Part shown: in pieces, positions 1 to 64,000 of the stretch
How the letters are laid out: each line of letters starts with the position of its first letter
How positions within the stretch are numbered: the first letter of the stretch is position 1
DNA from: Bryobacteraceae bacterium
Lineage (GTDB): Bacteria > Acidobacteriota > Terriglobia > Bryobacterales > Bryobacteraceae
Direction: 5' to 3'
Assembly (NCBI GenBank): GCA_035602155.1
Contig: DATNMW010000096.1
Location: forward strand, 41,319-105,318
DNA length: 64,000 nucleotides
Notes under the pieces: model-generated
The model's database searches: none
Seen by the model: only the letters and a program-made list of their open reading frames with translations
Told to the model about the DNA's origin: nothing
Position numbers and translations under genes: made by a program

Positions 1-32
1 GGCAACGCAGAAGCTCTGGCGAGGGATCCGCA

Positions 33-2132
33 ATGCTGACGAACCCAAAACCCCTGTTGCTGGTCGACGACGACCCCACCAACCAGGACCTGCTGTCGCG
101 CCGCTTGAAGAGGGCCGGCTATGCGACAGAAGTGGCGGGCAGCGGTTACGAAGCGCTGGACGTGCTGGCCCGAAGGGAAGTGGAGTTGGTCCTGCTGGAC
201 AGCATGATGCCCGGCCTAAGCGGCATCGAGCTGCTGCGCCAGCTCCGGCAGCGGTTCTCGGCCACGCGGCTGCCCATCATTATGGTGACGGCCTTAGGCG
301 AGAGCGATCGGGTGGTCGAGGCATTGAGCCTGGGGGCCAACGATTACATATCCAAGCCTGTGGACTTTCCCGTGGCGCTGGCCCGCATCAAAGCCCAGCT
401 CGAACGCAAGCGCGCCGAGGAAGCCCTGCGCCAGAGCGAGGAGCGATACGCGCTGGCGGCGCGCGGAGCCAACGACGGCCTGTGGGACTGGGATCTCGAA
501 GCCCAGCGCGTATATTTCTCCACGCGGTGGAAATCCATGCTTGGCTACGAAGAGTCGGAAATCGGAGACAGTCCCGAGGAGTGGCTGTCCCGCGTGCATC
601 CGGAAGACCGGGCCGCGCTGCAAGCCGAATTGGCCGCGCACTGGGAGGCCACCGCTCACAAGGAATGCGCCATCGAGCATCGCGTCCTGCATGGCGACGG
701 CTCCTACCGGTGGATGTTGAGCCGTGGAGTGGCCGAGCGCGACGCACAGGGAAGGGCCATCCGCATGGCGGGATCGCAGACCGACATCACTGGCAGCAAG
801 GCGTTCGATCCGCTGACCGGGCTTCCCAACCGGACCCTCTTCCACGACAAGCTGGCGGCTTGTTTGGAACGCGTGGCCCGGGAACCCGGATACCCGTACG
901 CGGTGCTCTTCCTGGACCTTGACCGGTTCAAGGTGATCAACGACAGCCTGGGCCACATGGCCGGCGACGAGCTGTTGATCCATGTGGCGCAGCGCCTGCG
1001 GACGGCTGTGCGCAACGCACCGCCGGCTTCTCCGGCGATCCGCGGACCCGCGCACGATCTGATCGCCCGGTTGGGTGGCGACGAATTCGCCATCCTGCTG
1101 GAGAACGTGGATGCCGGCGGCGCTATCCGGATCGCCGAGCGTATTCACGAGTCGATCCACGGGGCCTTCCAACTGGAGAGCAAAGAAGTGTTCACCACGG
1201 CGAGTATCGGCATCGCTCCCGGCAACCGGGATTACCATACGCCGACCGAGATCCTGCGCGATGCGGACATCGCCATGTACAAAGCCAAGTCGCTGGGCAG
1301 ATCCCGCTTCGAGATTTTTGACGCGGGAATGCGGGCCCAGGCCGTGGCCCGCCTGGAACTCGAAAGCGGTCTGCGGCGCGCGGTCGATAATCGGGAGTTC
1401 GTGCTCTACTATCAGCCTAAGGTAAGCCTGAAGACCGGCAAGATCGTAGGCGCGGAAGCGCTCATCCGCTGGCGCCATCCGGTGCGCGGCATCGTTCCGC
1501 CGGACGAGTTCATTCCGCTGGCGGAAGAGACCGGCCTGATTGTGCCCATCGGCCTCTGGGTGCTGCGTGAGGCGTGCACCGCGATGCGGCGCTGGCATTC
1601 CGAGTTTCCCACCGTTCCGCCTCTCGAAGTCAGCGTGAACGTGTCCGTCCGGCAGTTCCGGGAGCCGGATCTGCACGCCCAGGTTGCCGCCATCCTGGCC
1701 GAGACGCAATTGGATCCGCGGACGCTGCAACTCGAGATCACCGAGAGCGTCCTGATGGACGATCTGGATGCCGTGGCCGGCTTGTTAGGCCGCCTGAAAA
1801 CCTTGGGCGTGGGTTTGAAGATCGACGACTTCGGAACCGGGTACGCCTCGCTCAAGTCCCTAAGCCGCCTGCCATTCGATGTGCTGAAGATCGACCGGTC
1901 GTTCGTGGTCAACATGTCCGGAAATGGGGGCACGGGCGAAACCATCCGCACTATCCTGCTGCTGGCGGAGAACTTGGGCATGGAAGTCGTCGCCGAAGGC
2001 ATCGAGAGGAAGGAGCAGCTCACGGAGCTGCAATCGCTCGACTGCGACTACGGTCAAGGGTATTATTTCTCGCCGCCCGTCGAGGCGGAAGCGCTGTCCG
2101 ATCTGATCCGCAAATCACGCGCCGAGGCGTAG
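33..2132 (+). CDS. Response-regulator receiver / PAS / GGDEF / EAL multidomain c-di-GMP turnover protein
   Basis: 699-aa ORF. N-terminal CheY-like receiver (LLVDDDPTNQDLL...DSMMPGLSG...SKP). PAS-like segment (WDWDLEAQRVYFS...HPEDR). GGDEF domain (RLGGDEFAILL). EAL domain (EALIRW, EITES, KIDRSF, QGYYFS). Confidence 0.9.
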   Translation: MLTNPKPLLLVDDDPTNQDLLSRRLKRAGYATEVAGSGYEALDVLARREVELVLLDSMMPGLSGIELLRQLRQRFSATRLPIIMVTALGESDRVVEALSLGANDYISKPVDFPVALARIKAQLERKRAEEALRQSEERYALAARGANDGLWDWDLEAQRVYFSTRWKSMLGYEESEIGDSPEEWLSRVHPEDRAALQAELAAHWEATAHKECAIEHRVLHGDGSYRWMLSRGVAERDAQGRAIRMAGSQTDITGSKAFDPLTGLPNRTLFHDKLAACLERVAREPGYPYAVLFLDLDRFKVINDSLGHMAGDELLIHVAQRLRTAVRNAPPASPAIRGPAHDLIARLGGDEFAILLENVDAGGAIRIAERIHESIHGAFQLESKEVFTTASIGIAPGNRDYHTPTEILRDADIAMYKAKSLGRSRFEIFDAGMRAQAVARLELESGLRRAVDNREFVLYYQPKVSLKTGKIVGAEALIRWRHPVRGIVPPDEFIPLAEETGLIVPIGLWVLREACTAMRRWHSEFPTVPPLEVSVNVSVRQFREPDLHAQVAAILAETQLDPRTLQLEITESVLMDDLDAVAGLLGRLKTLGVGLKIDDFGTGYASLKSLSRLPFDVLKIDRSFVVNMSGNGGTGETIRTILLLAENLGMEVVAEGIERKEQLTELQSLDCDYGQGYYFSPPVEAEALSDLIRKSRAEA

Positions 2133-2187
2133 TATCGAACGCACGCATTGCGCATCTCCTGTATACTTTGGAGATCAGGAGGGCACC

Positions 2188-5100
2188 GTGACCACCATGC
2201 CCCGCGCGTTGCGCTTTGCACTTGCCGCGATTTCCCTGGCGGCATGCAGCTTTTCTCTGCATGCCCAATTCAACACACCCGCAATCGATGGCGTCATCCA
2301 ACCGGGCGAATATGGCAACGCCCAGAACGGCACAAACCAGGTTGGAACCAACACCGGCCAAATCTGGTATATGACCTGGGACGCGTCGCGTCTCTACGTG
2401 GCCATCGCCAACGCCAATCCGGGCGAAGCGGCCGTCGTCTATATCGATGCGAATCCGGTGAATCCACCCAATAGCGGTACGAACGCCAATGGCAGTCTCG
2501 CCGGTTTCAAATACGACCAGGAGGCGATCGCCACGCTACCCTTCCGGGCGCAGTTCGTCACGTATTTCAAGACCGGCTACAACGAATATCGCAAGTCGGA
2601 TGGCGCCGACAACTGGGCCAATCCGGTTTCCAATTACGGAACGTATGCCTCCTTCGGCAGCGCCCGCGAGTTCGCCATCCCGTGGCAGGCCATTACAGGC
2701 GGCGGCATGCCCTCGGCGTTCCTGTTCCTCGGCCTGCTGACCTCCAGCGCCGGCTACGTCTACGGCCAGACTCCAAACGGCAACGCCGGCGGCATGCTGG
2801 GCACATTGGCGGCCTACAGCCAATATTTCGCCGTCAACAGCACCGCCAATGGCGCCGGCACGCCGCCGTTTTCCATAGCTAACTCGAGCAACGCGGTGAA
2901 TTTCTCAGCGCTGTACCACAATACGTTCGATCCCTACTATCGCAGCCAGGAAGGCGCGGTCCCGGCGGGCGCCACGGTGACGCTCCGGCTGCGCACGGCG
3001 CACCTGGGCGCGACCGCCGCAAATCTGCGGGTCTATCTCTTCGATACCGCCTCGGGCAATACCGCCGGAGCCGCCGATTCGCCAATGGCTTTCCTCGAAA
3101 CCAAAACCGTCAATGGGACGCTCTACGACGAATACACCATCAACTACGCCACCCCCGCGACGCCCGCCGTGGTCTACTACAAATTCGCCATCTTCAACGG
3201 CGCGGGCGCGGCATTCTACAGCGACGATTACATCGACGACTACGACAACCTGAATAAGGATGGCCCCGGCGCGGCCGCCGCCACCGAGCCTTTGAATGCA
3301 TTCCAGATTACGGCTTACGACCCCAAGTTCCAGACCCCCGCCTGGATGGCCAACGCCAATGTCTACCAGATCTTCCCGGACCGCTTCCGCAACGGCGACC
3401 CCACCAACGACTACTGCGTGCCGGGAAGCACGTCCGGCTGCCCCTCGCTTTACGGCGCTGCCCCCGGCAGCAACCTGGCGGTCACCACCTGGAACACGCA
3501 GCTATGCGATCCGAACCAGGCGGGCCTTCCTTGCTATCAGAACGCCAGCAGCACCTTCTACGGCGGCGACCTGCTCGGCATCCAAAACGAGCTGGATTAT
3601 ATTCAGGGCCTGGGCTTCGATACCTTGTATCTGACTCCCATCTTCTACGCCAACTCCAATCACCGCTACGATACCGACGACTTTCTGAACATCGATCCGG
3701 CGCTGGGCGGCAACGCCGCGCTGAGCTCGCTGGTAACTGCCATGAACCAGCGGGGCATGCGCCTAATCTTCGACGGAACCTTCGAGGACGCCTCCTCCGA
3801 CAGCACCTATTTCAATCTGTATGGCAAGTTCCCCACAGTTGGGGCCTGCCAGTCCCTGACCTCTCAGTTCCGGCCATGGTTCCAATTCACGAACAACACC
3901 GTGCCATGCACTACCTCCGGCTACAACGGATGGGCCGGATTGAGCAGCCTGCCGCTGGTGGACCCCGCGCAACCCGCCGTCCAGCAATTCTTCTACAGCG
4001 GAACGCCCAGCAATCCCGACAACGTGGTGTTGCATTGGTACAACGCCGGCGCCGCCGGATGGCGCTTCGACAGCGCGCCAAACCTCCCAAATTCCTTCTG
4101 GCATGCATTACGCGCCTCCGCGAAGAGCTACAACGCCAACGGCCCGCTGATCGGCGAGATCTGGTTCAATGCCAGCCAGTGGCTGGCCGGCGATCAAATG
4201 GATTCGGTGATGAACTACCGATTCCGCCGTAACGTCACCGGTTTCGTGCGCTGGCCTTACAACTGGGTCGACGACAATGACAACGGCAGCCAGGCCATCG
4301 TTCCCCTTACGCCCAGCCAGTTCGACACGGCGAACCGGGCCGTGCGCGACGACTATCCGCTGCAAGCAACCGCGGCCATGCTCGACCTGATCGATTCGCA
4401 CGACACCAATCGCGCGTTGTACGTGATGACCGAGTTGGGCGACAACGGGCTGGTGCAGGCCAAACAACGGCTCATGCTGGCCGCGCTATTTCAGTTCACT
4501 TACATCGGCGCGCCTACTGTTTATTATGGCGATGAGGCCGCCATCAATGCGCCCTCTCTGTTCAATGGCCCGAACGGTCCGAAGGGCGATCCCTATTGCC
4601 GCGCTCCTTATCCGTGGACCGATCAGGCCGGCAGCCCCAGCGTCTACGGCCCGCCGGACCAGAGCGTGATCGCTTACTATACGTCGCTGGGCCACCTGCG
4701 CAAGCAACACGCGTCGCTGGTGAGCGGAGCTTTCGTCACGCTGCTTACCGGCGACACGCAGCAGGCCTCGACCGCGTCGAATACCTACGCATATGCGCGC
4801 TCCATTCCGGGCGGCGAGACAGCCGTTGTTGCGCTGAACAATAGCTCCAGCGCGAATACGCCGGTAATTCCGGTAGGCGCGTATTATCCCGACGGAACCG
4901 TGCTGCAAGATGCGATCGGCGGCGCCACTTACACAGTCTCCGGCGGCAATGTGAGTCTAACCTTGAACGCAATTAGCGGCGTTCTGCTGCTGCCCGCGCC
5001 CGCTACCGCGGACCTGACGCCTCCCACGGCGATCTTCCGCCTGACTCCAGCAGCGAACGGCATGTCGGTCAAAATCACCGCCAGCGACTCTGGGAGCGGC

Positions 5101-5313
5101 GTCAGCCAAATTTTCTACTGGGTGGATGGCGGTGCGGCGACCAGCGTGGCGGCATCCACCGCTACCGTCAACGTAACCGGCGCCGGCGCGCACACCCTAG
5201 GCGTACGGGTCCTCGATAGCGCCGGTAACATCAGCCGGCAATATACGCAGGCAGTGAATATCGATCCAGCCCCGCCGGCTGCTACCGCGCGTGCGGTACC
5301 AGCCGCACCGTAA
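2188..5313 (+). CDS. Secreted GH13 (alpha-amylase family) glycoside hydrolase with N-terminal carbohydrate-binding-like domain and C-terminal Ig-like repeat
   Basis: 1041-aa ORF with a signal-peptide-like N-terminus (ALAAISLAACSFSLHAQ). GH13 signatures: VYQIFPDRFRNGD, GGDLLGI, GFDTLYLTPIF, DGTFED, GWRFDSAPN, IGEIW, DSHDTNR. C-terminal ITASDSGSGVSQIFYWVDG Ig-like segment. Confidence 0.85.
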   Translation: MTTMPRALRFALAAISLAACSFSLHAQFNTPAIDGVIQPGEYGNAQNGTNQVGTNTGQIWYMTWDASRLYVAIANANPGEAAVVYIDANPVNPPNSGTNANGSLAGFKYDQEAIATLPFRAQFVTYFKTGYNEYRKSDGADNWANPVSNYGTYASFGSAREFAIPWQAITGGGMPSAFLFLGLLTSSAGYVYGQTPNGNAGGMLGTLAAYSQYFAVNSTANGAGTPPFSIANSSNAVNFSALYHNTFDPYYRSQEGAVPAGATVTLRLRTAHLGATAANLRVYLFDTASGNTAGAADSPMAFLETKTVNGTLYDEYTINYATPATPAVVYYKFAIFNGAGAAFYSDDYIDDYDNLNKDGPGAAAATEPLNAFQITAYDPKFQTPAWMANANVYQIFPDRFRNGDPTNDYCVPGSTSGCPSLYGAAPGSNLAVTTWNTQLCDPNQAGLPCYQNASSTFYGGDLLGIQNELDYIQGLGFDTLYLTPIFYANSNHRYDTDDFLNIDPALGGNAALSSLVTAMNQRGMRLIFDGTFEDASSDSTYFNLYGKFPTVGACQSLTSQFRPWFQFTNNTVPCTTSGYNGWAGLSSLPLVDPAQPAVQQFFYSGTPSNPDNVVLHWYNAGAAGWRFDSAPNLPNSFWHALRASAKSYNANGPLIGEIWFNASQWLAGDQMDSVMNYRFRRNVTGFVRWPYNWVDDNDNGSQAIVPLTPSQFDTANRAVRDDYPLQATAAMLDLIDSHDTNRALYVMTELGDNGLVQAKQRLMLAALFQFTYIGAPTVYYGDEAAINAPSLFNGPNGPKGDPYCRAPYPWTDQAGSPSVYGPPDQSVIAYYTSLGHLRKQHASLVSGAFVTLLTGDTQQASTASNTYAYARSIPGGETAVVALNNSSSANTPVIPVGAYYPDGTVLQDAIGGATYTVSGGNVSLTLNAISGVLLLPAPATADLTPPTAIFRLTPAANGMSVKITASDSGSGVSQIFYWVDGGAATSVAASTATVNVTGAGAHTLGVRVLDSAGNISRQYTQAVNIDPAPPAATARAVPAAP

Positions 5314-6445
5314 CTTTGGCGGGCGAGACGCGCTCCATCACAATCCCCGGCGGCAGGTTGACGTTCCCCGCATCGACCGGCAGATTCAGCGTCCCGGCGC
5401 TCGCGCCGCGAAGATTGAAACTAGCCACCAACCGCGTCAGGCCGACTGAATCCATCAACCACGCGCTGCCGCGCACTTGCACATCCAGGCGCTCGGTGGG
5501 CGTCGAGATGTCCATGCCCACAGGCACGCTGACAAACTGGACCGGTACGCTAACCGTGCGCACTGTGGTCCCGGTTGAAAGTACCGATGTGCTCCAAATC
5601 GCCGCCGCCAGACCCAGCGCGGCAAGTTTGACCGCCACGTTCGATAAGAACCACTGCCGCATCCTGCTTCGCAGGCCGTCCGCCGGCTGCGCGCAGAGTT
5701 TCTCCAGCATCTGCGCCAGCTTGGGCTGGTCGTCTAAGCGGACGATGCGGCCCGCCTCCATCAAGCTCACCTCGCCGCGTTCCTCGGAAACCACCACCAC
5801 CAGCGCATCGCAGCGCTCGGAAAGCCCCATGCCCGCGCGATGCCGCGTGCCGTAGTAGCTGGGCACCCGCTCGCGTTCGGTCAGCGGCAGCACGGCGGCC
5901 GCGCGCACAATGCGGTCGCCGCGAACGATCACCGCGCCGTCGTGGACCGGCGAAGTCTTCTGGAAAATCGCTTCCAGGATTTCGGGGGAAACCCCGGCTT
6001 CCAGCACGATGCCCCCGCCGACCAATTCCGTCACGGCGTTGCGGCGCACAATCACAATCAGCGCGCCCACGGACGCGCCGGCTAAACGGAAGGCCGCCTG
6101 GGCGATCGACTGGTAGGTCTCGTTCAACCTGGACGCCGCTTGCGACCGCCAGCTCAGCAGGCTGTCGAGCCGCATGAAAAAGCGCCGCAACTCGGCCTGG
6201 AAAACCAGCAGTAGCACCACGATCGCCAGGATGGCCGCGCCGTCCAGCACCCAGCTAGTAAGGACCAAGTCGAAATGCCGCGACACCAAAGCTCCGGCGT
6301 GCAGCCCGAGCACCACCAGGGCCACCCGCAAGGCCCGCGCCTGTTGCGCCCACCGCAGCAGGATATACAGCGCGGCCGTCAATACTACGAAATCCACCGC
6401 GCTTTGCCAACGCACCAGAATAAAAGGAATCATTTGTCTTTCCAA
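5282..6445 (-). CDS. cdaA: Diadenylate cyclase (CdaA/DisA_N type) with three N-terminal TM helices and a fused C-terminal YbbR-like domain
   Basis: 387-aa ORF with a hydrophobic N-terminus. DAC motifs HDGAVIV and YYGTRHRAG...VVVVSEERGEVSL. The C-terminal ~120 aa (VSVPVQFVSVPVGMDIS...VQVRGSAW) resembles YbbR repeats. The 3-prime end overlaps the GH13 gene convergently by 32 nt. Confidence 0.8.
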   Translation of the reverse strand: MERQMIPFILVRWQSAVDFVVLTAALYILLRWAQQARALRVALVVLGLHAGALVSRHFDLVLTSWVLDGAAILAIVVLLLVFQAELRRFFMRLDSLLSWRSQAASRLNETYQSIAQAAFRLAGASVGALIVIVRRNAVTELVGGGIVLEAGVSPEILEAIFQKTSPVHDGAVIVRGDRIVRAAAVLPLTERERVPSYYGTRHRAGMGLSERCDALVVVVSEERGEVSLMEAGRIVRLDDQPKLAQMLEKLCAQPADGLRSRMRQWFLSNVAVKLAALGLAAAIWSTSVLSTGTTVRTVSVPVQFVSVPVGMDISTPTERLDVQVRGSAWLMDSVGLTRLVASFNLRGASAGTLNLPVDAGNVNLPPGIVMERVSPAKVTVRLVPHAR

Positions 6446-6574
6446 TATCCTCCCATGCGCGGCGAACTACAACGGTTGCCGTAACCTCGGCGCAACGCGT
6501 GTCGTCTTTTAATGGAATCCACAGATATCCGGCCCCTTGCGGCGCCACCGATTGCGGCCGGTTCCGAATACAAG

Positions 6575-9412
6575 ATGAAAACTTCCCTTTTCCCGTTGGC
6601 CCTAATAGTTCTATCTCTTCCCCTTTGTGCGCAGACTGCCGCGTTGCGCGGCCAAGTTATGGATGAAACCGGCGCGGTCGTGCCTGGCGCAACCGTCACG
6701 CTCAACGGGCCGTCCGGCTTGGCCAAGACCGCCGCGTCCGGCAACGACGGATCGTACTCGTTCATCGGATTGCCTTCGGGCAGCTACATGGTTCGCGTTT
6801 CCGCGCCTGACCTTACGCAGGCCCTGCCGGTCAAGATCGTGCTGCAGTCCGGCGCGCAATCCCTAAACCTGAAAATGAAAGTAGCCTCGGTGACGCAGCA
6901 GGTGACGGTACAGGAGAGTGGCGGCCCCAGCGTCTCCACCGACCCTTCCAGCAACTCCACCGCCACGGTTCTGCGCGGCGACGATTTGCAGGCGCTCTCC
7001 GACGATCCCGACGATTTGCAATCGGACTTGCAGGCGCTGGCCGGCCCCTCCGCCGGTCCCGATGGCGGCGAAATCTACGTTGACGGGTTCAGCGGCGGCC
7101 AACTCCCCTCTAAGGACTCCATCCGCGAAGTGCGCATCAACCAAAATCCCTTCTCGCCCGAGTACTCCAAACTCGGATACGGACGCATCGAGATCCTCAC
7201 CAAGCCGGGTACGGATAAGTTGCGCGGCCAAGCCTTCTTCAACTTCGGCGACGACACTTTCAATTCGCGAAATCCTTACGCCGGACAGAAGGCGCCGTTC
7301 CAAGTGGAGGAATTCGGCGGCACGGTCAGCGGGCCGCTGGGCAAGCACGCCTCTTTCATCCTGGATGCCGAGCGGCGGGATATCGACAATGGCTCCGTCA
7401 TCGACGCGGTGACGCTCGATCCGCAGACCTACGCGATCAATCCGTACACCGGTGTGTTGATCGCTCCGCAACACCGTCTGCGCGTCAGTCCGCGCGTGGA
7501 TTATCAACTGGGCCAAAACAATACCTTGATATTCCGTTACGGCTTCACGCGCAACGACGCCAACGACCAGGGCATCGGCGGTTTCAACCTGCCGACGCGC
7601 GGATATTACACGCTGGAGCAGGACCACACAGTCCAGATCACCGACACCGCGGTGCTGGGGCCAAGTACGGTGAACGAGACGCGCTTCCAGTTCTTCCACG
7701 AAGAGAACGAGCAGCTTTCCAATAGCGCCGCGCCGGCCATTCTGGTGCTTGATTCTTTCAATACCGGCGGGGCCCAAACGGGCCGCAGCATCGACAACGA
7801 GAATTACTATGAGATGACCAACATTACGACCATCGTCAAAGGCGCGCATACCTGGAAGTTCGGCGCCCGCGCGCGCGGCCAGACAGTGGATAACACGTCG
7901 CCGGTGAACTTTGGCGGCACGTTCACTTTCGCCGGCGGCCTGGCGCCCGAGTTGGACGCCCAAAATCAGGAAGTGCTGGATGCCTCCGGCCAGCCCGTGA
8001 TGACGTCCATCACGTCGATTCAGCAGTATCAACGGGCGCTACAGGGCCTGCCCGGCGGAGGCGCGACGCAGTTCAGCATAGCAGCCGGAACTCCTTTTCT
8101 GGCCGTCGACCAGGCGGATGTGGGGGCTTTCGTGGGCGACGACTGGCGGGTACGCCCCAATGTCACGCTCAGCCTGGGTCTGCGCTACGAGATGCAAACC
8201 AACATTAGCGACGCGCGGGATTTCGCGCCCCGGTTGGGCTTCGCCTGGGCGCCCGGATCGAAGCAGATCGGCATGCATCCCAAGTTCGTCATTCGCGGCG
8301 GATTCGGCATGTTCTACTCGCGCTTCGACATCTCCAACATCGAAACCGCCGAACGCTACAACGGGATCGTGCAGCAGGAATACATCGTCAACAATCCGAC
8401 TTTCTTCCCCACTATCCCGACCATCGCGCAACTGCTGGCCATGCCGGGGATTCAGTCTACGCAGACTATTCAGGAGCTTAGCTCCACATTGCGCGCGCCG
8501 TACATCATGCAGTCGGCGATCACCGTGGAACGCCAGGTGGTGAGCAATACGACAGTCTCGGTCACTTACACGAACTCACACGGACTGCACATGCTGCGTT
8601 CCGAGGAATTCAACGCGCCGGGGCCGGTCTATCTAATGGAGTCTTCCGGACTCTATAACCAGAACCAACTGATTACCAACGTCAACTCCCGGATGAACAA
8701 TAACTTTTCGCTGTTCGGCTATTACACGTTGAATTACGCCATGAGCAACACCGATGGGCTCGGCACCTTCCCGGCGAAGCCTTACAGCATGGTGGGCGAG
8801 TACGGCCCTGCCGCCACGGACGTTCGCAATCGCCTGTTCGTGGGCGGCTCGTTGAACACCAAGTGGAACGTGCGGCTGAGTCCGTTTATTGTGGTGCAAT
8901 CCGGCGCGCCGTATAACATCACCGTCGGTGAGGACATCTATGGCGATACTCTGTTCAACGCGCGCCCGGGCATTCCCACGGACCTGAACAAGCCCGGCCT
9001 GATCGACACGGTGTACGGCTGGCTCGATCCGAATCCCACGCCCGGAGAACAGCTTCTGCCGCGCAACTACGGACGGGGACCCGGCCTGATCTCGGTGAAC
9101 GCGCGGCTGGGCAAGACCTGGGGCTTCGGACCTGAGCGGGAAGGCGCCGGTGGAGCGGCGAGCGCTTTGGGGGCAGGCCATAATTCCGGATTTCACAGTA
9201 TCTTCTCGGATGTCTCGACCGGCAGGCGCTATAACCTGACTGCCTCGATTTCCGCACGCAACCTGTTGAACCATGTGAATGAAGGCCCCATCGTCGGCCA
9301 GATCACATCTCCGCTGTTCGGCGAGGCGAATTCCGTAGCCGGCGGGTACGGGGCATACGCTGAAACGGCTAACAACCGGCGGCTGGAGCTGCAGATGCGG
9401 TTTACGTTTTAG
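6575..9412 (+). CDS. TonB-dependent-receptor-like outer membrane protein with carboxypeptidase regulatory-like N-terminal domain
   Basis: The ORF track gives 6512..9412. The likely start is MKTSLFPLALIVLSLPLCAQ (signal peptide) at 6575. CarboxypepD_reg-like segment LRGQVMDETGAVVPGATVTL...GSYSFIGLPSGSYMVRVSA. Long beta-barrel-like remainder ending in aromatic ...LQMRFTF. Confidence 0.8.
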   Translation: MKTSLFPLALIVLSLPLCAQTAALRGQVMDETGAVVPGATVTLNGPSGLAKTAASGNDGSYSFIGLPSGSYMVRVSAPDLTQALPVKIVLQSGAQSLNLKMKVASVTQQVTVQESGGPSVSTDPSSNSTATVLRGDDLQALSDDPDDLQSDLQALAGPSAGPDGGEIYVDGFSGGQLPSKDSIREVRINQNPFSPEYSKLGYGRIEILTKPGTDKLRGQAFFNFGDDTFNSRNPYAGQKAPFQVEEFGGTVSGPLGKHASFILDAERRDIDNGSVIDAVTLDPQTYAINPYTGVLIAPQHRLRVSPRVDYQLGQNNTLIFRYGFTRNDANDQGIGGFNLPTRGYYTLEQDHTVQITDTAVLGPSTVNETRFQFFHEENEQLSNSAAPAILVLDSFNTGGAQTGRSIDNENYYEMTNITTIVKGAHTWKFGARARGQTVDNTSPVNFGGTFTFAGGLAPELDAQNQEVLDASGQPVMTSITSIQQYQRALQGLPGGGATQFSIAAGTPFLAVDQADVGAFVGDDWRVRPNVTLSLGLRYEMQTNISDARDFAPRLGFAWAPGSKQIGMHPKFVIRGGFGMFYSRFDISNIETAERYNGIVQQEYIVNNPTFFPTIPTIAQLLAMPGIQSTQTIQELSSTLRAPYIMQSAITVERQVVSNTTVSVTYTNSHGLHMLRSEEFNAPGPVYLMESSGLYNQNQLITNVNSRMNNNFSLFGYYTLNYAMSNTDGLGTFPAKPYSMVGEYGPAATDVRNRLFVGGSLNTKWNVRLSPFIVVQSGAPYNITVGEDIYGDTLFNARPGIPTDLNKPGLIDTVYGWLDPNPTPGEQLLPRNYGRGPGLISVNARLGKTWGFGPEREGAGGAASALGAGHNSGFHSIFSDVSTGRRYNLTASISARNLLNHVNEGPIVGQITSPLFGEANSVAGGYGAYAETANNRRLELQMRFTF

Positions 9413-9884
9413 GCTTGGACTTGTCTTCCTTCATTTGCTCCTGAATGCGCTTCAAATCTTCGAGGTCGGTGCTACGTGCGGCCGCCTGTTTATTGGCGAT
9501 AAGATCGTCTAACGAAATGAAGTGCACCGGAACGCCGAACATGGCGCTTGCGATCCTGCTTCGCCATGCCAAAGCAAATTGAACTCCGCTGATTCGCGTC
9601 AGAATGTCTATTCGGACAGGGGCCACGCCCATCTGATACACGATGCCTTCTTGCGTGAAGGTCTCCGCTGTGATTCCATCGTCCTGCAAAGGCGCGCCGA
9701 ACTTCGCCAGCGCTCGAAATAATCTCGCCGCATTCGGCGGTGAGCTATCAACCCATACATCCAGGTCTTTCGTATAGCGCGGCTCGGTGTACTTCATCAC
9801 CGCGTAACCACCCACGATGAGATACTCAACCCGATAGTCGTCTAAGACTTGTAACAGTTCTTTGAAATGTGGGCTCTCTGTCAT
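9402..9884 (-). CDS. Nucleotidyltransferase-fold protein (MNT/AbiEii-like), putative toxin-antitoxin component
   Basis: 160-aa ORF. The motif YLIVGGYAVMKYTEPRYTKDLDVWV is typical of minimal nucleotidyltransferase folds. It is paired with a small upstream ORF. Confidence 0.5.
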   Translation of the reverse strand: MTESPHFKELLQVLDDYRVEYLIVGGYAVMKYTEPRYTKDLDVWVDSSPPNAARLFRALAKFGAPLQDDGITAETFTQEGIVYQMGVAPVRIDILTRISGVQFALAWRSRIASAMFGVPVHFISLDDLIANKQAAARSTDLEDLKRIQEQMKEDKSKPKT

Positions 9885-10041
9885 GTTTGATGCGCTCCGC
9901 TAGCTCCACCATTTCCCATGCTGCCCGGAAGATAGCTTCATCGCCCTGGGCCTGCCAGAACTCGACATCGAATTCACGACCGGGGAACCCGCCCTTGACG
10001 AGCCGGGTTTTCCATTTTGGTTTCTGGGCGATGTCCATCAT
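9826..10041 (-). CDS. Small hypothetical protein, possible partner of the nucleotidyltransferase-fold protein
   Basis: 71-aa ORF immediately upstream on the same strand. It overlaps the downstream gene by 59 nt. No recognisable motif. Confidence 0.35.
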   Translation of the reverse strand: MMDIAQKPKWKTRLVKGGFPGREFDVEFWQAQGDEAIFRAAWEMVELAERIKHDREPTFQRTVTSLRRLSG

Positions 10042-10209
10042 ACTAGTGTACCAACCCGGCCATCACGCGCAGCGGACGAGGCGATCGGGCCTGAATCCCG
10101 GGTCCACGCGGAGCAGGCCGGTGAAGCTTTTCACCAGCAGGCCCGCGCCGATGGTCAGCTGCACGGAAACCGCCACTTCGCCGACGATCAACAGGTCGCG
10201 CGTTCGCCG

Positions 10210-10310
10210 GAGCGGGAAGGCGCCAGCGGGGCGGCGAGCGCTTTTTGGGGGTCGGTCATAATTCCGGATTTCAAAGTATCTTCTCGGATGTATCGACCAG
10301 CAGGCGCTAT
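10210..10310 (+). repeat. ~100-bp diverged copy of the TonB-type receptor 3-prime region (copy of 9134..9232) embedded in the permease pseudogene
   Basis: Direct alignment by eye: gagcgggaaggcgcc..gcggcgagcgcttt..cataattccggatttca.agtatcttctcggatgt.tcgacc.gcaggcgctat. It encodes GHNSGFQSIFSDVSTSRRY versus GHNSGFHSIFSDVSTGRRY in the receptor. Confidence 0.8.
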
Positions 10311-10844
10311 GCCTTCGCGGCTCTGGCGCAACGGATCGATGCCAAACCGTATCCAGTAGGCCATCTGGCGGGTTGGCAGGTTCACGGCGCTGGGAATACC
10401 AAGCGGGAAACTGAAGCCGCGCGGCATCACTCCGACGACTACGTAGTCTTGCGTATGTTGCCCCGTCAGGCGAATCGCGCGGCCCACGATAGCCGGGTCG
10501 CCGGCGAAATGGCGCTGCCACAAATCGTAGTTCAGGACGATTACCTGGTCGTGGCCCGGTTGATCATCTGCGGGGAGGACGTAGCGGCCTAACAGCGGCG
10601 GCACGCCCAGGAGCGGCAATAGATTTGCTGAAACGCTCGCACCGTAAAGCGCATCCGGCTTGCCGGAGGCGGTCGGATTCAATAGCTCGCCGCGGTTCTG
10701 CGCGCCAGTCGGCCACATCGCGATAGGCTATCCAGTTCGCGGCTTCGCCTGTCTTGCGGTCGCGAAGCTGAATCTGCACCAACCGGCCGGGATTCGCAAA
10801 TGGCAACGGCGGCAGCAACAACCCGCGCACTACGCTGAAGATTG

Positions 10845-10877
10845 GGTAGTTGGCTACTTTGAATTTAGCCCACTACC
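10845..10877. mobile_element. 33-bp minimal inverted-repeat element or transposon footprint flanked by an 8-bp direct duplication
   Basis: GGTAGTTGGCTA-ctttgaatt-TAGCCCACTACC forms 12-bp arms with 1 mismatch. Identical gaagattg lies at 10837..10844 and 10878..10885. It interrupts the ...NTAIF/SVVRG... reading frame of the permease pseudogene. Confidence 0.6.
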
Positions 10878-11075
10878 GAAGATTGCCGTATTCGCGCCGA
10901 TGCCCAGCGCCAGGACGACGACGGCCACCGCCGTCAAGCCGGAGCTTTTCCGCAGCATCCGCAGACCCTGGCGCACGTCATTGAATATGAGGGAACGTCT
11001 GGTGCATCAGTTCAGTTTGACTGTGCAAGTGATAACACCAGATGGAAATCCGAGGCAGGCGTGTCAGCCGCAACG

Positions 11076-11378
11076 TCACGGCTGGAGTCGATGGTGTGTG
11101 AGGTCGCCCCATAGTCTGACTACCTGGCCCCACACACCGATTGCCTGCAGCACTCCGACGCAGGTTGCGATTACAACCACGATGTTTAGGATCGCCTTGA
11201 TGCTTCCCGCCATCGGGACATAAGTGTTTATAAGCCACAAACCGATTCCCACGACGACCAGCGCCAGTACGATATTCAGAATGATCCGTGCATTCCTCGG
11301 AGCCGTTACGTAACGGTTAACGATCCATCCAACGATTCCCACAGCGATCAGCGCCACGACGACGTAGACTAACGGCAT
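11076..11378 (-). CDS. Small integral membrane protein (three hydrophobic helices)
   Basis: The plausible start is MPLVYVVVALIAVGIVGWIVNRY within track ORF 11076..11537. 100 aa, strongly hydrophobic repeats (ILNIVLALVVVGIGLWLINTY, ILNIVVVIATCVGVLQAIG). Confidence 0.5.
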   Translation of the reverse strand: MPLVYVVVALIAVGIVGWIVNRYVTAPRNARIILNIVLALVVVGIGLWLINTYVPMAGSIKAILNIVVVIATCVGVLQAIGVWGQVVRLWGDLTHHRLQP

Positions 11379-11521
11379 TGTCTTGCACCTCGAAAAACAA
11401 AGAGCAATTGTGATGCCAACGCCTGCAATGGTACCAATTGCCGGGCGTTTTCGAGCCGATCGCTGCAGCCAATCCGCTGGCCGCGCGCGGGGTCCGCGAG
11501 GCGATCCCGGTATAATTAAGC

Positions 11522-14209
11522 ATGCCCACCAATTCATTCGGAGCCGCTTCCAACCTGCGCACTGGCAACGCCGATTACCGCATCCTTCGCCTGCGTACCC
11601 TGGAAGAACAAGGCGTCGGCAATGTCGGACACCTGCCGTTCGCCACCAAGATTCTGCTGGAGAACCTGCTCCGCCAGGAGGATGGCCGCCGCGTCACTGC
11701 CGCCGATATCGAGTATGTCGCGCACGGCGCGAGTGCGTCCGCGGCGGCCAAGGAAATCAGCTTCATGCCCGCGCGCGTACTTTTGCAGGATTTCACGGGC
11801 GTGCCCTGCGTGGTGGATCTCGCCGCTATGCGCGACGCGCTGGCCGCCATGGGCGCGGACCCCAAGCGCGCCAATCCGCTGCTGCCCGCCGACCTGGTGA
11901 TCGACCATTCCGTCCAGGTGGATAGCTACGGCGGCGCGGACTCATTCGGGATCAACGCGCTGCTCGAATTCCAGCGCAACCGCGAGCGCTACATTCTCTT
12001 GCGCTGGGGCCAGACCGCCTTTCAGAATTTCCGCGTGGTGCCGCCGGATACGGGCATTGTGCATCAGGTCAATCTCGAATACCTGGCCTCGGTCGTGTTT
12101 CGCCTCCACACCGTGCATGGTTGGGAAGCGTATCCCGATACGCTGGTCGGCACGGATTCCCACACCACCATGGTGAACGGCCTGGGTGTGCTCGGTTGGG
12201 GTGTAGGCGGCATCGAGGCGGAGGCTTGCATGCTCGGCCAGCCGGTCTCCATGCTCCTGCCGCCGGTGGTTGGCTTCAAGCTGCATGGCCGCATGCACGA
12301 AGGCGCGACCGCCACCGACCTGGTCCTGACCATCACCCAAATCTTGCGCAAGAAAGGCGTAGTGGGCAAGATCGTCGAGTTCTACGGCCAGGGCCTCAGC
12401 GCCCTGAGCCTGGCGGACCGCGCCACGGTGGGCAACATGGCGCCCGAATACGGCGCGACGGCCGGCTTCTTCCCGGTCGACGGGGAAACGCTCGCATACC
12501 TGCGCTTCACCAATCGCGATGCCGGCCTCATCGAACTTGTGGAAGCCTACACCAAGGAGCAGGGCCTGTTCCGCACCGACGGCACGCCCGATCCGGTGTA
12601 TGCCGAAACAGTGGATCTGGACCTGGCCTCGGTTACGCCATCGATGGCCGGTCCGAAGCGTCCGCAGGATCGCGTCGATCTGCCCGACGTGAAGAAAAAT
12701 TTCGAGACGGCCTTCGGCGGCGCACACAAGCCGGTAACTATCTCCATGAATGGAGGCGGCGGCAAGTCGACCATCGATAACGGCTCGGTGGTGATTGCGG
12801 CGATCACGAGTTGCACCAACACCTCGAACCCTTCCGTGATGCTCGCCGCCGGACTGCTTGCCAAGAAAGCCGTCGAGCGCGGGCTCAAGCCCAAGCCGTG
12901 GGTGAAGACCAGCCTCGCGCCCGGCTCCAAAGTAGTTTCGGATTATTACCGCGAGGCGGGTTTGACGCCTTACCTCGAAGCGCTCAACTTCCACCTGGTC
13001 GGTTACGGCTGCACCACCTGCATTGGCAACAGCGGGCCCCTTCCCGAGCCGGTGGCTGAAGCCGTGCAGCGCGAGAACCTGACGGTGGCTGCGGTGCTCA
13101 GCGGCAACCGCAATTTCGAGGGCCGCATCAATGCGCTGGTGAAGGCGAATTACCTGGCGTCGCCGCCGCTGGTGGTGGCGTATGCGCTGGCCGGACGCAT
13201 CGATATCGATCTGACTACTGAGCCGCTGGGCGAAGATTCCGCGGGCGCGCCGGTATATTTGCGCGACATCTGGCCCACCGACGAAGAGGTCCGCACCACT
13301 GTGCGCGCGTCCATCCGTCAGGACATGTTCCAACACGAATACGAGAAGGCCTTCGAGGGCGATACCAACTGGAAGACCATGAAGGTGCCCAGCGGCGACA
13401 TCTATGTATGGGACCCCAAGTCTACCTACATCAAACGTCCGCCTTATTTCGACCATATGGCGGATCCCGAGACCTCCGTTCAGGATTTACGCGCCATGCG
13501 CGCGCTGGCGCTGCTGGGCGATTCCATCACGACCGATCACATTTCCCCTGCGGGTTCCATCGGCAAGGATACGCCGGCGGGCCGATATCTGATCGAGCAG
13601 GGCGTGCAGCCGAATGATTTCAACTCCTACGGCGCGCGGCGCGGTAACCACGAGGTGATGGTGCGCGGCACGCTGGCCAACGTGCGGTTGCGCAACCAGC
13701 TCGCGCCGGGCACCGAAGGCGGCTGGACCCGGCATTTGCCGGATGGCGAGCAGATGTTCATCTACGACGCGTCCATCAAGTACCAGCGGGAAGGCGTGCC
13801 GCTGCTGATCGTAGCGGGCAAGGAGTACGGCTCCGGTTCGTCGCGCGATTGGGCGGCCAAAGGCGTGCTGTTGCTCGGCGTGAAGGCTGTAATCGCGGAG
13901 AGCTTCGAGCGCATCCATCGCACGAATCTGGTAGGCATGGGGGTGCTGCCGCTGCAATTCATGTATGCCGAGAATGCAGCCAGCCTGAAGCTGACCGGCC
14001 GTGAGCGGTTCAGCGTGGAAGGCGTGCAGGAAGCGTTGCGCGGTACGGAACGCCGCGCCCGCGTGCGCGCGGTGGACGACGACGGCGGCCAGAAGACCTT
14101 CGACGTGCTGGTGCGCGTGGATACGCCGCAGGAAGTTGAATATTACCGGTACGGCGGCATCCTGCCCTACGTGTTGCGCCAGATCGCCGAGGCTCCGGTG
14201 GCTGTCTAG
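11522..14209 (+). CDS. acnA: Aconitate hydratase A
   Basis: 895-aa ORF with aconitase signatures: [44 protein letters not shown], swivel domain [16 protein letters not shown]. Confidence 0.95.
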
Positions 14210-14436
14210 TGCCGGGCGTTTCCGGACGCGCTGCATTGCCCTGCTGCGCCGCCGCACGCGCGATTTACATCATGTAGGAAACGCCGGTAGTCGACCTCCT
14301 GTAATTGCCGTTTCGAAGACCGTACCACCGAACACGCACGCAGCGCGGCGGACCATGTTGCAAGCGCCCCCTAAAGCAGGTACGATTGAGTGTCCCGCCC
14401 TGTTCGAGTTTCGAGACCAAACATTAGTACATTTTT

Positions 14437-14814
14437 ATGCCGCAGCAACACAAGAAGGTTCTTGCCGTCGTAAGCGATCTTTTCTTTTCGGTCAAAATCA
14501 CCGACGCCGCCAAACGCGCCGGCATGGCGATGGAACTGGTCAAGGACCCGCACGAGCTCATGATCAAAGCGAAATCCAAACCGAGCGTGATCATCTTCGA
14601 TCTGAATTTCGAGGACGCCCAACCGCTGGAATTAATCGCCAAGCTGAAGGGCAGCGTGGAGTTCAAGGGCATCAGTCTGATCGGATATCTGTCGCACGTG
14701 CAGGGAGATCTGAAGCAGGCCGCGCAGGAGGCGGGTTGCGACATGGTGATGGCGAAGTCGGCGTTCTCGCAGAATTTGCAGCAGATTTTGAAGCGCCACT
14801 CCGGCGTCATCTGA
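14437..14814 (+). CDS. Single-domain receiver-like (CheY-fold) protein
   Basis: 125-aa ORF. KVLAVVSDLFF...VIIFDLNF...GYLSH...MAKSAF resembles a receiver fold. The acidic pocket is not clearly canonical. Confidence 0.5.
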   Translation: MPQQHKKVLAVVSDLFFSVKITDAAKRAGMAMELVKDPHELMIKAKSKPSVIIFDLNFEDAQPLELIAKLKGSVEFKGISLIGYLSHVQGDLKQAAQEAGCDMVMAKSAFSQNLQQILKRHSGVI

Positions 14815-14858
14815 ATCTTGTCGCATCTCGGTCAAAATCACAGGTAAGATGGAGGGTG

Positions 14859-15080
14859 ATGAAGGCTGAAGAGTACTGTGAGCGCCAAGTGGATGTGGAA
14901 CCCTGGCACGTCAGACTGACCTCGTATAAGCTCGGCGAGGTCTATCACTGCAAGGCCGACAACGTTTCCCCGGGCGCCGCTTTGGCGCGCACCACCGGCG
15001 CCACGCGCGAGGAAGCCGAACAGAAGGCCCTGGATCGCGCGCGGGAATTGCTCTCGCGCACGCGCCGCCACGGCGTCTAA
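14859..15080 (+). CDS. Small hypothetical protein (73 aa)
   Basis: ATG at 14859 is preceded by GGAGGG at 14851. This is the C-terminal part of the long run-through track ORF 14001..15080. No recognisable motif. Confidence 0.35.
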   Translation: MKAEEYCERQVDVEPWHVRLTSYKLGEVYHCKADNVSPGAALARTTGATREEAEQKALDRARELLSRTRRHGV

Positions 15081-15089
15081 TCCCTATTC

Positions 15090-16562
15090 ATGCCCAACCC
15101 ACCGGTTACCCGTTACGACCTGCCGGCGCTGGCCCGCCAGGAGATGATCGAGCACGGCTTCGCTCCCGACTTTTCGCCGGAAGTGGCGCGCCAGGTGGCG
15201 GCCCTGCGCGCGCATGCCTCGCCGCCGGATTCGAGCGGCACGATGCGCGATCTGCGCGGCCTGCTTTGGTCGTCGATCGACAACGACACGTCGCGCGATC
15301 TGGATCAGATCGAAGTCGCCGAGCGCCTGGCCAACGGCAACATTCGCATCCGCATCGGCATCGCGGACGTGGATACCGACGTACCCAAGGGATCGCCGAT
15401 CGATGCGCATGCCGCCGCGAATTGCACCACCGTATACACCGGCGTGAAAAACTTTCCCATGCTGCCGGACGATCTGTCCACGGATCTCACGTCGCTGAAC
15501 GAACATGCCGACCGGCTGTCCGTGGTGGTGGAACTGACAGTGGCGGCGGACGGCTCCGTGCAGGATGGCACGGCCTACCGCGCGATCGCGCGCAACGCCG
15601 CGCAGTTGGCCTACAGTTCCGTCGGCCCGTGGCTGGAAGGGAAGGCCGATCCCCCCGCCAAGTTGGCGGCGTCCGAGGATCTGCAGGCGCAGCTCCGTTT
15701 GCAGGACGAAGCCGCGCAGAAGCTGCGCGCGCAACGCCACCGCCTGGGTGCGCTCGACCTGGACCGCAGCGAAACGGAGCCGATCCTTTCCGACGGCCGC
15801 GTGACCGGGATCAAACCGCGCTTTCGCAATCGGGCTTCGGAGCTGATCGAGGATTTCATGGTGGCGGCGAACGGCGTGATCGCGCGGATGCTGCGGGACC
15901 ACCACATCGCATCCCTCCGCCGCGTGGTGAAGATTCCCGAGCGCTGGGACCGCATCGTGGAACTGGCGGCGCGTACGGGCGATATCCTGCCCGGCGATCC
16001 GGATTCGGGCGCGCTAAACATATACCTGACAAAGCGGCGGAACGAAGACCCCGTGCATTACTCCGATCTGTCACTGGCGGTGGTGAAGCTGATGGGGCCG
16101 GGCGAGTATGTGCTGGAGCGTCCCGGTGAGGCCGCGGTCGGGCACTTCGCGCTGGCCGTTCACGATTACACCCACTCGACGGCGCCCAACCGGCGCTTCG
16201 CCGATCTGGTGTCGCAGCGCCTGGTAAAAGCGGTGCTCGCCAAGCAACCTTCGCCCTACGGGGACGCCGAGTTGGATGGCGTGGCCCGCAATTGCACGCT
16301 GCGGGAAGACGCCGAGCGCAAGGTCGCACGCGCCATGAATAAACGCATCGCCGCGGTCGCGATGCACGGCCGTATCGGCGAAATCTTCCCGGCAGTGGTC
16401 ACCGGAGTTACGCCGAAGGGCACGTTCGTGCGGGCCTTGTCGCCGCCGGTGGAAGGACGGCTGATGCGCGGCGAGCATGGCTTGGACGTGGGCGACCAGA
16501 TTAGAGTGAAGCTGTTGAACACAGACCCGGCGCGCGGGTTCATCGATTTTGGCAGGTTATAA
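15090..16562 (+). CDS. RNB-domain 3-prime-to-5-prime exoribonuclease (RNase II/R family) with C-terminal S1-like domain
   Basis: 490-aa ORF. RNB-type motifs: IDNDTSRDLDQ, YT..KNFPMLP, HFALAVHDYTHSTAPNRRFADLVSQR. C-terminal S1-like VVTGVTPKGTFVRAL...GDQIRVKL. Confidence 0.85.
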   Translation: MPNPPVTRYDLPALARQEMIEHGFAPDFSPEVARQVAALRAHASPPDSSGTMRDLRGLLWSSIDNDTSRDLDQIEVAERLANGNIRIRIGIADVDTDVPKGSPIDAHAAANCTTVYTGVKNFPMLPDDLSTDLTSLNEHADRLSVVVELTVAADGSVQDGTAYRAIARNAAQLAYSSVGPWLEGKADPPAKLAASEDLQAQLRLQDEAAQKLRAQRHRLGALDLDRSETEPILSDGRVTGIKPRFRNRASELIEDFMVAANGVIARMLRDHHIASLRRVVKIPERWDRIVELAARTGDILPGDPDSGALNIYLTKRRNEDPVHYSDLSLAVVKLMGPGEYVLERPGEAAVGHFALAVHDYTHSTAPNRRFADLVSQRLVKAVLAKQPSPYGDAELDGVARNCTLREDAERKVARAMNKRIAAVAMHGRIGEIFPAVVTGVTPKGTFVRALSPPVEGRLMRGEHGLDVGDQIRVKLLNTDPARGFIDFGRL

Positions 16563-16743
16563 AGAGGGCAACTGAGCCGTGCCGACGCTCGGTCAACTGC
16601 CTTCTAAGCAGCGGGTCGCCGGTTCTACCCCAAACCTGCCTGTAGACGATTTGTAGCTGTAGATTTCCTCCAAGTTCAACAAGCCGCCTGACCTGGACCT
16701 GCAATCCCCCCATCAGCCGTCGGATCCACGACTCTGGATCCAC

Positions 16744-17180
16744 TTGACACCCTGCTGTCAGAGTTTTTTGGGCGACACAAAGAATACCCATGCAGCCGAA
16801 GCCGCGCTGAAGATTGACTACTCTCTTAAGAACGTCTTGATTCCACCGATTAAAAGTGTATACAAGCAGCAGTGTGATGATGGCCTGGTCCTGCAACAAA
16901 CGGTCGGCATCGATGTGAGCTCAGCGATGGCCGTTCGCAGCGTCATCCGCAACAATAATGATCTGGTCTGGGTGGGAAGAGCACCGAATATTGCCGCGAA
17001 GTTGAGCGCCAATTCGAGATACTTACACGATACATAACGAAGACAGTCTACGATCGGCTGAACGAATCAAGCAGATACGGGGGCGATCCACGACGTGTTA
17101 TGTCGGAAGCCTGCACCTGGAACACCGGTGCTGAATTCGGCGTTCGCGATCTATATCGTACTGGTTGGTGGTTGAAACCA
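16744..17180 (+). pseudogene. Relic of a class III nucleotidyl cyclase (cyclase homology domain), C-terminal half only, frameshifted
   Basis: SFLGDTKNTHAAEAALKI...TVGIDVSSAMAVR...DLVWVGRAPNIAAKLSA resembles the GD...A...G(I/V)..G......WvG..vN.AA+L cyclase pattern. It continues in another frame as YITKTVYDRLNESS...YRTGWW. No N-terminal half or start is present. Confidence 0.4.
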
Positions 17181-17387
17181 TAGTTCCTGCTGCGGTGTCA
17201 TCCTTGGAAACTAGACGGTCGATCGACATAGTTACATTTCGTACTGGCCTGCTGCTGTCTCGAAAATGAAAGGCGGGAGTGGCCGCTGGTCTGGCTTGAC
17301 AAGGCAAGCCCGCTTGTTATGATAGGCAGAGAAGTCTGGAATTCGGACTTCCGGACCATTAACCACACCAGTTCGTTATGAACACAA

Positions 17388-17718
17388 CCGCCAAAATCCA
17401 GCACAAGGGCCAGGTGACCATCCCCACCGGCATCATTCGCCAGGCCGCCTGTCCAAAGGCGACTTGGTGAAATTTGATTTCCAGCGCGGCAAGATCGTTA
17501 TCACGCCGAAGATCGTCATCGACCGCTCCACCTTCCCTACCGCCGATGACGACTACACACCCGAGCGGCGCAAGATCAATGATGCCCGCCTCAAAGAAGC
17601 CCGCAAAGGCCCCTACTACGGCCCCTTTGACACCGCCGCGGAGATGATCAGCCACATGAAAGGCCAGCTCAAGAAGAGAGCTGTTGCCAGGAAAACTAAA
17701 TCCGTCCGCGCTCGATGA
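17388..17718 (+). pseudogene. AbrB/MazE/SpoVT-family antitoxin, disrupted by a 1-nt frameshift
   Basis: MNTTAKIQHKGQVTIPTGIIRQA stops after ...CPKATW*. The +1 frame continues (G)LSKGDLVKFDFQRGKIVITPK... to 17718 (track ORF 17464..17718). Confidence 0.6.
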
Positions 17719-17940
17719 AGATCACTTACAGCAAGAAAGCACTGGAGGCCATCGACGACGCTCCACCGGCAGTCAAGAAAGCCTTTTTCAAGCAGAGCCG
17801 CCTTTCTAGCCAATGACCTTCACCACCGCTCCTTGCGGGCCAAGAAGTACGACGAATCTCAAGATCTCTGGCAGGCCCGCGTCAACAAGGATTGGCGCTT
17901 TTACTTTACCATCATCGATGACACCTACCAGATTGAATAG
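17715..17940 (+). pseudogene. RelE/ParE-superfamily toxin, disrupted by a frameshift
   Basis: The ATG at 17715 overlaps the antitoxin stop (ATGA). MKITYSKKALEAIDDAPPAVKKAFFKQ terminates early. Another frame continues AFLANDLHHRSLRAKKYDESQDLWQARVNKDWRFYFTIIDDTYQIE* to 17940. Confidence 0.55.
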
Positions 17941-18169
17941 GTCATTCCGCATCCTAAATAGCCACGGTCCGCCAACAACAACGTCGCCCAATTGGGGCGG
18001 CGTTGTTTGTTCTTGTCCGTGGAAACCCAGACGATTCACCCCACTGAGCAGCTCGACTAGTTTTGGTTTCGGGCGAGAGCGATCACGTCGCCATCCCAGG
18101 CATGAAACGCACCTTATCAAATCCAAACGTGAAACGCCATTCGGAAACCTCAGACGTGGCTTTCCGTGG

Positions 18170-18776
18170 TGGTGGAACTGGCCTCGCGTACGGGCGATAG
18201 CCTGCCCGGCGATCCGGATTCGGGCGCGCTCAACATATATCTGATGAAGCGGCGGACCGAAGACCCGTGCATTACTCCGATCTGTCGCTGGCGGTGGTGA
18301 AGCTGATGGGGCCGGGCGAGTATGTGCTGGAGCGCCCCGGGGAGGCCGCGGTCGGGCACTTCGTCCTGGCCGTTCACGATTACACCCACTCGACGGCGCC
18401 CAACCGGCGCTTCGCCGATCTGGTGTCGCAGCGCCTGGCAAAAAGCGGTGCTCGCCAAGCAACCTTCGCCCTCCGGGGACGCCGAGTTGGATGGCGTGGC
18501 CCGCAATTGCACGTTGCGGGAGGACGCCGAGCGCAAGGTCGCGAGGGCTATGAACAAGCGGATCGCGGCCGTCGCCATGCACAGCCGCATTGGCGAGGTC
18601 TTTCCGGAGGTGGTCACCGGGGTTACGCCGAAAGGCACGTTCGTGCGAGCCTTGTCGCCGCCCGTAGAAGGACGGCTGATGCGCGGCGAACATGGGTTGG
18701 ACGTGGGCGACCAGATCCGCGTAAAGCTGTTGAATACCGACCCGCGCGCGGCTTCACCGACTTCGGCCGGTCGTAG
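18170..18776 (+). pseudogene. Diverged duplicate of the 3-prime ~600 bp of the RNB exoribonuclease gene
   Basis: Collinear with 15957..16562, roughly nine of ten positions identical by eye. It has at least three 1-nt indels and splits into track ORFs 18267..18776 and 18322..18834. The homology ends at the former stop codon. Confidence 0.9.
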
Positions 18777-18830
18777 GCCCCGATTCCTGCCATGCCCGTC
18801 TCAAAATCACTCAGGAGAGAAAATTCCGTC

Positions 18831-19380
18831 ATGACTTATTACGGAGCAAAAGAGCTCGCGCGATCGTTCCGCGCGGTCCGCGATAACACGATCGAAATTG
18901 CGAGGATATCCCGGAAGACAAGTACGGTTTCTCCGGCGGAGGGATGCCGCTCGGTGGCGGAGGCGCTGGTGCACATTGCCGTAATGACGCGCGTGCCGGA
19001 GCAGATCCATGCGGTCGAGCGCCTCAGCACGCTGGTTGGCTTCGATTTCTTCGGGGTCAGGGGCAAGCTGCAAGTGGAAGTGAAGGCGCCGCGCACAAAG
19101 GCGCAGATACTGGAACTGTTGCGCGCCGAGGGCGAGAAGTACGCCAGGGTCCTGGAAGGCGCCACCGAGGCCTTTTTGGGTGAGCAGCTCGAGTAGCCCG
19201 GAAGGGATGCAGCCGCGGGTGAAGTCGCGGCTCGAAATGCTGGTCGCGCCCAAGGAACACGAGATGCATCACCGCGGGCAGTTGATGGTGGTTGAGCGGA
19301 TGCTCGGCATCACGCCGCACCTCACGCGGCAGATGGAAGCGCGCATCGCGGCGATGCAGGCGGTACAGGCGGCCCGGTAG
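18831..19380 (+). pseudogene. DinB-family (four-helix bundle) protein, apparently frameshifted
   Basis: MTYYGAKELARSFRAVRDNTIEIA...LVHIA... runs to 19196. The C-terminal HHRGQLMVVERMLGITP motif lies in a different frame (track ORF 19180..19380). Confidence 0.55.
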
Positions 19381-19868
19381 ACATCGGAAGACTGGCGGCG
19401 GTTGATACAACAATCCGCCGCCAGTCGCATTATCAACAGCATGCCGGAGCCATTGGCTTCGATCATGGGGCCGATCCACGATCTCCCGTTTGCGATTCAA
19501 TGTCGTCATGCGACCTGCGACGCAGAGCCAGAGTCTTGGCGTTGTCGAGATTGAGAAACCGTCCCGGGCGGTACCGCAGTTCGATCCGCGGGCGGCGGAT
19601 GCCGCATTTGTCTCGCGTGAGCGCTGGGTATCCCCTCGATCCGGAGGACAACGTACTTCGCGGCGAAGTTTAGTTCTGTCGCTAACCTCTTGCGCAAAAG
19701 GGAAGCGCCGCAACCTCCGCACATTAGCGCAGAACTTGCACCCCGCGGGCAGCGTTGTTCCACAACAACCATTTGCGCGGCCGAGGCCGGTAGTTCAACA
19801 GGCGTAGCCTGATCGAGATGCACTGATAAGGAGGCTCCTGGCGCCCAAATAAGCCAACGAGCGGGCAT

Positions 19869-19940
19869 TCACACTCTGCGAATGAGCCACACAACCAACA
19901 CAATCACAATAACAGTTCCGAGCAATCCTAAGCCGAGCAT
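19869..19940 (-). CDS. Candidate 23-aa hydrophobic peptide MLGLGLLGTVIVIVLVVWLIRRV
   Basis: ATG preceded by AAAGGAGAA at about 6-nt spacing. Single TM helix with a basic C-terminus. Lies in an otherwise non-coding ~0.9-kb gap. Confidence 0.3.
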   Translation of the reverse strand: MLGLGLLGTVIVIVLVVWLIRRV

Positions 19941-20304
19941 TTCATTTCTCCTTTGAGTTCGCTCTAACGAGCCCGCCTGGCGCGCATCGTGCGTCAGTCT
20001 CTATTGCACGGCTCGCACCAACGTCCTTTTCCGTTGAGCCGATTCGCCCACCGGCGAGTTGCGGACTCGGTTTGGAAGGAGCGAGGCCCTCTGGTGGTAA
20101 CGACGTGCGGTCAAGTGACCGCAGGCGGTCAGAAACCCCAGCGTGTACATTTAGGTGTGGTCGCCAACCATTTCGTCCGGAGCCGGGCATGCTACTAGCG
20201 CCGCGATTGCCGGAGCATCGTGGTACGGCGATACACGCTGAAGGAGCTCGTCAAGCCGGGACGAAACGGCATCACAGATGCAGGTGGGGCGCATAGGAGA
20301 TTTT

Positions 20305-20742
20305 ATGGAACAACAAGGTAAGATTACCAAGACAGATCCTGACAAGCGCTATCGCCGTGTGCTGGCCGCGAGCACGCTGACAGGCGACTCCGTGCAGAAC
20401 TCATCCGGAGAGACCCTCGGAAAAGTAGACGAGATCATGATCGACATCGGCTCCGGCAAGGTGGCCTATGCCGTCCTGTCCTTCGGCGGATTCCTCGGTA
20501 TGGGCAACAAGCTGTTCGCGCTGCCTTGGTCCACTCTCAGAGTTGACGAGGACCAGAAACACTTCATTCTCGATGTCGACAAGGCGAAGCTGGAGCATGC
20601 TCCGGGATTCGATAAAGAGCATTGGCCGGACATGTTGGATACCACCTGGCGCAACGGAATCTTCAGCTACTATGGCGCGAAACCCTATTGGGAGGGTCAT
20701 GAGGAGCCGGCAGCCCTCCGGCGTGCCGGTGGCGGGTCGTAA
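20305..20742 (+). CDS. PRC-barrel domain protein
   Basis: Likely start MEQQGK. The motif LTGDSVQNSSGETLGKVDEIMIDIGSGKVAYAVLSFGGFLGMGNKLFALPW is a typical PRC-barrel. Confidence 0.8.
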   Translation: MEQQGKITKTDPDKRYRRVLAASTLTGDSVQNSSGETLGKVDEIMIDIGSGKVAYAVLSFGGFLGMGNKLFALPWSTLRVDEDQKHFILDVDKAKLEHAPGFDKEHWPDMLDTTWRNGIFSYYGAKPYWEGHEEPAALRRAGGGS

Positions 20743-20765
20743 CGGGTCATAGTGGAGGTGGCCCC

Positions 20766-20794
20766 CCGCGACCGGTCGCCAAACCCGGTCGCGG
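20766..20794 (+). terminator. Perfect 10-bp stem / 9-nt loop hairpin downstream of the PRC-barrel gene
   Basis: ccgcgaccgg-tcgccaaac-ccggtcgcgg lies 24 nt after the stop codon. There is no clear U-tract, so terminator function is tentative. Confidence 0.35.
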
Positions 20795-21045
20795 CAAGTC
20801 CGCCGAGTTGCTTTCCGGGTGGCATCACGGGTATCGGGTTACACCGGCGGAGGCAGACCTGCATCAAAGGCCTGCCTTCGCTTCCTCACGTAACCAGCAT
20901 CGCCAAAGCGGCCGCGCAGGTCCATTCCCGCACCTTCGCTCCCAGCGAGCTCGTCCGCCCGCCGGCGCTGGACAGGGAACAGCCAAAGTAGCGCCCGAGA
21001 ACCAGGCTTATCGCTATTCAAATAGCGATTTTGCGGGCTGTCCGG

Positions 21046-21999
21046 CTACTGCGCCGCATCCTTCTTCTTCTCTTCTTCCTTCTTATCGTCTTTCTTTTCG
21101 TCCTTCTTATCGTCGACCGGATGCCGCGGCTTGCGCGCGACGGGCTTCGCACTCGCCATCTCGACGTATGTCCGCAGAATGCGATCCTTCTGCTCCGGAT
21201 CGAAAATCAACTCGCGGCGATTGCCGCTGCCCGAGAGCTTGAAGTAGCCGTCATTGGGATGCACGGCGTAAAGCATCGCGGCCATCGCCCATGACGGCGC
21301 ATCATACGGCATCGGCCGGTAGGCGCGGTAAGCATCCGCCACTGGATGCCCGCCGGCATACCCGAAATCCTTCTCGATGCTGTCCCCCGGAAACAGCAGC
21401 GCCTCGCCAATCTCGCGTCCCGCCGTCACAATCGGCGTTGGCCACGCCGCAAATACTTTTTGGGCCGCTGCGGTGTCCGCTTGCATGCCGGATTCCGCCA
21501 CGCAAAGCAGCCGCACCTTGCGGGCAACCCAATCCTTCGCGCCATACATGTCCAGCAACTTTGCCAGATCGGTGGCAGGACCGCTGAGCACCACGGCCGC
21601 ATTCTGATCGTACTGCGCCATCAGCACATTGCGGATCAGCGTGGCGCCGTCGGCGGTATCGTCGATGCTCTTGATTGAATTCGGGTTCGACGCGTTGCCA
21701 GCCACCTTGCCGAACATCGCCGATGCGGCAGGCGCCTTCCCATCCGCCAACCCGATCGGCATGAAGTGCATGAACATGGCCGCCGGACCGGTGGTGGCGC
21801 TGGCATAGAAGCGGCCCACTGCATCGCAGAATTGCGCCGCCTGCAGATCCGCGCTGCTCACGCAAATTGCCGCGATGCGCGCCTGGTCCTTGCCGTCGAA
21901 CCCATGCAGCATCGCCAGGGCCAGCACGTCGTCGATGCGGCCCATGGCGGAATCGAATACGATGCCTACGGGCGGTTTGGCCGCTATCGGAAACTGCAT
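21046..21999 (-). CDS. Nucleoside-hydrolase-like protein with lysine/glutamate-rich C-terminal tail
   Basis: 317-aa ORF. The N-terminal IVFDSAMGRIDDVLALAML resembles the DxDxxxDD pocket of IU-nucleoside hydrolases. The tail is KKDEKKDDKKEEEKKKD. Confidence 0.45.
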   Translation of the reverse strand: MQFPIAAKPPVGIVFDSAMGRIDDVLALAMLHGFDGKDQARIAAICVSSADLQAAQFCDAVGRFYASATTGPAAMFMHFMPIGLADGKAPAASAMFGKVAGNASNPNSIKSIDDTADGATLIRNVLMAQYDQNAAVVLSGPATDLAKLLDMYGAKDWVARKVRLLCVAESGMQADTAAAQKVFAAWPTPIVTAGREIGEALLFPGDSIEKDFGYAGGHPVADAYRAYRPMPYDAPSWAMAAMLYAVHPNDGYFKLSGSGNRRELIFDPEQKDRILRTYVEMASAKPVARKPRHPVDDKKDEKKDDKKEEEKKKDAAQ

Positions 22000-22000
22000 G

Positions 22001-23341
22001 TCAGGTCAGATCCAGCGCGTCCAGGCGTCCGGTCGAGTCGCCGAAATGCTCGACGTGCACGCCCATGCGGTCCATCATCGCCAGGTAGAGATTGCACATG
22101 GGGGTTTCTTTCCGGTAGACGATTCGCCGCCCGGATTTGAAGTGGCTGCCGCCGCGCCCGGCGATCAGGGTTGGCAGATCCTCGTGCAGGTGGCGGTTGC
22201 CGTCCGAAAGCCCCGCGCCATAGACGATCATGCAATTGTCCAGCAGCGAGCCATCGCCCTCCCGGATCGTCCGCATTTTCGCGATCCAGGCGGCGAACTG
22301 CCGCACGTGATAGGAGTTGATCTGGGTCACCTTCTCGATCAGGTCCGGCTGGTTGCGGTGATGCGTCAACGGGTGATGGCCGTCGGGAATGTCGATCTCG
22401 CGGTAGGGCCGCGAGGTGCCTTCATGGGTGACCAGGAATGTGATCACGCGCGTCAGGTCCGACTGGAAGGCCACGGTCATCATGTCGGTCATCAGCTTGA
22501 AGTGCTCGGCGAAATCCGCGGGAACGCCGTAGGGCTTCTCCATGTGCGGATCGATTTGCGCGTTGGCCTTCTCGGTTTTCTCGATCTGGCGCTCAATCTC
22601 GCGGATCGACGAAAGATATTCGTCGAGTTTGCGGCGGTCGGTGGGACCCAGTCTCGTCTCCAGCTTGCGCGTGTCGTCGCTGACGAAGTCCAGAATGCTG
22701 CGGCGATACAGATTTTCGCGCGCGCGGGCAGCGGGCGTCAGCGCCATGCCATTGCCGAACAGCCGTTCGAAAAGCGCGCGCGGGTCGAGCACCGGCGGCA
22801 GTGGCTGGGTCTCGCTCTTCCACGCCAGATTGTTGGTGTAAGCGCAGGAATAACCCGAGTCGCAATCGCCGGCTTGCCGCGCATCCTCCATGCCCAGTTC
22901 GAGCGAAGGGAAGCGCGTGGCTTTGCCCACTTGATTCGCCACGATCTGGTCGAACGACACGCCGGCTTTGATATCGATGACGGTCTTGCGCGGCTGCACG
23001 CCGGTCAGGTATGAGGCGCAGCAGCGGCCATGATCGCCCGCACCGTCGAGCAAAGCGCGCCCGGTGTTGTGAGTCAGGTTGCCGAACAGCGTGATGTCCT
23101 CGCGGTACGGCTCGAGCGGCTTCAGGATGCGCGGCAATTCGCCCAGCTTGCCTTCATAATCCGGATTCCAACCGTTCATCATGATGCCGTTGGGCACGTA
23201 GACGAAGGCCATTCGGACGGGAGGCTTTGAAGTTGTGGCGGCGGCCAGCGCCGGCGCCATCGCATCCAGGAACGGCAGCGCGACGGCCGTGCCCATCCCG
23301 CGCAGGAACGATCTTCTGGGCAGAGCCTTCTTGGTAATCAT
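22001..23341 (-). CDS. DUF1552 family protein with Tat-type signal
   Basis: 446-aa ORF. The N-terminus has RRSFLRGMGTAVALPFL. The conserved architecture and its position downstream of a DUF1592-type gene are typical of this pair. Confidence 0.8.
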   Translation of the reverse strand: MITKKALPRRSFLRGMGTAVALPFLDAMAPALAAATTSKPPVRMAFVYVPNGIMMNGWNPDYEGKLGELPRILKPLEPYREDITLFGNLTHNTGRALLDGAGDHGRCCASYLTGVQPRKTVIDIKAGVSFDQIVANQVGKATRFPSLELGMEDARQAGDCDSGYSCAYTNNLAWKSETQPLPPVLDPRALFERLFGNGMALTPAARARENLYRRSILDFVSDDTRKLETRLGPTDRRKLDEYLSSIREIERQIEKTEKANAQIDPHMEKPYGVPADFAEHFKLMTDMMTVAFQSDLTRVITFLVTHEGTSRPYREIDIPDGHHPLTHHRNQPDLIEKVTQINSYHVRQFAAWIAKMRTIREGDGSLLDNCMIVYGAGLSDGNRHLHEDLPTLIAGRGGSHFKSGRRIVYRKETPMCNLYLAMMDRMGVHVEHFGDSTGRLDALDLT

Positions 23342-25650
23342 CGTTGAGCTACCTCTCTGGGCTTGGTATCCTTGCTCGCATCGCCCCGGCCCATTTGGAA
23401 CGGAGCGCTATGTACAATTTCAAAAATCAGCGATTGAAAATGATAGCCGGAAGCCGCCATATCGCGGTTGATGCCATCCACCGTGCGCCGGTCGTACGGC
23501 TGCAACCCGCGACCCAGCGCATAGGTCAGCATCTTTTCCGTCAGGCACCGGGAAAACTGCGGCAACCCCGCCATCAGCAGTGCGCGCATCTCATCCGGCG
23601 TCTTAAACGACTTGCCGCTGGGCAGCGTGCCGCTCGCATCCACCGGGAACTTGCCGTCCATGGTGCGCCATTTTCCAATAGCGTTGTAGTTCTCCAGGCC
23701 GAACCCCAGCGGGTCCATCTTGTTGTGGCATGAGGAGCACATGGGATCGGCGCGATGCTTCTCCATCTGCTGCCGCAAGGACATCAGCGTGCCCACCGCG
23801 CTTTCATCCAGCGCCGGCACGTCCGGAGGAGGCGGCGGAATCTCGGATCCCAGGATATTGTTCAGCACATACTTGCCGCGCAGCACCACGGATGTGCGCG
23901 TGGGGTAGCTCGAAACGGTCAACACGCTCGCCTGGCTCAGCAGCCCGCCGCGCTGCCCTGTGGTCAGCTCCACGCGACGGAAATCCGGCCCCGTCACGCC
24001 GGGGATGCCATAAAATTTGGCCAGCCGAGCGTTCAGGAAAGTATACTTGGCGTCGATGAAATCGGAAAGCGGACGATCCTCGCGCAGCACATATTCGAAG
24101 AACATGCGCGTCTCGCTCTTCATGGCGTCGCGCAATTCCGGCCCCCATTCGGGGAATTTGTCCGGATCCGGCTTCACCACATCGAGATTGCGGATCTCCA
24201 GCCACTGGCCGGCGAAATTGCTCGCCAGCGCGGCCGAGCGCTTGTCCGCCATCATGCGCTTCACCTGCCCGTCCAGCACCGCCGAATCGTGCAGTTTGCC
24301 GGATTCGGCGAGGCCCAGCAGCTCGTCGTCCGGCATCGAACTCCATAGGAAATAGCTCAGCCGCGATGCCATCTCCACGTCCGCAATCCGGTGTACGTCT
24401 TGCGCGTCGGTGGGGTTGGGATCGTGTTCGATGCGGAACAGGAACTGCGGCGTCACCAGCATGGCTTCGATCGCCAGTTGGATGCCTTGCTCCGTGGTCT
24501 CGCCGCGCGAACGGGCCAGAGCCACGAACTTCAGCAGCGAGGCAACTTCGGCGCGGGTCGCGGGCCGCCGGTAAGCGCGGTGCGCCAGCGCGGTGACGAT
24601 CTTCTCCACGCACGCCTGCCCGGACTTGGGATCGCAAATCAGAATCTTCTTGCGGCTCGCGCGCTCGACGTCCGTAGGGTATGGCCCCACGAACACCATC
24701 GAATTCAGATACTTGTTCTTCTTGTTGCTGTAAGCGTCCTTGTCGGACAGGGTCTTCACGAAGTCGTCGTCGATGAAGCCCGCGCGGAAGACATGGTCGC
24801 CGGAGGGCAGGTACATGCGCACCTCGGCTTCCGAATACGGCTCGAAATATACGAGCTTCGACGGCTTGGTCTCGACCGGCATCGTCTTCATCAACGTGCC
24901 GTCCATCCAGAACCCAAGCGTCACCGGCTTGGAGTCCGCGTTGCGTTCGCCGGGCATCCCGAAACGGATCACGTAATCGCCGTCCCATTCCACGCGATGC
25001 GAAGCTTCGATGGTGCTTCGGTCCAGGCGCTGGATAGTCTTGTCTTTCGAGTGGTATTGTACTTCGAGCGGCTTCTTCGGCAGCGGATCGGCCCCCATGG
25101 CGCGCGAGGCTATGACTTCGGCGGCGTCCACGTAATTCTCCATCAGCACCGGAGAAATGGTCAGTACGTCCGCGATGTTATCGAAACCGTAGCCGGAGTC
25201 GTCCGTGGGGAAGTTCTTATCGGCGCGGAAATCCACGGCCAGCAGATCGCGAACGGTGTTCGAATATTCGCTGCGGTTCAGGCGGCGCGCGGTGACGTGC
25301 CCAGGGTCCGGTTTGATATTGCGGTCGGCCTTCTCGAATTCACCCTCCACGTAGTGGATCAGCGCCTGCATCTGCGCCTCGGGCGGGCGCGGAATGCCTT
25401 TAGGCGGCATCTCGCCGCCGCGCAACTTGTCGAGAATCGTCTCCCAACCGTCGCGGTAATTCGCGATCGAATCCTGCGACATTAACAGCTTGACGTTCAG
25501 GCCCCCGGACGACAGCTTGTCGTTGTGGCATAGGGCGCAGGTCTTGGAAAGCACCGGCTTCACGGCCGAATCGAAATCGGCTGGCGGGGCATCCGCGGCG
25601 CGCAATGAACCGGCGAGGGCTAACGCAGTCGCAATGATCCGTAGTCTCAG
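23338..25650 (-). CDS. DUF1592/DUF1588/DUF1585-type protein with N-terminal cytochrome-c-like CxxCH (PSD-type) domain
   Basis: The track ORF is 23338..25605 (TTG start). It carries CALCHN and CSSCHNKMDPLGF motifs. The frame stays open upstream and encodes LRLRIIATALALAGSLRA, a signal peptide. A possible CTG start at 25650 follows GGAGG. Confidence 0.8.
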   Translation of the reverse strand: MRLRIIATALALAGSLRAADAPPADFDSAVKPVLSKTCALCHNDKLSSGGLNVKLLMSQDSIANYRDGWETILDKLRGGEMPPKGIPRPPEAQMQALIHYVEGEFEKADRNIKPDPGHVTARRLNRSEYSNTVRDLLAVDFRADKNFPTDDSGYGFDNIADVLTISPVLMENYVDAAEVIASRAMGADPLPKKPLEVQYHSKDKTIQRLDRSTIEASHRVEWDGDYVIRFGMPGERNADSKPVTLGFWMDGTLMKTMPVETKPSKLVYFEPYSEAEVRMYLPSGDHVFRAGFIDDDFVKTLSDKDAYSNKKNKYLNSMVFVGPYPTDVERASRKKILICDPKSGQACVEKIVTALAHRAYRRPATRAEVASLLKFVALARSRGETTEQGIQLAIEAMLVTPQFLFRIEHDPNPTDAQDVHRIADVEMASRLSYFLWSSMPDDELLGLAESGKLHDSAVLDGQVKRMMADKRSAALASNFAGQWLEIRNLDVVKPDPDKFPEWGPELRDAMKSETRMFFEYVLREDRPLSDFIDAKYTFLNARLAKFYGIPGVTGPDFRRVELTTGQRGGLLSQASVLTVSSYPTRTSVVLRGKYVLNNILGSEIPPPPPDVPALDESAVGTLMSLRQQMEKHRADPMCSSCHNKMDPLGFGLENYNAIGKWRTMDGKFPVDASGTLPSGKSFKTPDEMRALLMAGLPQFSRCLTEKMLTYALGRGLQPYDRRTVDGINRDMAASGYHFQSLIFEIVHSAPFQMGRGDASKDTKPREVAQR

Positions 25651-25702
25651 TGGCAGTGCCTCCCCGGTTCCGAATGGCTTATTGTTTTATAATACCTCTG
25701 AA

Positions 25703-26542
25703 ATGGCGTTTGAATTCGAGTCGCGGTTACCCCGGCGGCGTTTTCTGGCAGCCGCGGCTGCGGCGCTGGCGTTGCCCCGGTTGCGCGCCCAGCAGGAGCC
25801 CGCCGCCTACGGCCTCACGGCGGTGCTGGATGGCAGCGGCATGGTGCGCATTGCCGCGGGCGAGTTCCGGATGGGATCGGCCAGCGGCGAAGCCGATGAG
25901 TCGCCCGTGCATCGCGTGCGCATCAGCCAGGATTTCGAGATCGGCAAATTCGAAGTTTCGCAAGCGCAGTGGGAAACGGTAATGCTCGACCCGCACGCCA
26001 AAGCCGGAGCCGTACGGGCTACGCCGGGAGGCGCCACCGTGGGCAGCAATCCCAGCCACTTCAAAGGCGCGTCGCTGCCGGTGGAGAGCGTCTCGTGGGA
26101 CGACATCCAGGTGTTTCTCGCGCGGCTCAACGCGCGCGATCGCGACCACACGTACCGGCTGCCCACGGAGGCCGAGTGGGAATACGCCTGCAAGGACGAT
26201 TCAGTTGGCTTGGCCGAGCGGGCGTGGTATAAGGACAATTCCGGGGACAGCACACAGCCGGTCGGCGGCAAACAGCCCAACGCGCGCGGCCTGTACGATA
26301 CCTTGGGCAACGTGGCGGAGTGGGTGCAGGATTGGTATGGCCTGAATTACTACGCGGAGAGCCCGGCGTCCGACCCGCACGGGCCCGCTTCAGGATCGTA
26401 TCGCGTCTTTCGCGGAGGGAGTTGGCTGGATCCCGCCAAGTACTGCCGCGTCACGGCGCGCAACTTCGAGTTCCCCGTGAGCCGGCTGCATAATGTGGGC
26501 TTCCGGGTAGTGAGGATTTTGGCCGCCGATGAACGCCGATAA
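25703..26542 (+). CDS. Formylglycine-generating-enzyme family (SUMF1/EgtB/PvdO) protein with Tat signal
   Basis: Start MAFEFESRLPRRRFLAAAAAALALP. FGE-type motifs: RVSWDD-like ESVSWDDIQVFL, YRLPTEAEWEYA, NARGLYDTLGNVAEW, YRVFRGGSW, FRVVR. Confidence 0.85.
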   Translation: MAFEFESRLPRRRFLAAAAAALALPRLRAQQEPAAYGLTAVLDGSGMVRIAAGEFRMGSASGEADESPVHRVRISQDFEIGKFEVSQAQWETVMLDPHAKAGAVRATPGGATVGSNPSHFKGASLPVESVSWDDIQVFLARLNARDRDHTYRLPTEAEWEYACKDDSVGLAERAWYKDNSGDSTQPVGGKQPNARGLYDTLGNVAEWVQDWYGLNYYAESPASDPHGPASGSYRVFRGGSWLDPAKYCRVTARNFEFPVSRLHNVGFRVVRILAADERR

Positions 26543-26557
26543 AACGTCAGGCTTGAA

Positions 26558-27805
26558 ATGATCAAATTCTCGGTATTGGTGCCTATTTCGATGGCTGCGA
26601 TGTGGGCGCAAACGCATCCTCTTCAGGCTATCGTGGAAGCGGCGCGGAGCGACCCGCCCGCGCTAAAGGCATTGCTCGCCACAGACTTCCCCAACCTGAA
26701 AAATCAGGGCACGGCGCTCGTGTGGGGACAGGATTTCCTGTTCATCGCGGAGACCGCCAAAGAGCCGGCTATATCGATTGATGCACAACCGCTCGCCGCG
26801 ATGGCGCGCTTGCCGGACTCCGGATATTGGTATCGCCTGGTAAAGATGCGCACCGGCGTGACGCATTCCTACGAGTTCCACGCCGACGGCAAAACGCTGT
26901 TTCCCAGGCGCGACGTGGCCGGATACAACCCGGATTCCTATCCGAAGCCCGGCGTCCCGAAGGGCACGCTCTCCGGGAAACATACGATTGCGAGCAAGAT
27001 CTACGAAGGCTCCACTGCCGACTACTGGGTTTACGTGTCGCCCGGAGTTGACCCCGCGCAACCGGCGCCGTTGATGGTCTGGCAGGATGGGCAGGGCCTC
27101 GTGAACGGCGACCTGTCTGCCTTGCGCATGTTCACCGTTACCGAGAACTTGGTGGCGCAGAAGCTGATCCCTCCCATGATCCACGTGATGATCTCGCCGG
27201 GAACCGGGCCGCGCATGCGCAGCGTGCAATACGATACGGTGTCGGATCGGTTCGGCCGCTATCTGCTGGAAGAGGTGCTGCCGGAGGTCGAGAAGACTTA
27301 TAAACTGCGCGCGGACGGTTATTCGCGCGGCATCGCGGGCGAGTCTTCGGGGGCTATTTGCGCGCTCAATGTGGCATGGCATTTCCCGGAGAAATTCAGC
27401 CGCGTACATTCGACCATCGGCAGCTATACGGCGCTGCAATGGCATCCGGAAGAAAATTTGGATGGCGCGAACGTCTATCCGTTCCTGATTCGCAAGACGC
27501 CGCGGAAGAACATCCGGATCTGGCAGAGCGACGGGATGGACGACATCGAGAATCAATTCGGAAGCTGGCCGTTGCAGGCGGTCGAGCTGGCTAATTCGCT
27601 GAAGATGCAGGCCTACGATTTCCACTTTCGTTTTGGCGAGGCGGCCCATAATAGCGCGCAGGCCGCGCTGGATCTGCCCGAATCGCTGGCGTGGCTTTGG
27701 CGCGATTACGATGCGGCGAAGACGGAACAGACTTACGAGATGGACCCGGCTGAACGCGACAAGCCGCTGTATCGCATCCGCATCGTTAATCGCGACGCTT
27801 GGTAA
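26558..27805 (+). CDS. Secreted esterase (enterochelin-esterase-like alpha/beta hydrolase)
   Basis: 415-aa ORF. Nucleophile-elbow-like GIAGESSGAICAL. N-terminal immunoglobulin-like region as in the esterase D / Fes family. Confidence 0.65.
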   Translation: MIKFSVLVPISMAAMWAQTHPLQAIVEAARSDPPALKALLATDFPNLKNQGTALVWGQDFLFIAETAKEPAISIDAQPLAAMARLPDSGYWYRLVKMRTGVTHSYEFHADGKTLFPRRDVAGYNPDSYPKPGVPKGTLSGKHTIASKIYEGSTADYWVYVSPGVDPAQPAPLMVWQDGQGLVNGDLSALRMFTVTENLVAQKLIPPMIHVMISPGTGPRMRSVQYDTVSDRFGRYLLEEVLPEVEKTYKLRADGYSRGIAGESSGAICALNVAWHFPEKFSRVHSTIGSYTALQWHPEENLDGANVYPFLIRKTPRKNIRIWQSDGMDDIENQFGSWPLQAVELANSLKMQAYDFHFRFGEAAHNSAQAALDLPESLAWLWRDYDAAKTEQTYEMDPAERDKPLYRIRIVNRDAW

Positions 27806-27831
27806 AGGCATTTGGCCGCCGATCAACGCAG

Positions 27832-28523
27832 ATGAACGCCGATAAGACCATCGACCTGAATTGCGACTTGGGCGAACTGGCGGATGCGGCGCTTGAAGAA
27901 GCGTTGATGGCGCATATCACATCGGCCAACGTGGCTTGCGGCGGACATGCGGGCGATCCTGCCACCATGCGGCGAACCGTGGAGATGTCGCGGAACCACG
28001 GCGTCGCGGTGGGCGCGCACCCGAGTTATCCGGATCGCGCCAACTTCGGACGGGTGGAGATGGCTCTATCGGCGGAACAGATCGCGCAGACCGTGTACGG
28101 GCAGATCGGCGCGCTGGCCGCCATCGCCGGCGATCTTACGCACGTGAAGCCGCACGGCGCGTTATACAACGTTGCGGCGAAGAATCCGGATGTGGCGCGC
28201 GCCATTGGCGAGGGCGTGCTCCGGTTCGGAGGCCGGGATCTGGTGCTGGTGGGGCTGGCCGGGTCCGCGATGCTGGACGTCTGGCGCGAAATGGGTTTTC
28301 GCGTGGCGGCCGAAGGGTTCGCGGACCGCCGCTATGAGCCAGACGGCAGCCTGCGGTCGCGCAAATACGCCGATGCTTTGATTACCGATCCGCTCGATGC
28401 GGCCGCCCAAGCATTGCGTTTGGCCAGCGAAGGTATCGTGCAGACGATTTGCGTTCACAGCGACACGCCGGGGTCTGTCGATATCGCAGCAGCGGTGGCC
28501 CGGGCGCTGCGCAGCGCCGGCGC

Positions 28524-28527
<4 letters not shown>
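27832..28527 (+). CDS. pxpA: 5-oxoprolinase subunit A (LamB/YcsF family)
   Basis: MNADKTIDLNCDLGE...ITSANVACGGHAGDP...GAHPSYPD...VKPHGALYN is the canonical LamB/YcsF pattern. Confidence 0.85.
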
Positions 28528-29954
<1,427 letters not shown>

Positions 29955-30039
29955 GCTGGCGCCCCGCGCGGTAACGCAAACAGTGTATTCTCAAGGAAGG
30001 AGCGCAGGTCATGGCAACCGCAACTCTGGACTGGTCCCA

Positions 30040-30285
30040 ATGCCCCGCCGTAGAAGCGTACCGGGACGGTTGAGTGGAGCATGGGTGTTTCGCGATACCC
30101 GTATGCCCGTCTCCGCCGTATTTCAAAACCTTGAAGCCGGAGCCACCATCGAAGAAATCATCGAGCAGTTCGACATCACGCGGGAACAGATTAATGCGGT
30201 ACTTGAATTTGCCGCACGTAGCCTTGACCCGCTTCCCTTCGCCATCCCTGCCGCCGACACTCCCGCGGATGCGCACACTTTTTGA
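30040..30285 (+). CDS. DUF433-family antitoxin-like protein
   Basis: GRLSGAWVFRDTRMPVSAVFQNLEAGATIEEIIEQF-DITREQINAVLEF is the DUF433 pattern. The start is uncertain: an upstream ATG at 30010 in another frame (MATATLDWSQCPAVE...) suggests a possible 1-nt frameshift. Confidence 0.65.
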   Translation: MPRRRSVPGRLSGAWVFRDTRMPVSAVFQNLEAGATIEEIIEQFDITREQINAVLEFAARSLDPLPFAIPAADTPADAHTF

Positions 30286-30595
30286 CCATGTAACGCCTCG
30301 CGGCATTGCCCGGTTCCTTCCGGGCCACACCGTTACAAAAGCCAAAGACCAGGGGTGGGATAATCTGACCAACGGCGACCCGCTGGCCGGAGCGGAGCGC
30401 GCCGGCTTCGATGTGCTTCTTACCGCCGACAAAAATATCCGTCATCAACAGAACCTAACGGGCCGCCGCATAGCCCTTGTGGTGTTAAGCACGCCGCAAT
30501 GGCCGCTTGTTCGGCTGCACCTCGATATCATTGCCGCCGCCGTGAATGCGGCTACGCCCGGCAGCTATACCGAGGTGAACATCCCTAATGAGTAA
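30269..30595 (+). CDS. DUF5615 (PIN-like/Mut7-C-like) toxin-like protein
   Basis: MRTLFDHVTPRGIARFLPGHTV...GFDVLLTADKNIRHQQNL.... It overlaps the DUF433 gene by 17 nt, the classical DUF433-DUF5615 pairing. Confidence 0.65.
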   Translation: MRTLFDHVTPRGIARFLPGHTVTKAKDQGWDNLTNGDPLAGAERAGFDVLLTADKNIRHQQNLTGRRIALVVLSTPQWPLVRLHLDIIAAAVNAATPGSYTEVNIPNE

Positions 30596-31059
30596 GGCCG
30601 GCGTAACTCGCAGTCCCTTCGCTCTGGGTTGATTGTGCCCGAGAAATCTGCCCCGGTCAGCGCTACCTTTGGTTAGTGCCGCTTGGGGCGTGTGGTTAGT
30701 ACTCACGTGTCGCTCCCCCCGGCGCGAACTCGGCACAGGGTACGAACTACGCCAACTTCCTCGTACTCGCCGAAGCCAATCAACTGAAATTCCTTTGTGG
30801 TAACTGCGGCGCCCCTTGGATGCCAAGCCCCGGTGATCAGCGGATTTACGCCGTCAATTTGCGTAGGCTCATAACGGAGCCCTGAGCGGCCGCTTCGGTC
30901 TGCCCTTCGCCGAACAACGCCCTTCATGTCCGTCTATCCAAGAGGCCGACGAGTCCGCAAATCTAAGGTCGACTGAGTCCGGTCTTTCGTTCGGTCTCCG
31001 CAGAGACGTTGGCGGGCGCAGCGCCTGCCCCGGGTGATTCCACGCTATCCTGGCTGGGT

Positions 31060-31578
31060 ATGGATTCCTCGGATCGCATGTTCCTCGATTTCTCCGCGCG
31101 CAAGCTGCGGCAGCTTAGCGGCCGCATTGAAGATTGCCTGAGCCGTCTGACCGAGGAGGAGATCTGGGCGCGCGGCGCGGAAACCGAAAACGCCGTAGGC
31201 AACTTGGTGCTGCATCTGAGCGGAAACGTACGGCAATGGATCGTTGCCGGCGTGGGCGGGCAGCCGGATATCCGCCAACGCGATGCGGAGTTCGCAGCTC
31301 GGGGCGGTCTCGCGAGGCCGGGTCTGGCAGAGCATCTTCGCGGTACCGTAGATGAGGCAGTGGCCGTCATTGAAGCGCTCACGCCGGAACGTCTCGCGGA
31401 ACATCTCACCGTGCAGAGTTACGACGAAACAGTGCTCGAAGCCATCTACCACGTGGTGGAACACTTCTCCGGCCATGCAGGGCAGATCATATACGCAACG
31501 AAGCTGTTAACCGGGGAAGACCTGGGATACTACAAACACCTGAAGACCACCGCGCCGCATGCCGAGCAGACGCCCTGA
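31060..31578 (+). CDS. DinB-like / DUF1572 family protein
   Basis: NAVGNLVLHLSGNVRQWI...RDAEF...HVVEHFSGHAGQIIY shows the metal-binding His pattern of the DinB_2/DUF1572 family. Confidence 0.75.
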   Translation: MDSSDRMFLDFSARKLRQLSGRIEDCLSRLTEEEIWARGAETENAVGNLVLHLSGNVRQWIVAGVGGQPDIRQRDAEFAARGGLARPGLAEHLRGTVDEAVAVIEALTPERLAEHLTVQSYDETVLEAIYHVVEHFSGHAGQIIYATKLLTGEDLGYYKHLKTTAPHAEQTP

Positions 31579-31585
31579 AACGCGG

Positions 31586-32062
31586 CTACTTCTTAAACAG
31601 CTTGTCGAACGCATTGCGGGCGGCGTCCGGCGAGCTGGGCGTATCCATAATCGGGCTGGGAGGCGCGGAGGCGTTGCCATCGCGCGCCACCGTGACCCGC
31701 GGCTGAAACAGCGTGCATTCGTTGGCTTTGTCCTTCAGCGGGATACGCACCGGAATCGGCTTCATGCACTGAAATCGCGTGGATGGTTCAAAATGCGTGC
31801 ATTGCTTGCAGCAATGCAGCGGAGTGTTGCATTTCGGGCAGTTGCCGGTCCAGTCGATCCCGTTCGGCAGTTGCGTGGAACAACTGAAACAGCGGGCCGC
31901 GGTAACCGCCTGCACCAGGCGCGGCAACCGCGGACCGGTGATGTCGAGCGGTGGCTTAGGGCCTGGGGTCCGGGGACGCTCGTCGCCGCCGCGGCGGTCT
32001 CTGAAATCCGAGCGGTCCGAGTCCATGTAACCCTGCTGTCGGTACTTTCGATCGCTGTCCAT
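31586..32062 (-). CDS. Cysteine-rich zinc-ribbon-like protein
   Basis: Likely start MDSDRKYRQQGYMD. Basic low-complexity N-terminus followed by CFSC...CPKC...CCKQC...C cysteine pairs. Confidence 0.45.
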   Translation of the reverse strand: MDSDRKYRQQGYMDSDRSDFRDRRGGDERPRTPGPKPPLDITGPRLPRLVQAVTAARCFSCSTQLPNGIDWTGNCPKCNTPLHCCKQCTHFEPSTRFQCMKPIPVRIPLKDKANECTLFQPRVTVARDGNASAPPSPIMDTPSSPDAARNAFDKLFKK

Positions 32063-32419
32063 GGGGAATTGGGTACTCCAAAAATCGCAGGCGAGACAAA
32101 TCTCAACAACAAATATCCAAGCCCGGCTCCATGCCAGGGGAGCGTCCGGTTTGTCGCGCATTGCCGATCGATCACCAGGTCAGCGGTGCGGATGTTCAGG
32201 CTACCGTTGTCGATACCGGGTTACCGGAGGGGGTCTGTGGAAAGGCCGAACGCCCGGCAAGGACAGGTCAGGAAACCTGCCCAATGCCGCAAACCTATAT
32301 GTACCACAGTCGGGGTATGCTTTGCACCTTAAATCGCGAAGCCGGAAGTTAGCATGCGTCGGCATGCCGCCGGGGCGAATTCCGCATATTTCCCCAATTC
32401 AGAAATGGGGCATGATTGC

Positions 32420-32496
32420 GTAGTGGGTCAATTTGCTTTGTGGGGCAGGTTGGCAACCTGCGGGCCGATTGTCAATCGGCCCAGTTTGCGCCGATT
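32420..32496 (+). repeat. Solo left end (77 nt) of the GTAGTGGGTCA-type inverted-repeat element, containing two REP-like hairpins
   Basis: Identical over 77 nt to 58549..58625. Internal palindromes are caggttggcaacctg and ggccgattgtcaatcggcc. No matching right end was found nearby. Confidence 0.7.
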
Positions 32497-32598
32497 CCCA
32501 TATTCCGGCTCCGCAGACCGGCGGAGGTATCCGCGGCAGGAGGCTGCGGCAATGGGCTAAAGCCAGCGCAGTCCAGGGAACAGGCCACGACGCCTCTC

Positions 32599-33603
32599 CT
32601 AGGCTGTCGTGTAGGGCGGGACAGCCGGCTTGGCTTCGGATTTCTGCGGGCTGGGAGAAGGCGGCGCGAGGTCGTCGCCGCGGCCCTCCATGTAAGCTAT
32701 GATCTCGTTCTCCATCTCCGGCTTGTTGCCGGCGAACTGCCACAGGCCCTGTGAGTTGCGCACTAAGTCCGTGGATGGGTCGAAATTGTGCCGCGTGATT
32801 ATCCGCCAGCGGGACTCGTACCCACGCTGATTTATCGGCCCATGATAGTAGTGGATTGCGTGATTATTCAAACAACCTATCCTGGAATTCAGCAGTTTGG
32901 CGCGCACGGCCCACTGCCGCAGCGTCGCGCAGTAGCCCGTGGACACCATGTTCTTTCGAACGTATGGATCTTCGACGCCCACCAAAGCGAAAATCATGTG
33001 CCAGTCCGCGCTGCCGACGATCTCGGTGTCGAGTAGTCCGCCGAGCATATCGTATGCCTGCCGGGTAAACGCCCACGCCCCCCCTGTCGCGCCCAGCCAG
33101 CCGGCCCCGTCCGGAGGCGGCCGCTTGCCATCGTGCCAGGCGCGCATGAAGCTGGGCATAGCGTTCTCGTGGCGGAAATCGGACCGCAGCGTCGAATAGG
33201 ACGAAAAGAGTTGAACCGCCGGATAGCGTTGCATCAGGTGCAGCGCCTCATACGCCCAGTCCGGGCGGGTCATGTGGAAATCGGCGTCGATGAACGCGAA
33301 GTAGTTGCAGTCCAGCGGCAAGCGGCGTACGGCAATGTTCTGCAGGTTCTCCTTGTACCACATCTCGTGCCGCGTGCGCAGTTGTATGTGAAGCGGATTT
33401 GCGCCGTCCGTTACTTCAAAAGCCCTGTCGCCAAAGGCAAGCTCGACGGTGTGCAGCACAACCCCCGAGGCGCGCATGTGGTCTTCGAAGGTGCGGTAGT
33501 GCATGTACCGGGTGCGGAACCTGTCCGGGTTGAAAACCGCGGTGATGACGTGCAGCGGCTCCGCTATGGGCTGGACGTGAGGAGAGATGTGCGATGGGTG
33601 CAT
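32599..33603 (-). CDS. GT-A-fold glycosyltransferase-like protein
   Basis: 334-aa ORF. ITAVFNPDRFRTRY..., a DxD-like FIDADF motif and ...NNHAIHYYHG resemble nucleotide-diphospho-sugar transferases. Family identity is not established. Confidence 0.45.
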   Translation of the reverse strand: MHPSHISPHVQPIAEPLHVITAVFNPDRFRTRYMHYRTFEDHMRASGVVLHTVELAFGDRAFEVTDGANPLHIQLRTRHEMWYKENLQNIAVRRLPLDCNYFAFIDADFHMTRPDWAYEALHLMQRYPAVQLFSSYSTLRSDFRHENAMPSFMRAWHDGKRPPPDGAGWLGATGGAWAFTRQAYDMLGGLLDTEIVGSADWHMIFALVGVEDPYVRKNMVSTGYCATLRQWAVRAKLLNSRIGCLNNHAIHYYHGPINQRGYESRWRIITRHNFDPSTDLVRNSQGLWQFAGNKPEMENEIIAYMEGRGDDLAPPSPSPQKSEAKPAVPPYTTA

Positions 33604-33694
33604 TTGATTCCAATTCTCGTCTTCTTATAAGCTGATGGCGGATCCGGGGGGGCCCGCGCAGACCAGTGCGCGGGCCAAGCCCGCCCCACTGCAT

Positions 33695-34573
33695 CTACTG
33701 TTTCGCCGCGAGAGTGTTCAGGGTTCCCTGGATGGCCGTAAGCATCGCTTTCAAGTCCGCGAATTGCTGGGCGTCGGTCTCGGGCGCCGTCGGCTGCGGC
33801 AGATCCGTGCGCTCGACCATCCAGTTGGGAGCGTCGCCTGGGAACGGCCCGGTGACCGATAGGATTTGCTCGTTGGGCAGGAGCTGCCGGATCGGAATCG
33901 CCACGGATGCTTGTGTAGCCGGCGGCTGCGTGACCGGTGTTCCCGCCACCCAGGTCACCGCTCCGTTTTGAAGCTGGAACGATCCGGGGTAGCCGACGCC
34001 GTGCGAATATTGAGCCTCGATCAAGCTTTGCGCGATGAAGCTCTGGGTCCCCACTTGGATATACCACACGCGGCGCGGGTCCACGCCATAGGTGTAGTAA
34101 TACGCGCCGCTGGTTACCTGCGCGACGACGGGAGTGAGACCGGGAAATAATGGCGCGATGGCGTTGGCCACCGCTTGCGCGTCGGCTTGCAGACACACGA
34201 TATTCGGTGAAGCCGCTCCTACGGTTCCGAACGGTCCCACCTCGATCGCATCGGTGGGAGCGGAGACGTAGGCCGGATACGTATAAACGCCGGGAAGATT
34301 GACGCTGGCCGCCGCTGCCGCGGTGATGGTCAACTGCCCCAGGTAACCGGTCGCCGCATCGGTAGTGTCCACGATCAAATAGGTCACAGTGCCCGATTTT
34401 CCGGCCTGCGACAGATCTTCCCAATACTGCGGAGGGCGGGTTGGGTCGAAGGGCGGGGCTTGGTTGGTGGTGGCCTGCTGGTACGCGGCGCGCGAAGCAT
34501 AGACCGGAAAAAGGTCCAGTGCTGAAATGGGATATTGCGGTAGATTCGGTTGTGCCGGTTGTGGTTGTGACAT
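33695..34573 (-). CDS. Hypothetical protein with Pro/Gln-rich N-terminus and C-terminal coiled-coil-like tail
   Basis: 292-aa ORF, 91 nt upstream of the GT-like gene on the same strand. No recognisable domain. Composition is consistent with coding. Confidence 0.45.
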   Translation of the reverse strand: MSQPQPAQPNLPQYPISALDLFPVYASRAAYQQATTNQAPPFDPTRPPQYWEDLSQAGKSGTVTYLIVDTTDAATGYLGQLTITAAAAASVNLPGVYTYPAYVSAPTDAIEVGPFGTVGAASPNIVCLQADAQAVANAIAPLFPGLTPVVAQVTSGAYYYTYGVDPRRVWYIQVGTQSFIAQSLIEAQYSHGVGYPGSFQLQNGAVTWVAGTPVTQPPATQASVAIPIRQLLPNEQILSVTGPFPGDAPNWMVERTDLPQPTAPETDAQQFADLKAMLTAIQGTLNTLAAKQ

Positions 34574-34744
34574 TTAGCTTTCTTCCGCCGTTATGCGGAA
34601 CCTCTCTATATTCACCATAACCATGCGATTTTGGGCCGCGCGTTACCAAGCCGTGCAATCTGTTGAAACTAAAGACGGCCCTATTCCGCTCGATGTGTGA
34701 CCGATCGATTGCCGTGCGCTTTGGTAAACTCGAAACGGGCTAGA

Positions 34745-35365
34745 ATGGCGAATCAAGGATCGGATCGACGGGCGGTGTTGCAGATGCTTGCCAAGGCCGC
34801 CGCTGTCAGCCAGTTCCCGGGCTTCAGCCGCTGGGCATTTGGCCAACAGCATGAGCATGCGGGCAATGCCGTTCCGCCGCCGCGCGTAGCGAACTACCAG
34901 CCATCGTATTTTTCGGCTTCCGAATATCGCACAATCGATATTTTGACCGGCCTGATCATTCCCCCGGACGAAAGCCCCGGCGCCCAAGAGGCGGGCGTTA
35001 GTGAGTTCATCGACTTCCTGGCGGCGCATGGCGAAGAAGAGATCCGGCAGCCGATGCGCGACGGCCTGAAATGGCTGGATGCTACCGCGAAAAAGAGCCA
35101 TGGCGCAGGCTTTGCCGGACTCTCACTCGAGCGGCAAACCGAGATTCTGAAGAGGGTCGCATATCGGGATAGCCCGGCGCAAGGAGACATCGAGGGGCGA
35201 GCGTTCTTCCGCCTGATTCGGCGCTACACGGTGATGGGCTACTACACCAGCCGCGCCGGGCTGAGTGAGTTGGATTATCCCGGTTTGCGGCTTTATACGG
35301 AGTCTCCGGCTTGTCCGCATACCGGCGATCCGGAACACCGGCGCCTTCCGCCGCCGAGAGTCTGA
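34745..35365 (+). CDS. Gluconate 2-dehydrogenase subunit 3 family protein (Tat signal)
   Basis: MANQGSDRRAVLQMLAKAAAVSQFPGF. The motif ...GAQEAGVSEFIDF... is typical of the small subunit partnering GMC-type dehydrogenases. Confidence 0.7.
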   Translation: MANQGSDRRAVLQMLAKAAAVSQFPGFSRWAFGQQHEHAGNAVPPPRVANYQPSYFSASEYRTIDILTGLIIPPDESPGAQEAGVSEFIDFLAAHGEEEIRQPMRDGLKWLDATAKKSHGAGFAGLSLERQTEILKRVAYRDSPAQGDIEGRAFFRLIRRYTVMGYYTSRAGLSELDYPGLRLYTESPACPHTGDPEHRRLPPPRV

Positions 35366-35366
35366 A

Positions 35367-37028
35367 ATGCAAAATCGGATCTACGACGTAATTGTGATTG
35401 GGACAGGCGCGGGCGGCGGGATGGCCATTCACACCCTTTGCCAGGCGGGCGCGAAGGTTTGCGCACTCAACGCCAGCCGCCGCCTGAATCCGGGCACGGA
35501 CTTCCGCAACCATCGACAACCCTACGATATGCCGTTCCGCGGGTTTGGCGAGCCGGCCAAGCGCAAGAAATGGATCGGCTACATGGATAACGAGTACACC
35601 GAGGGCATTTGGGAGCACGAGATCGTTTTCACCACGGCTCCGGGAACCGAATGGACTTGGCGGCGCTGCTTCGCCGTTGGCGGCAAAACCAACTTCTGGG
35701 GCCGGTCGTCGGCGCGTTTCAGCGATATCGATTTCCGCGCGGCCAGCCGCGACGGATATGATGTCGATTGGCCCATTACGTACGCGGAAATCGCGCCTTA
35801 CTACAGCCGCGTGGAGCGCATGATTGGTGTCGCGAGCACGGTTCAGAACCGCCCCAGCAATCCGGACGGCGAGTATCTGCCGCCGATGAACTTCCGCTGC
35901 ATCGATCGCATTCTCGAGAGCGGCGCGCGCAAGGTCGGCATTCCGTATCTGCCCGACCGCATCGCGCAGCTTACTGTGCCGCATGCCGGTCACCCTTCTT
36001 GTCATTACTGCGCGAATTGCACGGAAGGCTGCGACGTGGGCGCATTTTTCTCAACGCCGTGGTTCTTTCTGCCCGCGGCGGAGAAGAGCGGCAACCTGGA
36101 TCTGCGCACCAATGCGCTCTGCAAGAATATTTTGGTGGATGAGAATGGCCGCGCGAAAGGCGTGGCTTATATCGATCGGAATACCAGGCAAGAGTTCGAG
36201 GTGTATGGCAAGAACGTGGTGCTGGCGGCATCGTGCGTGGAGTCCGCGCGCATTGTTTTGAATTCGAAGTCGCGTCATTGGCCGGATGGAATCGCCAATT
36301 CGAGCGGGCAAGCCGGCCGCAACCTGTGCGACCATCTGTACGGCACCACGGCGCGCGGCTATTTTCCGCAACTGCTGGGGCAGCCGAGCTTTCCCGATAA
36401 TGTCTCTTCGAGTACGGTGGCCTGGATGCCGCGCTGGCAGAATCTGGACAACCCGCGCCAGGAGAAGTTCATTCGCGGCTATTCGGTTTACCCGGACGGC
36501 GGGTGCGGCGAGTTTCCCTGGTACTTCGACGAGATCGAAGGTTTTGGCCGCGATTACAAGCGCCAGATCAAGCGGCGCTATCCTACGCCGGTCAGTTTTT
36601 ACATTCAGGCGCCCACGCAGCGCAGCGATTCGAACTATGTGGATATCGATCCGGCGGTGAAGGACGCTTACGGCATCCCGGCCGCGCGGCTGCATTTTGC
36701 ATGGGATAAGAATACTCTGCTGATGTGGGAACACGGCAAGCATTCCTGCGAGCAATTGCTGCGTGCCAGCGGCGCGGAATATTTGGGGGCCGCGGCGGAG
36801 CCGGATACGCCGGGCACCAGTTTGCATGAGACGGGAACTCTGCGCATGGGGAACGATCCCAAGCGGTTTGTGACGAATCGCTTCGGACAGGCGCACGACG
36901 TTCCTAATTTATACGTGTGCGATGCCAGCGTGTTTCCGAATTGCACGGATAAAACTACTACGATTTCGATTCTCGCGTTTACGCTGCGTACGGCGGAGTA
37001 TCTGGTGGAGAATTTGAAGAAGGGTTAG
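35367..37028 (+). CDS. GMC-family FAD-dependent oxidoreductase
   Basis: Start MQNRIYDVIVIGTGAGGG (Rossmann GxGxxG). C-terminal LHETGTLRMG...NLYVCDASVFP. The ATG follows the upstream gene stop by 1 nt. Confidence 0.9.
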   Translation: MQNRIYDVIVIGTGAGGGMAIHTLCQAGAKVCALNASRRLNPGTDFRNHRQPYDMPFRGFGEPAKRKKWIGYMDNEYTEGIWEHEIVFTTAPGTEWTWRRCFAVGGKTNFWGRSSARFSDIDFRAASRDGYDVDWPITYAEIAPYYSRVERMIGVASTVQNRPSNPDGEYLPPMNFRCIDRILESGARKVGIPYLPDRIAQLTVPHAGHPSCHYCANCTEGCDVGAFFSTPWFFLPAAEKSGNLDLRTNALCKNILVDENGRAKGVAYIDRNTRQEFEVYGKNVVLAASCVESARIVLNSKSRHWPDGIANSSGQAGRNLCDHLYGTTARGYFPQLLGQPSFPDNVSSSTVAWMPRWQNLDNPRQEKFIRGYSVYPDGGCGEFPWYFDEIEGFGRDYKRQIKRRYPTPVSFYIQAPTQRSDSNYVDIDPAVKDAYGIPAARLHFAWDKNTLLMWEHGKHSCEQLLRASGAEYLGAAAEPDTPGTSLHETGTLRMGNDPKRFVTNRFGQAHDVPNLYVCDASVFPNCTDKTTTISILAFTLRTAEYLVENLKKG

Positions 37029-37132
37029 GGAGCGGGATGTCGGCCGGTGCGATCCTGTGTCTCTCACATCCCCTGTTCCGAAGCGCGCCCGCGTCTCGGC
37101 TACCGCAATCGGCGTGGCGGCGGCCGTGATGC
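36912..37132 (+). repeat. Direct repeat copy 1: GMC gene 3-prime end plus the start of the downstream lysozyme-like gene
   Basis: Collinear with 40853..41128. It is diverged and lacks a ~54-nt block present in copy 2. The homology ends near 37132, where AT-richer island DNA begins. Confidence 0.85.
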
Positions 37133-37572
37133 AGTCCAAGGATAAGCACAGCTCCAGCATATGGACTTGCCTCTCGCCGTTCGGGAAGATGGCTATCTGA
37201 CTTATAAGGATTAGTCCGGGCTCCCTTTCAGAACAATTGGCTGCAATTTTGTTCCCGTGCATGGATGCTGAAGGGCGTAGTCGAGAAAATCAAAGACAAC
37301 GTAACGATCGCTGCGGACGCGATCACATAGCAAAGGAGGGTGTCCGGGGCGATGTCCACACCAGGACGATTGACGGGTACTGGGGCCCTCTGAAGCGGGC
37401 ATTATAGGCAGCCTCCACCAAGCCTGCACCGTTACCTGTCCGAATTAGGAGCAGCGCTCCCGTATGCGGAATTGACCGGAAAACTATCGGACGGCGAATC
37501 CAACAGGACTAGGGGTATCCCGGCAATAATACAGCACCAGTGCCCTTGCCGATTTTTGTTAACGTCCGGTGC

Positions 37573-37612
37573 TTGACAGGGGCCTGCCCATTGTTTATAT
37601 TAATGTTAACAT
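37573..37612 (+). promoter_or_regulatory. Near-consensus sigma-70-type promoter plus 10-bp palindrome upstream of the HigB/Gp49-like toxin gene
   Basis: TTGACA (37573..37578), a 17-nt spacer, then TATATT (37596..37601). Palindrome atgttaacat at 37603..37612, 15 nt before the ORF start at 37627. Confidence 0.5.
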
Positions 37613-37626
37613 GAAGGCGTGGCTGA

Positions 37627-38016
37627 ATGCGGAGACCGCTCGCTTATAACGGACATCGATACGGGATAGCATATGCGGTTTGCCTGGACAGGACTTCGCC
37701 CGGAGAAGAATTTTACGATGCCTTGATGGACACAGACAAGGCGAAGCTCAATAAGCTCTTTGAATACTTGGGGGATCACGGCGCGATTCGTAATGAAGAG
37801 AAGTTCAAGAAAGTGTCGGAGACATTTTTCGAGTTCAAGAGCCATCAAATCCGCATGCCGTGTTACTTCAGGACCGATGCCATTGTGGTAATAACACACG
37901 GTTTTATTAAGAAGAAAGACAAGATGCCGCCCGCTGAACTTAGGCGCGCGGAACGTATCCGAGATGAGGACAATGAGAATGAGCAACAAGAAGGCGAACG
38001 CCGCGACGATTCATAG
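37627..38016 (+). CDS. Gp49-like / HigB-type RelE-superfamily toxin
   Basis: 129-aa ORF. ...SPGEEFYDAL...KAKLNKLFEYLGDHG...FKKVSETFFEFKSHQIRMPCYF...VVITHGFIKKKDKMPPAELRRAERI is the phage Gp49/DUF891 pattern. The toxin lies upstream of the antitoxin, as in higBA. Confidence 0.7.
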   Translation: MRRPLAYNGHRYGIAYAVCLDRTSPGEEFYDALMDTDKAKLNKLFEYLGDHGAIRNEEKFKKVSETFFEFKSHQIRMPCYFRTDAIVVITHGFIKKKDKMPPAELRRAERIRDEDNENEQQEGERRDDS

Positions 38017-38398
38017 CGACAAGTTCCAGGAGTTTATCGCCGACGACAAGAGGCGTCTCCTCTACGAAAGAGAATCTCTGGCTTTTGACGCCGCAGAAAT
38101 GATCGCGCATCTGATGACCGGGAGGAAAATGAACAAGGCTCAACTTGCGCGTGCAATCGGCAAGTCGAGAGCTTATGTGACTCAACTCCTTAGCGGATCG
38201 CGAAATATGACGATCCACACGCTGGCAGACCTGGGACTCGCTCTCGGATATCGTTTTGAGTTGAAGGCCCGCGAGTGCAAGGCCGACAATACCCATACTG
38301 AAGCGCAGGTTGAAGTTAGTCGAACGTCTCCCATTGCGATCGTGACGCATCATCCAGCGAGGCCGCGAGAAACCTCCGCCATACGACCGGGTGAATAG
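37964..38398 (+). CDS. XRE-family HTH antitoxin (HigA-like)
   Basis: The HTH is MNKAQLARAIGKSRAYVTQLLSGSRNMTIHTLADLGLALG. It overlaps the toxin gene. An alternative start is at MSNKK (37979). Confidence 0.75.
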   Translation: MRTMRMSNKKANAATIHSDKFQEFIADDKRRLLYERESLAFDAAEMIAHLMTGRKMNKAQLARAIGKSRAYVTQLLSGSRNMTIHTLADLGLALGYRFELKARECKADNTHTEAQVEVSRTSPIAIVTHHPARPRETSAIRPGE

Positions 38399-39233
38399 AA
38401 ACAATCGAGGAAGATAGGTCCCGCGAGCGTGGTGCGTACCCCTGAAATACTGACGATGGCGCAGTCGTGGCGCCCTTCGGCCACTGCGCGGCTGGCTGCG
38501 TAAGAATCTGCGGGTTATCTCGACGCCACTTCCATACGTCGATGAGGAGCTTCGCGGTCTCGCTTATCATTGCTTTCGTGCTGTCCATCAAGCCCCCAAG
38601 AGTCTCAACGGCGTCCTCGGCAAGAACCAACGTTTGAAGCGGATCTCGGGTTGACGTCATCGGTGTCTCTCGCCAGACCTCAACGTCAGACATGCTCGGG
38701 TTTCTGGGAAGATAGGTCAGTCGGCGGGCGCGCAACACCTGATCTCCATCCGGGCCAAGTATCTGAGGTAGCTTCGGAACAAACTGGCCGCTTTCAAGCC
38801 TACGTCCGCGGTGAACGAGCATGTTTCTGAAATCCAGCGCCCATTGCAGCCATCCATCCGGGCCGACAGATGCGATAACTTCGCTGAATTTCCTATAGAA
38901 GTCGGCCTGCACCTTCTCTCCGTCAGTCGTACCTTGGCCGATCTTTGTGAAGAATTCCCGAATCTTTCTGCCGAGATCGGCAGTAAGAATCGGCGTAGGA
39001 ATCGCAATCACGCCGATGATCGCGCCCGCCAGACAGTCCAATGCCGCGGAGAGCGCTCGCGCCATGCCGGCGATGTGCATGACGACCATTTCACGGCCGA
39101 GTTCTTCCAGTGCATTGCGGGGGCGCGGTAAAACCACATCAAACTGCCCGTCACGGTTTTGCACGATATCTGCATACCGCTCGCTATCACGTTCGGCACA
39201 ATCCTGATATTCAAGCCTGCAGCGCAGCCTCAA
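38316..39233 (-). CDS. Hypothetical protein with a possible HEPN-type R-x4-H motif
   Basis: 305-aa ORF with a TTG start. The motif LDFRNMLVHRG matches RNxxxH seen in HEPN/Abi RNases. Nothing else is recognisable. Confidence 0.4.
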   Translation of the reverse strand: MRLRCRLEYQDCAERDSERYADIVQNRDGQFDVVLPRPRNALEELGREMVVMHIAGMARALSAALDCLAGAIIGVIAIPTPILTADLGRKIREFFTKIGQGTTDGEKVQADFYRKFSEVIASVGPDGWLQWALDFRNMLVHRGRRLESGQFVPKLPQILGPDGDQVLRARRLTYLPRNPSMSDVEVWRETPMTSTRDPLQTLVLAEDAVETLGGLMDSTKAMISETAKLLIDVWKWRRDNPQILTQPAAQWPKGATTAPSSVFQGYAPRSRDLSSSIVSIHPVVWRRFLAASLDDASRSQWETFD

Positions 39234-39591
39234 TCATGTTTGCTGATAGACTGGCGACGCACGCATATAACTGATCGCTGATCGGTATCCGGCGGCTGGT
39301 GCCAGGATGCGGTGCCCACCACCCGATCCCATACGGACTGTGCTCTGCAAAATCGTCAAGGATTAGGGCATCCAGTTCCCTCCATCGCCGCATGGGAAGG
39401 CCGAGCGCCGACACGGCCCGATCATTAGTCGAACATTCGCCTTTCCCGTACGGCTCGCTCAAGCGGGCAAAGTCTGATGCCTTCATTGACACATTGTCCC
39501 GCATCCGAGTCACGCAGATAATGGTGTACGCATCCGACGCCTGCGAAGGTCCCCTCGTTGTAACCGCCCGAAGGCTTCTGGTCGCCATCAT
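39211..39591 (-). CDS. Hypothetical protein, possibly the N-terminal part of the downstream ORF
   Basis: 126-aa ORF overlapping the 305-aa ORF by 23 nt in a different frame. No motif recognised. Confidence 0.3.
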   Translation of the reverse strand: MMATRSLRAVTTRGPSQASDAYTIICVTRMRDNVSMKASDFARLSEPYGKGECSTNDRAVSALGLPMRRWRELDALILDDFAEHSPYGIGWWAPHPGTSRRIPISDQLYACVASLSANMIEAALQA

Positions 39592-39971
39592 TCTCCGCCC
39601 GCGTTGCTCTCCGGCATCCGCTCGGGATATGCTTATTGTATTTTCGCTGGACCGGCGGCGCGACCGAAGCTTCAGTGAAGGTCATTGGCGAGGCCCGGCG
39701 CTCGATTCCTGCTGACGGCACACAGCTTCATCTTAAGGACCTCGGGGCGCCGCTGGTTCCTGGCAAACTCTTTCGCCGTGTACGGCTCGCGCCAGTTGAT
39801 GTGAATGGCCTCTAACGGAATGTGGGTCTTTCCCGAGTGAATAGTCGGCAATCCGGAAGTAGTCGACAAGGAGGGGTCGTCGGCATCTCGAAGGAGTGGC
39901 TCATAGCGTCCAAACCCGCGCGGAATGGGTGCTCTTTCAAGGCGCCGTGAACATTGTCTCCATGACCCGTC

Positions 39972-40289
39972 CTAGCTTGCCAACTCCTCAAACTGCGTGA
40001 TCCGCACTTTTCGATCTTTGAACACCGCGCGGATCTCGAGCTGGCCGCCCATTGCTTCAATGTAATCGGCCAGGGTGCTGACGCAGATGTCGGACCGGTG
40101 CTCAATCTTCGAAACCTCTCCCTGATTGACGCCGAGAATCTCGGCGAGTTGCAGTTGCGTCATGTGCTGCGCCTTGCGCAATTGATCGAGCGGCATTGCG
40201 GCCAGACTCTTCCGGAACCGGCTCTCAATCCTCCGCTGCCGCTCAGGCGGCATCGCTTCCAGCAATTCACGAAAATTGCGAGTGGGCAT
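39972..40289 (-). CDS. XRE-family HTH antitoxin (HigA-like)
   Basis: The HTH is MTQLQLAEILGVNQGEVSKIEHRSDICVSTLADYIEAMGG. The stop of the upstream toxin remnant abuts its start. Confidence 0.8.
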   Translation of the reverse strand: MPTRNFRELLEAMPPERQRRIESRFRKSLAAMPLDQLRKAQHMTQLQLAEILGVNQGEVSKIEHRSDICVSTLADYIEAMGGQLEIRAVFKDRKVRITQFEELAS

Positions 40290-40636
40290 TAAATGCTTCC
40301 CTCCTTCTTGAGCTCAAGCAGGTGTCGTTCAAAAAGCCGGTCTGCGACCGGCACAAACTTCTCATACCAGCGGTCGTCGCCGGTTTTCTCGCCCCCGATC
40401 AAGAGGATGGCCGAGCGGAGCGGGTTGAATGCATACAGCGTTCGCAGCGGCCTCCCAGCGCTCTGGGTCCGCCACTCGCGCATCTGCGCATAACGTGAAC
40501 TGCCGACTTTTGAGCTGTGCGGGAACCGAGGGCGGGACCGAATTCGATGAGATGCCGAACGGAATGCGCCACATCATCCTGTTGTTCCTCGGAGAGGGCG
40601 TCCCACCAATTCCAGAATTCATCGGTGAACTCGACT
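40289..40636 (-). pseudogene. HigB/Gp49-like RelE-superfamily toxin, multiply frameshifted
   Basis: One frame encodes VEFTDEFWNWWDALSEEQQDDVAHSVRHLIEFGPALG. Another encodes FPHSSKVGSSRYAQMREWRTQSAGRPLRTLYAFNPLRSAILLIGGEKTGDDRWYE. The N-terminal start is separated by an in-frame stop. Confidence 0.6.
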
Positions 40637-40760
40637 TACACACCTACAGTATGCCATATACAGAATAATCCCAGGGACCGGGGGCGCTACGCCACGGGGT
40701 CGAGAAACCGATCCACTTGACCGACGCGCTTCTGAACGCTGTATCCTCAAATCGTCACAC

Positions 40761-40850
40761 ATGAACAAGCTGTTAGCGCTCAACCGCGGCGAAATTGCGG
40801 TCCGCATCCTGCGCGCGGCCAATGAACTGGGCCTGCGCACCGTGGCCGTA
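40761..40850 (+). pseudogene. 5-prime fragment (~30 codons) of a biotin carboxylase / pyruvate carboxylase gene
   Basis: MNKLLALNRGEIAVRILRAANELGLRTVAV is the canonical biotin-carboxylase N-terminus (ANRGEIA.R..RA). It is joined directly to the GMC 3-prime fragment at ~40851. Confidence 0.65.
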
Positions 40851-40965
40851 TGTCTGCGATGCCGGCGTGTTCCCGAACTGCACGGATAAGACTACTACGA
40901 TTTCGATCCTCGCGTTCACGCGGCGTACGGCGAAGTATCCGGTGGAGAGTTTGAAGAAGGGTCAG
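40851..40965 (+). pseudogene. Diverged duplicate of the 3-prime end of the GMC oxidoreductase gene
   Basis: Encodes VCDAGVFPNCTDKTTTISILAFTRRTAKYPVESLKKG versus VCDASVFPNCTDKTTTISILAFTLRTAEYLVENLKKG in the intact gene. The former stop TAG is CAG here. Confidence 0.85.
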
Positions 40966-40993
40966 GGAGCGGGATGCCCGCCGGTGCTATCCT

Positions 40994-41557
40994 GTGTCTC
41001 TGACATCCCCAGTACCGAAGCGCGCCCGCGGCCGGCGATCGAACTCGTCACGAAGTCCGGCGAGGCGCTTGGCACTGCTTTTCCTCTCGGCTACGGCAAT
41101 CGGCGTGGCCGTGGTCGTGCTGCAGGCCCAATACACCGTGACGCTGCAATCGCCGTTCCGCATTCGATTCCAATGGCCTGTGGTCATTGCCCCGCGCATA
41201 TCGGCGGAGGAGGCAGGCGCGGCCCAGGCGGATCAATTGGGCCGGAGGTTGACGGCGTACCAGCAATACGCCTGCAACAAATTCGGACCGGCATGCCGCG
41301 TCGCGTTAGCGGTGCAACGCGCCGAAAACCCGCGCGGCGCCTGCGAGATCTATCATTACAACTCCGACGGGACCCTGGATTGGGGCTATTTCCAGATCAA
41401 CACGGTGCACTTGAAGCGGGCCGGAGTGAACCTGCGGGACCTGCTGGACTGCAAAGCGAACATCGACTTCGCGTACAAGCTGTACATGGAGAGGGGCTTT
41501 GTACCGTGGACCACGTTCAATAGCGGCGCTTACCGGCAATTCCTGCGAGGATTCTGA
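40994..41557 (+). CDS. Lysozyme-like / lytic transglycosylase-like protein with N-terminal membrane anchor
   Basis: 187-aa ORF. TM segment LALLFLSATAIGVAVVVL. The motif DGTLDWGYFQINTVHL is the glycosidase-like catalytic region. Its first ~35 codons are duplicated and truncated at 37037..37132. Confidence 0.65.
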   Translation: MSLTSPVPKRARGRRSNSSRSPARRLALLFLSATAIGVAVVVLQAQYTVTLQSPFRIRFQWPVVIAPRISAEEAGAAQADQLGRRLTAYQQYACNKFGPACRVALAVQRAENPRGACEIYHYNSDGTLDWGYFQINTVHLKRAGVNLRDLLDCKANIDFAYKLYMERGFVPWTTFNSGAYRQFLRGF

Positions 41558-41687
41558 GCACTTGACTGCCGGTGAGGTTTTTCGTCAATCTTGCATGCGT
41601 CGTCTCGAATTTTCAACCCGGCGCCGTGGGGGCTGAAGCTCCGCACCTCAAGGCGTGCAAAGCTCAGCCGAATGAGGACCCTCCGGT

Positions 41688-42476
41688 TTACGCTGGGAAG
41701 AGATTCGTCATCCACGCAGTCCAGGCGGACTGGTCGCGCGCCACCACGGCCGCTGCCGTGTCGCCGTAGAAATAGAAGCTCACTGTGACGAATGCTTTCT
41801 CGCCGGCGGGGCACGCGGTGGCAAACACCGCACCCGGAGCGGGCAGATCGACGCGTAACAGCGTGTGTGGATTCCCGGCAGTATTGACTGACTCCACGAT
41901 GCCGCTCAATGGAGGGGCGCCGTCGCCCGCATCGCGCCGCTCACCCGGCGCCGCCCCCGCGAGATTCAGGGCGCCCGCGAGCTTCTCCCATGCGCCCGAG
42001 GCCGCCGGCATCGCCAGGAGTTGGATTTGCGAACTCGGCTGGCCGGCGAAGTGCTCCAGATACAGCCGCAGAATGCGGAAGAATGAGGGCCAGCCGGATT
42101 CGACACCGGTCAGTTGATCGTCCCAATCGTCGGTTTCGGCGAAGAGGCTGTGCACCACGCGCACTATGCATGTGCCACCGCCGCGGGCCTCCACAATCCA
42201 TTCGGTGGCCACGGTGGGCGCGTTCGGCCCCCAGGACCCTTCCTTCACGAAGCGATGCGGCGCGTCCCATTCGGTGATCGTGGCCTCGGAGTCCATGCCC
42301 CCTCCGAAGTGGGTGGTTTCGGCGCCGCCGATACGGCCATCGATCTCGGTGGGCACAAACCATGCGCTCACGCCCGGACCGGTCGCGATTGCTTGCCACA
42401 CCTGTTCCGGGGTGCCCGGTACTTCCACTTCCACCTGCACCGAACGGCGTCCGTTCGCATCTTTTTTTACGCTCAT
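41688..42476 (-). CDS. SRPBCC (AHSA1/START-like) family protein, two-domain
   Basis: 262-aa ORF. EVPGTPEQVWQAIATGPGVSAWF is typical of Aha1/SRPBCC. It overlaps the upstream ArsR gene by 4 nt. Confidence 0.75.
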   Translation of the reverse strand: MSVKKDANGRRSVQVEVEVPGTPEQVWQAIATGPGVSAWFVPTEIDGRIGGAETTHFGGGMDSEATITEWDAPHRFVKEGSWGPNAPTVATEWIVEARGGGTCIVRVVHSLFAETDDWDDQLTGVESGWPSFFRILRLYLEHFAGQPSSQIQLLAMPAASGAWEKLAGALNLAGAAPGERRDAGDGAPPLSGIVESVNTAGNPHTLLRVDLPAPGAVFATACPAGEKAFVTVSFYFYGDTAAAVVARDQSAWTAWMTNLFPA

Positions 42477-43072
42477 ACTGCGGTCTCCTTGTTTTTTTGG
42501 GGTAACGGGTGCGCCACCAGAACGAGGCGGTGCGTGCGTCCGCCCAGGGCGGAAGCGTCATGATAACGGGCCGCGATCTGAGTGATCGCGGCGGTGAGTT
42601 CGCTGCTGAATTGCGCGCGCTCGGCGGCCGAGCGGAAGCGGATCTCGGTGTCGATCGAGAGCGTGGCGAGGCGCTTGCCGGTTTCGCGCGCGCGGGTGGC
42701 GAGTTCGCTGACTTCACGGACCACACGGGCCGCCAGCGCGATCAGATAGCCCGCCGACAGGCGGTCGCGGCTGCGCCCAGGGTCGGAAGCCGCGGGGCCC
42801 ATGGCGGCGGGCGACACTACGTAAGACGACGCGGTGGCTTCCATCAGGCGCTCTGTGATGCCGCCCCACTTGCGTTCGCTGGTAGGGCGCACGAGGTGGT
42901 AGCTCTCCAGGGCGCGCAGGTGGTAGTTCACTTTTTGGCGTGGAAGGGAGAGGCGCGCGGCAAGGGCGGCCGCCGACGCGGGCTCCGACAGTTCGGCCAG
43001 CAGCCGCGCGCGGACCGGGTCGAGCGCGGCGGCGGCGGCCTGCGGAGACTGTATCACCTCGACATCCAGCAC
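42473..43072 (-). CDS. ArsR-family winged-helix transcriptional regulator with C-terminal extension
   Basis: LDPVRARLLAELSEPASAAALAARLSLPRQKVNYHLRALESYHLV. The proposed GTG start at 43072 (VLDVEVIQ) is used rather than the track start at 43180. Confidence 0.75.
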   Translation of the reverse strand: MLDVEVIQSPQAAAAALDPVRARLLAELSEPASAAALAARLSLPRQKVNYHLRALESYHLVRPTSERKWGGITERLMEATASSYVVSPAAMGPAASDPGRSRDRLSAGYLIALAARVVREVSELATRARETGKRLATLSIDTEIRFRSAAERAQFSSELTAAITQIAARYHDASALGGRTHRLVLVAHPLPQKNKETAV

Positions 43073-43087
43073 AAGAATATTAGAACA

Positions 43088-43107
43088 TTGACAAATTAAT
43101 TTGTCAA
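43088..43107. promoter_or_regulatory. Perfect 20-bp palindrome, candidate ArsR operator
   Basis: ttgacaaatt/aatttgtcaa lies 16 nt upstream of the proposed GTG start of the ArsR gene. Confidence 0.45.
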
Positions 43108-43249
43108 TAGAAAACCGCGACGGCGTGAGGTCCGGCTGCGGCGCTCGAAAAGAGCCCGGCCCGGATCGATTCCGACCCATGCTGCGAGTGCTCCGCGAAG
43201 AGCGGTTTCGGCTGAAGTTCCATCGCGCAACTAGAGAAGTTCCCGATAT

Positions 43250-43585
43250 ACTCGCTGACTGTCGCCAAGAGCGGCCTCAAACTCCAACCGTCGAGCGAAT
43301 GGAGTTGCACTCCCAGGGATCTATCGCAGCCGTCATTGCCGCCAGGCGAAAAGCCTTTATGTGGCCAACCCAGGGAAAGCAAGACTTCGCGCCTCATCAA
43401 GACCGGCCTGCCCGGGGGGCATGGCGCAGTTTGCCCAAGCCCCCGGCCTGTCTGGCCGCATGGTGATTGACCAGACGGGAATCACGGAAAAGTTTGACTT
43501 CCAAGTGGAGTACGCCCCCGGCGGAGCCGACGTCTCGGACGTCTCGGATGAACTTACCGCACCATCGAAACCGTCCCAAAACTGA
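43250..43585 (+). pseudogene. C-terminal remnant of a TIGR03435-like (soil-associated) family protein
   Basis: ...LIKTGLPGGMAQFAQAPGLSGRMVIDQTGITEKFDFQVEYAPGG... matches my recollection of the family's C-terminus. Upstream parts lie in other frames (YTLTVAKSGLKLQPS) and there is no start. Confidence 0.5.
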
Positions 43586-44023
43586 TACAAGCTAGCTGTT
43601 CCCCGAAATCCGGCCAGATTGCCTCGGTCAGTTTTGGAAAGCAGACGCGTCACTTTTCCCAGGCGCCGAAGCGTAAGAGCCAGCGAACCCCATTTCTCCC
43701 GGAAAATGGGTCAGCCGGAATCCGGCGAACCGATGTACGGCCGATGCGCAACCGGCGAGCGATCTGGTAGTGGGACGCGGTGCGTTTCTGGTCCAAATGT
43801 ATGATTATTCAGTCTTTAGGATCGAGCGTTTGCGGGGGAGGAAAACGGTTTCGCGGGGATGTCATGGAAAATCGGATCGCGTGGGAGTAGCCAGGTTATG
43901 GGCGTGCGTTGCTGAAACAACATGCTTGTACACTTCAATGAGGTGGCACATATCACATATGACCTGTTGACGGAGCATGGGAGGATTTCTACCACAGCCT
44001 GCTAAACTAGTCCATTAGAGGAT

Positions 44024-44803
44024 ATGCGGCGGGCTTTCATCGCGCTGTTTGTTTTGACCCTCGCGGCCTTCGCCGCCAACATCAAGCTTTACCTGAAAGA
44101 TGGCGGTTTTCACGTGGTGCGCGAATACCAGGTGCAGACCGATCGCGTCCGCTACTATAGCGTGGAGCGCAGCCAGTGGGAAGAGATGCCGCTCGACTTG
44201 GTGGACCTGAAGCGCACTGAATCCGAACTCGCGGAGCGCCAGTCCCAACTCGCAGAGGAAACCAAGGTGGTTGCCGAGGAGGAGAAGGCTGTGCATGAGG
44301 CCCGCGCCGAGGTCGCCAAAGTTCCCCAGGATCCCGGCGTGTATTTTATCGAAGGCAGCGCCGTGAAGCCCATTAAAGTGGCCGAATCCAAGCTGCACAA
44401 TCACAAGGGGCGCACTGTCCTGCAGGTCCTGTCGCCGATCCCGGCGGTGAGCGGAAAGGCCACCCTAGAGCTGGATGGCCTGCATTCGCAGAATATTTTC
44501 AGCAACCCGGAGCAGGAATTCTACATTCAACTGTCGGCCGAGGAACGCTTCGGAATCGTCAAGCTTACGCCGGAAAAAGGCATCCGCATCGTCGAGAAAA
44601 TGACCGTCGTTCAGGTAACCAAGGAAATCATCGAGGAACCGATCGAGGTGCAGGTCTTCCGCAAGCAGATGACGCAGGACGGCCTCTATAAGCTCTGGCC
44701 GATGAAACCCATGCCACCCGGCGAGTACGCGGTGGTCGAATACACGCCGGGTAAGGCGAATATGCAAGTGTGGGACTTCGCCGTCGAGCAGGCCGGCTCG
44801 TAG
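44024..44803 (+). CDS. Secreted hypothetical protein
   Basis: 259-aa ORF with signal peptide MRRAFIALFVLTLAAFAA and a central coiled-coil-like ESELAERQSQLAEETKVVAEEEKAVHEARAE. No recognised domain. Confidence 0.55.
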   Translation: MRRAFIALFVLTLAAFAANIKLYLKDGGFHVVREYQVQTDRVRYYSVERSQWEEMPLDLVDLKRTESELAERQSQLAEETKVVAEEEKAVHEARAEVAKVPQDPGVYFIEGSAVKPIKVAESKLHNHKGRTVLQVLSPIPAVSGKATLELDGLHSQNIFSNPEQEFYIQLSAEERFGIVKLTPEKGIRIVEKMTVVQVTKEIIEEPIEVQVFRKQMTQDGLYKLWPMKPMPPGEYAVVEYTPGKANMQVWDFAVEQAGS

Positions 44804-44866
44804 TGTGCAGAAGCGGGCCCGCCGGACCCAACACCGTAGGCTACGCTAACAGAAGGAGAAACGCGA

Positions 44867-45886
44867 ATGCAGCTTGGGATGATCGGTCTGGGACGTATGG
44901 GCGCCAACATGGTACGCCGTCTGATGCACGGCGGCCACCAGTGCGTGGTGTGGGATCAGAATCACGCGAACGTCGAGAAACTGGCGGGCGAAGGCGCCAC
45001 CGGAGCCGCCACGCTCGACGACTTCTTGAAGGCGCTGCAGCCGCCGCGCGCGGTCTGGTTGATGGTTCCCGCCGCCGCCGTGGATACCTCGCTCACGGAG
45101 CTTTCCGCCCGCATGGAGAGCGGCGACATCGTCATCGACGGCGGCAATTCTTATTACATCGACGACATTCGCCGCGCCAAGGAACTGCACGCAAAGGGCC
45201 TGCATCATGTGGATGTGGGCACCAGCGGCGGCGTCTGGGGACTGGAGCGCGGCTTCTGCCAGATGATCGGCGGGCAGCCCGAGATCGTGCAGCATCTCGA
45301 TCCGATCTTCAAGACCCTGGCGCCCGGCCGCGGCAATGCGGATCGCACGCCGGGCCGGGAGAAGGCCGGCGGCACGGCCGAAGAAGGCTATCTGTATTGC
45401 GGCCCCTCCGGCGCGGGCCACTTCGTCAAGATGGTGCACAACGGAATCGAATACGGCATGATGGCCGCTTATGCCGAGGGATTGAACATTCTGAAGCACG
45501 CCAATGCGGGGAAGCGGAGCCGCCTCGCGGATGCCGAAACCGCTCCGATGCGCAATCCCGAAAACTATCAATTCGACCTGAACCTGGCGGACATTGCCGA
45601 AGTGTGGCGGCGCGGCAGCGTGGTGGCCTCGTGGCTGCTCGACCTGACCGCCATCGCCCTGTTTGAGCAGTCGGATCTGGCTGGTTTCTCCGGCCATGTT
45701 TCCGATTCCGGGGAAGGCCGCTGGACCATTACCGCAGCCATCGACGAGTCGACCCCCGCGCCGGTCTTGAGCGCTGCGCTTTATCAGCGCTTCAGCTCTC
45801 GCGGCGAGGAGGATTTCGCCGATAAGCTGCTATCGGCAATGCGCTACCAGTTCGGCGGACATGTGGAGCGCAAGGCCGGCAGTTGA
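44867..45886 (+). CDS. gnd: 6-phosphogluconate dehydrogenase (decarboxylating), short YqeC-type
   Basis: [19 protein letters not shown] (NADP Rossmann), [31 protein letters not shown]. Confidence 0.9.
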
Positions 45887-45915
45887 TCCTGGCCCCCATT
45901 TCTCCCTTGGGCCGC

Positions 45916-48351
45916 TTAGGATACCCGCAGCATCTGCGACGGATTAAGCTTCAGCACGCGCAGCGCAGGTATTACGCTGGCAACAGTAGCAACAAGCGCC
46001 AGAACGAAGGCAGCGGCAACAAATGTGCCGGCATCCGTCGTGGCGATGCCGAACACCAGGTGTTGCAACGCCTTCACCGACAGGCTCGCCAACAATCCAC
46101 CGATGGCAATGCCGATCCCCGAGAGACCAATGCCGGGAAGCGCGGCCTGGCGCATGATTTGCGCGATCGTCGCTCCCATTGCCAACCGGATGCCGAGCTC
46201 TCGTTGCCGCTCGGCCACGGAGTGTGCGATCAGGCCGTAGAGCCCGATGCTGGCCAGAACCAGCGCAAGCCCGGCAAGCGTCGATAGCAGGACCGCCTGG
46301 AACCGTTGCCGCCCCAGGGCGAGGGCGCGCACCTCATCCATGCTGCGGAAGCTGGCAATCGGCAATTGAGGATCGGCCTGCGCCACCGCCTTTTGGATCT
46401 GCGCGATGAGCCCGGCGCGGGATCCGGTAGCGCGCACAACCCAACTCGGAGAGAACCAGGTATGGACCATTTGCACGAAGCGGTCGTTGACCTGCATGGG
46501 AGAGACGAAAGCGGCCGGCTCCTCGGCAATCGGGCCGTTTCCGCCCCAACCGGCCTGCTGCGGAACGTCGCCGATCACGCCTACTATCTGGCGGGCGCTG
46601 CCGCCCACCGAAATGTAGCTGCCGAGCGCTTCGCGGTCTTGAAAATACTTCTTCGCAAACGCATCGTTGACCACCACAACCCGCTCCGTATTGGGGCCAT
46701 CGCTGTCCCGCAAAAGGCGCCCTCGGCGCAGCGGAATGCGGAGCGCCTGGAAATACCCGGGCGTGGCATAGGCGAGACTGGTCAGCATATGCTCCTTGCC
46801 GGCGTCTGGGCCGCTCATGAGCAGGAAATTGACGTTGAGGGGCCGCTCGTAGGGCAAGCCCAGCACCACGGCAGCCGCCTCCACGCTGCGCGATGCGCGT
46901 ATCTGGGAGAGGGTTTGCTCGAACAGCCGGTTCACTTGCTCCACGTGGCGGTAACTGGCATCCTGCAACGAGAACTGCGCGGTAATCACGTGGGTCGAAT
47001 CGAATCCGGGACGCAGGGAACTTTGTGCCACGAACGTCCGGAGCAATAGTCCAGCGCCGATCAGGAGCACGAAGCTGAGCGCCACTTCCAGAACCACGAG
47101 CGATTGCCGGAACCAGCGGTGCGAGGCGCCCACCACCCCGCGGCCGCCGGCCACGATCAGCGCGCGAAGATCCGTCCGGGTGGTTTGGATGGCGGGCGCC
47201 AAGCCGAACAGCAGACTGGTGAAGAGGGCCAAGCCCAACATGGCCAAGAGCACGCGGGCGTCCAGCGCGATTGCCTGCCGCAGATGCAGCGTCTCCTCGG
47301 CCCATTTCTTGGCCGCTTCGATCACCGCGTACCCCAGGGTGAGACCGGCCAGGCCGCCGCCTAGAGCCAGCAGAAAACTTTCGGCCATGAGCTGCCGGAT
47401 CACGGCAAAGCGCCCACTGCCGAGGGCCATGCGCACTGCAATATCGTGGGTGCGCCCGGCGGAGCGTACGATCATGAGAGTGGCAATATTAACGCATCCG
47501 ATCAACAAAACGGCGGCGACGGCGCCCCAAAGAACCAGCAGCGGCTGGCGCAGGTCGTTCGTCAGTCCCCGTTGCAAGGAGGCCAGCGTGAGGGCGGAAG
47601 AATAGTCGGCGGACTGGCTCGGCTGGAGCGCAATCGCTCCGGCCGCGGCCACTTGGGCGTTCGCTTGCGCCAGCGTATAGCCCGGCCGCAACCGGCCGAC
47701 GATCGCGTAGTTCTCTCCTTCGCCCTCGCCGGTACGCGCCGGCCGCAAAGGCGTCCATAGATCGGCCTGAACATCGGCCTGAAAAGCGGCAGGCATGACT
47801 CCGACGACTCCGTAGGTCTCCCCGCGCAACTGAATGGAGCGGCCTACCACCGACGGATCGCCATTGAACAAACGCTGCCAGAGGCGATAACTGAGGACCG
47901 CCACAGCGGGGCCTCCCGTGGTGTCTTCAGACGCCAGGAACTCCCGTCCGCGGAGCGGTGGCACGCCCAACACGCGAAAGAAACCGGATGAGACGCGCTG
48001 TTGGAGCACATAGCGCGCCTGGTTGCCGGTGCTAAGATTCACGCCGCTGGCGCTGTCCGAAAATGCGGCCGTGTCCAAAGCCGTCGCTTGATCGTGGACC
48101 AGGAACCACGTCGGGCCCGACTGCGCGTGCTGGTCACCCTCCGCGCCCTTGGCACGGTAATGGGTCACGATCTCCAACAGGCGTTCCGGCGCGGGGTAGG
48201 GCAGAGAGCGCAGCAGAACAGCATCCACGACGCTAAACAGGGCGGTATTGGCCGCGATGCAAAGTGCCAGCGTGAGTACGGCCGCCGCAGTGAAGAAAGG
48301 CGTTTTCCGCAGACTGCGCGCGCCAAGTTGTAAATCCCGCCACACCGGCAT
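45916..48351 (-). CDS. ADOP-family duplicated FtsX/MacB-type ABC transporter permease
   Basis: 811-aa ORF with the TM1 / MacB_PCD / FtsX block present twice. The N-terminus [39 protein letters not shown] is typical of the family. Confidence 0.9.
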
Positions 48352-48458
48352 ATCGCTTTCTCCTGTTCGCGCGTGCAGGCCGGCTGGCTTACGGGCAATA
48401 ACTTCCCGGCCCGCGCGTCGCCGGCTAACTAAGTACCGAATTCCGAAAGTTCGCCGAC

Positions 48459-51200
48459 TTATCCGGCCGAGCGGGCCAGTGTCCCTAGCTCCCCTGCTCT
48501 TATGGTACGCCTATCCGGCGCGCCGCGGCGGTCCCGCGGTATTCCATCCAAGGCGGCATCCAGCAGGAACGGAGCGGATGTGCCTGCAACGAGTCGATGC
48601 AGAAAGAGGGCGATCCCCGACGCTCCCGTGCCGAAGTCGCAACTGATGCGGACCAGTTCATGCCCGGGGAATGCGATACCCGTTGGGCGTTGTATCCCAA
48701 ACAATGCGATTCCGGACGCCACCTTTTCGGCTTTTTCCCGATAGGCCGCGCCATTCGCCTTGTCGAAGGACTCCATGTCCAGCAGGAAGTCGCCGAGTCC
48801 GGCCAAGCCGAAGAAGCGTCCAGGATAGATGGTATACTTTCGATCGCAATCCACCGCGATACGCCGCAGCACGGACGCATATTCATCGTCGGCCAGCACC
48901 TTCTGATAGCGGAGGAGCGCCGTTCCGACGCCCGCGCCACCCCAGCGCCAGTAGGGCACGCGCGTGCGGGACGCCTGCGAGATCTTCCAGGTGAGGCCGC
49001 CATCGGCTGTTTCTACTCCATTGCCGATGTCGAAGTCCATGCCTCCCTTGCCCACCTCCAGATAACGCTCCTGGCCGGTGAGCCCGTATAGATACAGGAG
49101 GAAGAGGGCGACGCCGCTGGCTCCATGGGCCAGTCCGTAGGCGGTATCGTCGTCCCACGGCCAGGAAAATCCCACGTCTTCCTCGTGCTTGGAGCGAATC
49201 AGGTAGTCGCCAGCCTCGGCGGCCTTCGCCAGGTGGAACTCGTCCTGCGTGTGAACGAACGCCTTCAATTGCGCCAACCCCCAACCAGCGGCGCCATTAT
49301 ACAGATCCGGCGAATCGAAGCGCAGCGGGTGATCGGCGCCGGCGCGCAGCAGTTCAAGCCCGCGTTCCTCGCGGCCGATCTCGAGCAGGGTCCAGCCAAT
49401 TCCCGATGTGCCGGCATACAGGCCGGGAGGGAAGGCTTCAGCGGTTATCTGCTTGCCGCAAATCCAATCCATAATCGCGGGCGAAACCGTACCCGTGATC
49501 TGTTTCATGCAATATGCCACGCCGCACGCCCCGTGCGCGAGGCTCAGCGGATTAGTGGCGTAGAGGGCCGGATCCGCGGGAAACAGGCGGTCTACGCGGT
49601 CGTAGCTCGCCGTCCCGGCCACATATTCCATGGCGCTTTCAGCCATTTTTCGCAACTCCCCGTAGACCGGAGCCTGGTGCGCCGGCGGCGCGGAGGCATG
49701 GCTGTCGCTTTCCAGAATCTCGATAACGCGCGCCGGGGTGATCCGGTCCGCCCGCTGTACGGCCATCAATCCTTGAATGCACCGAGGGATGCTCGCGGGC
49801 AAACCAAGATCGCGGCTCAGGGCTTCCAGAAAGCGTCCGCACGCCCCGGTATCCAGCGCCATCATCCCGTTGATCGGCATCAGCGCGGCGAGCATGAGCG
49901 CGCCGAGTCCGAAGTAGTCGTCCTCGCGCTCGGAATACGAGCTGGCCAAATCCGCCGAGGCGAAGCCGGGGGTGAACAGGGGAGTAGGGGGGTCGATGCC
50001 GATCTCATGAGCGGCTTCAAAATCGATGAACTTGACGTCCTCTCCGTCATTGATGACGATCAAGTTGTAATGGGAAATGTCGGTGAAGACGATACCGCGG
50101 CTGTGCAGAATTTCGAGGTTGCGTGCGATGCGCGAGAACACCCGGCAAAACCTATCCACGAATTCCTGGGCATCGGCGGCGGTCGGGGCGGTGCGCAATG
50201 CGAGGGAGTGCGCGCTGTTGTAGAATCGAAGCAACGCGCCGTCGATAAACTCTTCCACCAGATAGCAATGCTCCCAATCGCTGAAGAAATCGAGCGGCTG
50301 AGCGGCGATTCCGGTATCCGCCAAGCGCGTCAGAAGGCGGTGCTCCTTCTTGAGCAAGTCCACACCGTCGGCGCCGTTCGGATAGACATTCGAGAGCGGC
50401 CGCGCCTCTTTGATCACCACTTCCCGTCCAGTCTGGGTATCGGTGGCCAGATAGACGCCGCCACTGCTCGAGAACGCCAAGGCGGAGTTGACCACATAGC
50501 GTCCGTTTTTCAACGTGTTCTCGCCACTCTTTAACGTGTCTTCGCCGGCGCTATCGCCCGCGGCGCCGCCCACAGGATCCGGAGCCCACTCATGAGAGAC
50601 ACTGTAGGGCATACGCCGGTCCCGGATGGCCGTCCCGTCGGGCGCCTGGATGGTAAGTACGCGCTCGCCCCGCGAGTTCAGTGCATCGGTCCGCATGATC
50701 CCGCCGTACCGATAGTACAGGACCCGGCTGTCCTTGTAGCGCTTGTCCGAGAGAATGTACGGTCCGCGAAAGCCTACTAGAACGTTGTGCAACTCCTCAA
50801 TCAGCGAGAGAAAGGCCGGCGTGTCGGCGGGATAGATGGTGATAAACTTTCCGGCTCCGCTGCGCGGCCAACGCTTGGAGTTCTGCAGATAGACGATGGT
50901 CTTATCCAACGCGAACTTGAACGCCGTCTTGCGAGCCGTGAGGACCGGAATCACCGTGGCGAGTATGGCGGCGGCATTGGTAACCGTTGCGGAGATATGA
51001 ATCTTCCAACCCTGCCGCGGCGGGGCAATCGACGGCTCGGAGCAGTGAGACCAGATGCCGTTGCGCTCCATGCTCCAGCCTTCCGGCAAAAAACGCCGCG
51101 CGACTTCAAGCAGGCCGCCCGCATCGGGTTCGTAGCAGTCCATGGGTTCGTAGAAATCCCTGGAGCCGAATAAGTACTGAAAGACCTGAATATTAGACAT
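48459..51200 (-). CDS. lanKC: Class III lanthionine synthetase (LanKC: phospho-Ser/Thr lyase - kinase - zinc-less LanC-like cyclase)
   Basis: 913-aa ORF. Lyase-domain motifs WKIHISAT and GKFITIYP. Kinase motifs GGVYLATD...[25 protein letters not shown] and KFIDFEAA. The C-terminal LanC-like repeats are [38 protein letters not shown] and GLAGLGDF, without the WCxG / CHG zinc ligands. Confidence 0.9.
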
Positions 51201-51321
51201 TTTGAAATAATTCCGTTTTACCGTGCATCCTCACTGGTTTCCATGGGAGAGCGAACCCCAGAATCGCGCCTTTGCCTTTGTGGAAAGGCCCGCGCCCTTC
51301 ACTCGCATCCGCTGGAGCAGA

Positions 51322-51365
51322 CCCGGCGGCGGGAGCTCGCTGGTTTGCTCCCGTCTGCCTCCGGG
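51322..51365 (-). terminator. Conserved GC-rich hairpin 24 nt downstream of lanA1 (candidate attenuator or processing structure)
   Basis: Minus-strand cccgg-aggcagac-GGGAGC-aaaccagcga-GCTCCC-gccg-ccggg. It is homologous to the structure after lanA2, with a compensatory stem change. Confidence 0.5.
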
Positions 51366-51388
51366 CCGATTCCTCATCGCGGTTGTCG

Positions 51389-51553
51389 TCAGTAACCGGC
51401 CGCGATATAACCGCCCATGGCCGCGAAACAGGCCGCCGCGCTGTTGGTGGAGCACGCACAATTGTGGGCGCTCGACGTGCTGTTGCCTACCTCTGCCATT
51501 GGACCGCTGTTCTGGTCGTCCGGCAACATTTGAAGTGCTAATACTCGATTCAT
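51389..51553 (-). CDS. lanA1: Class III lanthipeptide precursor peptide 1 (54 aa)
   Basis: MNRVLALQMLPDDQNSGPMAEVGNSTSSAHNCACSTNSAAACFAAMGGYIAAGY. RBS GGAGAA lies 5 nt upstream of the ATG. Leader VLALQ motif. The core has two S-x2-S-x3-C motifs. Confidence 0.85.
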   Translation of the reverse strand: MNRVLALQMLPDDQNSGPMAEVGNSTSSAHNCACSTNSAAACFAAMGGYIAAGY

Positions 51554-51583
51554 AATCGTTCTCCTTAGTCTTATCTGGGAAGA

Positions 51584-51627
51584 CCCGCCGGCGGGGGCAC
51601 ATTGTGCCGCCCCCGTCTGCTTCCGGG
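51584..51627 (-). terminator. Conserved GC-rich hairpin 24 nt downstream of lanA2
   Basis: Minus-strand cccgg-aagcagac-GGGGGC-ggcacaatgt-GCCCCC-gccggcggg. Same position and architecture as the hairpin after lanA1. Confidence 0.5.
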
Positions 51628-51651
51628 CCAATTTGCGGCTAACGGCCGTCG

Positions 51652-51816
51652 TTAATAACCGGCGGCGATGAAGCCGCCCATGGCCGCAAAACATGCCGCG
51701 GCGCTGTTGGTGGAGCAAGCGCAATTGTGGTCGCTCGACGTGCTGTTGGCCAGCTCCGCCATTGGGCCGCTGTTCTGGTCGTCCGCCAACATCTGAAGTG
51801 CTAATACTCGATTCAT
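51652..51816 (-). CDS. lanA2: Class III lanthipeptide precursor peptide 2 (54 aa)
   Basis: MNRVLALQMLADDQNSGPMAELANSTSSDHNCACSTNSAAACFAAMGGFIAAGY. RBS GGAGAA. Differs from lanA1 at 5 of 54 residues. The tandem unit period is 263 nt. Confidence 0.85.
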   Translation of the reverse strand: MNRVLALQMLADDQNSGPMAELANSTSSDHNCACSTNSAAACFAAMGGFIAAGY

Positions 51817-51842
51817 AATAGTTCTCCTTGTTTCTTCTTTTA

Positions 51843-51860
51843 CAGACTTAATTAAGTCTG
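51843..51860. promoter_or_regulatory. Perfect 18-bp palindrome upstream of lanA2
   Basis: cagacttaattaagtctg lies 27 nt upstream of the lanA2 start codon, in an AT-rich patch. Confidence 0.4.
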
Positions 51861-51900
51861 CTGAGTTAGTTATAACACCGCCAGAGGATGTTTTCACGGG

Positions 51901-51936
51901 TTGTTGCTTAGCAGTTTCGGCTGTTTCGCGAATTAC
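51901..51936 (+). repeat. Direct repeat copy 1 of a ~36-nt motif in the divergent lan intergenic region
   Basis: ttgttgcttagcagtttcggctgtttCGcgaatTact. The first 26 nt are identical to copy 2. Both copies are preceded ~23-28 nt upstream by ttataaca. Confidence 0.7.
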
Positions 51937-52330
51937 TCACGCGGGAGGCATTTATCAGGATACGGCGCAATATAGAGTAATATCCAAAAAGGTTTCGCTT
52001 TTGTTGTGCATCTTAAGTTATACTTACTCGAAACCGTAGAGACTTACAGTCGCGCAGATACGCGCCGGCAAAAGGAGGTCCCGAATCGCGACAGGTAACC
52101 TTGAACCAGGGCGGAACCACAAAAGCCTTCGCATTCCGCGCCGCATCCGGAAGAAGCCTTCGGCCCACGGCCTGGAAGCCGGGTCAAACCGCGGCAAGTT
52201 CCAGTGAATTGCTTCGTGGATCTCTTAAATCGCTTTGGGGTGTTGAATCCATTCGGCTTAAGCCGCTCCGACAGCGTACAACGCGCGCGGCTGTGTCCCT
52301 TTATTATTATAACAATCCCGAAACTTGCGC

Positions 52331-52366
52331 CTTGTTGCTTAGCAGTTTCGGCTGTTTAACGAATAC
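52331..52366 (+). repeat. Direct repeat copy 2 of the ~36-nt motif, ~85-120 nt upstream of the ABC exporter gene
   Basis: ttgttgcttagcagtttcggctgtttAAcgaat-act. Candidate promoter or regulator-binding site. Confidence 0.7.
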
Positions 52367-52483
52367 TGTAAGGTATTGCACAGAAACGGCCGCGGCCGGC
52401 ATGCTACCATTGTGACGTAAATAACAGTACCCAAACATCTTGATTGGCGAGTGCCAGCCTCGACGTTTTCGAGTGTTCCGACA

Positions 52484-54259
52484 ATGCCTGCGCACCGCTG
52501 GTTACTTAAAACTCTTCGGCCATTTCGCGCCAGTCAGTTGTTGATTACCTTCTCCCTGCTTTCGGCGGGACTGCTATCCTCGGTCGATCCTTTGATAATC
52601 AAATGGCTCATCGATCACGGCTTCCGCGGCGCTCGGGTGCGGTCTATTTTGATGGCGTTAGGTCTCTTTGTGCTGGCCTATTCAGTGCGGTTGACCTTAC
52701 TAATGATAGGTAACATGGCTGTCGCTGTAACCTGTCAGCGCGTGATGCTGCGTTTACGCCTGCAGCTTGCCACAAAGCTGACCCAGTGCGGGGCGGGGTA
52801 TTTCGACCGCCAACCGGTGGGCGATTTGGTTTACCGGCTGGAGGGCGACATCGAACAGGTCGGACATCTGGCCACGGACGTGCTCCCTTCGCTGCTGAGA
52901 GTGGCGGCCAGCGCCCTGTTAGTGGCCGGCATCATGGTGAGTATCGATCCGATGCTGGCTTGCGTGACACTTCCTTTCTTCCCGCTCTTTCTGGTGTTGC
53001 GCGCCCGCTTCCGGCCGAAGCTTGAGCGGGCGGCGGAAGCCACGCGAGACGTGGCCGGCCAGCGAAGCAGCTATTTGACCGAGTGGCTGGCAGGGGTCGT
53101 GCAGATACAGTTGCTGGGAGCGGAACGAACCTTCCTGCGCAAGCTCTTCGCGCTGTGCAGCAGTACGATCCGCGCCGCGGTAAGTCAGCGGAGAACGGAA
53201 CTGCTGTATGCCATCGGATCGATGGGCCTTATCGCGCTGGCCACAATCGCGGTTTTGGGCGCGGGTGCGGAGCGGGTTCTGACGCATGCGCTGACTCTGG
53301 GTGGGTATGTGGCGTTCTACACCTACCTGACCCGGCTGTTCGAGGCGCTGAGTGCCAGCGTAGAGACATATTGGCAGTTGAAGCGGGCTACCGGCAGCGT
53401 TCGCCGGCTGATGGAGCTGGAAGACGTGGACATCCCGATCGTGGACGTCAAGTCGGCTCCTTCGCTGCCCGCAGGCGAGGTCGGCGGCCTGGCGTGCACC
53501 GGAGTCGATTTCGGTTATCCGGCGGGACGAATCGTGATTCAGGGTGTATCCCTTCAGGTAAACCGCGGAGATCGCGTGGCCATAGTGGGCCGTAGCGGAA
53601 GCGGGAAGAGCACGCTGGCGAAGTTGCTGGTCCGGCTGTACGATGTAAGCGGAGGCGCGATTCTCCTCGACGGCGAGGACATCAGGGATCTGCGGCTGCG
53701 GAGTGTCCGCAGTTCGATCGCACTGGTGTCGCAGAACCCCACGTTGTTCGCCGGCACGCTGGCGGAGAATGCGCGGCTGGGAAGCCCGGACGCATCCCTC
53801 GAGGATATGAACCGGCTGGCAGTCCTGACGTGTTTCGATGAAGTCCTGCAAAGATTCCCGGACGGTTGGCGGCACGTGCTCGGGCCGGCCGGGGCCGGCT
53901 TGTCGGGCGGCGAGAAGAAGCGGCTGGCGCTGCTTCGGGGGCTCCTGCTGAATCGGGAGGTTCTGGTTCTGGACGAAGTGACCTCCGAGCTGGATCCGGC
54001 CGTCGAAAGGGTCCTGCTTTCCCACCTGGACGAATACGCCCATGACAAGGCCATCGTGCTGATCACACATCGCACCGCGGCGGCCCTTTGGGCCGACCGC
54101 ATCATCGCTCTCCAGGATGGGCGGGTGACGCGAGTGTGGCGACGTTCCGAGCTGGACGAGGACGACCCGCAACTCGAGCGGAAGCTTTGGGGCGAGGACC
54201 TGGCGATCCCCACGGAAGAGGCCTACCGGCCTGAAAGCGAACTGTGCTCAATTTTGTAA
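52484..54259 (+). CDS. ABC exporter, fused permease and ATPase (MdlB/MsbA-like), no peptidase domain
   Basis: The track ORF starts at 52451 (GTG); ATG at 52484. Six predicted TM helices, then Walker A GRSGSGKST, signature LSGGEKKRLAL and Walker B LVLDEVTSELD. Confidence 0.85.
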   Translation: MPAHRWLLKTLRPFRASQLLITFSLLSAGLLSSVDPLIIKWLIDHGFRGARVRSILMALGLFVLAYSVRLTLLMIGNMAVAVTCQRVMLRLRLQLATKLTQCGAGYFDRQPVGDLVYRLEGDIEQVGHLATDVLPSLLRVAASALLVAGIMVSIDPMLACVTLPFFPLFLVLRARFRPKLERAAEATRDVAGQRSSYLTEWLAGVVQIQLLGAERTFLRKLFALCSSTIRAAVSQRRTELLYAIGSMGLIALATIAVLGAGAERVLTHALTLGGYVAFYTYLTRLFEALSASVETYWQLKRATGSVRRLMELEDVDIPIVDVKSAPSLPAGEVGGLACTGVDFGYPAGRIVIQGVSLQVNRGDRVAIVGRSGSGKSTLAKLLVRLYDVSGGAILLDGEDIRDLRLRSVRSSIALVSQNPTLFAGTLAENARLGSPDASLEDMNRLAVLTCFDEVLQRFPDGWRHVLGPAGAGLSGGEKKRLALLRGLLLNREVLVLDEVTSELDPAVERVLLSHLDEYAHDKAIVLITHRTAAALWADRIIALQDGRVTRVWRRSELDEDDPQLERKLWGEDLAIPTEEAYRPESELCSIL

Positions 54260-54687
54260 CGGTCTTGCGCGTATTGCCCGGCGGCGCTTTGCTACTCAAG
54301 CATTCGGAGGATTCCCGGATCCAGAAAGTGCTGGCGCTGATCGCGGATGCGCCCGTACAGGAATGTGCTGGACTGGCGGGACAAGTACACCTCAGCACGA
54401 ACCGTCTGGTGCACTTATTCAGGCATGAGACCGGAGTGGGCTTAGGCTTGGTCCTGAGGGACGCCCGGCTGCGGTATTCGGCCCACCTCCTGTCTTCAGG
54501 GAAGGAGCCGGAAAAGGAGATCGCCTTTCTGTCCGGCTATCGGCACTTATCCAGCTTCGTCCGGGCCTTCACGCTACGGTACTTCGAGTCTCCCCGTTCC
54601 TACCGGCGCAATCCGCTTGTGCTGGTCATGTCCCCGCTCGGCGAGGGAGTCGTTGCGGAGGCCCTGGCGGTCGCCGCGCACGCCTAG
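54244..54687 (+). CDS. Short AraC-family HTH transcriptional regulator (DNA-binding domain only)
   Basis: IQKVLALIADAPVQECAGLAGQVHLSTNRLVHLFRHETGVG......IAFLSGYRHLSSFVRAFTLRYFESPRSYRR. It overlaps the ABC gene end by 16 nt. The start codon is uncertain. Confidence 0.7.
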   Translation: MLNFVTVLRVLPGGALLLKHSEDSRIQKVLALIADAPVQECAGLAGQVHLSTNRLVHLFRHETGVGLGLVLRDARLRYSAHLLSSGKEPEKEIAFLSGYRHLSSFVRAFTLRYFESPRSYRRNPLVLVMSPLGEGVVAEALAVAAHA

Positions 54688-54710
54688 CGCGCGCCCGAGC
54701 GAAGCACACC

Positions 54711-56090
54711 ATGAGCGAACAAACCTGCTCTATTTACGGGGACGAAGCCGCCAACCATCCCGCGCCGGCCGGCAGGCTCCAAGTGCCCGTGGAGTATTTT
54801 CGGTTGCCCAACGGCCTGGCGGTTGCGCTCTCTCTCGACTGCAGCACTCCGGTGGCGGCTGTTACCGTCTATTATGGCGTCGGATTTCGCCGTGAGCCGC
54901 TGCATCGCGCCGGCTTTGCCCACCTTTTCGAGCACCTGATGTTTCAGGGGTCGCCCAGCCTCCCCAGATCGGAATTCATTCGACTTATCCACGAGTGCGG
55001 CGGCACCGTCAATGGGAGTACGCGCTTCGATTTCACCAGCTTCTATGAAGTGGTCCCGTCAAATGCCCTCCGTACGGTGTTGTGGGCCGAAGCAGACCGC
55101 ATGCGCGGCCTGGCTCTGACGCCGGAGAGCCTGGCCAACCAACAATCGGTCGTGTGCGCCGAAGTGGGCGCCAACATTCACAATCAGCCCTATGGCGGAT
55201 TTCCCTGGTTCGATGTACCTCAAACCGCGAACGTCAATCCGCACAATGCTCACAACTTTTACGGCGAGATTGAAGATATCACCGCCGCCACCCTGACGGA
55301 GGCGGAGGAATTCTTTCGGGAGTTTTACCGTCCCAACAACGCCGCCCTCGCGATCGTGGGCAACTTCGATCCGGCGGCGGTTCGGGAATGGATCGCCGGA
55401 TATTTCGGATCGATCCCGTCCGCGGCGGCGCCGGTTCCCTTCGACGTGAGCGAGCCGCGTCAACTGCGGGAGAGGTACGGGCGGAGGCTGGATCGTCTGG
55501 CGCCCAGTCCCGCCCTCGCCATCGCGTACCACATGCCGGACAGAAACACGGATGAGTACTTCGCGATGGGAGTGCTGGATCATCTTTTGCTTCAGGGAGG
55601 CGACAGCCTGTTTCAAAAGGAGCTGGTCAATCGCCGCGGGATGACCGATCTGGTTCGCGGCGGAATCAATATTCTGGGAACCATGTTCAACTACAACGGC
55701 CCCATGCTATGGACGGTCCACATGTTCCACGATCGCGACGTGCGCGCGGATGACATTCTGGAGGCCGTCGATGGGGTGGTGGCGGGCTTGACGGACGGGG
55801 AGGTTTGCCGGGAAACGCTTGATCGTGCTCTGGTCAAAATGCGTTCCACGCTCTACGACCAGATCGAATCCTCCCACGGCCTGGGTCTCGCCGATATGCT
55901 CGCGGCATTCGCGCTGTTCGACGGCTCTCCGGAACGGATCAATTCGTTGGACGCGCGCTTCCGGTCGGTCACGCCCGCATTGTTGCGCAGGACGGCTGCG
56001 GAGTGCCTTCGCAAAACCAATCGAACGGTCCTCGAAGTCGAGGCGCCGGCGGGTTCGGCTGTTAGACCAATGGGAAAGGAATGCAACTAA
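54711..56090 (+). CDS. M16-family (pitrilysin/insulinase-like) zinc peptidase, catalytic subunit
   Basis: 459-aa ORF with the inverted zinc motif HxxEH in GFAHLFEHLMFQGS and a downstream glutamate region (EFIRLIHECGGTVNGST). Confidence 0.85.
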   Translation: MSEQTCSIYGDEAANHPAPAGRLQVPVEYFRLPNGLAVALSLDCSTPVAAVTVYYGVGFRREPLHRAGFAHLFEHLMFQGSPSLPRSEFIRLIHECGGTVNGSTRFDFTSFYEVVPSNALRTVLWAEADRMRGLALTPESLANQQSVVCAEVGANIHNQPYGGFPWFDVPQTANVNPHNAHNFYGEIEDITAATLTEAEEFFREFYRPNNAALAIVGNFDPAAVREWIAGYFGSIPSAAAPVPFDVSEPRQLRERYGRRLDRLAPSPALAIAYHMPDRNTDEYFAMGVLDHLLLQGGDSLFQKELVNRRGMTDLVRGGINILGTMFNYNGPMLWTVHMFHDRDVRADDILEAVDGVVAGLTDGEVCRETLDRALVKMRSTLYDQIESSHGLGLADMLAAFALFDGSPERINSLDARFRSVTPALLRRTAAECLRKTNRTVLEVEAPAGSAVRPMGKECN

Positions 56091-57472
56091 TGAGCGCCCT
56101 CGCCTTCATACCCTCGCCGCCGGCCCGCCCGCCATTGCAGACCGTCTCTTGGGACCGGTTTGCGTTACCGGACCCGCAGTCGGTGCGCCTGTCCAACGGG
56201 CTCTCCGTCACGATGATTCAATGGGGTACGGTACCCAAGGTGCTTGTCAGCATGGTCCTGCGCGCGGGCCGGGCCGATGAGGGCAGGGAAAGACTGTGGC
56301 TTCGACGCCTGTTGGGCATGTGGATGATCGAAGGCACCCACAACCGCGGTGCGGATGCGGTGGCCGCCCAGGCGGCCACCATGGGTGGATCGATCGGACT
56401 GAGTTTCGGAGAAGATCTCATGGAGGTCTCCGCGGACGTGCTGACCGAGTGGGGGCCTGCGCTGGTCGAGTTGATGGCGGATGTCCTCCAGCAACCATTG
56501 TTTCCCGAGCGGGAGAGCGCCCGGTTGAAGCGCGCTCTGGTGCGCAAGCTCGAGATCCAGCAAAGCCAGGCTCGCGCCGTGGCGCATGAGGCGATTCGCC
56601 AGGTGCTCTATCCCGGCGGCTCCTACGGCTGTATTTTCCCGACCTCCGGCGCGCTGAATTCCTATGGCCGCACCGAGGTGATGGATTACTATGAATCGTG
56701 TTTCGTGGCGCGGCGCACGCACGTATGCGTGATTGGCCGCTTTGATGCCGCAAAGATGCTGGATGCGATTGAACGCAATCTCGGCGGATGGCGATCCGGT
56801 ACGGCACCCTTCGTGGAAAGGCCCGCGGAGTCGAAGGAGCCGGTTTGCCGGACCATCGACCGCCCAGGCTCAACCCAATCCACCGTGCTGATCGGTGTGC
56901 CGGTCGCGCCTCCAGGCAGTCCCGGCCGAGTCCCGCTGGAACTCGCGAATGCGATGCTCGGCGGCTCCTTCAGCTCTCGCATAACCTCGAATATCCGTGA
57001 AGACAAGGGCTACACCTACACGTGCGGTAGCAGCCTTCCCACCTGCTGCAGTACCTCTTTCTGGCTGGAAGTAGCCGATGTGGAACCGGGCGCCACGCGA
57101 GAGGCAATTCGGCTGATCCTGCATGAGGTGGACCGGTTCTGCCAGGAGCCTCCAACCGCGGACGAATTGATGCGCGCCAAAGCGTATACGTCCGGCGCGC
57201 TAGCGATCTCGATGTCGTCCCGGTCGGGACTGCTGAGCTGCCTGAAGTTCGACGATCTTTACCATCTTGGCTGGAGGTATCCGTCCACGTATCTGGCGCA
57301 GATCCGCGACGCGGATGTGCAGGACGTGTGCGCGGCTGCGGCACGCTATCTGAGGAGCGACAGGATGTCGACTGTCATCGTTGCGGATCTGAAGGAACTG
57401 GGGGAAGCGCCGTACATGCCGGCATCGCCACGATCGGTAGATGACGCGGGCCGTGCGGGCAATTTCACATAG
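56081..57472 (+). CDS. M16-family peptidase-like protein, non-catalytic subunit (HxxEH lost)
   Basis: 463-aa ORF. The equivalent position reads LRRLLGMWMIEGTHNRG, with no His-x-x-Glu-His. It overlaps the upstream M16 gene by 10 nt (ATGCAACTAATGA), suggesting translational coupling. Confidence 0.8.
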   Translation: MQLMSALAFIPSPPARPPLQTVSWDRFALPDPQSVRLSNGLSVTMIQWGTVPKVLVSMVLRAGRADEGRERLWLRRLLGMWMIEGTHNRGADAVAAQAATMGGSIGLSFGEDLMEVSADVLTEWGPALVELMADVLQQPLFPERESARLKRALVRKLEIQQSQARAVAHEAIRQVLYPGGSYGCIFPTSGALNSYGRTEVMDYYESCFVARRTHVCVIGRFDAAKMLDAIERNLGGWRSGTAPFVERPAESKEPVCRTIDRPGSTQSTVLIGVPVAPPGSPGRVPLELANAMLGGSFSSRITSNIREDKGYTYTCGSSLPTCCSTSFWLEVADVEPGATREAIRLILHEVDRFCQEPPTADELMRAKAYTSGALAISMSSRSGLLSCLKFDDLYHLGWRYPSTYLAQIRDADVQDVCAAAARYLRSDRMSTVIVADLKELGEAPYMPASPRSVDDAGRAGNFT

Positions 57473-57628
57473 TTATTCCATGGCCGAACACCCGACCGGC
57501 GCCCTCGTCGGCCTTTTGCGGAAAGCCTTGGTTTTCCGAACAAAAGAGCGGGTCCGCAGACCGGGGGGCTGACCCATAAGCGCTAACCTAACGATTTTAT
57601 GCCTTGGCCATGAATGGGCGGAACTGTT

Positions 57629-57863
57629 CTAAGCGATCACGGACGGGGGCGGCGCAGCGGTATGAAGCACTTCGTAAGGAAAGCGGCTCCGGATGTAGTG
57701 GTTGAAGTAGGCTCCCTTAGAGCCGGCGCGCAACAGATCGTGGTAGGTCCGGCGGGGAACGCCGGCGTACTGAAATGCGGCTCCGTCGCGGAAACTGCAC
57801 TTGAAGGATTGCTTTCCGGCGCTCGTAAGCCACTTGGGCCAGTGACGAAGATCGCACTGCCAT
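57629..57863 (-). pseudogene. KTSC-domain protein, 1-nt frameshift
   Basis: MAVRSSSLAQVAYERRKAILQVQF then shifts frame to RDGAAFQYAGVPRRTYHDLLRAGSKGAYFNHYIRSRFPYEVL. The total length of 235 nt is not a multiple of 3. Confidence 0.6.
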
Positions 57864-57920
57864 AGGATTCAGTTGCAATAGTTTCAAGATCGCGACAGGC
57901 ATTTTGTTGAACTCCGTAGT

Positions 57921-58290
57921 TCAATTCAGGCTTCTGTCCTGGACCGTTCGCTTGCGATGGCCCTCGGCCAATGCGGCAGCCAAGCGATTCCAACCATGCA
58001 GCACTTGGGTCGGCGGCAGGCTTGGTTCAATCGCATTCTGAATCTGGTGCAGCGCCAAACCGAACTCGCGCCATTCACTGCGTTGAAGCGTATCCCGGGA
58101 GAACGTAACCCCAGGGGAAAGTTCCCGTCCGACTCGAACTGACTTCTGTGTCAGTAAGGCCACGAGCAGCTTTCCGTATAGCCAAGCCCGCGAACTCTGG
58201 TCGTCGTATTTGGGCAGGTGCCCGAGTTGTGCCAGGCTCTTGAACCGTTTGAAGGTCAACTCTATTTGCCATCTCACCCGATACCACTCT
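57921..58290 (-). mobile_element. C-terminal remnant of an IS4-family DDE transposase
   Basis: ...REWYRVRWQIELTFKRFKSLAQLGHL... is the Y-x2-R-x3-E-x6-K signature region. The 5-prime part of the gene is absent. The fragment abuts the VWA pseudogene at ~58290. Confidence 0.7.
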
Positions 58291-59275
58291 CTAAGACTGG
58301 CCCCGCGGCCGGTACCCCGGGCGCGAGCGCACCAAGTACTTCTTCCCCACATCGGTCACAATCTCGACGGGAATCTTGCGGAGGCCTTCGCTCGGATTGG
58401 GCTGCGGATAGTAAGTCACCGTGTAGGAGTTACCTAAATCCTCGCGGATGAATTCAAAAGCCTCCACCTGCTTCTGCCAGATCTTGGCCCAATAGGCTTT
58501 GCCGCCGGTGCGCGTGGCGATGTGCCGGAAGACGCCGCTCGAAATGGAGTAGTGGGTCAATTTGCTTTGTGGGGCAGGTTGGCAACCTGCGGGCCGATTG
58601 TCAATCGGCCCAGTTTGCGCCGATTTCCAATCGGCGCGCAGGAGCATCCTGTCTTCATGGCCCTGCGGGCCACCAAATGCGATCAAAACCCTTGGAGGGC
58701 GGCAGGATTGCCCAATGCCACTTAGTTTTCGAGCGCTGTGCGAAACCAAAACATTTTCAAGCACTTATGTCTCTCCGCAGAAATAGGGTGACGCTCGGAC
58801 ACTTTGGCGAACCCCACGCCAATCGCTTGCTTCAATCGGGGTAGCCGGGATCCGCGGGTGCGCAATGACTTGCACTCATACTCAAGAAATAAGTGGCATT
58901 GGGCAGGATTGCCCGCCCTCCAAGGGTGGCTTCGACGGTGCCCCGCAAACTGCAACTGACCCACTACCCGAAACGGGGTCCTTGTTGACCTCGTTAGTGG
59001 AGATCATGTAGATGGGAATGCCTTCGTCCTCGGCCACCGCGCGGACGTCGTCGGGCGCGACCATGCTGGCATTGTCCGGCCCGTTCGAGAAGACGATCGC
59101 CACCTTGCGGCCACGCACTTTGGCCGCGTCGCGCAGCGTCAGCAGCAAGGTGTTGTAGACCGCCGTATCGTCTCCTGCCACGGATTTGCGCAACCCGCCG
59201 ATGGCATCGCCGCGGTCGCGCGCGAGCCTGGCAGCCCGGGAAAGACTGCGGCTGAGGAAGTTGACCGCTGTTCCA
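58291..59275 (-). pseudogene. Diverged duplicate of the 3-prime half of the VWA gene (copy of ~62266..62830), interrupted by a 421-bp element
   Basis: Collinear by eye with the intact gene: ...AIVFSNGPDNASMVAPDDVRAVAEDEGIPIYMISTNEVNKDP... and ...FRHIATRTGGKAYWAKIWQKQVEAFEFIREDLGNSYTVTYYPQPNPSEGLRKIPVEIVTDVGKKYLVRSRPGYRPRG. There is no 5-prime half. Confidence 0.85.
58548..58968. mobile_element. MITE-like non-autonomous element (421 bp) with terminal inverted repeats and 8-bp target duplication
   Basis: The left end is aGTAGTGGGTCAATTTGC and the right end is GCAACTGACCCACTACc. The flanks are cgaaatgg / cgaaacgg. The uninterrupted paralog at 62514..62530 reads ...gctcgaaatgggatcc.... There is no ORF of transposase size. 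An internal 36-nt inverted pair lies at 58689..58724 and 58890..58925. Confidence 0.75.
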
Positions 59276-59482
59276 GTGTTGGACGCGGCGAACTGGCATT
59301 GACGCTAGGACCGGTGAACCGAGGTGTAAGGGCGGACGCTACCTTTATAGGCGGACTGCTACTGGCCGGCGGGTGCCTGGCGGTGGTCGGAGTCTAGAGC
59401 GAATGGATGCCAGTGCGCGCGGCGATGCGGGCCATCGGGAACTGCCGACGGCCTAAAAGGCGACAGAATGGGCGGGAGGGTT

Positions 59483-60172
59483 ATGCCAATCGTCCTAACC
59501 GAAATACCGGCAGCGGCTGTTCCCCACGTTCCGCCCCGAAAGCGATGGACTCGCGCCGAGTGCGCAACTCTGGAGGCGTCCGGTCTCCTGGATCAGGAAA
59601 GCCTGGAGCTTGTGGAAGGGGAGTTGATCGGCAAAACGGAGAAGAAACGCCCGCACGTGGACTCCTTCACCCTGCTACAGGAGTGGTTGGCGCAAGTCTT
59701 TGGATTTCGCTCAGTGAACGTAGAGGCGCCCATTGACGTGGCCCCTGAGGACAATCCTACCAACGAACCGGTGCCCGATCTTATCGTCCTACCGCAAGAG
59801 CGGCCGCGTTTCACATCCAACCCGAGGGCGCTGGATTTGCGGCTCGGAGTTGAGATAGCCGATACCAGCCTTAGCTTCGATCTCAAGGTTAAAGTCCCGC
59901 TTTACGCGAGGGCCGGGGTGCGCGAATATTGGGTCCTGGACGTGGCTGGCCACCGGTTGCTGGTGCACAGGAATCCGCAATCCGTAACGTATATGGACGT
60001 GGCCGCTTATAGCGCACGAGAGCGTGTCGCCGCTTGCTCCGCCGCGGGAACAGTTCCGCGTGGCGGATGCCTTCCAAGTCCTATAGCGGCGGTCGCCCGT
60101 ATCCGCCGTTGCCCCCGAAACGCGAACGCTAAACAGCACCGATCTGAAGCCAAATCCAATCGCGCGGCATGA
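59483..60172 (+). pseudogene. Uma2-family (DUF820) endonuclease, C-terminus altered by a 2-nt deletion
   Basis: MPIVLTEIPAAAVPHVPPRKRWTRAECATLEASGLLDQESLELVEGELI...PDLIVL...EIADTSLSFDLKVKVPLYARAGVREYWVLDV. After ~60014 the frame departs from copy 2 (agcgcacgag versus agcgagcacgag) and reads through to 60172. Confidence 0.7.
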
Positions 60173-60366
60173 TAAACAAGAACGTGATGTCGCCATAGAG
60201 GCTACGGGCTCAAGAGCACCTGAGGAAAGCCGAAACTGGCCCAAAACCGAAGGTCGCGCCGACCGCGCGGCTGCCAGGAAATACTGCTCCGCAGTTCCCG
60301 CGAGTTGGGTGTCTCCGGTGGAGGCATGCGGCCCGAAAAAAGGCGATAGAATAGGCGGGAGGGGTC

Positions 60367-60972
60367 ATGCCAATCGCCCTAACCGAAATACCGGCGCCGG
60401 TTGCTCCGCCGGATCCGCCTCGCAAGCGATGGACTCGCGCGGAGTGCGCCACTTTGGAGGCATCCGGTCTCCTGGATCAGGAGAGCCTGGAGCTTGTAGA
60501 AGGGGAATTGATCAGCAAGATGGGGAAGAAACGGCCTCACGTGAATTCATTCACCCGGCTGCAAGAGTGGCTGGTGCAAGTCTTCGGATGGGGCTTTGTG
60601 AATGCAGAGGCGCCCATTGATGTAGCCCCTGAGGACAACCCCACCAACGAGCCGGTACCCGACCTCATCGTGCTGCGGCAAGATGACTCGCATTTCACAT
60701 CGAACCCGCAACCCCAGGATCTGCGGCTCGTCGTGGAGATAGCCGATACCAGCCTTAGCTTCGATCTCAAGGTTAAGGCCGCGCTTTACGCGAGGGCCGG
60801 TGTGATCGAATATTGGGTCCTCGACGTAGCCGGCCGTCGGCTGCTGGTCCACCGGAATCCGCAATCGGGAAAGTATGCGGACGTGGCTGCTTATAGCGAG
60901 CACGAGAGCGTGTCGCCGCTGGCTGCGCCGGAGGAACAGTTCCGCGTGGCGGATGCCTTCCAAGTCCTTTAG
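60367..60972 (+). CDS. Uma2-family (DUF820) endonuclease
   Basis: 201-aa ORF with the PD-(D/E)xK-like core PDLIVL...VVEIADTSLSFDLKVKAALYARAGVIEYWVLDV. It is a tandem paralog of the upstream copy. Confidence 0.85.
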   Translation: MPIALTEIPAPVAPPDPPRKRWTRAECATLEASGLLDQESLELVEGELISKMGKKRPHVNSFTRLQEWLVQVFGWGFVNAEAPIDVAPEDNPTNEPVPDLIVLRQDDSHFTSNPQPQDLRLVVEIADTSLSFDLKVKAALYARAGVIEYWVLDVAGRRLLVHRNPQSGKYADVAAYSEHESVSPLAAPEEQFRVADAFQVL

Positions 60973-61122
60973 GAACGTTCGCCGGAATCCGCGGCACGGC
61001 CTCCGTCCGCCGCGAACGCTAAACTGCCCGATCTTGAAGCCCAAATTCCAATGGCGCCGGCATGATAAACCAGAGCGTGACGTAGCCAGAAAGAATCCCG
61101 CTTTGCCCCAAAACAACGCCAC

Positions 61123-62184
61123 CTACCGGCCAAGCTCCGTTACCATTAGTCCCATGAAATTATAGATCACTGTCTCGGTCCAAGCAGCACCCGGCGCGGC
61201 CGGGTGGGTCAATTGAAAGACGGTGCCGCATCCCCCGCCGAAGCCCATGTAGTCGCAGGGCTCGCTACCATCGTAAAATGTGCTGCCGTAGAGTACGCCT
61301 CCGGGCCCTACCGTCAAGGTTGCTCGTGAGCCGCAACCATCAGGGGTTCCGGCGAAACTGTATATTGTCGTTCCTGTCCAAGCGCCTCCGGACGCCGGGA
61401 GGGGTAAGCTCGTACACTGAGCCGCAACCTCCTGTCCCTACATCGTACGTGAAATAAGTTGTACCGTATAAGGATCGACCATCCGAGACCACACCAGCAT
61501 ATGGACTAAGCCCGATACCTGCGTCCCAGAAATTCAACAGGGTGGATTCTGTCCAGCTACCGCCCGGACTCGCGGGCGGCGTGAGCATGAAGGCGGCGCC
61601 ACCGCTCTTCCCATCAGACGAAATGTGGCTATTAAATGTCGTACCGAAAACATTCCCGCTCTCGCCGACACTCACGCCTGCGTACAAGGTGTTTGGAGCA
61701 TTGAGATTGGTTCCGAAGTCAGCGAAACTGTAGAGCGTCGTTTGGGTCCAGGAACCACCCGCAACTGTTTGGGCCGTCAACTCAAAAGACCGTTCCTCCG
61801 CCACCGCTCCCACCTGTCTCGGTTGTGCCGAAGAGCGATCCTTTGCTGCTAAACGTCACGCCCGCATTCGGCGCACTGCCATCAGCCCCGGTGAAGCTAT
61901 GAATTATTGTTTCGGCCCAAGGCCTTTGGCTTGAGGGAGTCAAAGCGAAGACCGTCCCGCAATTGAAACTACTGCACGAGTTGGCTCCGCCGACTAACAG
62001 TGCCATAGATCGTGCCGTTCTTCCCATCCGTTACGTTCCCGTGGGGAGTAGAGCCGTCGCTGCCGCCTTTGAAACTATAAAGGATGGCATAGGTAGGGTT
62101 TTGTGCAGCGCACGAGAGTGCTGCGATTATCGCCAGAGCAAGCAAACTCCCCGATTGCGACGTCGCTTGTAGTCTTTTGTTCAT
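61123..62184 (-). pseudogene. GloVer (Gloeo_Verruco) repeat protein, fragmented by at least three frameshifts
   Basis: Signal peptide MNKRLQATSQSGSLLALAIIAALSCAAQ. The repeated G.(L/V)(Y/F)G(T/S)T...GG..G.G(T/S)V(F/Y).L(T)P motif is spread over four track ORFs in different frames (61969..62202, 61782..62027, 61340..61813, 61123..61317). Confidence 0.7.
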
Positions 62185-62265
62185 TGCTCGGCCTTTCTGC
62201 AAATTTGGCGGCGTCGAGGTGTGCCCCTGCGGATACCTTCGCTCCGACCCCGCGGAGACGCTCGT

Positions 62266-63267
62266 CTAGACCCCGCCCCGAGGCCGGTACCCGGGCCTGG
62301 ACCGCACGCGGTACTTCTTCCCCACATCGGTCACAATCTCGACCGCGATCTTGCGGAAGCCCTCGTTCGGATTGGGCTGCGGATAGTAAGTCACCGTATA
62401 AGAATTGCCTAAATCCTCGCGGATGGATTCAAAAGCCTCCACCTGCTTCTGCCAGGTCTTGGCCCAATAAGCCTTGCCGCCGGTGCGCGTGGCGATGCGC
62501 CGGAAGACGCCGCTCGAAATGGGATCCTTGTTGACCTCGTTGGTGGAGATCACGTAGATGGGAATGCCTTCGTCCTCGGCCACCGCGCGCACATCGTCGG
62601 GCGCCACCATGCTGGCGTTGTCCGGCCCGTTGGAGAAGACGATTACCACCTTGCGGCCGGGCACTTTGGCCGCATCGCGCAACGTCAGCAACAAGGCGTT
62701 GTAGAGCGCCGTATCGTCTCCCGCTACCGACTTGCGCAGCCCGCCGATGGCGTCGCCGCGGTCGCGCGTCAGGGTAGCGGCGCGGGAGAGATTGCGGCTG
62801 AAGGTGTAGACCGCCACGGAATCCGCGCGGTCCAGGCCGCGCACGAAATCGGCGATGGCGTCTTCGGCGTACACGAAACCGCGGTACATGAAGTTGCTGG
62901 TGTCGAACAGCACGAAGACGTTGGTGCCCACGAAGGCGTCGCTGTGGAGGTCGATGCCCGGGTTGCCGGGCGCCTCGGCGGGCTCGCCGGCCACCAGCGG
63001 ACGCGTGCTGCCATCCTCCAACACCTGCACGGGAGGCTTGGTGCCCTCCGCGAAGGTGGCCATCTTTTGCAGGACGGTGTCTTCGTAGATTTTGAAATCC
63101 GTATTCTTCAGGCCGTTGATATAGCGGTTATGGCTGTCGGTGACGGTGAAGCTGAGCACTACCATATCCACTTTCACGCGGAATACCGGGCGCTGCGCAT
63201 CCTGCGCCTTCAGCAAAGCCGTGCCCGCTGCCGCTCCTAGAAAACCCCGACGGGTTATGAGACGCAT
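62266..63267 (-). CDS. VWA-domain protein (TIGR03436-like, acidobacterial VWFA-related) with Tat-like signal
   Basis: 333-aa ORF. MRLITRRGFLGAAAGTALL. MIDAS-like VFVLFDTSNFM. ...VVIVFSNGPDNAS.... Confidence 0.85.
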   Translation of the reverse strand: MRLITRRGFLGAAAGTALLKAQDAQRPVFRVKVDMVVLSFTVTDSHNRYINGLKNTDFKIYEDTVLQKMATFAEGTKPPVQVLEDGSTRPLVAGEPAEAPGNPGIDLHSDAFVGTNVFVLFDTSNFMYRGFVYAEDAIADFVRGLDRADSVAVYTFSRNLSRAATLTRDRGDAIGGLRKSVAGDDTALYNALLLTLRDAAKVPGRKVVIVFSNGPDNASMVAPDDVRAVAEDEGIPIYVISTNEVNKDPISSGVFRRIATRTGGKAYWAKTWQKQVEAFESIREDLGNSYTVTYYPQPNPNEGFRKIAVEIVTDVGKKYRVRSRPGYRPRGGV

Positions 63268-63294
63268 GAGTCCCCCTGGTTACCGAGTTACTAC

Positions 63295-64000
63295 CTAGTT
63301 ACTTGCGTTAGTCAGTTGTTGTGGCGGCGCCTGCGCCAGGGCCTGCTGCCGCGATTTATTACGCACTTCGTCGCCCACTGCGCGCAAAGAGCGGAGCACT
63401 GCCGGCCAGTCCTCCAGATGCGAGGCGAAGATACGCTCCACGAGTTTCTCGGTCCACTCCGGGATGCGCACATTGAGCTGCGAAGGCTGGACGTTGGTCT
63501 CGTCGGCCAGATCGGCCCAGTAGAGCGCGTTGGATTCCCAGCTTTCGGCCAGAATGCGGCTGGAATATCCCATCAAAGTCGGGAAGGTGCGCAAATTGAG
63601 CAGCTCCGGCCGGTAGGAGTTGGCCAGCGTAGGCTTGGGGGTTCCGAAAGCCGCCGAGATGGCCGCGTAGTTGACTTGCCGGGGAGATTTCGCGGCCAGG
63701 CGGCGAATTTCCGCCAGTAACGGGGACGGCTCGCGCTTCGGATTGGCTTCCATCTTTGCTTCCATACGGGATGCCAAAACGAACAACTCGGAGGGCGTCA
63801 CCTTGTTCAGCGCGGCCTGTACGTCGCCGCCTTCCAGCAGCATCTCCACCTGTCCGACGCGCGCCGGGGCCGCTTGCGCACTCAAGATGCCCAGAACGGA
63901 CTGCCTGAGCGCGGGGTCCATCGCGGATTCGGCCAGCAGCGATTCCGCATAGCGCATGTGCAGCGCCACCCAGTGCAACTGCGAGGGCGTGACGTTCCAC
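63295..64000 (-). CDS. Hypothetical protein, 5-prime end outside the window
   Basis: The frame is open from 63295 to the window edge. The track ORF 63295..63978 starts at an internal TTG. No recognised domain. Confidence 0.45.
   Translation of the reverse strand, partial: WNVTPSQLHWVALHMRYAESLLAESAMDPALRQSVLGILSAQAAPARVGQVEMLLEGGDVQAALNKVTPSELFVLASRMEAKMEANPKREPSPLLAEIRRLAAKSPRQVNYAAISAAFGTPKPTLANSYRPELLNLRTFPTLMGYSSRILAESWESNALYWADLADETNVQPSQLNVRIPEWTEKLVERIFASHLEDWPAVLRSLRAVGDEVRNKSRQQALAQAPPQQLTNASN

Follow-up and report, generated by a model that had tools for sequence, protein, structure and literature searches.

Campbell-type integration through cloned homology is familiar from specialised transducing phages, F-primes and suicide plasmids: a circle carrying a host gene fragment enters by one crossover, which leaves a direct repeat around the insert with reciprocally hybrid copies, and a homologous crossover between the repeats undoes the integration. 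Integrative elements reportedly target tRNA genes at the anticodon loop or the T-loop. Their use of the tRNA segment from the anticodon loop to the 3' end has been described (PMC2853133). In E. coli, e14 lies in icd, where the insert supplies the 3' end of the gene and the resident end is left as the pseudogene icdC; e14 has its own integrase, a short core inside icd and a short replacement end, and once the insert is lost a chimeric gene results (PMC13626634). Restriction-modification genes, in what is called 'insertion with long target duplication' (Nobusato et al. 2000; Furuta et al. 2010, PMC2853133), lie between near-identical repeats (e.g. 417/423), which were read as duplication of the target itself (PMC2853133). 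Finally, gene 3' ends are exchanged in rhs C-terminal displacement and in the sequential displacement of T6SS effectors (Jackson et al. 2009, PMC2935791; Kirchberger et al. 2017, PMC5361080).

We analysed a 64,000-nucleotide stretch (the window) of the MAG of a Bryobacteraceae bacterium (7.2 Mb, 438 contigs, 4% contamination). The locus of interest, whose features are collected in Table 1, is built around an RNB gene, the product of which matched Pfam RNB (E 1.5e-75) and RNase_II_C_S1 (E 2e-16). An orthologue was present in 20/20 genomes of the genus. The small ORF on the upstream side of RNB adjoins it in all relatives and is annotated as a 73-aa gene in L257-L264; it gave no family match.

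Table 1. Features of the RNB locus (window coordinates)
Feature	Position	Strand	Basis or remark
Small conserved ORF, 73-80 aa	14838..15080	+	tblastn, 15 relatives, 73-86%
RNB-domain 3'-5' exoribonuclease gene, intact, 490 aa	15090..16562	+	RNB domain and C-terminal S1 domain
Repeat copy A, last 606 nt (202 codons) of the working RNB gene	15957..16562	+	alignment with B
tRNA-Arg(TCT) internal fragment, att-core-type, non-functional	16597..16627	+	anticodon stem to T-loop start
Arm-like motif CTGTAGACGATTTGTAGCTGT ... TTCAACAAG	16630..16683	+	family of elements sited at tRNA genes
Pycsar-type nucleotide cyclase (PycC) relic	16744..17177	+	PADLOC PDLC00766
Sigma-70-like promoter, putative	17296..17323	+	TTGACA-16-TATGAT, upstream TG, 11/12 hexamer matches, consensus match only
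AbrB/MazE-type antitoxin pseudogene	17378..17718	+	one frameshift near 17446-17449
RelE/ParE-like toxin pseudogene	17715..17940	+	ATGA overlap with antitoxin, frameshift near 17795-17803
Intrinsic-terminator-like hairpin, 13-bp stem and T-rich tail	17977..18007	+	closes the toxin-antitoxin cassette
Repeat copy B, 5'-truncated RNB 3' end, three 1-nt indels	18170..18776	+	alignment with A
Spacer orthologous to the empty-site RNB-DinB spacer	18777..18830	+	~53/57 nt identical to L259
DinB-family pseudogene, three indels (-1, -2, +1)	18831..19380	+	alignment with intact 188-191-aa genes, G010, G012

MAFFT alignment and a repeat search (families D1-D3) showed that copies A (15957-16562) and B (18172-18776) are collinear and ~91% identical. 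They differ by 56 substitutions and three single-base indels, all of the latter in short homopolymer runs: relative to A, copy B has lost one C from the CCCC run ending at 16049, gained one A in the A-run after 16225 and lost one G at 16529. The homology runs from GTGGAACTGG to the stop codon, which is TAA in A and TAG in B, and the flanks outside the repeat are unrelated to each other. Chance similarity is excluded because A and B are the only two copies in the assembly. These results agree with the earlier note, in which the segments were described as collinear to the stop codon, about 90 percent identical and separated by three 1-nt indels. Its end point for B, 18776, also held; its start point, 18170, did not, since the alignment places the start of homology 2 nt later. 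At the joint between insert and B (18169/18170-18172), no homology was found except a repeated GTGG.

The structure of the locus is real. A 38.6-kb ENA MEGAHIT contig reproduces window positions 10090-21562, including both junctions and all indels, with a sole mismatch at 12828. An assembly artefact, in which two co-occurring strains were threaded into one MAG contig, is brought to mind by the contig number and contamination of this MAG and by its many repeat pairs of similar identity (91-95%), one of which ends exactly at a contig end (C281). It is nevertheless extremely unlikely. The insert/B joint has no k-mer in common with the sequence upstream in RNB and so offers a de Bruijn graph no shared sequence to bridge, and the second assembly has the identical structure with different contig ends and one SNP. 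Moreover, B carries three frameshifts and adjoins a frameshifted DinB gene and is therefore not the working allele of a second strain, and the flanks are collinear with a real empty-site locus.

That empty site came from the comparison with related genomes proposed in the earlier note. In the closest lineage (91%-identical RNB; contigs from at least five samples), RNB is followed by 54 nt and an intact DinB gene; this 181-aa gene adjoins RNB in L259-L264. A single HSP of 1196 nt (90.3%) connects L259 6868-8060 with window 18172-19362, spanning B, spacer and DinB, and L259 8107-13473 aligns with window 21017-26253. DinB is the ancestral downstream neighbour of RNB. Since the empty site is collinear with B, spacer and DinB, B is the resident gene end. 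The stop codon of B and the spacer match L259, whereas the last codons of A, its stop (TTATAA) and the DNA downstream of it do not. Together, the alignments show that the B side is resident and that distal A and the insert are incoming. As the empty-site arrangement exists in the closest lineage, the locus is an insertion scar, as had been proposed, rather than an old tandem duplication. Synteny is also broken in this lineage on the upstream side of the small ORF: homology to L259 begins at 14843, within the small ORF, and is lost upstream of that position, and contig C431 ends inside an Fe-ADH gene. A larger or different rearrangement at the locus is conceivable.

Copy B had been regarded as a decayed copy of the same 600 bp, a description that we revise: B is chiefly a diverged allele. 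Third codon positions take 40 of the 56 A-B substitutions, and the A-B dN/dS of 0.11 equals the value between functional orthologues. Over the last 276 nt, dS was 0.77 and dN/dS 0.05; this dS is comparable to that of A to other species (0.54-0.74). Most differences in B are synonymous and older than the integration event, and true decay in B is limited to the three indels and a few replacements.

The divergence is unevenly distributed, amounting to 7.6%, 2.9% and 14.9% in three segments. The most similar, central stretch of the repeat contains a 73-nt run identical in A and B (gene positions 1063-1135); dS was 0.055 in the central 210 nt (988-1197) and 0.09, with a dN/dS of 0.36, over 868-1197. 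A B-specific patch of 95 nt is found at 1210-1304. To the left of the central run B was nearer to the outgroups (7:4) and to the right A was nearer (26:9), a switch with a Fisher p of about 0.03 for the majority outgroup and with the same direction in all seven outgroups. The switch is only modestly significant: three of eight tests were non-significant, and the outgroups are related to one another. Within 868-987, A is derived at seven sites, with two amino-acid changes, where B keeps the state common to L259; at six of the seven, the B state is common to all outgroups. The left part of B is therefore not a recent copy of A.

These data bear on two other origins of the repeat. In the first, the target was duplicated and diverged strains later contributed part of one copy through ordinary homologous recombination, e.g. 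the right part of B together with DinB; B as homologous flank could let both be replaced jointly. Small defence or addiction cargos lacking mobility genes are documented within target duplications of 30-420 bp (PMC2853133), and the closeness of A and B over 868-1197 is as expected for in-place divergence. We consider this origin quite unlikely, as it takes at least two events where a single one would do, as A is derived at the seven sites where B shares the L259 state and as the DNA downstream of A is an att-bearing element end. It would also make a coincidence of the repeat ending exactly at the stop codon, an end point that is natural for two alleles with different downstream DNA.

In the second, linear DNA entered by one-sided homologous recombination (homology-facilitated illegitimate recombination): its left end recombined somewhere in the small ORF or RNB, and its right end was joined illegitimately to the resident RNB at position 868. 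In that case B would be resident throughout, and A would be of incoming origin beyond the crossover. This route has been proposed to explain how the 3' ends of effector and Rhs genes are displaced in a similar way (PMC5361080), and it does without a circular intermediate. It accounts for the polarity as well as Campbell-type integration does, and GTGG microhomology, alone at the insert/B joint, is typical of illegitimate joins. Still, it predicts a uniformly resident B with no switch in outgroup affinity, and the switch was seen; a dS of 0.055 in the central 210 nt beside 0.77 needs an extra assumption, and the duplication requires that the join fall upstream of the anchor, an unusual result for this process. 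We regard it as unlikely.

A soil gene catalogue holds two A/B hybrid ORFs without the insert, P0066 and P0130. P0066 is A-type to about nt 1062 and continues as the frameshifted tail of B, which is the allele predicted before integration or after excision. The crossover points of the two ORFs differ, so at most one can be ancestral. The catalogue has no contig record for them, and both could be assembler jumps over identical runs of 40-73 nt.

The 1.6-kb insert (16563-18169) has a GC content of 0.50-0.58, compared with 0.63-0.70 in the flanks. Its cyclase relic is 5'-truncated, with the C-terminal 57% left (profile ~100-232 of 232) and a frameshift near 17035: 16744-17037 matched PDLC00766 at profile positions 100-180 of 232 (E 6.8e-27), and 17034-17177 matched positions 187-229 in a different frame (E 1.7e-3). 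No effector gene for a Pycsar cyclase is present with the relic. The putative promoter stands before the antitoxin gene, the read-through of which gave MazE/AbrB matches below threshold (E 1.5e-4 and 3.5e-4); intact homologues were found in G015 (113 aa; L034 1354-1695) and G032. The toxin pseudogene matched RelE_StbE weakly (E 0.04) and stops 7 codons early relative to intact homologues of 81-82 aa in two relatives (L034 1692-1940, L036 1894-2139). The insert thus holds only relics, as the earlier note had claimed from the cyclase fragment and the frameshifted pair, and its statement that no integrase remains fits the lack of any integrase-family match within the window. These findings support the view that the insert is foreign relic DNA, probably of an integrative element that has no integrase.

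The tRNA-Arg core lies 34 nt after the RNB stop codon, outside the gene, and is identical to the genome's own tRNA-Arg(TCT) at 30/31 positions; ARAGORN found no tRNA in the window. The 26 nt before the core are not tRNA-like (8/26, manual count), and therefore the former host site would have been no ordinary tRNA gene. The arm motif is also found behind tRNA-Arg in G020 and behind the 3' half of a different tRNA in G010, and two further copies lie on contig C335, at 1.5 and 3.6 kb from the genome's own tRNA-Arg gene. A sister strain (L258, 99.34% identical over 4.4 kb) departs from the window exactly at the 3' edge of the anticodon loop (16609/16610) and has a different mobile element, of the Replic_Relax kind, there instead. 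No second att copy is present at the locus, and the left repeat boundary has neither an att core nor a short identical core; the tRNA-Arg-type core is the sole att-like sequence at the locus.

The same architecture occurs at no fewer than 19 other loci in this MAG, gyrB among them. The genes are unrelated, as are the inserts; homology ends ≤13 nt from the stop codon in at least 10 loci, and long pairs have a dN/dS of 0.03-0.09. The number of such loci and the unrelatedness of their genes and inserts favour a general recombination route, and an element-independent mode of acquisition is plausible. They speak against a dedicated integrative element that targeted RNB site-specifically, brought its own 3' end in the manner of e14 or phage 21 in icd and later lost its integrase. 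The layout does fit icd/e14/icdC, with intact gene, element and C-terminal pseudogene, where excision gives chimeric genes (PMC13626634), and A/B hybrid ORFs exist. Such an element is nonetheless very unlikely: the integrase is absent, the left boundary lacks a short identical core, the one att-like sequence is tRNA-Arg-type and outside the gene, and, at 606 nt, the replacement end greatly exceeds the short C-terminal icdC fragment at e14 (PMC13626634). Nor was any element seen at RNB among the 20 genomes of the genus or among the best 80 of 591 metagenome loci that matched. The earlier note had left a choice between such a targeting element and Campbell-type recombination with a homeologous fragment; the missing att core at the left boundary counts against the former, and dN/dS, mosaic and hybrids count for the latter.

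We therefore favour, with a probability of roughly 55%, homology-driven Campbell-type integration of an element remnant carrying a homeologous RNB tail, followed by erosion. The original locus would have read small ORF-RNB-(54 nt)-DinB, as it still does in the closest lineage. The incoming DNA, from a related Bryobacteraceae lineage, would have been the remnant of an integrative element of the tRNA-gene type, with a tRNA-Arg-type att core and arm, a Pycsar cyclase and a toxin-antitoxin cassette. The 606-nt tail of the RNB gene of its former host would have travelled with it, most simply acquired by imprecise excision. Entry would have been by homologous, not site-specific, recombination between the carried tail and resident RNB, most likely as a single crossover of a circle in the 73-nt identical run. 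Neither a circle nor an integrase nor a second att copy is found at the locus, so the circular intermediate is inferred. Copy A would then consist of the resident 5' gene, the resident left part of the repeat and the incoming right part, so that the working gene would end in foreign codons; copy B would consist of the incoming left and the resident right part, joined to the resident spacer and DinB, the old gene end having been displaced 2.2 kb downstream. Later, the integrase and most of the element would have been lost, and frameshifts would have arisen in the cyclase, both toxin-antitoxin genes, copy B and DinB. As B is frameshifted, excision of the insert by an A x B crossover would nearly always break RNB, which should slow loss of the insert. 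The uneven A-B divergence calls, under Campbell-type integration, for prior mosaicism between donor and resident or for later gene conversion.

How does the locus compare with known systems? As with e14 or phage 21 in icd, the 3' end of the working gene comes from the insert and a truncated resident end lies at the far side, and the chimeric gene left by insert loss is paralleled by P0066 and P0130. Unlike e14, the RNB locus lacks an integrase and a core, has a 606-nt homeologous mosaic repeat and carries a tRNA-Arg-type att-like relic outside the gene, and integration was probably via homology. With long target duplications it shares a small addiction or defence cargo without a mobility gene and repeats that far exceed transposon target duplications, align to a single copy in the empty-site genome and often overlap a gene 3' end; it differs in that its copies were already diverged alleles (dS up to 0.77), reciprocally mosaic, and in its cargo, a toxin-antitoxin pair and Pycsar relic accompanied by an att relic. 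In rhs and T6SS displacement, too, the conserved 5' part is where an incoming 3' end and its linked cargo recombine, the former 3' end comes to lie further downstream as an orphan fragment, and the proposed route is one-sided homology with an illegitimate join. Those are polymorphic toxin loci with selected alternative C-termini and immunity genes, whereas both RNB ends are orthologous tails of a housekeeping exoribonuclease; nothing suggests that they differ in function, and the displaced one is dead.

Like elements that target tRNA genes, the insert has at its boundary a partial tRNA starting from the anticodon stem, a strain breakpoint at the anticodon loop and a conserved arm motif that stands beside tRNA 3' halves in other genomes. 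In contrast to those elements, it has no integrase or second att copy, its tRNA block is truncated in the T-loop, and the core lies 34 nt after a protein-coding gene and not in a tRNA gene. The familiar Campbell cases come from the laboratory or from phage lysogeny and involve near-identical homology; the RNB event, reconstructed from sequence, would be natural, fixed and inter-lineage, at 3-15% divergence. A soil acidobacterium would thus have gained foreign DNA by recombining via a gene tail, with the old tail left as a dead duplicate, and we see in the RNB locus no new kind of system but a clear natural example of a known gene-acquisition route.

The last 606 nt of an intact gene for an RNB-domain exoribonuclease recur, truncated at the 5′ end, beyond an insert of low-GC relic DNA (table). 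The gene's own end is called copy A and the distal repeat copy B. By alignment, A and B are collinear and ≈ 91% identical. They differ by 56 substitutions and by three 1-nt indels, all located in short homopolymer runs, and the homology extends from GTGGAACTGG through the stop codon. Alignment and repeat search placed the repeat within 2 nt of where the earlier note had put it. No other copy was found in the whole source genome (G000), a 7.2-Mb MAG of 438 contigs and 88.6% completeness. RNB is a core gene, present in 20/20 genomes of the genus, and the two ends are orthologous, differing at ∼ 14 amino-acid sites. In every relative examined, RNB is preceded at a distance of 9 nt by a 73- to 80-aa ORF (window copy at 14838-15080), which matches no family and may be a conserved partner of the exoribonuclease.

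Features of the RNB locus and of similar loci (window positions unless a contig or gene numbering is named)
Feature	Position	Description
RNB-domain exoribonuclease gene with C-terminal S1 domain, intact	15090-16562	490 aa; Pfam RNB E 1.5e-75
Copy A, last 606 nt of the intact gene	15957-16562	alignment with B
Insert	16563-18169	GC 0.50-0.58; surroundings 0.63-0.70
tRNA-Arg(TCT)-type core, 31 nt	16597-16627	34 nt past A; 30/31 identical to the genome's own tRNA-Arg(TCT)
Arm motif CTGTAGACGATTTGTAGCTGT...TTCAACAAG	16630-16683	recurs by tRNA genes elsewhere
Pycsar cyclase relic, C-terminal 57%		PADLOC PycC E 7e-27, profile 100-180 of 232; 187-229 in next frame
Toxin-antitoxin cassette		opened by near-consensus promoter, closed by 13-bp-stem terminator (sequence match only)
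Copy B, 5′-truncated, far side of insert	18172-18776	alignment with A
DinB-family pseudogene	18831-19380	three indels (-1, -2, +1) versus intact 188-191-aa genes of relatives
A versus B, first segment	gene 868-987	identity 92.4%; dS 0.15
A versus B, second segment	gene 988-1197	identity 97.1%; dS 0.055
A versus B, third segment	gene 1198-1473	identity 85.1%; dS 0.77; dN/dS 0.05
gyrB locus (L235)	C99:12986-20892	last 1096 nt repeated 4.4 kb downstream; 92.5%, no indels, dN/dS 0.04
Aromatic amino-acid lyase locus		C5 DNA methyltransferase gene in insert
RoxA-like cytochrome c gene locus		another example of the layout

The divergence between A and B is strongly mosaic along the repeat (table; gene positions are numbered from 15090 = 1). 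Third codon positions hold 40 of the 56 substitutions, and dN/dS for the pair is 0.11, equal to that seen for functional orthologues from different species (0.08-0.10). In the third segment, B is as far from A as the genes of other species are (A versus relatives: 84-88% identity, dS 0.54-0.74). Had B drifted from an identical copy, a dN of ∼ 0.4 would be expected over these last 276 nt; the observed dN was 0.036. Most of the A–B difference must therefore have arisen in working genes of different lineages, and the decay of B is limited to the three indels and a few replacements. Thus, the description of B in the earlier note as a decayed copy holds for those changes, whereas the bulk of the divergence predates the event. 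In-place decay of a tandem duplicate is excluded by dN/dS, and DNA duplication associated with inversion by the direct orientation of the repeats. Phylogenetic placement, suggested earlier as a way of recognizing the native end, was performed with genus representatives and metagenome loci; A and B appeared as sisters on the whole repeat, and this changed once the repeat was split into segments. The closest DNA relatives (best genus representative, 86%; best metagenome locus, L055, 87%) are no closer than A is to B. In practice, dN/dS and segment-wise dS of a gene and a nearby fragment can tell a displaced homeologous end from a duplicate decayed in place.

No empty site was found among the 20 genomes that represent species of the genus. 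What they have in common with the window is limited to the small ORF and RNB; their DinB and 317-aa genes are located elsewhere, RNB homology stops at the stop codon in all 20, and the insert is in none. A lineage with a 91%-identical RNB (P0002) was found in a large protein collection, with contigs from at least five samples. There the gene order is Fe-ADH, ABM, small ORF, RNB, 54 nt, an intact 181-aa DinB, a 315-aa gene, an HXXSHH gene and a PSD-domain gene. In these contigs (L259-L264) a single RNB 3′ end is followed directly by the intact DinB gene, and both A and B align to that end. The insertion scar proposed in the earlier note is borne out by this empty-site allele.

The polarity of the event was read from L259. 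At the DNA level, L259 5755-7468 aligns with window 14843-16557 and 8107-13473 with window 21017-26253, while 6868-8060 corresponds to window 18172-19362 in one HSP (90.3%) running over B, the spacer and DinB. L259 matches the last codons of B, its TAG stop and the 54-nt spacer (spacer ∼ 53/57), whereas A ends in ...TTATAA followed by unrelated DNA. This collinearity and the match of stop and spacer show that the RNB–DinB order is ancestral and that B and the DNA downstream are resident; the insert came in from outside together with the distal part of A.

Additional changes were seen around the site. Between DinB and the 315-aa gene the empty-site lineage has just 47 nt, and the window has ∼ 1.65 kb (19363-21016, with a PRC-barrel gene at 20278-20742 and ∼ 0.9 kb without ORFs); this is a second insertion in the same slot. 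Synteny with all relatives is lost 16 nt upstream of the small ORF (window 14210-14843), where the Fe-ADH and ABM genes of relatives give way, in the window lineage, to aconitase and a receiver-like ORF of 125 aa and low GC. The Fe-ADH homologue of G000 is truncated where contig C431 stops, and the MAG lacks the ABM gene. Farther along the window, 58300-59268 and 62275-62814 share two adjacent direct-repeat pairs of 248 and 300 nt (88-90% identity, ∼ 3.3-3.7 kb apart).

The flanking aconitase (2.7 kb) and RNB (1.5 kb) genes are intact, so the indels cluster in DNA free of selection and the assembly is not generally error-prone. Apart from one mismatch (12828), window 10090-21562 is found unchanged on a 38.6-kb MEGAHIT contig from another public assembly (ENA ERZ27256045), with both junctions and every indel. 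Sequencing errors were rejected as the source of the indels on these two grounds, the agreement being one between assemblies rather than reads. Misassembly of the locus is contradicted by the same agreement, by the lack of shared words at the junction and by B being a pseudogene.

The tRNA-type core in the insert covers the tRNA from the anticodon stem to where the T-loop begins (∼ tRNA positions 28-56). ARAGORN detected no tRNA in the whole window. The 26 nt ahead of the core are not tRNA-like, and a donor with a tRNA gene following RNB was rejected on this ground. Repeat and self-similarity searches of the region yielded no second copy of the core, and no tRNA-like sequence was seen when 17940-18169 was read by eye. 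Within the adjoining arm motif, CTGTAGAYGATTTTGTAGCTGT followed by TTCAACAAG (window copy at 16640-16660) is found again immediately past tRNA 3′ halves in several genomes. Among relatives, the motif follows a tRNA-Arg gene in G020 (C11 ∼ 184760-184810) and another tRNA 3′ half in G010 (C15 ∼ 2025284-2025329). It also occurs twice on contig C335 of G000 (22125-22147 and 24238-24260), 1.5 and 3.6 kb from the genome's own tRNA-Arg gene. The motif is probably an arm of an integrative-element family; core and motif together may be read as the att end of a family sitting at tRNA genes.

A sister strain, represented by contig L258 (JGI 3300078418, Ga0643812_0021312), is 99.34% identical to window 12195-16609 without gaps. 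Besides aconitase, the common stretch takes in the 125-aa and the small ORFs, an RNB gene whose end is A-type, the 34 nt that follow it and 13 nt at the start of the core. The two sequences split directly past the anticodon loop (after ...TTCTAAGC), the classical crossover position for tRNA-directed integrases. Beyond the split (L258 4416-6713), the DNA is unrelated and includes a Replic_Relax (replication-relaxation) gene; the MAG does not contain this element. Hence, two near-identical strains share one point in the core but differ in the mobile DNA to its right. This supports the descent of the insert from an integrative element and reveals repeated use of the site.

The ORFs of the insert are relics of a cyclase and a toxin–antitoxin pair only, and PF00589 (integrase family) has no match in the window (the nearest weak match is at C96:26586-26897, on the contig that contains the window but outside it), in agreement with the earlier statement that no integrase remains. 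The cyclase relic falls short of a full-length Pycsar cyclase with adjacent effector: the match covers only ∼ 100-232 of 232 profile positions in two frames, and both the 5′ part and an effector ORF are absent from the insert. The AbrB/MazE-like antitoxin gene carries one frameshift. The RelE/ParE-like toxin gene, which overlaps it by ATGA, carries one frameshift and an early stop. Intact homologues of 113 and 82 aa are found in two relatives (G015 and G032) with the same gene order and ATGA overlap. When read through, the two proteins gave profile matches below threshold (MazE 22.1 bits, cutoff 24.7; RelE_StbE E 0.04). A second copy of this toxin–antitoxin family, also frameshifted, is present in G000 beside a HicB-like small ORF (L004, C372:2551-2879). 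No feature could be assigned to the last 160 nt of the insert. The sole Rfam hit, a weak sRNA match below threshold, falls within the RNB gene.

These features are best explained by Campbell-type integration of a remnant of an integrative element. A circle carrying RNB′ 868-1473, the att core and the cargo would have undergone a single homologous crossover with the resident gene. Homologous recombination requires a similar stretch, and the crossover is predicted to lie in the most similar stretch of the repeat. The products would be reciprocal hybrids: A with a resident left and an incoming right part, B with an incoming left and a resident right part. In the simplest case the RNB tail would have been picked up when the element excised imprecisely from a former host, where it would have sat 34 nt past RNB; loss of the integrase and of the other element parts would have come later. 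The polarity given by the empty site agrees with the prediction for the right halves. With a majority outgroup, B is nearer the outgroups to the left of the central run (7:4) and A is nearer to the right (26:9; Fisher p 0.03). The switch had the same direction with 7/7 outgroups, which are interrelated, and reached p ∼ ≤ 0.05 in 5/8 tests. It appears to lend modest support to a Campbell crossover. Linear DNA entering by one-sided homologous plus illegitimate recombination would produce the same polarity but predicts no switch in affinity. Target duplication followed by allele replacement needs more events, and the derived states of A in 868-987 count against it.

Two hybrid ORFs from a soil gene catalogue (code SRC; no contig on record) bear on the Campbell crossover. 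P0066 is A-type to ∼ nt 1062 and then follows the frameshifted reading of B (extra A, missing G), the switch falling in the longest run identical between A and B (73 nt, 1063-1135). This is exactly the structure predicted for the resident gene or for an excision product. P0130 is A-type up to somewhere in 1169-1278 and B-type thereafter, lacks the G and reads through into the DinB spacer. Both lack the insert and contain private substitutions. Since their crossover points differ, no more than one of them can be ancestral. They may be genuine forms (excision products or precursors), or they may reflect jumps of the assembler between words common to A and B. Because of the frameshifts in B, a crossover between A and B upstream of gene position 1440 gives an RNB protein with a scrambled or lost S1 domain, as both ORFs illustrate. 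An intact product would be possible from a crossover in the last 33 nt only, and the decayed displaced end should protect the insert from deletion by homologous recombination.

We also compared the whole MAG with itself, scoring local direct repeats of ≥ 150 nt and ≥ 84% identity spaced 0.3-20 kb; 72 were found. At least 19 loci have the layout of an intact gene 3′ end, a lower-GC insert and a 5′-truncated copy 0.3-7 kb downstream (85-97% identity), and in at least 10 of them the gene-side copy ends ≤ 13 nt from the stop codon. Such loci occur on contigs C99, C228, C237, C269, C173, C235, C244, C305, C12, C166 and others. The long pairs have dN/dS values of 0.03-0.09 and few or no indels. One repeat pair ends at a contig end. 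The inserts are mutually unrelated, and no common mobile element was found when those of 34 similar loci were compared; nor was a divergence gradient toward the stop codon found across loci. A small sample (400 kb) of the highly contiguous relative G008 contained two local repeats, none of the displaced-end type. The window itself holds a further pair of this layout (36912-37111 and 40849-41047). At the gyrB locus, the 4.4-kb insert contains a 479-aa ORF and a dCTP-deaminase-like gene, and the dS of the fragment is alike (0.30-0.34) to its own gyrB and to the gyrB of three other species. In the relative G005, part of this insert is found beside gyrB in opposite orientation.

We put forward tentatively, with the odds against it, that the RNB scar is one case of a recurrent, element-independent acquisition of islets in this acidobacterial lineage, in which sister-species DNA (a defence/addiction islet with a piece of the adjacent core gene) integrates by homology and the resident end, displaced each time, stays behind as a homeologous 3′ fragment. 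We hypothesize that the displaced-end route is general, with the corollary that decay of the displaced copy would lock the islet in, pop-out breaking the core gene. In an even bolder variant of this reading, the resident RNB tail would already have been frameshifted, as in P0066, and the incoming tail would have repaired the gene. If the genome-wide pattern is true, frequent inter-species recombination would be implicated as a driver of islet turnover and of genome growth in soil Acidobacteriota with large genomes. As we read it, the locus shows that small defence/addiction islets can enter a chromosome without a recombinase of their own, via a captured core-gene piece and host homologous recombination. 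The natural record is gathered in one place: an empty site, a sister strain in which another element adjoins the same att core, a displaced end, and candidate excision or ancestral hybrids. A moderate interest of the case rests mainly on the completeness of this record and on the possible genome-wide pattern. A caution follows as well: a housekeeping gene that looks native can be foreign in part, as with the S1-domain tail of this exoribonuclease. The caution extends to gyrB, a standard phylogenetic marker, with its similar nearby fragment in G000.

Campbell integration through carried homology is textbook knowledge for transducing phages and suicide plasmids. As in tRNA-targeting elements, a partial tRNA from the anticodon arm onward (16597-16627) is found at the boundary of the insert; in contrast to them, the insert has neither an integrase nor a second att copy. 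In E. coli, excision at icd/e14/icdC makes chimeric genes (PMC13626634). The RNB locus has the same layout, an intact gene with a 5′-truncated copy of its 3′ end beyond an insert, and this likeness is what a dedicated RNB-targeting element of the icd/e14 type has in its favor. However, a profile search of the window gave no recombinase gene in the insert, there is no shared sequence left of GTGGAACTGG at the two boundaries and so no short core, and the element has no other occurrence, being at RNB in 0/20 genus genomes searched. Insertion with long target duplication of restriction–modification genes involves small addiction cargo without mobility genes, alignment to an empty site and near-identical repeats (PMC2853133). 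At RNB too, the cargo is small and of the addiction type, mobility genes are missing, and the repeats exceed 30 bp and both align to the one copy at the empty site (L259-L264); unlike that system, they are not near-identical target copies (last 276 nt, dS 0.77 and dN/dS 0.05). At rhs and T6SS effector loci, C-terminal displacement has been described (PMC2935791, PMC5361080). RNB resembles these in that a 3′ end arrived with cargo and the old 3′ end was kept downstream, but it is a housekeeping gene with orthologous ends rather than a polymorphic toxin with immunity genes. Set beside these systems, the RNB locus is a well-resolved example of an already known kind.

Follow-up and report, generated by a model that had tools for sequence, protein, structure and literature searches.

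Direct repeats of gene ends around unique inserts in a Bryobacterales genome: probable scars of homology-anchored insertion of relatives' DNA

The window is a 64,000-nucleotide stretch of contig DATNMW010000096.1 from a Bryobacteraceae bacterium, and it features three loci in which an intact gene is followed by unrelated DNA and then by a diverged copy of the gene's own 3' end. The three loci are probably scars of homology-anchored insertion, Campbell-type or HFIR-like, of short chromosomal DNA from relatives that are ~5-15% (roughly 10%) diverged. The preliminary description had noted this shared topology for the RNB, GMC and VWA loci and had given the repeats as ~220 to 600 bp long and clearly diverged; BLAST and gapped alignment recovered all three pairs in their places, with lengths and divergence that agree with that description. 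The same arrangement recurs throughout the genome.

Genome and relatives compared

The host genome is a 7.2-Mb Bryobacterales MAG from an uncultured soil acidobacterium. It was assembled with MEGAHIT at k=141 into 438 contigs with 4.1% contamination, and its junctions are known from this assembly alone. The nearest relatives compared are other species with 84-91% nucleotide identity, and neither an empty site nor a donor sequence was found among them.

The RNB locus

The first gene encodes an intact RNase II/R-type exoribonuclease of 490 aa with RNB and S1 domains (15090..16562, plus strand; Pfam RNB 1.5e-75, RNase_II_C_S1), and its orthologues are present in every same-genus genome with 76-87% nucleotide identity. 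The functional 3' end of the gene (copy A, 15957..16562, plus strand) is followed by an insert of 1.6 kb with a GC content of 54% (16563..18171) and then by a headless relic of the same gene end (copy B, 18172..18776, plus strand), the two copies being delimited by gapped alignment. Composition, coding scores and Pfam searches of the insert found short weak ORFs only and zero Pfam matches. Its portion at ~17330-17960 is multi-copy across related genomes, and the insert as such and the DNA downstream are absent from the closest relatives, which are all other species.

BLAST self-alignment and gapped alignment match 15957-16557 to 18172-18771 over 601 bp (602 columns) with 90.7% identity. The homology has an abrupt onset within the gene and extends as far as the stop codon; after 11 identical nt at its beginning, mismatches set in at once. 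Copy B features three 1-nt indels, each a frameshift in a homopolymer run. A tree places copies A and B as sister sequences with support of 100/99. Changes polarised with outgroups fall on first, second and third codon positions as 2/3/12 on the copy A branch and as 6/5/21 on the copy B branch (p = 5e-4 versus equal shares), which argues that the fragment diverged under selection, within a working gene. Even change over the codon positions would be expected if the fragment had never been functional. An in-genome origin at this locus would thus be ruled out by the codon-position argument only; the tree is silent on this point, A and B being sisters.

The GMC locus

The second gene encodes an intact GMC-family oxidoreductase of 587 aa (35265..37028, plus strand; Pfam GMC_oxred_N, GMC_oxred_C) that is 81-91% identical in nucleotides to its orthologues in relatives. 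BLAST self-alignment and gapped alignment match 36912-37137 to 40849-41128 (~226/280 bp, 87.5% identity, one 46-bp indel), a repeat that spans the gene's final 117 nt and ~110 nt past it. Copy A (36912..37137, plus strand) consists of the last 117 nt of GMC, a spacer and the truncated start of a downstream ORF. Copy B (40849..41128, plus strand) is a dead GMC 3' fragment, in which the stop TAG reads CAG, followed by the intact start of that ORF. The intact downstream ORF (40994-41557) has a weak SLT_3 lysozyme-like match below the Pfam cut-off.

The insert between the copies (37138..40761) has a GC content of 53-58%. Pfam identifies a Gp49/HigB-like toxin (37627-38016) and its HTH partner (37964-38398), and, on the minus strand, an HTH antitoxin (39972-40289) and a short Gp49-like toxin (40289-40483); there are also two unknown ORFs (38316-39233 and 39211-39591, minus strand). 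Portions of the insert are found elsewhere in relatives with 87-90% identity.

Directly fused to copy B is a 5' fragment of 29 codons of a pyruvate carboxylase gene (40762..40848, plus strand). Comparison with four relatives resolves this junction to the base: codon 29 of pyruvate carboxylase is joined to GMC between 40848 and 40849, with a 2-bp GT microhomology. In the sister species G005 the full pyruvate carboxylase gene shares a contig with GMC and begins 2.27 kb downstream of it, and no pyruvate carboxylase orthologue was found in the host assembly. The junction reads as an illegitimate join of two genes of the chromosome, which neighbour each other in the sister species. Both edges of the insert look non-native, one marked by the truncated downstream ORF and the other by pyruvate carboxylase, so that more than one event would be needed or the donor was already scarred.

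The VWA locus

The third gene, on the minus strand, encodes an intact VWA-domain protein of 333 aa (62266..63267; Pfam VWA_2), with orthologues in relatives at 78-90% nucleotide identity. Its functional 3' half (copy A, 62275..62814, minus strand) is repeated as a decayed 3' fragment in two pieces (copy B, 58300..59268, minus strand). BLAST self-alignment and gapped alignment match 62814-62275 to 59268-58969 plus 58547-58300, a total of 548 bp with 88-90% identity. Copy B is split by a MITE of 419 bp (58549..58967) with terminal inverted repeats of ~28 bp and a 9-bp target duplication, CGAAATGGN. A related MITE end lies at 32415-32500, and there are at least 13 partial copies elsewhere in the genome.

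The insert (59269..62265) carries two tandem Uma2-family nuclease genes that are 83% identical (59468-60172 and 60367-60972, plus strand; Pfam Uma2 6e-20 and 3e-26) and two short ORFs on the minus strand (61123-61317 and 61340-61813). In the relative G020 a Uma2 gene lies directly against the stop codon of VWA, and in G010 a remnant of Uma2 is found there; the adjacency of VWA and Uma2 is native in G020 and survives as a remnant in G010. Together with the insert edge inside pyruvate carboxylase, the neighbour of GMC in G005, this native adjacency points to a chromosomal origin of the inserts. Changes over the codon positions are 3/0/17 on the copy A branch and 12/12/17 on the copy B branch. 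The latter is near neutral and suggests an old relic, and the fragment at this locus may be an old in-place duplication.

Gene-end repeats across the genome

The genome-wide self-alignment proposed in the preliminary description revealed many further cases, some at 3' and others at 5' gene ends. With criteria of at least 150 bp, at least 80% identity and a distance within 8 kb, there are ~106 direct matches versus 1 inverted match, an excess of direct repeats far above chance expectation. No direct-repeat pairs were found at 8-20 kb, where 44-58% of the detection opportunity is still present, and the maximum size of insert plus repeat is ~9 kb. Among the 58 classifiable pairs, 51 have the geometry of intact gene, insert and outer fragment (p = 2e-9), and only 7 have the fragment on the wrong side. 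The identity between copies is 80-98% with a median of ~90%.

Third codon positions account for 61-63% of the between-copy differences genome-wide and for 72% at the RNB locus, compared with 65-90% for interspecies orthologues. Neutral decay gives an expected share of 33%. Frameshifts or stop codons are present in 36 of the 51 fragments, which, with the MITE in the VWA fragment, indicates relics and not live alleles.

The density of scars in the host MAG is 7.1 per Mb, about 3x that of two long-contig or long-read relatives, in which ~2-3 scars were found versus 11 expected in 1.6 Mb sampled (p ~0.004). This excess may have a biological cause or may reflect several strains pooled in one bin. 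The second option belongs to the reading that the pattern is an artefact of assembly or binning, in which both versions of a locus from two co-occurring ~90%-identical strains or species are strung together in a single contig, or the scars of several strains are pooled. Such an artefact is unlikely. The assembly parameters and contamination leave room for it, the 141-bp ends common to several contigs mark branch points of the assembly graph, and the spread of copy identities resembles the per-gene spread of two genomes at ~90% ANI. However, a de Bruijn path requires at least k-1 identical bases at each join, and the junctions of insert and fragment lack them (2 bp at the GMC locus, an abrupt onset at the RNB locus). 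A second strain's live alleles would not be expected to carry the frameshifts, stops and MITE. Contig ends show no accumulation of scars (median distance 4.4 kb versus 5.4 kb expected), a single 107-kb contig runs unbroken through four of them, and the whole genome contains zero N bases. Additionally, the long-contig relative G010 has scars of the same type, with the same kind of codon-position bias and with frameshifts.

Segmental duplication within the genome, in which a gene or gene end is duplicated in tandem and later indels leave a fragment by unrelated DNA, is improbable as the general origin. Intact tandem paralogues do occur (Uma2 at 59468/60367, pairs on C208, C89 and C268), and both the sister relation of the RNB copies and the near-neutral branch of the VWA fragment would fit such an origin. 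The intact paralogues, however, are 80-83% identical and <0.5 kb apart, whereas the truncated pairs are 85-97% identical and 1-8 kb apart and form a distinct population. The genome-wide third-position share of 0.62 also exceeds the ~0.44 estimated if one lineage is selected and the other neutral. The insert is always unique and is never duplicated together with the gene end, and ~50 independent recent truncations of long-kept paralogues would be unparsimonious. The preliminary description had named ordinary segmental duplication plus deletion as grounds for rejecting its proposal; duplication and subsequent decay is contradicted at the RNB locus but may apply at the VWA locus.

Insert content and recombinases

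The inserts are 0.3-9 kb long, with a mean GC content of 58.8% versus 61.7% for the genome. Their cargo identified by Pfam includes HigB/Gp49 with HTH partners, ParE, RelE, MazF, Fic/Doc, DUF433 and DUF5615, as well as a DarT1-associated NADAR antitoxin, C5 DNA methylase, a RAMP protein and Uma2. In most cases the insert is an islet of toxin-antitoxin or defence genes. The preliminary description had noted no integrase at the three loci, and the Pfam search found no integrase, resolvase or rve-type transposase in their inserts; in the whole-genome search such matches are absent from ~57 of 58 inserts. The sole recombinase remnant is a tyrosine recombinase C-terminus at the end of an alaS-adjacent insert outside the window (G000:C96:24588-26888).

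Two origins had been put forward in the preliminary description. Campbell-type integration of relatives' fragments fits the further cases, the direct repeats, the limit of ~9 kb, the orthologue-like divergence and the one illegitimate chromosomal junction, and the other, an integrative element class with a lost recombinase, finds no support. 3'-end-targeting elements of protein and tRNA genes encode a recombinase of the tyrosine or serine type and possess an att core that is short and defined, and they leave a restored gene end by their cargo with the displaced original end beyond. Decayed elements of this kind are the least likely origin: the topology, the alaS-adjacent remnant and the 2:1 bias toward 3' ends (34 of 51) recall them, but 17 of the 51 pairs, a third, are at 5' ends, so that the 3'-end emphasis is a bias and not a rule, the repeats of ~130 to 1100 bp share no common core (at RNB mismatches follow right after the first 11 nt), the recombinase is missing in all but 1 of ~58 inserts, the inserts are small, and the edge inside a housekeeping pyruvate carboxylase gene suggests a random chromosomal breakpoint and not an element terminus.

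Proposed mechanism and relation to known systems

In homology-anchored insertion, a fragment comprising a terminal part of a conserved gene (X) and adjoining variable DNA (Y) would enter the cell and recombine via X with the resident gene copy. The other end would be closed by an illegitimate join, either by circularisation followed by a single crossover (Campbell type) or by direct joining to the chromosome (HFIR). The outcome would be an intact gene, Y and then a second, headless gene end (X') that subsequently decays. Parts of this explanation that we infer are how the DNA entered, a circular versus a linear intermediate and the identity of the resident copy. The genome encodes both ComEC and DprA; these are, to our knowledge, nearly universal genes, and their presence therefore does not establish natural competence. 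Toxin-antitoxin addiction modules may help to retain inserts that would otherwise be looped out via the flanking direct repeats.

The scars resemble HFIR in combining a homologous anchor at one edge with an illegitimate join of few-bp microhomology at the opposite edge, they share with HFIR and Campbell-type integration an insert without a recombinase and, presumably, a short linear DNA substrate, and, as in a Campbell-type crossover, the anchor is present as direct repeats around the insert. PMC5361080 puts HFIR forward as the origin of displaced gene ends and PMC2884548 as that of segment replacement, and HFIR or Campbell-type integration in natural transformation is attributed to de Vries and Wackernagel 2002, Prudhomme et al. 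2002 and Meier and Wackernagel 2003 (cited in PMC5361080 and PMC2884548). The published cases are laboratory crosses at marked loci with insertion plus deletion, not duplication, as the usual product. In contrast, the scars described here are natural, with a duplicated anchor, ~50 times per genome and with donors ~10% diverged.

Sequential 3'-end (C-terminal) displacement has been described at Rhs, CdiA and type VI effector-immunity loci (Jackson et al. 2009; Kirchberger et al. 2017; PMC5361080). There too an intact gene is followed by orphan 3' fragments and cargo with no integrase, and HFIR was proposed. Those loci, however, involve polymorphic toxin genes, and the ends displaced there are unrelated variants retained alongside immunity genes, whereas ordinary genes (RNB, GMC, VWA, alaS) are affected here, their fragments share homology with the live end, and 5' ends take part as well. 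Transformation-induced merodiploidy by alternative pairing generates 100-900 kb tandem duplications bounded by IS repeats (Johnston et al. 2013, PMC3784515). It likewise derives a duplication from a partly homologous incoming fragment by unequal exchange without a transposase, but it lacks the kilobase inserts between homeologous gene ends that are seen here. Homologous recombination of DNA from relatives is a known process, and in this genome it looks to be unusually frequent.

Gene-end repeats at three loci

Three loci in the window feature an intact gene, then an insert, then an outer diverged fragment of the same gene's end, an arrangement that is called a scar here. The preliminary description had claimed three gene-end repeat pairs, and BLAST self-alignment and gapped alignments recover all of them with their positions unchanged. 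At each locus the insert lies between direct repeats of the homologous anchor. Locus 1 features an intact RNB/S1 exoribonuclease gene (15090-16562, 490 aa; Pfam RNB 1.5e-75), and its repeat, 15957-16557 versus 18172-18771, has 90.7% identity over 602 columns with mismatches from 11 nt inward. The inner copy (copy A) is the final 606 nt of the intact gene. The outer copy (copy B) starts abruptly with no homology upstream, ends at the stop-codon position, and carries three single-base indels, each within a homopolymer run. The locus 2 repeat (36912-37137 versus 40849-41128; 87.5% identity, one 46-bp indel) takes in the final 117 nt of a GMC oxidoreductase gene (35265-37028) and ~110 nt past the gene, and copy B has CAG in place of the stop codon TAG. 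At locus 3 a VWA-domain gene lies on the minus strand (62266-63267), and its 3' half, 62814-62275, is repeated on that strand with 88-90% identity in two pieces, 59268-58969 and 58547-58300.

The two pieces of the locus 3 copy B are split by a 419-bp MITE (58549-58967), which features terminal inverted repeats of ~28 bp, GTAGTGGGTCAATTTGCTTTGTGGGGCA, and a 9-bp target duplication. The same MITE family is found at 32415-32500 of the window, its partial copies on the other contigs of the genome number at least 13, and some copies occur in the related genomes G004 and G018. The 9-bp duplication of the MITE contrasts with the long diverged gene-end repeats. A transposon target-site duplication was rejected for the latter, which are 226-601 bp long and ~10% diverged and flank inserts that have no terminal repeats or transposase.

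Divergence between the copies

A fragment that is dead from birth is expected to diverge equally across the three codon positions. Third codon positions account for 61-63% of the copy-to-copy differences in pairs genome-wide and for 72% at locus 1; the share is 65-90% for live orthologues of the three window genes in other species. The locus 1 differences were polarised with 15 outgroup sequences, which places 6/5/21 changes by codon position on the copy B branch (p = 5e-4 versus equal shares) and 2/3/12 on the copy A branch. This bias indicates that copy B diverged inside a working gene and was beheaded only recently. Together with the genome-wide third-position share, the locus 1 result indicates that the anchor copies stem from different lineages and did not arise by copying in place. 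The locus 1 tree pairs copy A with copy B as sisters (100/99 support), so the other lineage is nearer than any sampled species. The locus 3 fragment branch is near neutral (12/12/17 by codon position), which, with the MITE, fits an old relic, imported or copied in place; in the locus 3 tree, copies A and B form an unresolved trichotomy with the related genome G009.

The closest sequences compared belong to other species, with 84-91% nucleotide identity. In relative G020 a Uma2 gene abuts the VWA stop codon and in relative G010 a Uma2 remnant is found there, so the gene-plus-insert arrangement at locus 3 appears native in relatives. The DNA past the locus 3 copy B was found in none of the relatives. 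Same-genus DNA searches found the locus 1 insert in no relative and the same junctions in none at any of the three loci. No database record of the exact RNB protein was found, and in the search for an empty site or donor, 80 genome and 80 metagenome loci with RNB homologues yielded nothing above 87% nucleotide identity and no shared flanks. One related MAG locus has a homologue of the gene at window 33-2132 directly upstream of RNB; in the window these two genes are parted by 12.7 kb of additional genes (2133-14858).

The locus 2 junction

The 87 nt directly before the locus 2 copy B (40762-40848) encode MNKLLALNRGEIAVRILRAANELGLRTVA, the 29-codon start of a pyruvate-carboxylase gene. Because a 107-nt block before copy B is conserved in every relative, this junction had been suspected to contain a tRNA or small RNA, but ARAGORN and Rfam gave no match and the block is the 5' end of pyruvate carboxylase. 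This start block is matched in 20 of the 20 same-genus genomes searched, and the gene occurs once per genome in the genus. Comparison with four relatives determined that pyruvate carboxylase breaks off in codon 29 and continues into the GMC fragment via a 2-bp GT overlap, so that one edge of the locus is an illegitimate join with little homology. In the sister species G005 one contig carries both genes, and the full pyruvate-carboxylase gene begins 2.27 kb downstream of GMC. The cut gene and this linkage mark the locus 2 block as a piece of a relative's chromosome and not an element with defined termini. The block appears to have random ends, one inside GMC and the other inside pyruvate carboxylase. 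The edge between copy A and the insert truncates another ORF. No pyruvate-carboxylase orthologue was found in the assembly of this genome, where only paralogues are present, whose biotin-carboxylase domains are 47% identical. The orthologue may have been lost, or it may be missing from the assembly.

Genome-wide census

The window is 41319-105318 of contig C96. The assembly consists of 7.23 Mb in 438 contigs (88.6% complete, N50 24 kb) and is of the MEGAHIT type with k=141, as judged from exact 141-bp overlaps at contig ends. Genome-wide self-alignment, proposed in the preliminary description as a check for more gene-end direct repeats, revealed many further cases. Matches of at least 150 bp and 80% identity, less than 8 kb apart on one contig, are direct in ~106 instances and inverted in 1. 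Direct matches 1-8 kb apart number 61 and those 8-20 kb apart 0, with 44-58% of the detection opportunity left at the latter distances. After merging, 104 pairs were each set against the best-scoring ORFs to classify their geometry. In 34 pairs the repeat runs to the stop codon of the longer intact ORF and the fragment lies downstream (3' type), and in 17 it runs to the start codon and the fragment lies upstream (5' type). The outer-fragment geometry thus fits 51 of 58 pairs, versus 7 with the fragment on the wrong side (p = 2e-9); the other pairs are whole-gene tandem paralogues, within-gene repeats, or non-coding. With these 51 pairs, or 7.1 scars per Mb, the topology is common in this genome. 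The earlier emphasis on 3' ends survives as a 2:1 excess (34:17, p = 0.02) but not as a rule, with a third of the cases at 5' ends.

The repeats range from 130 to 1100 bp. Frameshifts or premature stops are present in 36 of the 51 fragments, and the fragments are relics. The longest identical run shared by a repeat pair is 136 nt; since pairs with at least 141 identical bases cannot be assembled, recent events are undercounted.

Several individual repeats can be described in addition. A 5'-type scar of alaS lies upstream of the window on the same contig (C96, 23342-27494); 2.3 kb ahead of the intact alaS, the start of the gene is present as a second, frameshifted copy. The 3174-bp contig C25 has ends that are identical over 135 bp. 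Two structures fit it, a 3.04-kb circle and a repeat-insert-repeat unit in which the repeats are identical. A gene for a DtxR-family regulator runs across its joint, and the contig also encodes a HigA-like antitoxin and part of a cyclase. It may represent an intermediate, or else a very recent event. In the window, a direct repeat of ~100 bp with 88% identity is found at 9131-9232 and 10207-10310, the copies being 1.08 kb apart. The 88%-identical tandem duplication at 51380-51566 and 51643-51829 corresponds to the twin lanthipeptide precursor genes of the preliminary description; it is an ordinary tandem paralogue pair and was rejected as a gene-end scar.

Insert contents

The inserts are lower in GC than their surroundings, with 53-58% versus ~61% at the three window loci and a mean of 58.8% versus 61.7% for the genome. 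The locus 1 insert has no recognisable genes. Its segment 17330-17960 matches scattered places in many related genomes with 66-84% identity, has no Pfam match, and is probably what remains of a gene from a multi-copy family. The locus 2 insert features two Gp49/HigB-like toxins with HTH partners and two unknown ORFs. The locus 3 insert features two tandem Uma2 nuclease genes (59468-60172 and 60367-60972) that are 83% identical; the coding statistics of the first are weak, and this gene may be in decay. Elsewhere, annotation is based on a sample of 10 ORFs, in addition to the window ORFs, from 129 insert ORFs. The sampled ORFs on other contigs include ParE, RelE, MazF, Fic/Doc, DUF433, DUF5615, a DarT1-associated NADAR antitoxin, a C5 DNA methylase, and a type III CRISPR RAMP protein. 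The RAMP gene (Pfam RAMPs, 9.6e-17) and its neighbouring ORFs lie in the insert of another 3'-type scar (contig C381, 24235-29049), which suggests that parts of a CRISPR-Cas locus travel within such inserts.

Recombinases were searched for with whole-genome Pfam models of tyrosine recombinases (PF00589), serine recombinases (PF00239) and rve transposases (PF00665). None matches in the three window inserts, which bears out the earlier remark that these loci have no integrase. Among the ~58 inserts genome-wide the sole remnant is a C-terminal tyrosine recombinase fragment that ends the alaS-scar insert, and apart from this clipped fragment the same search of this genome found no integrase-bearing active version.

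Alternative explanations

The possibility that the scars are an artefact of a short-read MAG, possibly with strain variants pooled in one bin, has to be taken seriously. The long-contig relatives G010 and G008 have only ~2-3 clear scars in a sampled 1.6 Mb, versus 11 predicted from the density in this genome (p ~0.004), and this excess may be biological or may come from pooled strain variants in one bin. However, the junctions share nothing that a k=141 graph, or even a k=21 graph, could cross, and the assembly has no N bases. The fragments are degraded, with frameshifts and a MITE, and are not intact alleles. An artefact of contig ends was rejected, since the scars have no bias towards them; one 107-kb contig passes through four scars. 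Additionally, G010 has clear examples with the same signature. Duplication of gene ends in place is disfavoured, with the codon-position data against it and the insert never duplicated along with the gene end. Decayed site-specific elements that target gene 3' ends and have lost their integrase are also disfavoured, given the 17 of 51 cases at 5' ends, the variable repeat lengths with no common core, and the near-complete lack of recombinases in the inserts.

Proposed mechanism

The sequence features fit the integration of short homeologous chromosomal fragments: homology at a conserved gene end would anchor one side, and an illegitimate join would close the other. A circular intermediate may enter through one crossover, as in Campbell-type integration, or the process may be a form of homology-facilitated illegitimate recombination (HFIR). 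The inner repeat edge would coincide with the stop or start codon, since this is where conserved genes give way to variable islets, and the outer edge would be a random breakpoint. One intact gene copy would be kept by selection. Recombination between the flanking direct repeats can remove an insert, and since toxin-antitoxin genes would penalise such a loss, they would be enriched in the cargo. This genome has ComEC and DprA, but so do most of the control genomes, and the two genes are uninformative on competence.

Demonstrations of homology-anchored illegitimate insertion come mainly from laboratory crosses with a few bacteria that are naturally competent; in genomes, only special loci such as Rhs and type VI effector genes have been explained by it. 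HFIR has been put forward to account for the displaced ends of effector and Rhs genes (PMC5361080) and for the replacement of segments in E. coli, S. aureus, and S. pyogenes (PMC2884548), and transformation-driven unequal exchange without a transposase has been documented (PMC3784515). The C-terminal displacement arrays of Rhs, CdiA and T6SS genes combine a polymorphic toxin gene, whose C-terminal domain varies, with its cognate immunity gene, whereas the genes here are RNB, GMC oxidoreductase and VWA genes and the fragments are 88-91% identical to the live ends, not unrelated variants. Site-specific integrative elements feature a recombinase gene beside the att site and a short identical core, neither of which was found here. 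If confirmed at read level, the scars would be of the known kind that is left by homology-anchored insertion. New here are the ~50 scars in one genome, their occurrence at 3' as well as 5' ends, an upper size limit of ~9 kb, copies that differ as orthologues do, and one junction that is resolved to the base.

A wider reading, offered tentatively and thought rather unlikely, is that the Bryobacterales lineage frequently takes up sister-species DNA of up to ~9 kb by one-sided homology at gene ends, and that this is its chief source of toxin-antitoxin and defence islets, stabilised by addiction modules. The vehicle for such uptake could be natural transformation or a gene-transfer-agent-like particle, and this genome would then hold dozens of HFIR events of a type that is seen elsewhere mostly in the laboratory.

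Implications

If the scars are real, events of this type could be found by a simple genome-wide signature of local, direct, gene-end repeats with orthologue-like divergence. A practical warning is that short-read MAGs undercount recent events, because stretches of at least 141 identical bases collapse repeats or break contigs. One soil acidobacterial genome would record about fifty homology-anchored insertions at ordinary genes, with measurable anchors (130-1100 bp), total sizes (up to ~9 kb) and donors (5-15% diverged), and with cargo dominated by toxin-antitoxin and defence genes. Real scars would represent a recombinase-free route by which small defence islets move between related species of large-genome soil bacteria.

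Follow-up and report, generated by a model that had tools for sequence, protein, structure and literature searches.

In the chromosome of a soil Bryobacteraceae bacterium, a variable slot holds 3.6 kb of foreign DNA, pieced together as a patchwork and bounded by an old partial duplication. This islet contains one apparently intact toxin–antitoxin (TA) pair, one broken pair and one frameshifted copy of a ~390-aa gene. Positions are those of the window, the whole 64-kb stretch of DNA analysed, in which the left edge of the islet lies at 37137/37138 and the right edge at 40734/40735.

That the islet is accessory DNA and not ancestral is supported by an empty allele in a relative (L090), where a gluconate 2-dehydrogenase subunit-3-like gene, the GMC oxidoreductase gene, the lysozyme-like gene, 268 nt and the pyruvate carboxylase gene (pyc) follow one another uninterrupted. 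A comparison with relatives for such an undisturbed GMC/lysozyme junction had been proposed in the initial annotation. The AT-richer interior that it described was borne out by the GC profile: the GC content of 37138-40734 is 0.559 versus a window mean of 0.610, 5 GC points lower, and only 0.3% of equal-sized stretches have a value as low. The dip lies mostly at 37138-38398 (0.52-0.53), the remainder of the islet being at 0.57-0.59. Three blocks make up the islet: a HigBA module of low GC content, whose promoter is close to consensus; the 390-aa gene in broken form; and an orphan HigA beside a decayed HigB. Its patchwork nature is supported by the GC step from 0.52 to 0.57 at ~38300, the swapped tail of higA1 at 38312 and a 191-nt lineage-specific segment.

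A variable slot downstream of the GMC oxidoreductase gene

The left anchor of the slot is a conserved two-gene unit on the plus strand (34697-37028), comprising the gluconate 2-dehydrogenase subunit-3-like gene (34697-35365; Pfam Gluconate_2-dh3) and the GMC oxidoreductase gene (35367-37028; Pfam GMC_oxred_N and GMC_oxred_C). This unit (34702-37033) is the sole stretch syntenic with 80 Bryobacteraceae genomes. When the genome loci were aligned base by base, synteny stopped at 37021-37034; downstream of GMC the 80 related genomes bear other genes, and none has any of the downstream genes of the window within 6 kb. In one further locus (L010), an FG-GAP protein is encoded between GMC and pyc. 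In the window, the second copy of the lysozyme-like gene is followed by unrelated AHSA1 and ArsR genes, not by pyc.

The locus resembles defence/TA islets in core-gene hot spots in its conserved flanks and varying cargo (FG-GAP protein, lysozyme-like gene alone, islet), its lower GC content, and its TA modules and orphan gene with no dedicated mobility gene. It differs in that the right-hand core gene, pyc, is only a 30-codon relic, the islet lies within a partial, drifted duplicate of the left flank, and the cargo is mostly pseudogenes.

Diverged repeats and a duplication joint

As the initial annotation had recognized, the islet lies between diverged collinear repeats of the GMC end and the lysozyme-like start, both on the plus strand. 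Copy 1 (36912-37137) comprises the working last 39 GMC codons, a spacer and a dead lysozyme-like head; copy 2 (40849-41128) has a GMC tail that is dead, then the spacer and the first part of the intact lysozyme-like gene. Overall they are ~89% identical with a 54-nt indel (self-blastn E = 8.7e-65): 36912-37093 matches 40849-41030 at 90% identity across 182 nt, 37094-37137 matches 41085-41128 at 86%, and the 54 additional nt of copy 2 lie at 41031-41084, a segment that L090 also has. The reciprocal truncation was likewise described correctly. In copy 1 the GMC gene runs to its stop at 37028, and the lysozyme-like gene is reduced to a stub of 47 codons (37057-37200) that has lost 18 codons in frame, while in copy 2 the GMC stop has become Gln and the lysozyme-like or lytic-transglycosylase-like gene is intact (40994-41557, plus strand, 187 aa). 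Its product has weak matches to Pfam SLT_3 (E = 0.002, under the curated cut-off) and NCBIfam IagB, and is 90% identical to the L090 counterpart. Homology to the empty allele stops at 41559, 2 nt past the stop codon of this gene, which is found with other neighbours in more than 80 metagenome loci.

The GMC tails differ at 13 sites in 120 nt. Seven differences are synonymous, at sites polymorphic in relatives, and at four of these copy 2 agrees with L090; the other six, all non-synonymous and stop loss included, occur in copy 2 alone. In the spacer and lysozyme-like head, nearly all differences, including the 54-nt deletion, are specific to copy 1, copy 2 agreeing with L090. The repeats now differ by ~10% because their redundant halves, the second GMC tail and the first lysozyme-like head, have drifted as pseudogenes.

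Directly before copy 2 lies a pyc relic on the plus strand (40735-40849), 90.8% identical to positions 6835-6953 of L090 and 90% identical to L010, whose intact gene it matches at 29 of 30 residues. A 30-codon fragment had been reported here as part of a biotin carboxylase gene; the length holds, but the fragment is the head of pyruvate carboxylase (codons 1-30), with 26 nt of its upstream sequence. The 64-kb window contains no further pyc pieces. At ~40849, pyc codon 30 meets GMC codon 550, head-to-tail, with a 2-nt (GT) microhomology, and this junction is a duplication joint.

Two HigBA modules

The first block opens with a low-GC leader (37138-37626; 0.53) that holds the predicted promoter (37573-37601; TTGACA-17-TATATT), matching 11 of 12 consensus positions, in line with the initial annotation; ORFs of the leader have no match in Pfam or in any fetched locus. 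Two plus-strand genes follow. The first encodes HigB1 (37627-38016), an apparently intact 129-aa toxin of the Gp49/DUF891 family (Pfam Gp49, PF05973, E = 5.4e-9, profile positions 4-88 of 90; phrog_2523), and the second HigA1 (37979-38398), a 139-aa XRE antitoxin (Pfam HTH_3). The conserved N-terminal region and HTH of HigA1 are intact. Its last ~28 residues, from ~38312, are read from sequence antisense to the neighbouring gene, and the family tail motif is absent. A search gave 54 homologues of 135-150 aa; in an alignment the tail departs after '...TEAQ'. For the 390-aa gene block, homology extends no further than 38312.

In the second module, on the minus strand, HigA2 (39972-40289) is an intact 105-aa antitoxin (Pfam HTH_37, E = 1.7e-8, and HTH_3) without a working toxin partner, its ATG overlapping by one base with the TAA that ends the toxin remnant upstream. 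HigB2 (40289-40650) is a pseudogene with at least two frame breaks: the remnant at 40289-40483 matches only the C-terminal half of Gp49 (profile positions 40-89), and three-frame translation places the N-terminal part in a different frame, with a stop near the start and the breaks upstream of the remnant. One intact pair and one intact antitoxin with a multiply frameshifted toxin is what had been predicted.

Both modules share with HigBA type II TA systems, in which a Gp49/DUF891 RelE-fold toxin lies upstream of an XRE-HTH antitoxin, the toxin-first order, the Pfam Gp49 and HTH_3/HTH_37 matches and overlapping coding regions, by 38 nt in the first module and 1 nt in the second; the first also has its own predicted promoter. 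They differ in the loss of the toxin from module 2, in the replacement of the C-terminal tail of HigA-1 through read-through into the neighbouring block, and in scores for the NCBIfam HigA equivalog far under cut-off. HigBA-1 and the orphan antitoxin HigA-2 are the only parts of the islet that can plausibly be working today, as a module for addiction or regulation; HigB-2 and the local copy of the 390-aa gene are dead.

Origin of the islet

As an explanation of the whole, we consider a duplicative rearrangement followed by patchwork replacement reasonably probable, and we infer the following order of events. The slot downstream of the GMC operon being variable in Bryobacteraceae, one lineage would have had the order GMC, lysozyme-like gene, pyc. 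Illegitimate duplicative recombination would have joined pyc codon 30 to GMC codon 550, yielding a second GMC tail and lysozyme-like gene downstream of the first, after which the redundant tail and head would have decayed. The original ~0.7 kb between the lysozyme-like head and the pyc head would have been replaced by 3.6 kb of accessory DNA, built up through further illegitimate joints from a HigBA module low in GC and equipped with a strong promoter of its own, the 390-aa block, whose arrival would have clipped the higA1 tail, and the second HigBA module. The intermediate state is seen in no relative.

Since no pyc follows the second lysozyme-like copy, an in-situ tandem duplication needs an extra replacement that removed it. 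Also against this proposal, the pyc relic has one amino-acid change in 30 codons versus ~4 expected from the drift of the GMC tail, although this shortfall is not significant. Both points would be accounted for by a single event, the import of the islet in one step from a related strain, through homology-facilitated illegitimate recombination (HFIR) or, equivalently, Campbell-type integration of a circle. A donor carrying GMC, lysozyme-like head, islet and pyc would have recombined homologously inside GMC, its pyc codon 30 joining illegitimately to the GMC tail of a recipient ordered GMC, lysozyme-like gene, AHSA1; duplication and islet would have arisen together, and the repeat divergence would be partly between-strain. 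The seven synonymous GMC-tail differences at polymorphic sites, four of them shared by copy 2 and L090, fit such an import, as does the clear exchange of the slot among relatives. However, neither postulated parental haplotype was seen, the six unique non-synonymous changes of copy 2 would still require long later drift, and a sliding-window comparison of GMC with seven relatives revealed no mosaic breakpoint, a test of low power since all relatives are ~10% diverged. We regard the import as possible but rather unlikely.

The joint compares with the novel joints that illegitimate recombination at microhomology creates in tandem duplications or HFIR: the beginning of pyc, a downstream sequence, runs head-to-tail into the upstream GMC tail across a microhomology of 2 nt, and one functional copy of each duplicated gene is retained. 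Most described bacterial duplications are recent and unstable, whereas this one is old (~7-10% drift) and remodelled on both sides.

A small site-specific integrative mobile element, or its remnant, with the repeats as attL and attR and a replacement gene end, would explain lower-GC cargo between direct repeats and the restoration of the GMC 3' end by copy 1; many integrative elements restore the 3' end of their target gene in this way. Yet no integrase, excisionase, transposase or recognisable remnant lies between or beside the repeats, and no tRNA was found at the islet. The repeats, ~226 nt long and only ~89% identical, lack a long identical core, and the right one is preceded by the pyc relic, which an att-type insertion would not yield. 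Such an element is highly improbable, and site-specific insertion, of which the repeats are not the footprint, is largely refuted; they are better read as what remains of a duplicative rearrangement in which the beginning of pyc was fused to the end of GMC.

The central gene is a frameshifted pseudogene

Two overlapping ORFs of 126 and 305 aa had been reported in the centre of the islet. They are instead a single gene of a ~390-aa family (U390), which runs on the minus strand from an ATG at 39486 to a stop at 38316 and is broken by the loss of 2 nt at ~39216. In tblastn with an intact homologue (P0002), two frames meet at 39215-39217, and nucleotide alignment with four homologues gives CTGCA--GGCTT at the lesion. 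The upstream region on the same strand, estimated earlier at ~380 nt, measures 485 nt (39487-39971) and falls into four segments: a conserved 55-nt leader (39487-39541), a 191-nt segment found in this lineage only (39542-39732) with no terminal repeats around it, a block of 121 nt (39733-39853) that is also conserved ahead of close homologues, and the remaining 118 nt. The region has no Pfam or Rfam match.

The deletion is the only lesion, the rest of the gene being 87-90% identical to intact homologues; a stop codon directly follows the shift site, and the allele is fixed in four assemblies. The gene might then be functional, either made as two polypeptides or read through a +1 ribosomal frameshift at GCU-UGA, and the islet an active TA-flanked defence cassette. 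Against this, all homologues examined are uninterrupted proteins of 380-390 aa, the deleted bases belong to the conserved His90-Trp91 codons in a predicted long helix (residues 63-104), re-pairing from GCU to CUU would be unfavourable, the upstream region also contains the 191-nt lineage-specific insertion, and the decay of the adjacent HigB-2 is consistent with general erosion. We judge a functional gene likewise highly improbable. As a single frameshifted pseudogene, the local copy cannot be an active anti-phage gene here.

A metagenome assembly chimera between strains, conceivable in a window from an uncultured population where diverged repeats can mislead assemblers, is practically excluded: loci (L175, L176 and L177) from three independent assemblies of different samples and pipelines (ENA ERZ28654688, ENA ERZ27314075 and Logan ERR1700691) match 29972-50289 at 99.9-100% with zero gaps, spanning 6.4-20.3 kb over every junction, and L089 is 100% identical. 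Four independent assemblies agree exactly on the 2-nt deletion and on every junction.

A widespread 390-aa family

The family of the central gene is widespread, with 270 matches in a first search and ~900 clusters at 50% identity. It has no match in Pfam, NCBIfam, PADLOC or PHROGs, so that the PADLOC scan suggested in the initial annotation returned no model for the central gene, and its placement outside any housekeeping family, another point raised there, is supported. In nine of ten contexts the gene adjoins TA, defence or integrase genes; neighbours include PIN, DUF433/DUF5615, RelB/YafQ, SIR2_2, DUF4365, SLFN_AlbA_2 and DUF499/AAA_15, as well as a serine recombinase and tyrosine integrases. 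The TA-flanked context pointed out in the initial annotation is shared by homologues elsewhere. The intact protein is most likely a stand-alone conflict effector, in defence or addiction.

D151, R221 and H226 do not vary across 148 sequences, of which at least 90% keep N222. In the very confident AF2 model (pLDDT 95.6), the resulting R-N-x3-H closes a helix at its C-terminal end, just ahead of a loop. The HEPN motif occupies the end of a helix before a loop, with N commonly after R (Anantharaman et al. 2013, PMC3710099). The family further resembles HEPN RNase toxins associated with Abi and TA systems in the invariant acidic D151 on the upstream long helix, the all-alpha core with long helices and the TA- and defence-rich neighbourhoods. 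It differs in its much larger size (380-390 aa), with extra conserved N- and C-terminal regions and beta-hairpin inserts, in having no conserved partner gene, and in the lack of a significant match to Pfam HEPN families or, by Foldseek, to HEPN structures. Pfam searches with 71 members and the consensus yielded no coherent result, with HEPN_Apea matched by a single member at E = 0.064, a profile search against PDB sequences was negative, and Foldseek against PDB and BFVD gave no match with E < 0.01; HEPN membership is thus backed by no sequence, profile or structure search. The protein is possibly a HEPN-type RNase that would use the invariant R-N-x3-H. Although dead in this islet, the 390-aa gene is a candidate HEPN-like conflict gene, widespread and unstudied.

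An eroding islet in a variable slot

The locus is an eroding, toxin–antitoxin (TA)-rich islet in a variable slot, ordinary as an accessory islet. The observation made in the initial annotation was confirmed with corrections, and its interpretation was partly supported. The islet proper (37138–40734) lies between one copy of a direct repeat (copy 1, 36912–37137) and a relic of the pyruvate carboxylase gene, pyc (40735–40849), which is followed by repeat copy 2 (40849–41128).

The GMC oxidoreductase (GMC) of the window shares 97% protein identity with that of MAG 'SPRUCE 555', and all 80 loci related by GMC belong to the Bryobacteraceae (Acidobacteriota). Synteny across these 80 related genomes is confined to the unit formed by GMC and a gluconate 2-dehydrogenase subunit-3-like gene, G2DH3 (34702–37033 in the window), and in none of them does the lysozyme-like gene (lyso) or any islet gene occur within 6 kb of GMC. 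In one relative, L010, an FG-GAP protein is encoded between GMC and pyc. A metagenome scan with the lyso protein recovered a single contig, L090, carrying G2DH3, GMC, lyso, 268 nt and an intact pyc without interruption; the empty allele with which the initial annotation had proposed comparison therefore exists. Set against L090, the window reads GMC, lyso head, the 3.6-kb islet, the pyc upstream sequence with 30 codons, GMC tail, lyso and then unrelated genes. The GC content of the islet is 0.559 versus 0.610 for the window, a value equally low in 0.3% of equal-sized windows, so that the AT-richness noted earlier is borne out by calculation; the dip is deepest in 37138–38398 (0.52–0.53) and mild in the rest of the islet.

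More than 80 metagenome contigs (L090–L169) carry the lyso gene itself (lysozyme-like or lytic-transglycosylase-like, 40983–41557) at 70–90% protein identity; in them, nucleotide homology begins 0–11 nt before the start codon and stops at the stop codon, the neighbours being always different. Among these contigs, only L090 has GMC and pyc adjoining. The gene belongs to a multi-copy paralogue family or is often relocated.

Diverged repeats and a duplication joint

Alignment and self-blastn of the window (E = 8.7e-65) bear out the diverged direct repeats of the GMC end, copy 1 completing GMC and copy 2 lyso. The repeat consists of two blocks, 36912–37093 versus 40849–41030 (182 nt, 90% identity) and 37094–37137 versus 41085–41128 (86% identity), which in copy 2 are split by 54 extra nucleotides also present in L090. 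Copy 1 comprises the 39 3′-terminal codons of the functional GMC with its stop, followed by a 47-codon lyso stub, and copy 2 a GMC tail in which the stop has become Gln, followed by an intact 187-aa lyso gene. The two GMC tails differ at 13 of 120 positions. Seven of the differences are synonymous and fall on third codon positions that are also polymorphic in relatives; the other six change the encoded product (S>G, L>R, E>K, L>P, N>S and stop>Q), every one unique to copy 2. In the spacer and lyso head, by contrast, it is copy 1 that bears the unique changes, among them the 54-nt deletion, and copy 2 agrees with L090. Each redundant half has therefore drifted by ~7–10%. Because the differences track function, with the dead halves carrying the unique changes, the repeats are best read as old relics and not as att sites.

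At the right-hand end, the head of pyc is joined head-to-tail to GMC codon 550, with GT as the only microhomology at the joint, a junction that reads as the signature of a duplicative rearrangement. The relic consists of 26 nt of upstream sequence and the first 30 codons, 29 of whose 30 residues match the intact 1145-aa gene of L010. The fragment had earlier been described as 30 codons of a biotin carboxylase gene; its length stands, the gene being pyc and the 26 nt upstream an addition. No further pieces of pyc were found elsewhere in the 64-kb window.

Origin of the islet

Two histories fit these data. In the first, a ~1.1-kb segment 'GMC tail – lyso – pyc head' would have been duplicated in tandem in situ, the islet would then have replaced most of the first lyso copy together with its downstream spacer, and the pyc following the second lyso copy would have been replaced in a separate event. 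In the second, homology-facilitated illegitimate recombination (HFIR) would have imported the islet in one step: a donor of the haplotype 'GMC – lyso head – islet – pyc' would have been anchored in GMC, with its pyc codon 30 fused to the GMC tail of a 'GMC – lyso – AHSA1...' recipient. One-step import accounts for the missing pyc and for the slight decay of its relic, but neither of the parental haplotypes it requires was observed. When GMC was compared with that of seven relatives in sliding windows, a test of low power, no mosaic-breakpoint signal emerged to separate HFIR from tandem duplication. Under both histories, the repeats would be products of illegitimate, and not site-specific, recombination.

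A site-specific integrative element is a much poorer fit. No recombinase domain occurs in the ORFs of 37138–40848 or in the genes of 29972–50289, and the repeats, 226 nt long and ~89% identical, are not short near-identical cores. An empty site does exist in L090, but the relic of a downstream gene precedes the right repeat, which marks a duplication joint. Integrases, transposases and tRNA genes were absent in and around the islet, the ORFs in its unassigned stretches held no recombinase or transposase remnants, and neither Rfam nor tRNA scans matched anything in the islet or the window. An assembly artefact is ruled out because assemblies from independent samples reproduce the whole structure: it was recovered with zero gaps from three others (L175, 99.966% over 20.3 kb; L176, 99.905%; L177, 100%) and recurs in L089, a contig of 2.3 kb.

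The window contains several more diverged segmental duplications, an indication that such events are common in this genome. A direct repeat of the same kind as the islet flanks pairs 15957–16557 with 18172–18771 (602 nt, 90.7% identity, 2.2 kb apart). Further duplications, of 83–90% identity, pair 58300–59268 with 62275–62814 and 59455–60195 with 60338–61088; among them are two Uma2-family genes in tandem (putative restriction endonuclease-like). Two direct copies of a hairpin-rich intergenic element of 81 nt, which may be a REP- or MITE-like repeat, lie 26 kb apart (32420–32500 and 58549–58629, 98.8% identity). The lowest-GC spot of the window (51319–51829) contains a tandem 250-nt duplication of 83.5% identity, possibly of precursor peptide genes; it adjoins a class III/IV-type lanthipeptide synthetase gene (RamC_N, protein kinase and LanC-like; 48459–51200, minus strand), and the genes beyond it encode an ABC exporter and a pair of M16 peptidases (52451–57472).

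One plausibly active HigBA module

The two HigBA-like modules proposed in the initial annotation, each pairing a Gp49/HigB-like protein with an XRE-type HTH protein, were both recognized by Pfam, and the promoter reported there corresponds to a promoter-like site, TTGACA-17-TATATT, at 37573–37601. In HigBA-1 (37627–38398), the toxin HigB-1 has a full-length RelE-fold HigB/Gp49 domain (PF05973, E = 5.4e-9, 36.4 bits against a cut-off of 23.9, profile positions 4–88 of 90), and directly downstream, in the reverse TA order, lies the XRE-type HTH antitoxin HigA-1 (HTH_3, 28.4 bits against a cut-off of 23). The toxin and antitoxin genes overlap by 38 nt and have the site at 37573–37601 as the sole promoter-like sequence upstream, which suggests that they are co-transcribed.

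HigA-1 is of normal family length, although its last ~28 residues, from ~38312, depart from the tail motif of the family. This tail is encoded antisense to the 3′ end of a 390-aa gene, and 38312 is the exact end of homology of the block carrying that gene; the coincidence places a block junction inside higA1. Gross truncation of HigA-1 was rejected, since its homologues are equally long and only the variable C-terminal tail has been replaced.

In HigBA-2 (39972–40650), only the C-terminal half of the Gp49 domain (positions 40–89) is in frame. The upstream part lies in another frame, a stop occurs near the start, and the gene has at least two breaks, so that an intact toxin is lacking. Accordingly, HigB-2 is a pseudogene and HigA-2 a putative orphan antitoxin or regulator. 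HigBA-1 is the only plausibly active module: its promoter is strong, its toxin full-length, and its antitoxin intact in the conserved N-terminal region and the HTH. Its role would be that of an addiction or stress module, with a possible stabilising effect on the region. About 5 kb upstream of the GMC operon, at 29972–31000 (annotated on L175), a DUF433 gene and the 108-aa gene after it are probably another TA pair, which makes the neighbourhood generally TA-rich.

A disrupted 390-aa gene

Between the modules, the initial annotation had placed two overlapping ORFs of 126 and 305 aa. The 305-aa ORF has 270 homologues, nearly all of 380–390 aa. Intact homologues such as P0002 and P0003 are 89–90% identical to it. 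With P0002 as query, tblastn located residues 1–90 at 39486–39217 and residues 92–390, in another frame, at 39215–38319, and nucleotide alignment with four homologues revealed a 2-nt deletion (CTGCA--GGCTT) within conserved His-Trp codons. The two ORFs are hence a single frameshifted gene on the minus strand (39486–38316), a pseudogene whose lesion is fixed across all independent assemblies. With both this gene and HigB-2 disrupted, the islet is not an active defence cassette, and the suggestion of a TA-flanked anti-phage cassette fails here.

The unassigned stretch upstream of the gene, earlier put at ~380 nt, measures 485 nt. It includes a 55-nt leader that close homologues conserve, a 121-nt block also found upstream of the gene in the loci L001 and L003, and a 191-nt segment confined to this lineage, for which we found no terminal inverted repeats, target duplication or other copies. 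The ~50-nt leader abutting the start codon (39487–39541; TCTGCGTGACTCGGATGCGGGACA.TGTGTC.ATG) is kept in homologues from different contexts (L001, L003 and L170) and may be a promoter, operator or 5′-UTR element travelling with the gene.

A widespread family in conflict-associated neighbourhoods

A profile search retrieved 900 clusters of the 390-aa family at 50% identity (E ≤ 1e-3), 391 of them at E ≤ 1e-30. Searches of the central ORFs, 71 family members and their consensus against Pfam, PADLOC, PHROGs and NCBIfam gave nothing coherent. In particular, no defence-system model of PADLOC-DB v2 matched the central gene or any other ORF of the window, and the 71 members yielded only two scattered matches (E ~0.006–0.009). 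No member was found in IMG/VR viral contigs.

In nine of ten distinct neighbourhoods, the gene stands beside TA, defence or mobility genes: HigBA in the window, PIN and DUF433/DUF5615 in L170 and L006, RelB/YafQ in L179, two tyrosine integrases and a PIN gene in L173 and L174, DUF4365 and a serine recombinase in L005, SLFN_AlbA_2 and a Mu transposase in L003, SIR2_2 in L004, and DUF499 and AAA_15 in L178. No partner gene is conserved across these neighbourhoods, and the family most likely acts as a stand-alone conflict effector, in defence or addiction. Lineage-specific partners may be encoded directly upstream by an 89-aa gene in L179 (6735–7004, 4-nt overlap) and a 264-aa gene in L006 (6164–6958, 43-nt gap).

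An AlphaFold2 (AF2) model built with a 148-sequence alignment reached a pLDDT of 95.6 and a pTM of 0.93, an earlier one from a shallow alignment having been poor (pLDDT 67.5). Foldseek searches of the PDB (best E = 0.15, TM at most ~0.3) and of BFVD (best E = 0.04) found nothing significant for it. The weak top PDB matches, ClyA-like pore-forming toxins and rhodopsins (TM ~0.3 or less), were judged to reflect generic long-helix similarity, and XkdH, the sole match of a profile search against PDB sequences (E = 0.04), was judged spurious.

HEPN RNases carry an Rx4-6H motif at the end of helix 3, typically with N, D or H directly after the R, together with an acidic residue conserved in helix 2 (PMC3710099). 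Across the 148 family sequences, six residues (G53, D151, W216, R221, H226 and P264) never vary, and N222 is present in at least 90%; the family motif, R-N-M-L-V-H-R-G-R-R, supplies both the spacing and the polar residue after R (R221/N222/H226). The model places this motif at the end of a predicted helix (213–226), before a loop and hairpin, and D151 within a long predicted helix (126–161). Among the 71 members, Pfam HEPN families gave a lone HEPN_Apea match (E = 0.064), the consensus sequence gave none, and neither the PDB-sequence profile search nor Foldseek against the PDB returned a HEPN protein. Because all sequence and fold comparisons with known HEPN families were negative, HEPN membership is a lead and not a demonstration. 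Should the role as a conflict effector hold, we put the prospects of a HEPN-like RNase mechanism at about even. The reading in full, namely a new and widespread conflict effector that acts alone in soil Acidobacteriota, an unrecognized HEPN-like (R-N-x3-H) RNase without a solved fold relative, and an abortive-infection or addiction toxin moving between TA and defence hot spots, is tentative and on balance rather unlikely.

Significance

The islet shows cleanly, and with verification at the population level, how a variable slot is remodelled in the absence of a mobility gene, through a microhomology duplication joint, patchwork cargo replacing a redundant copy, and the drift of the redundant halves. 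Its main value is as a pointer to an unannotated family of ~900 clusters, with a very high-confidence predicted structure lacking a solved homologue, an invariant RNase-like motif and a consistent association with TA, defence and integrase genes. The 390-aa family is a testable candidate for a new defence or addiction gene in the Acidobacteriota, where such systems have barely been explored.
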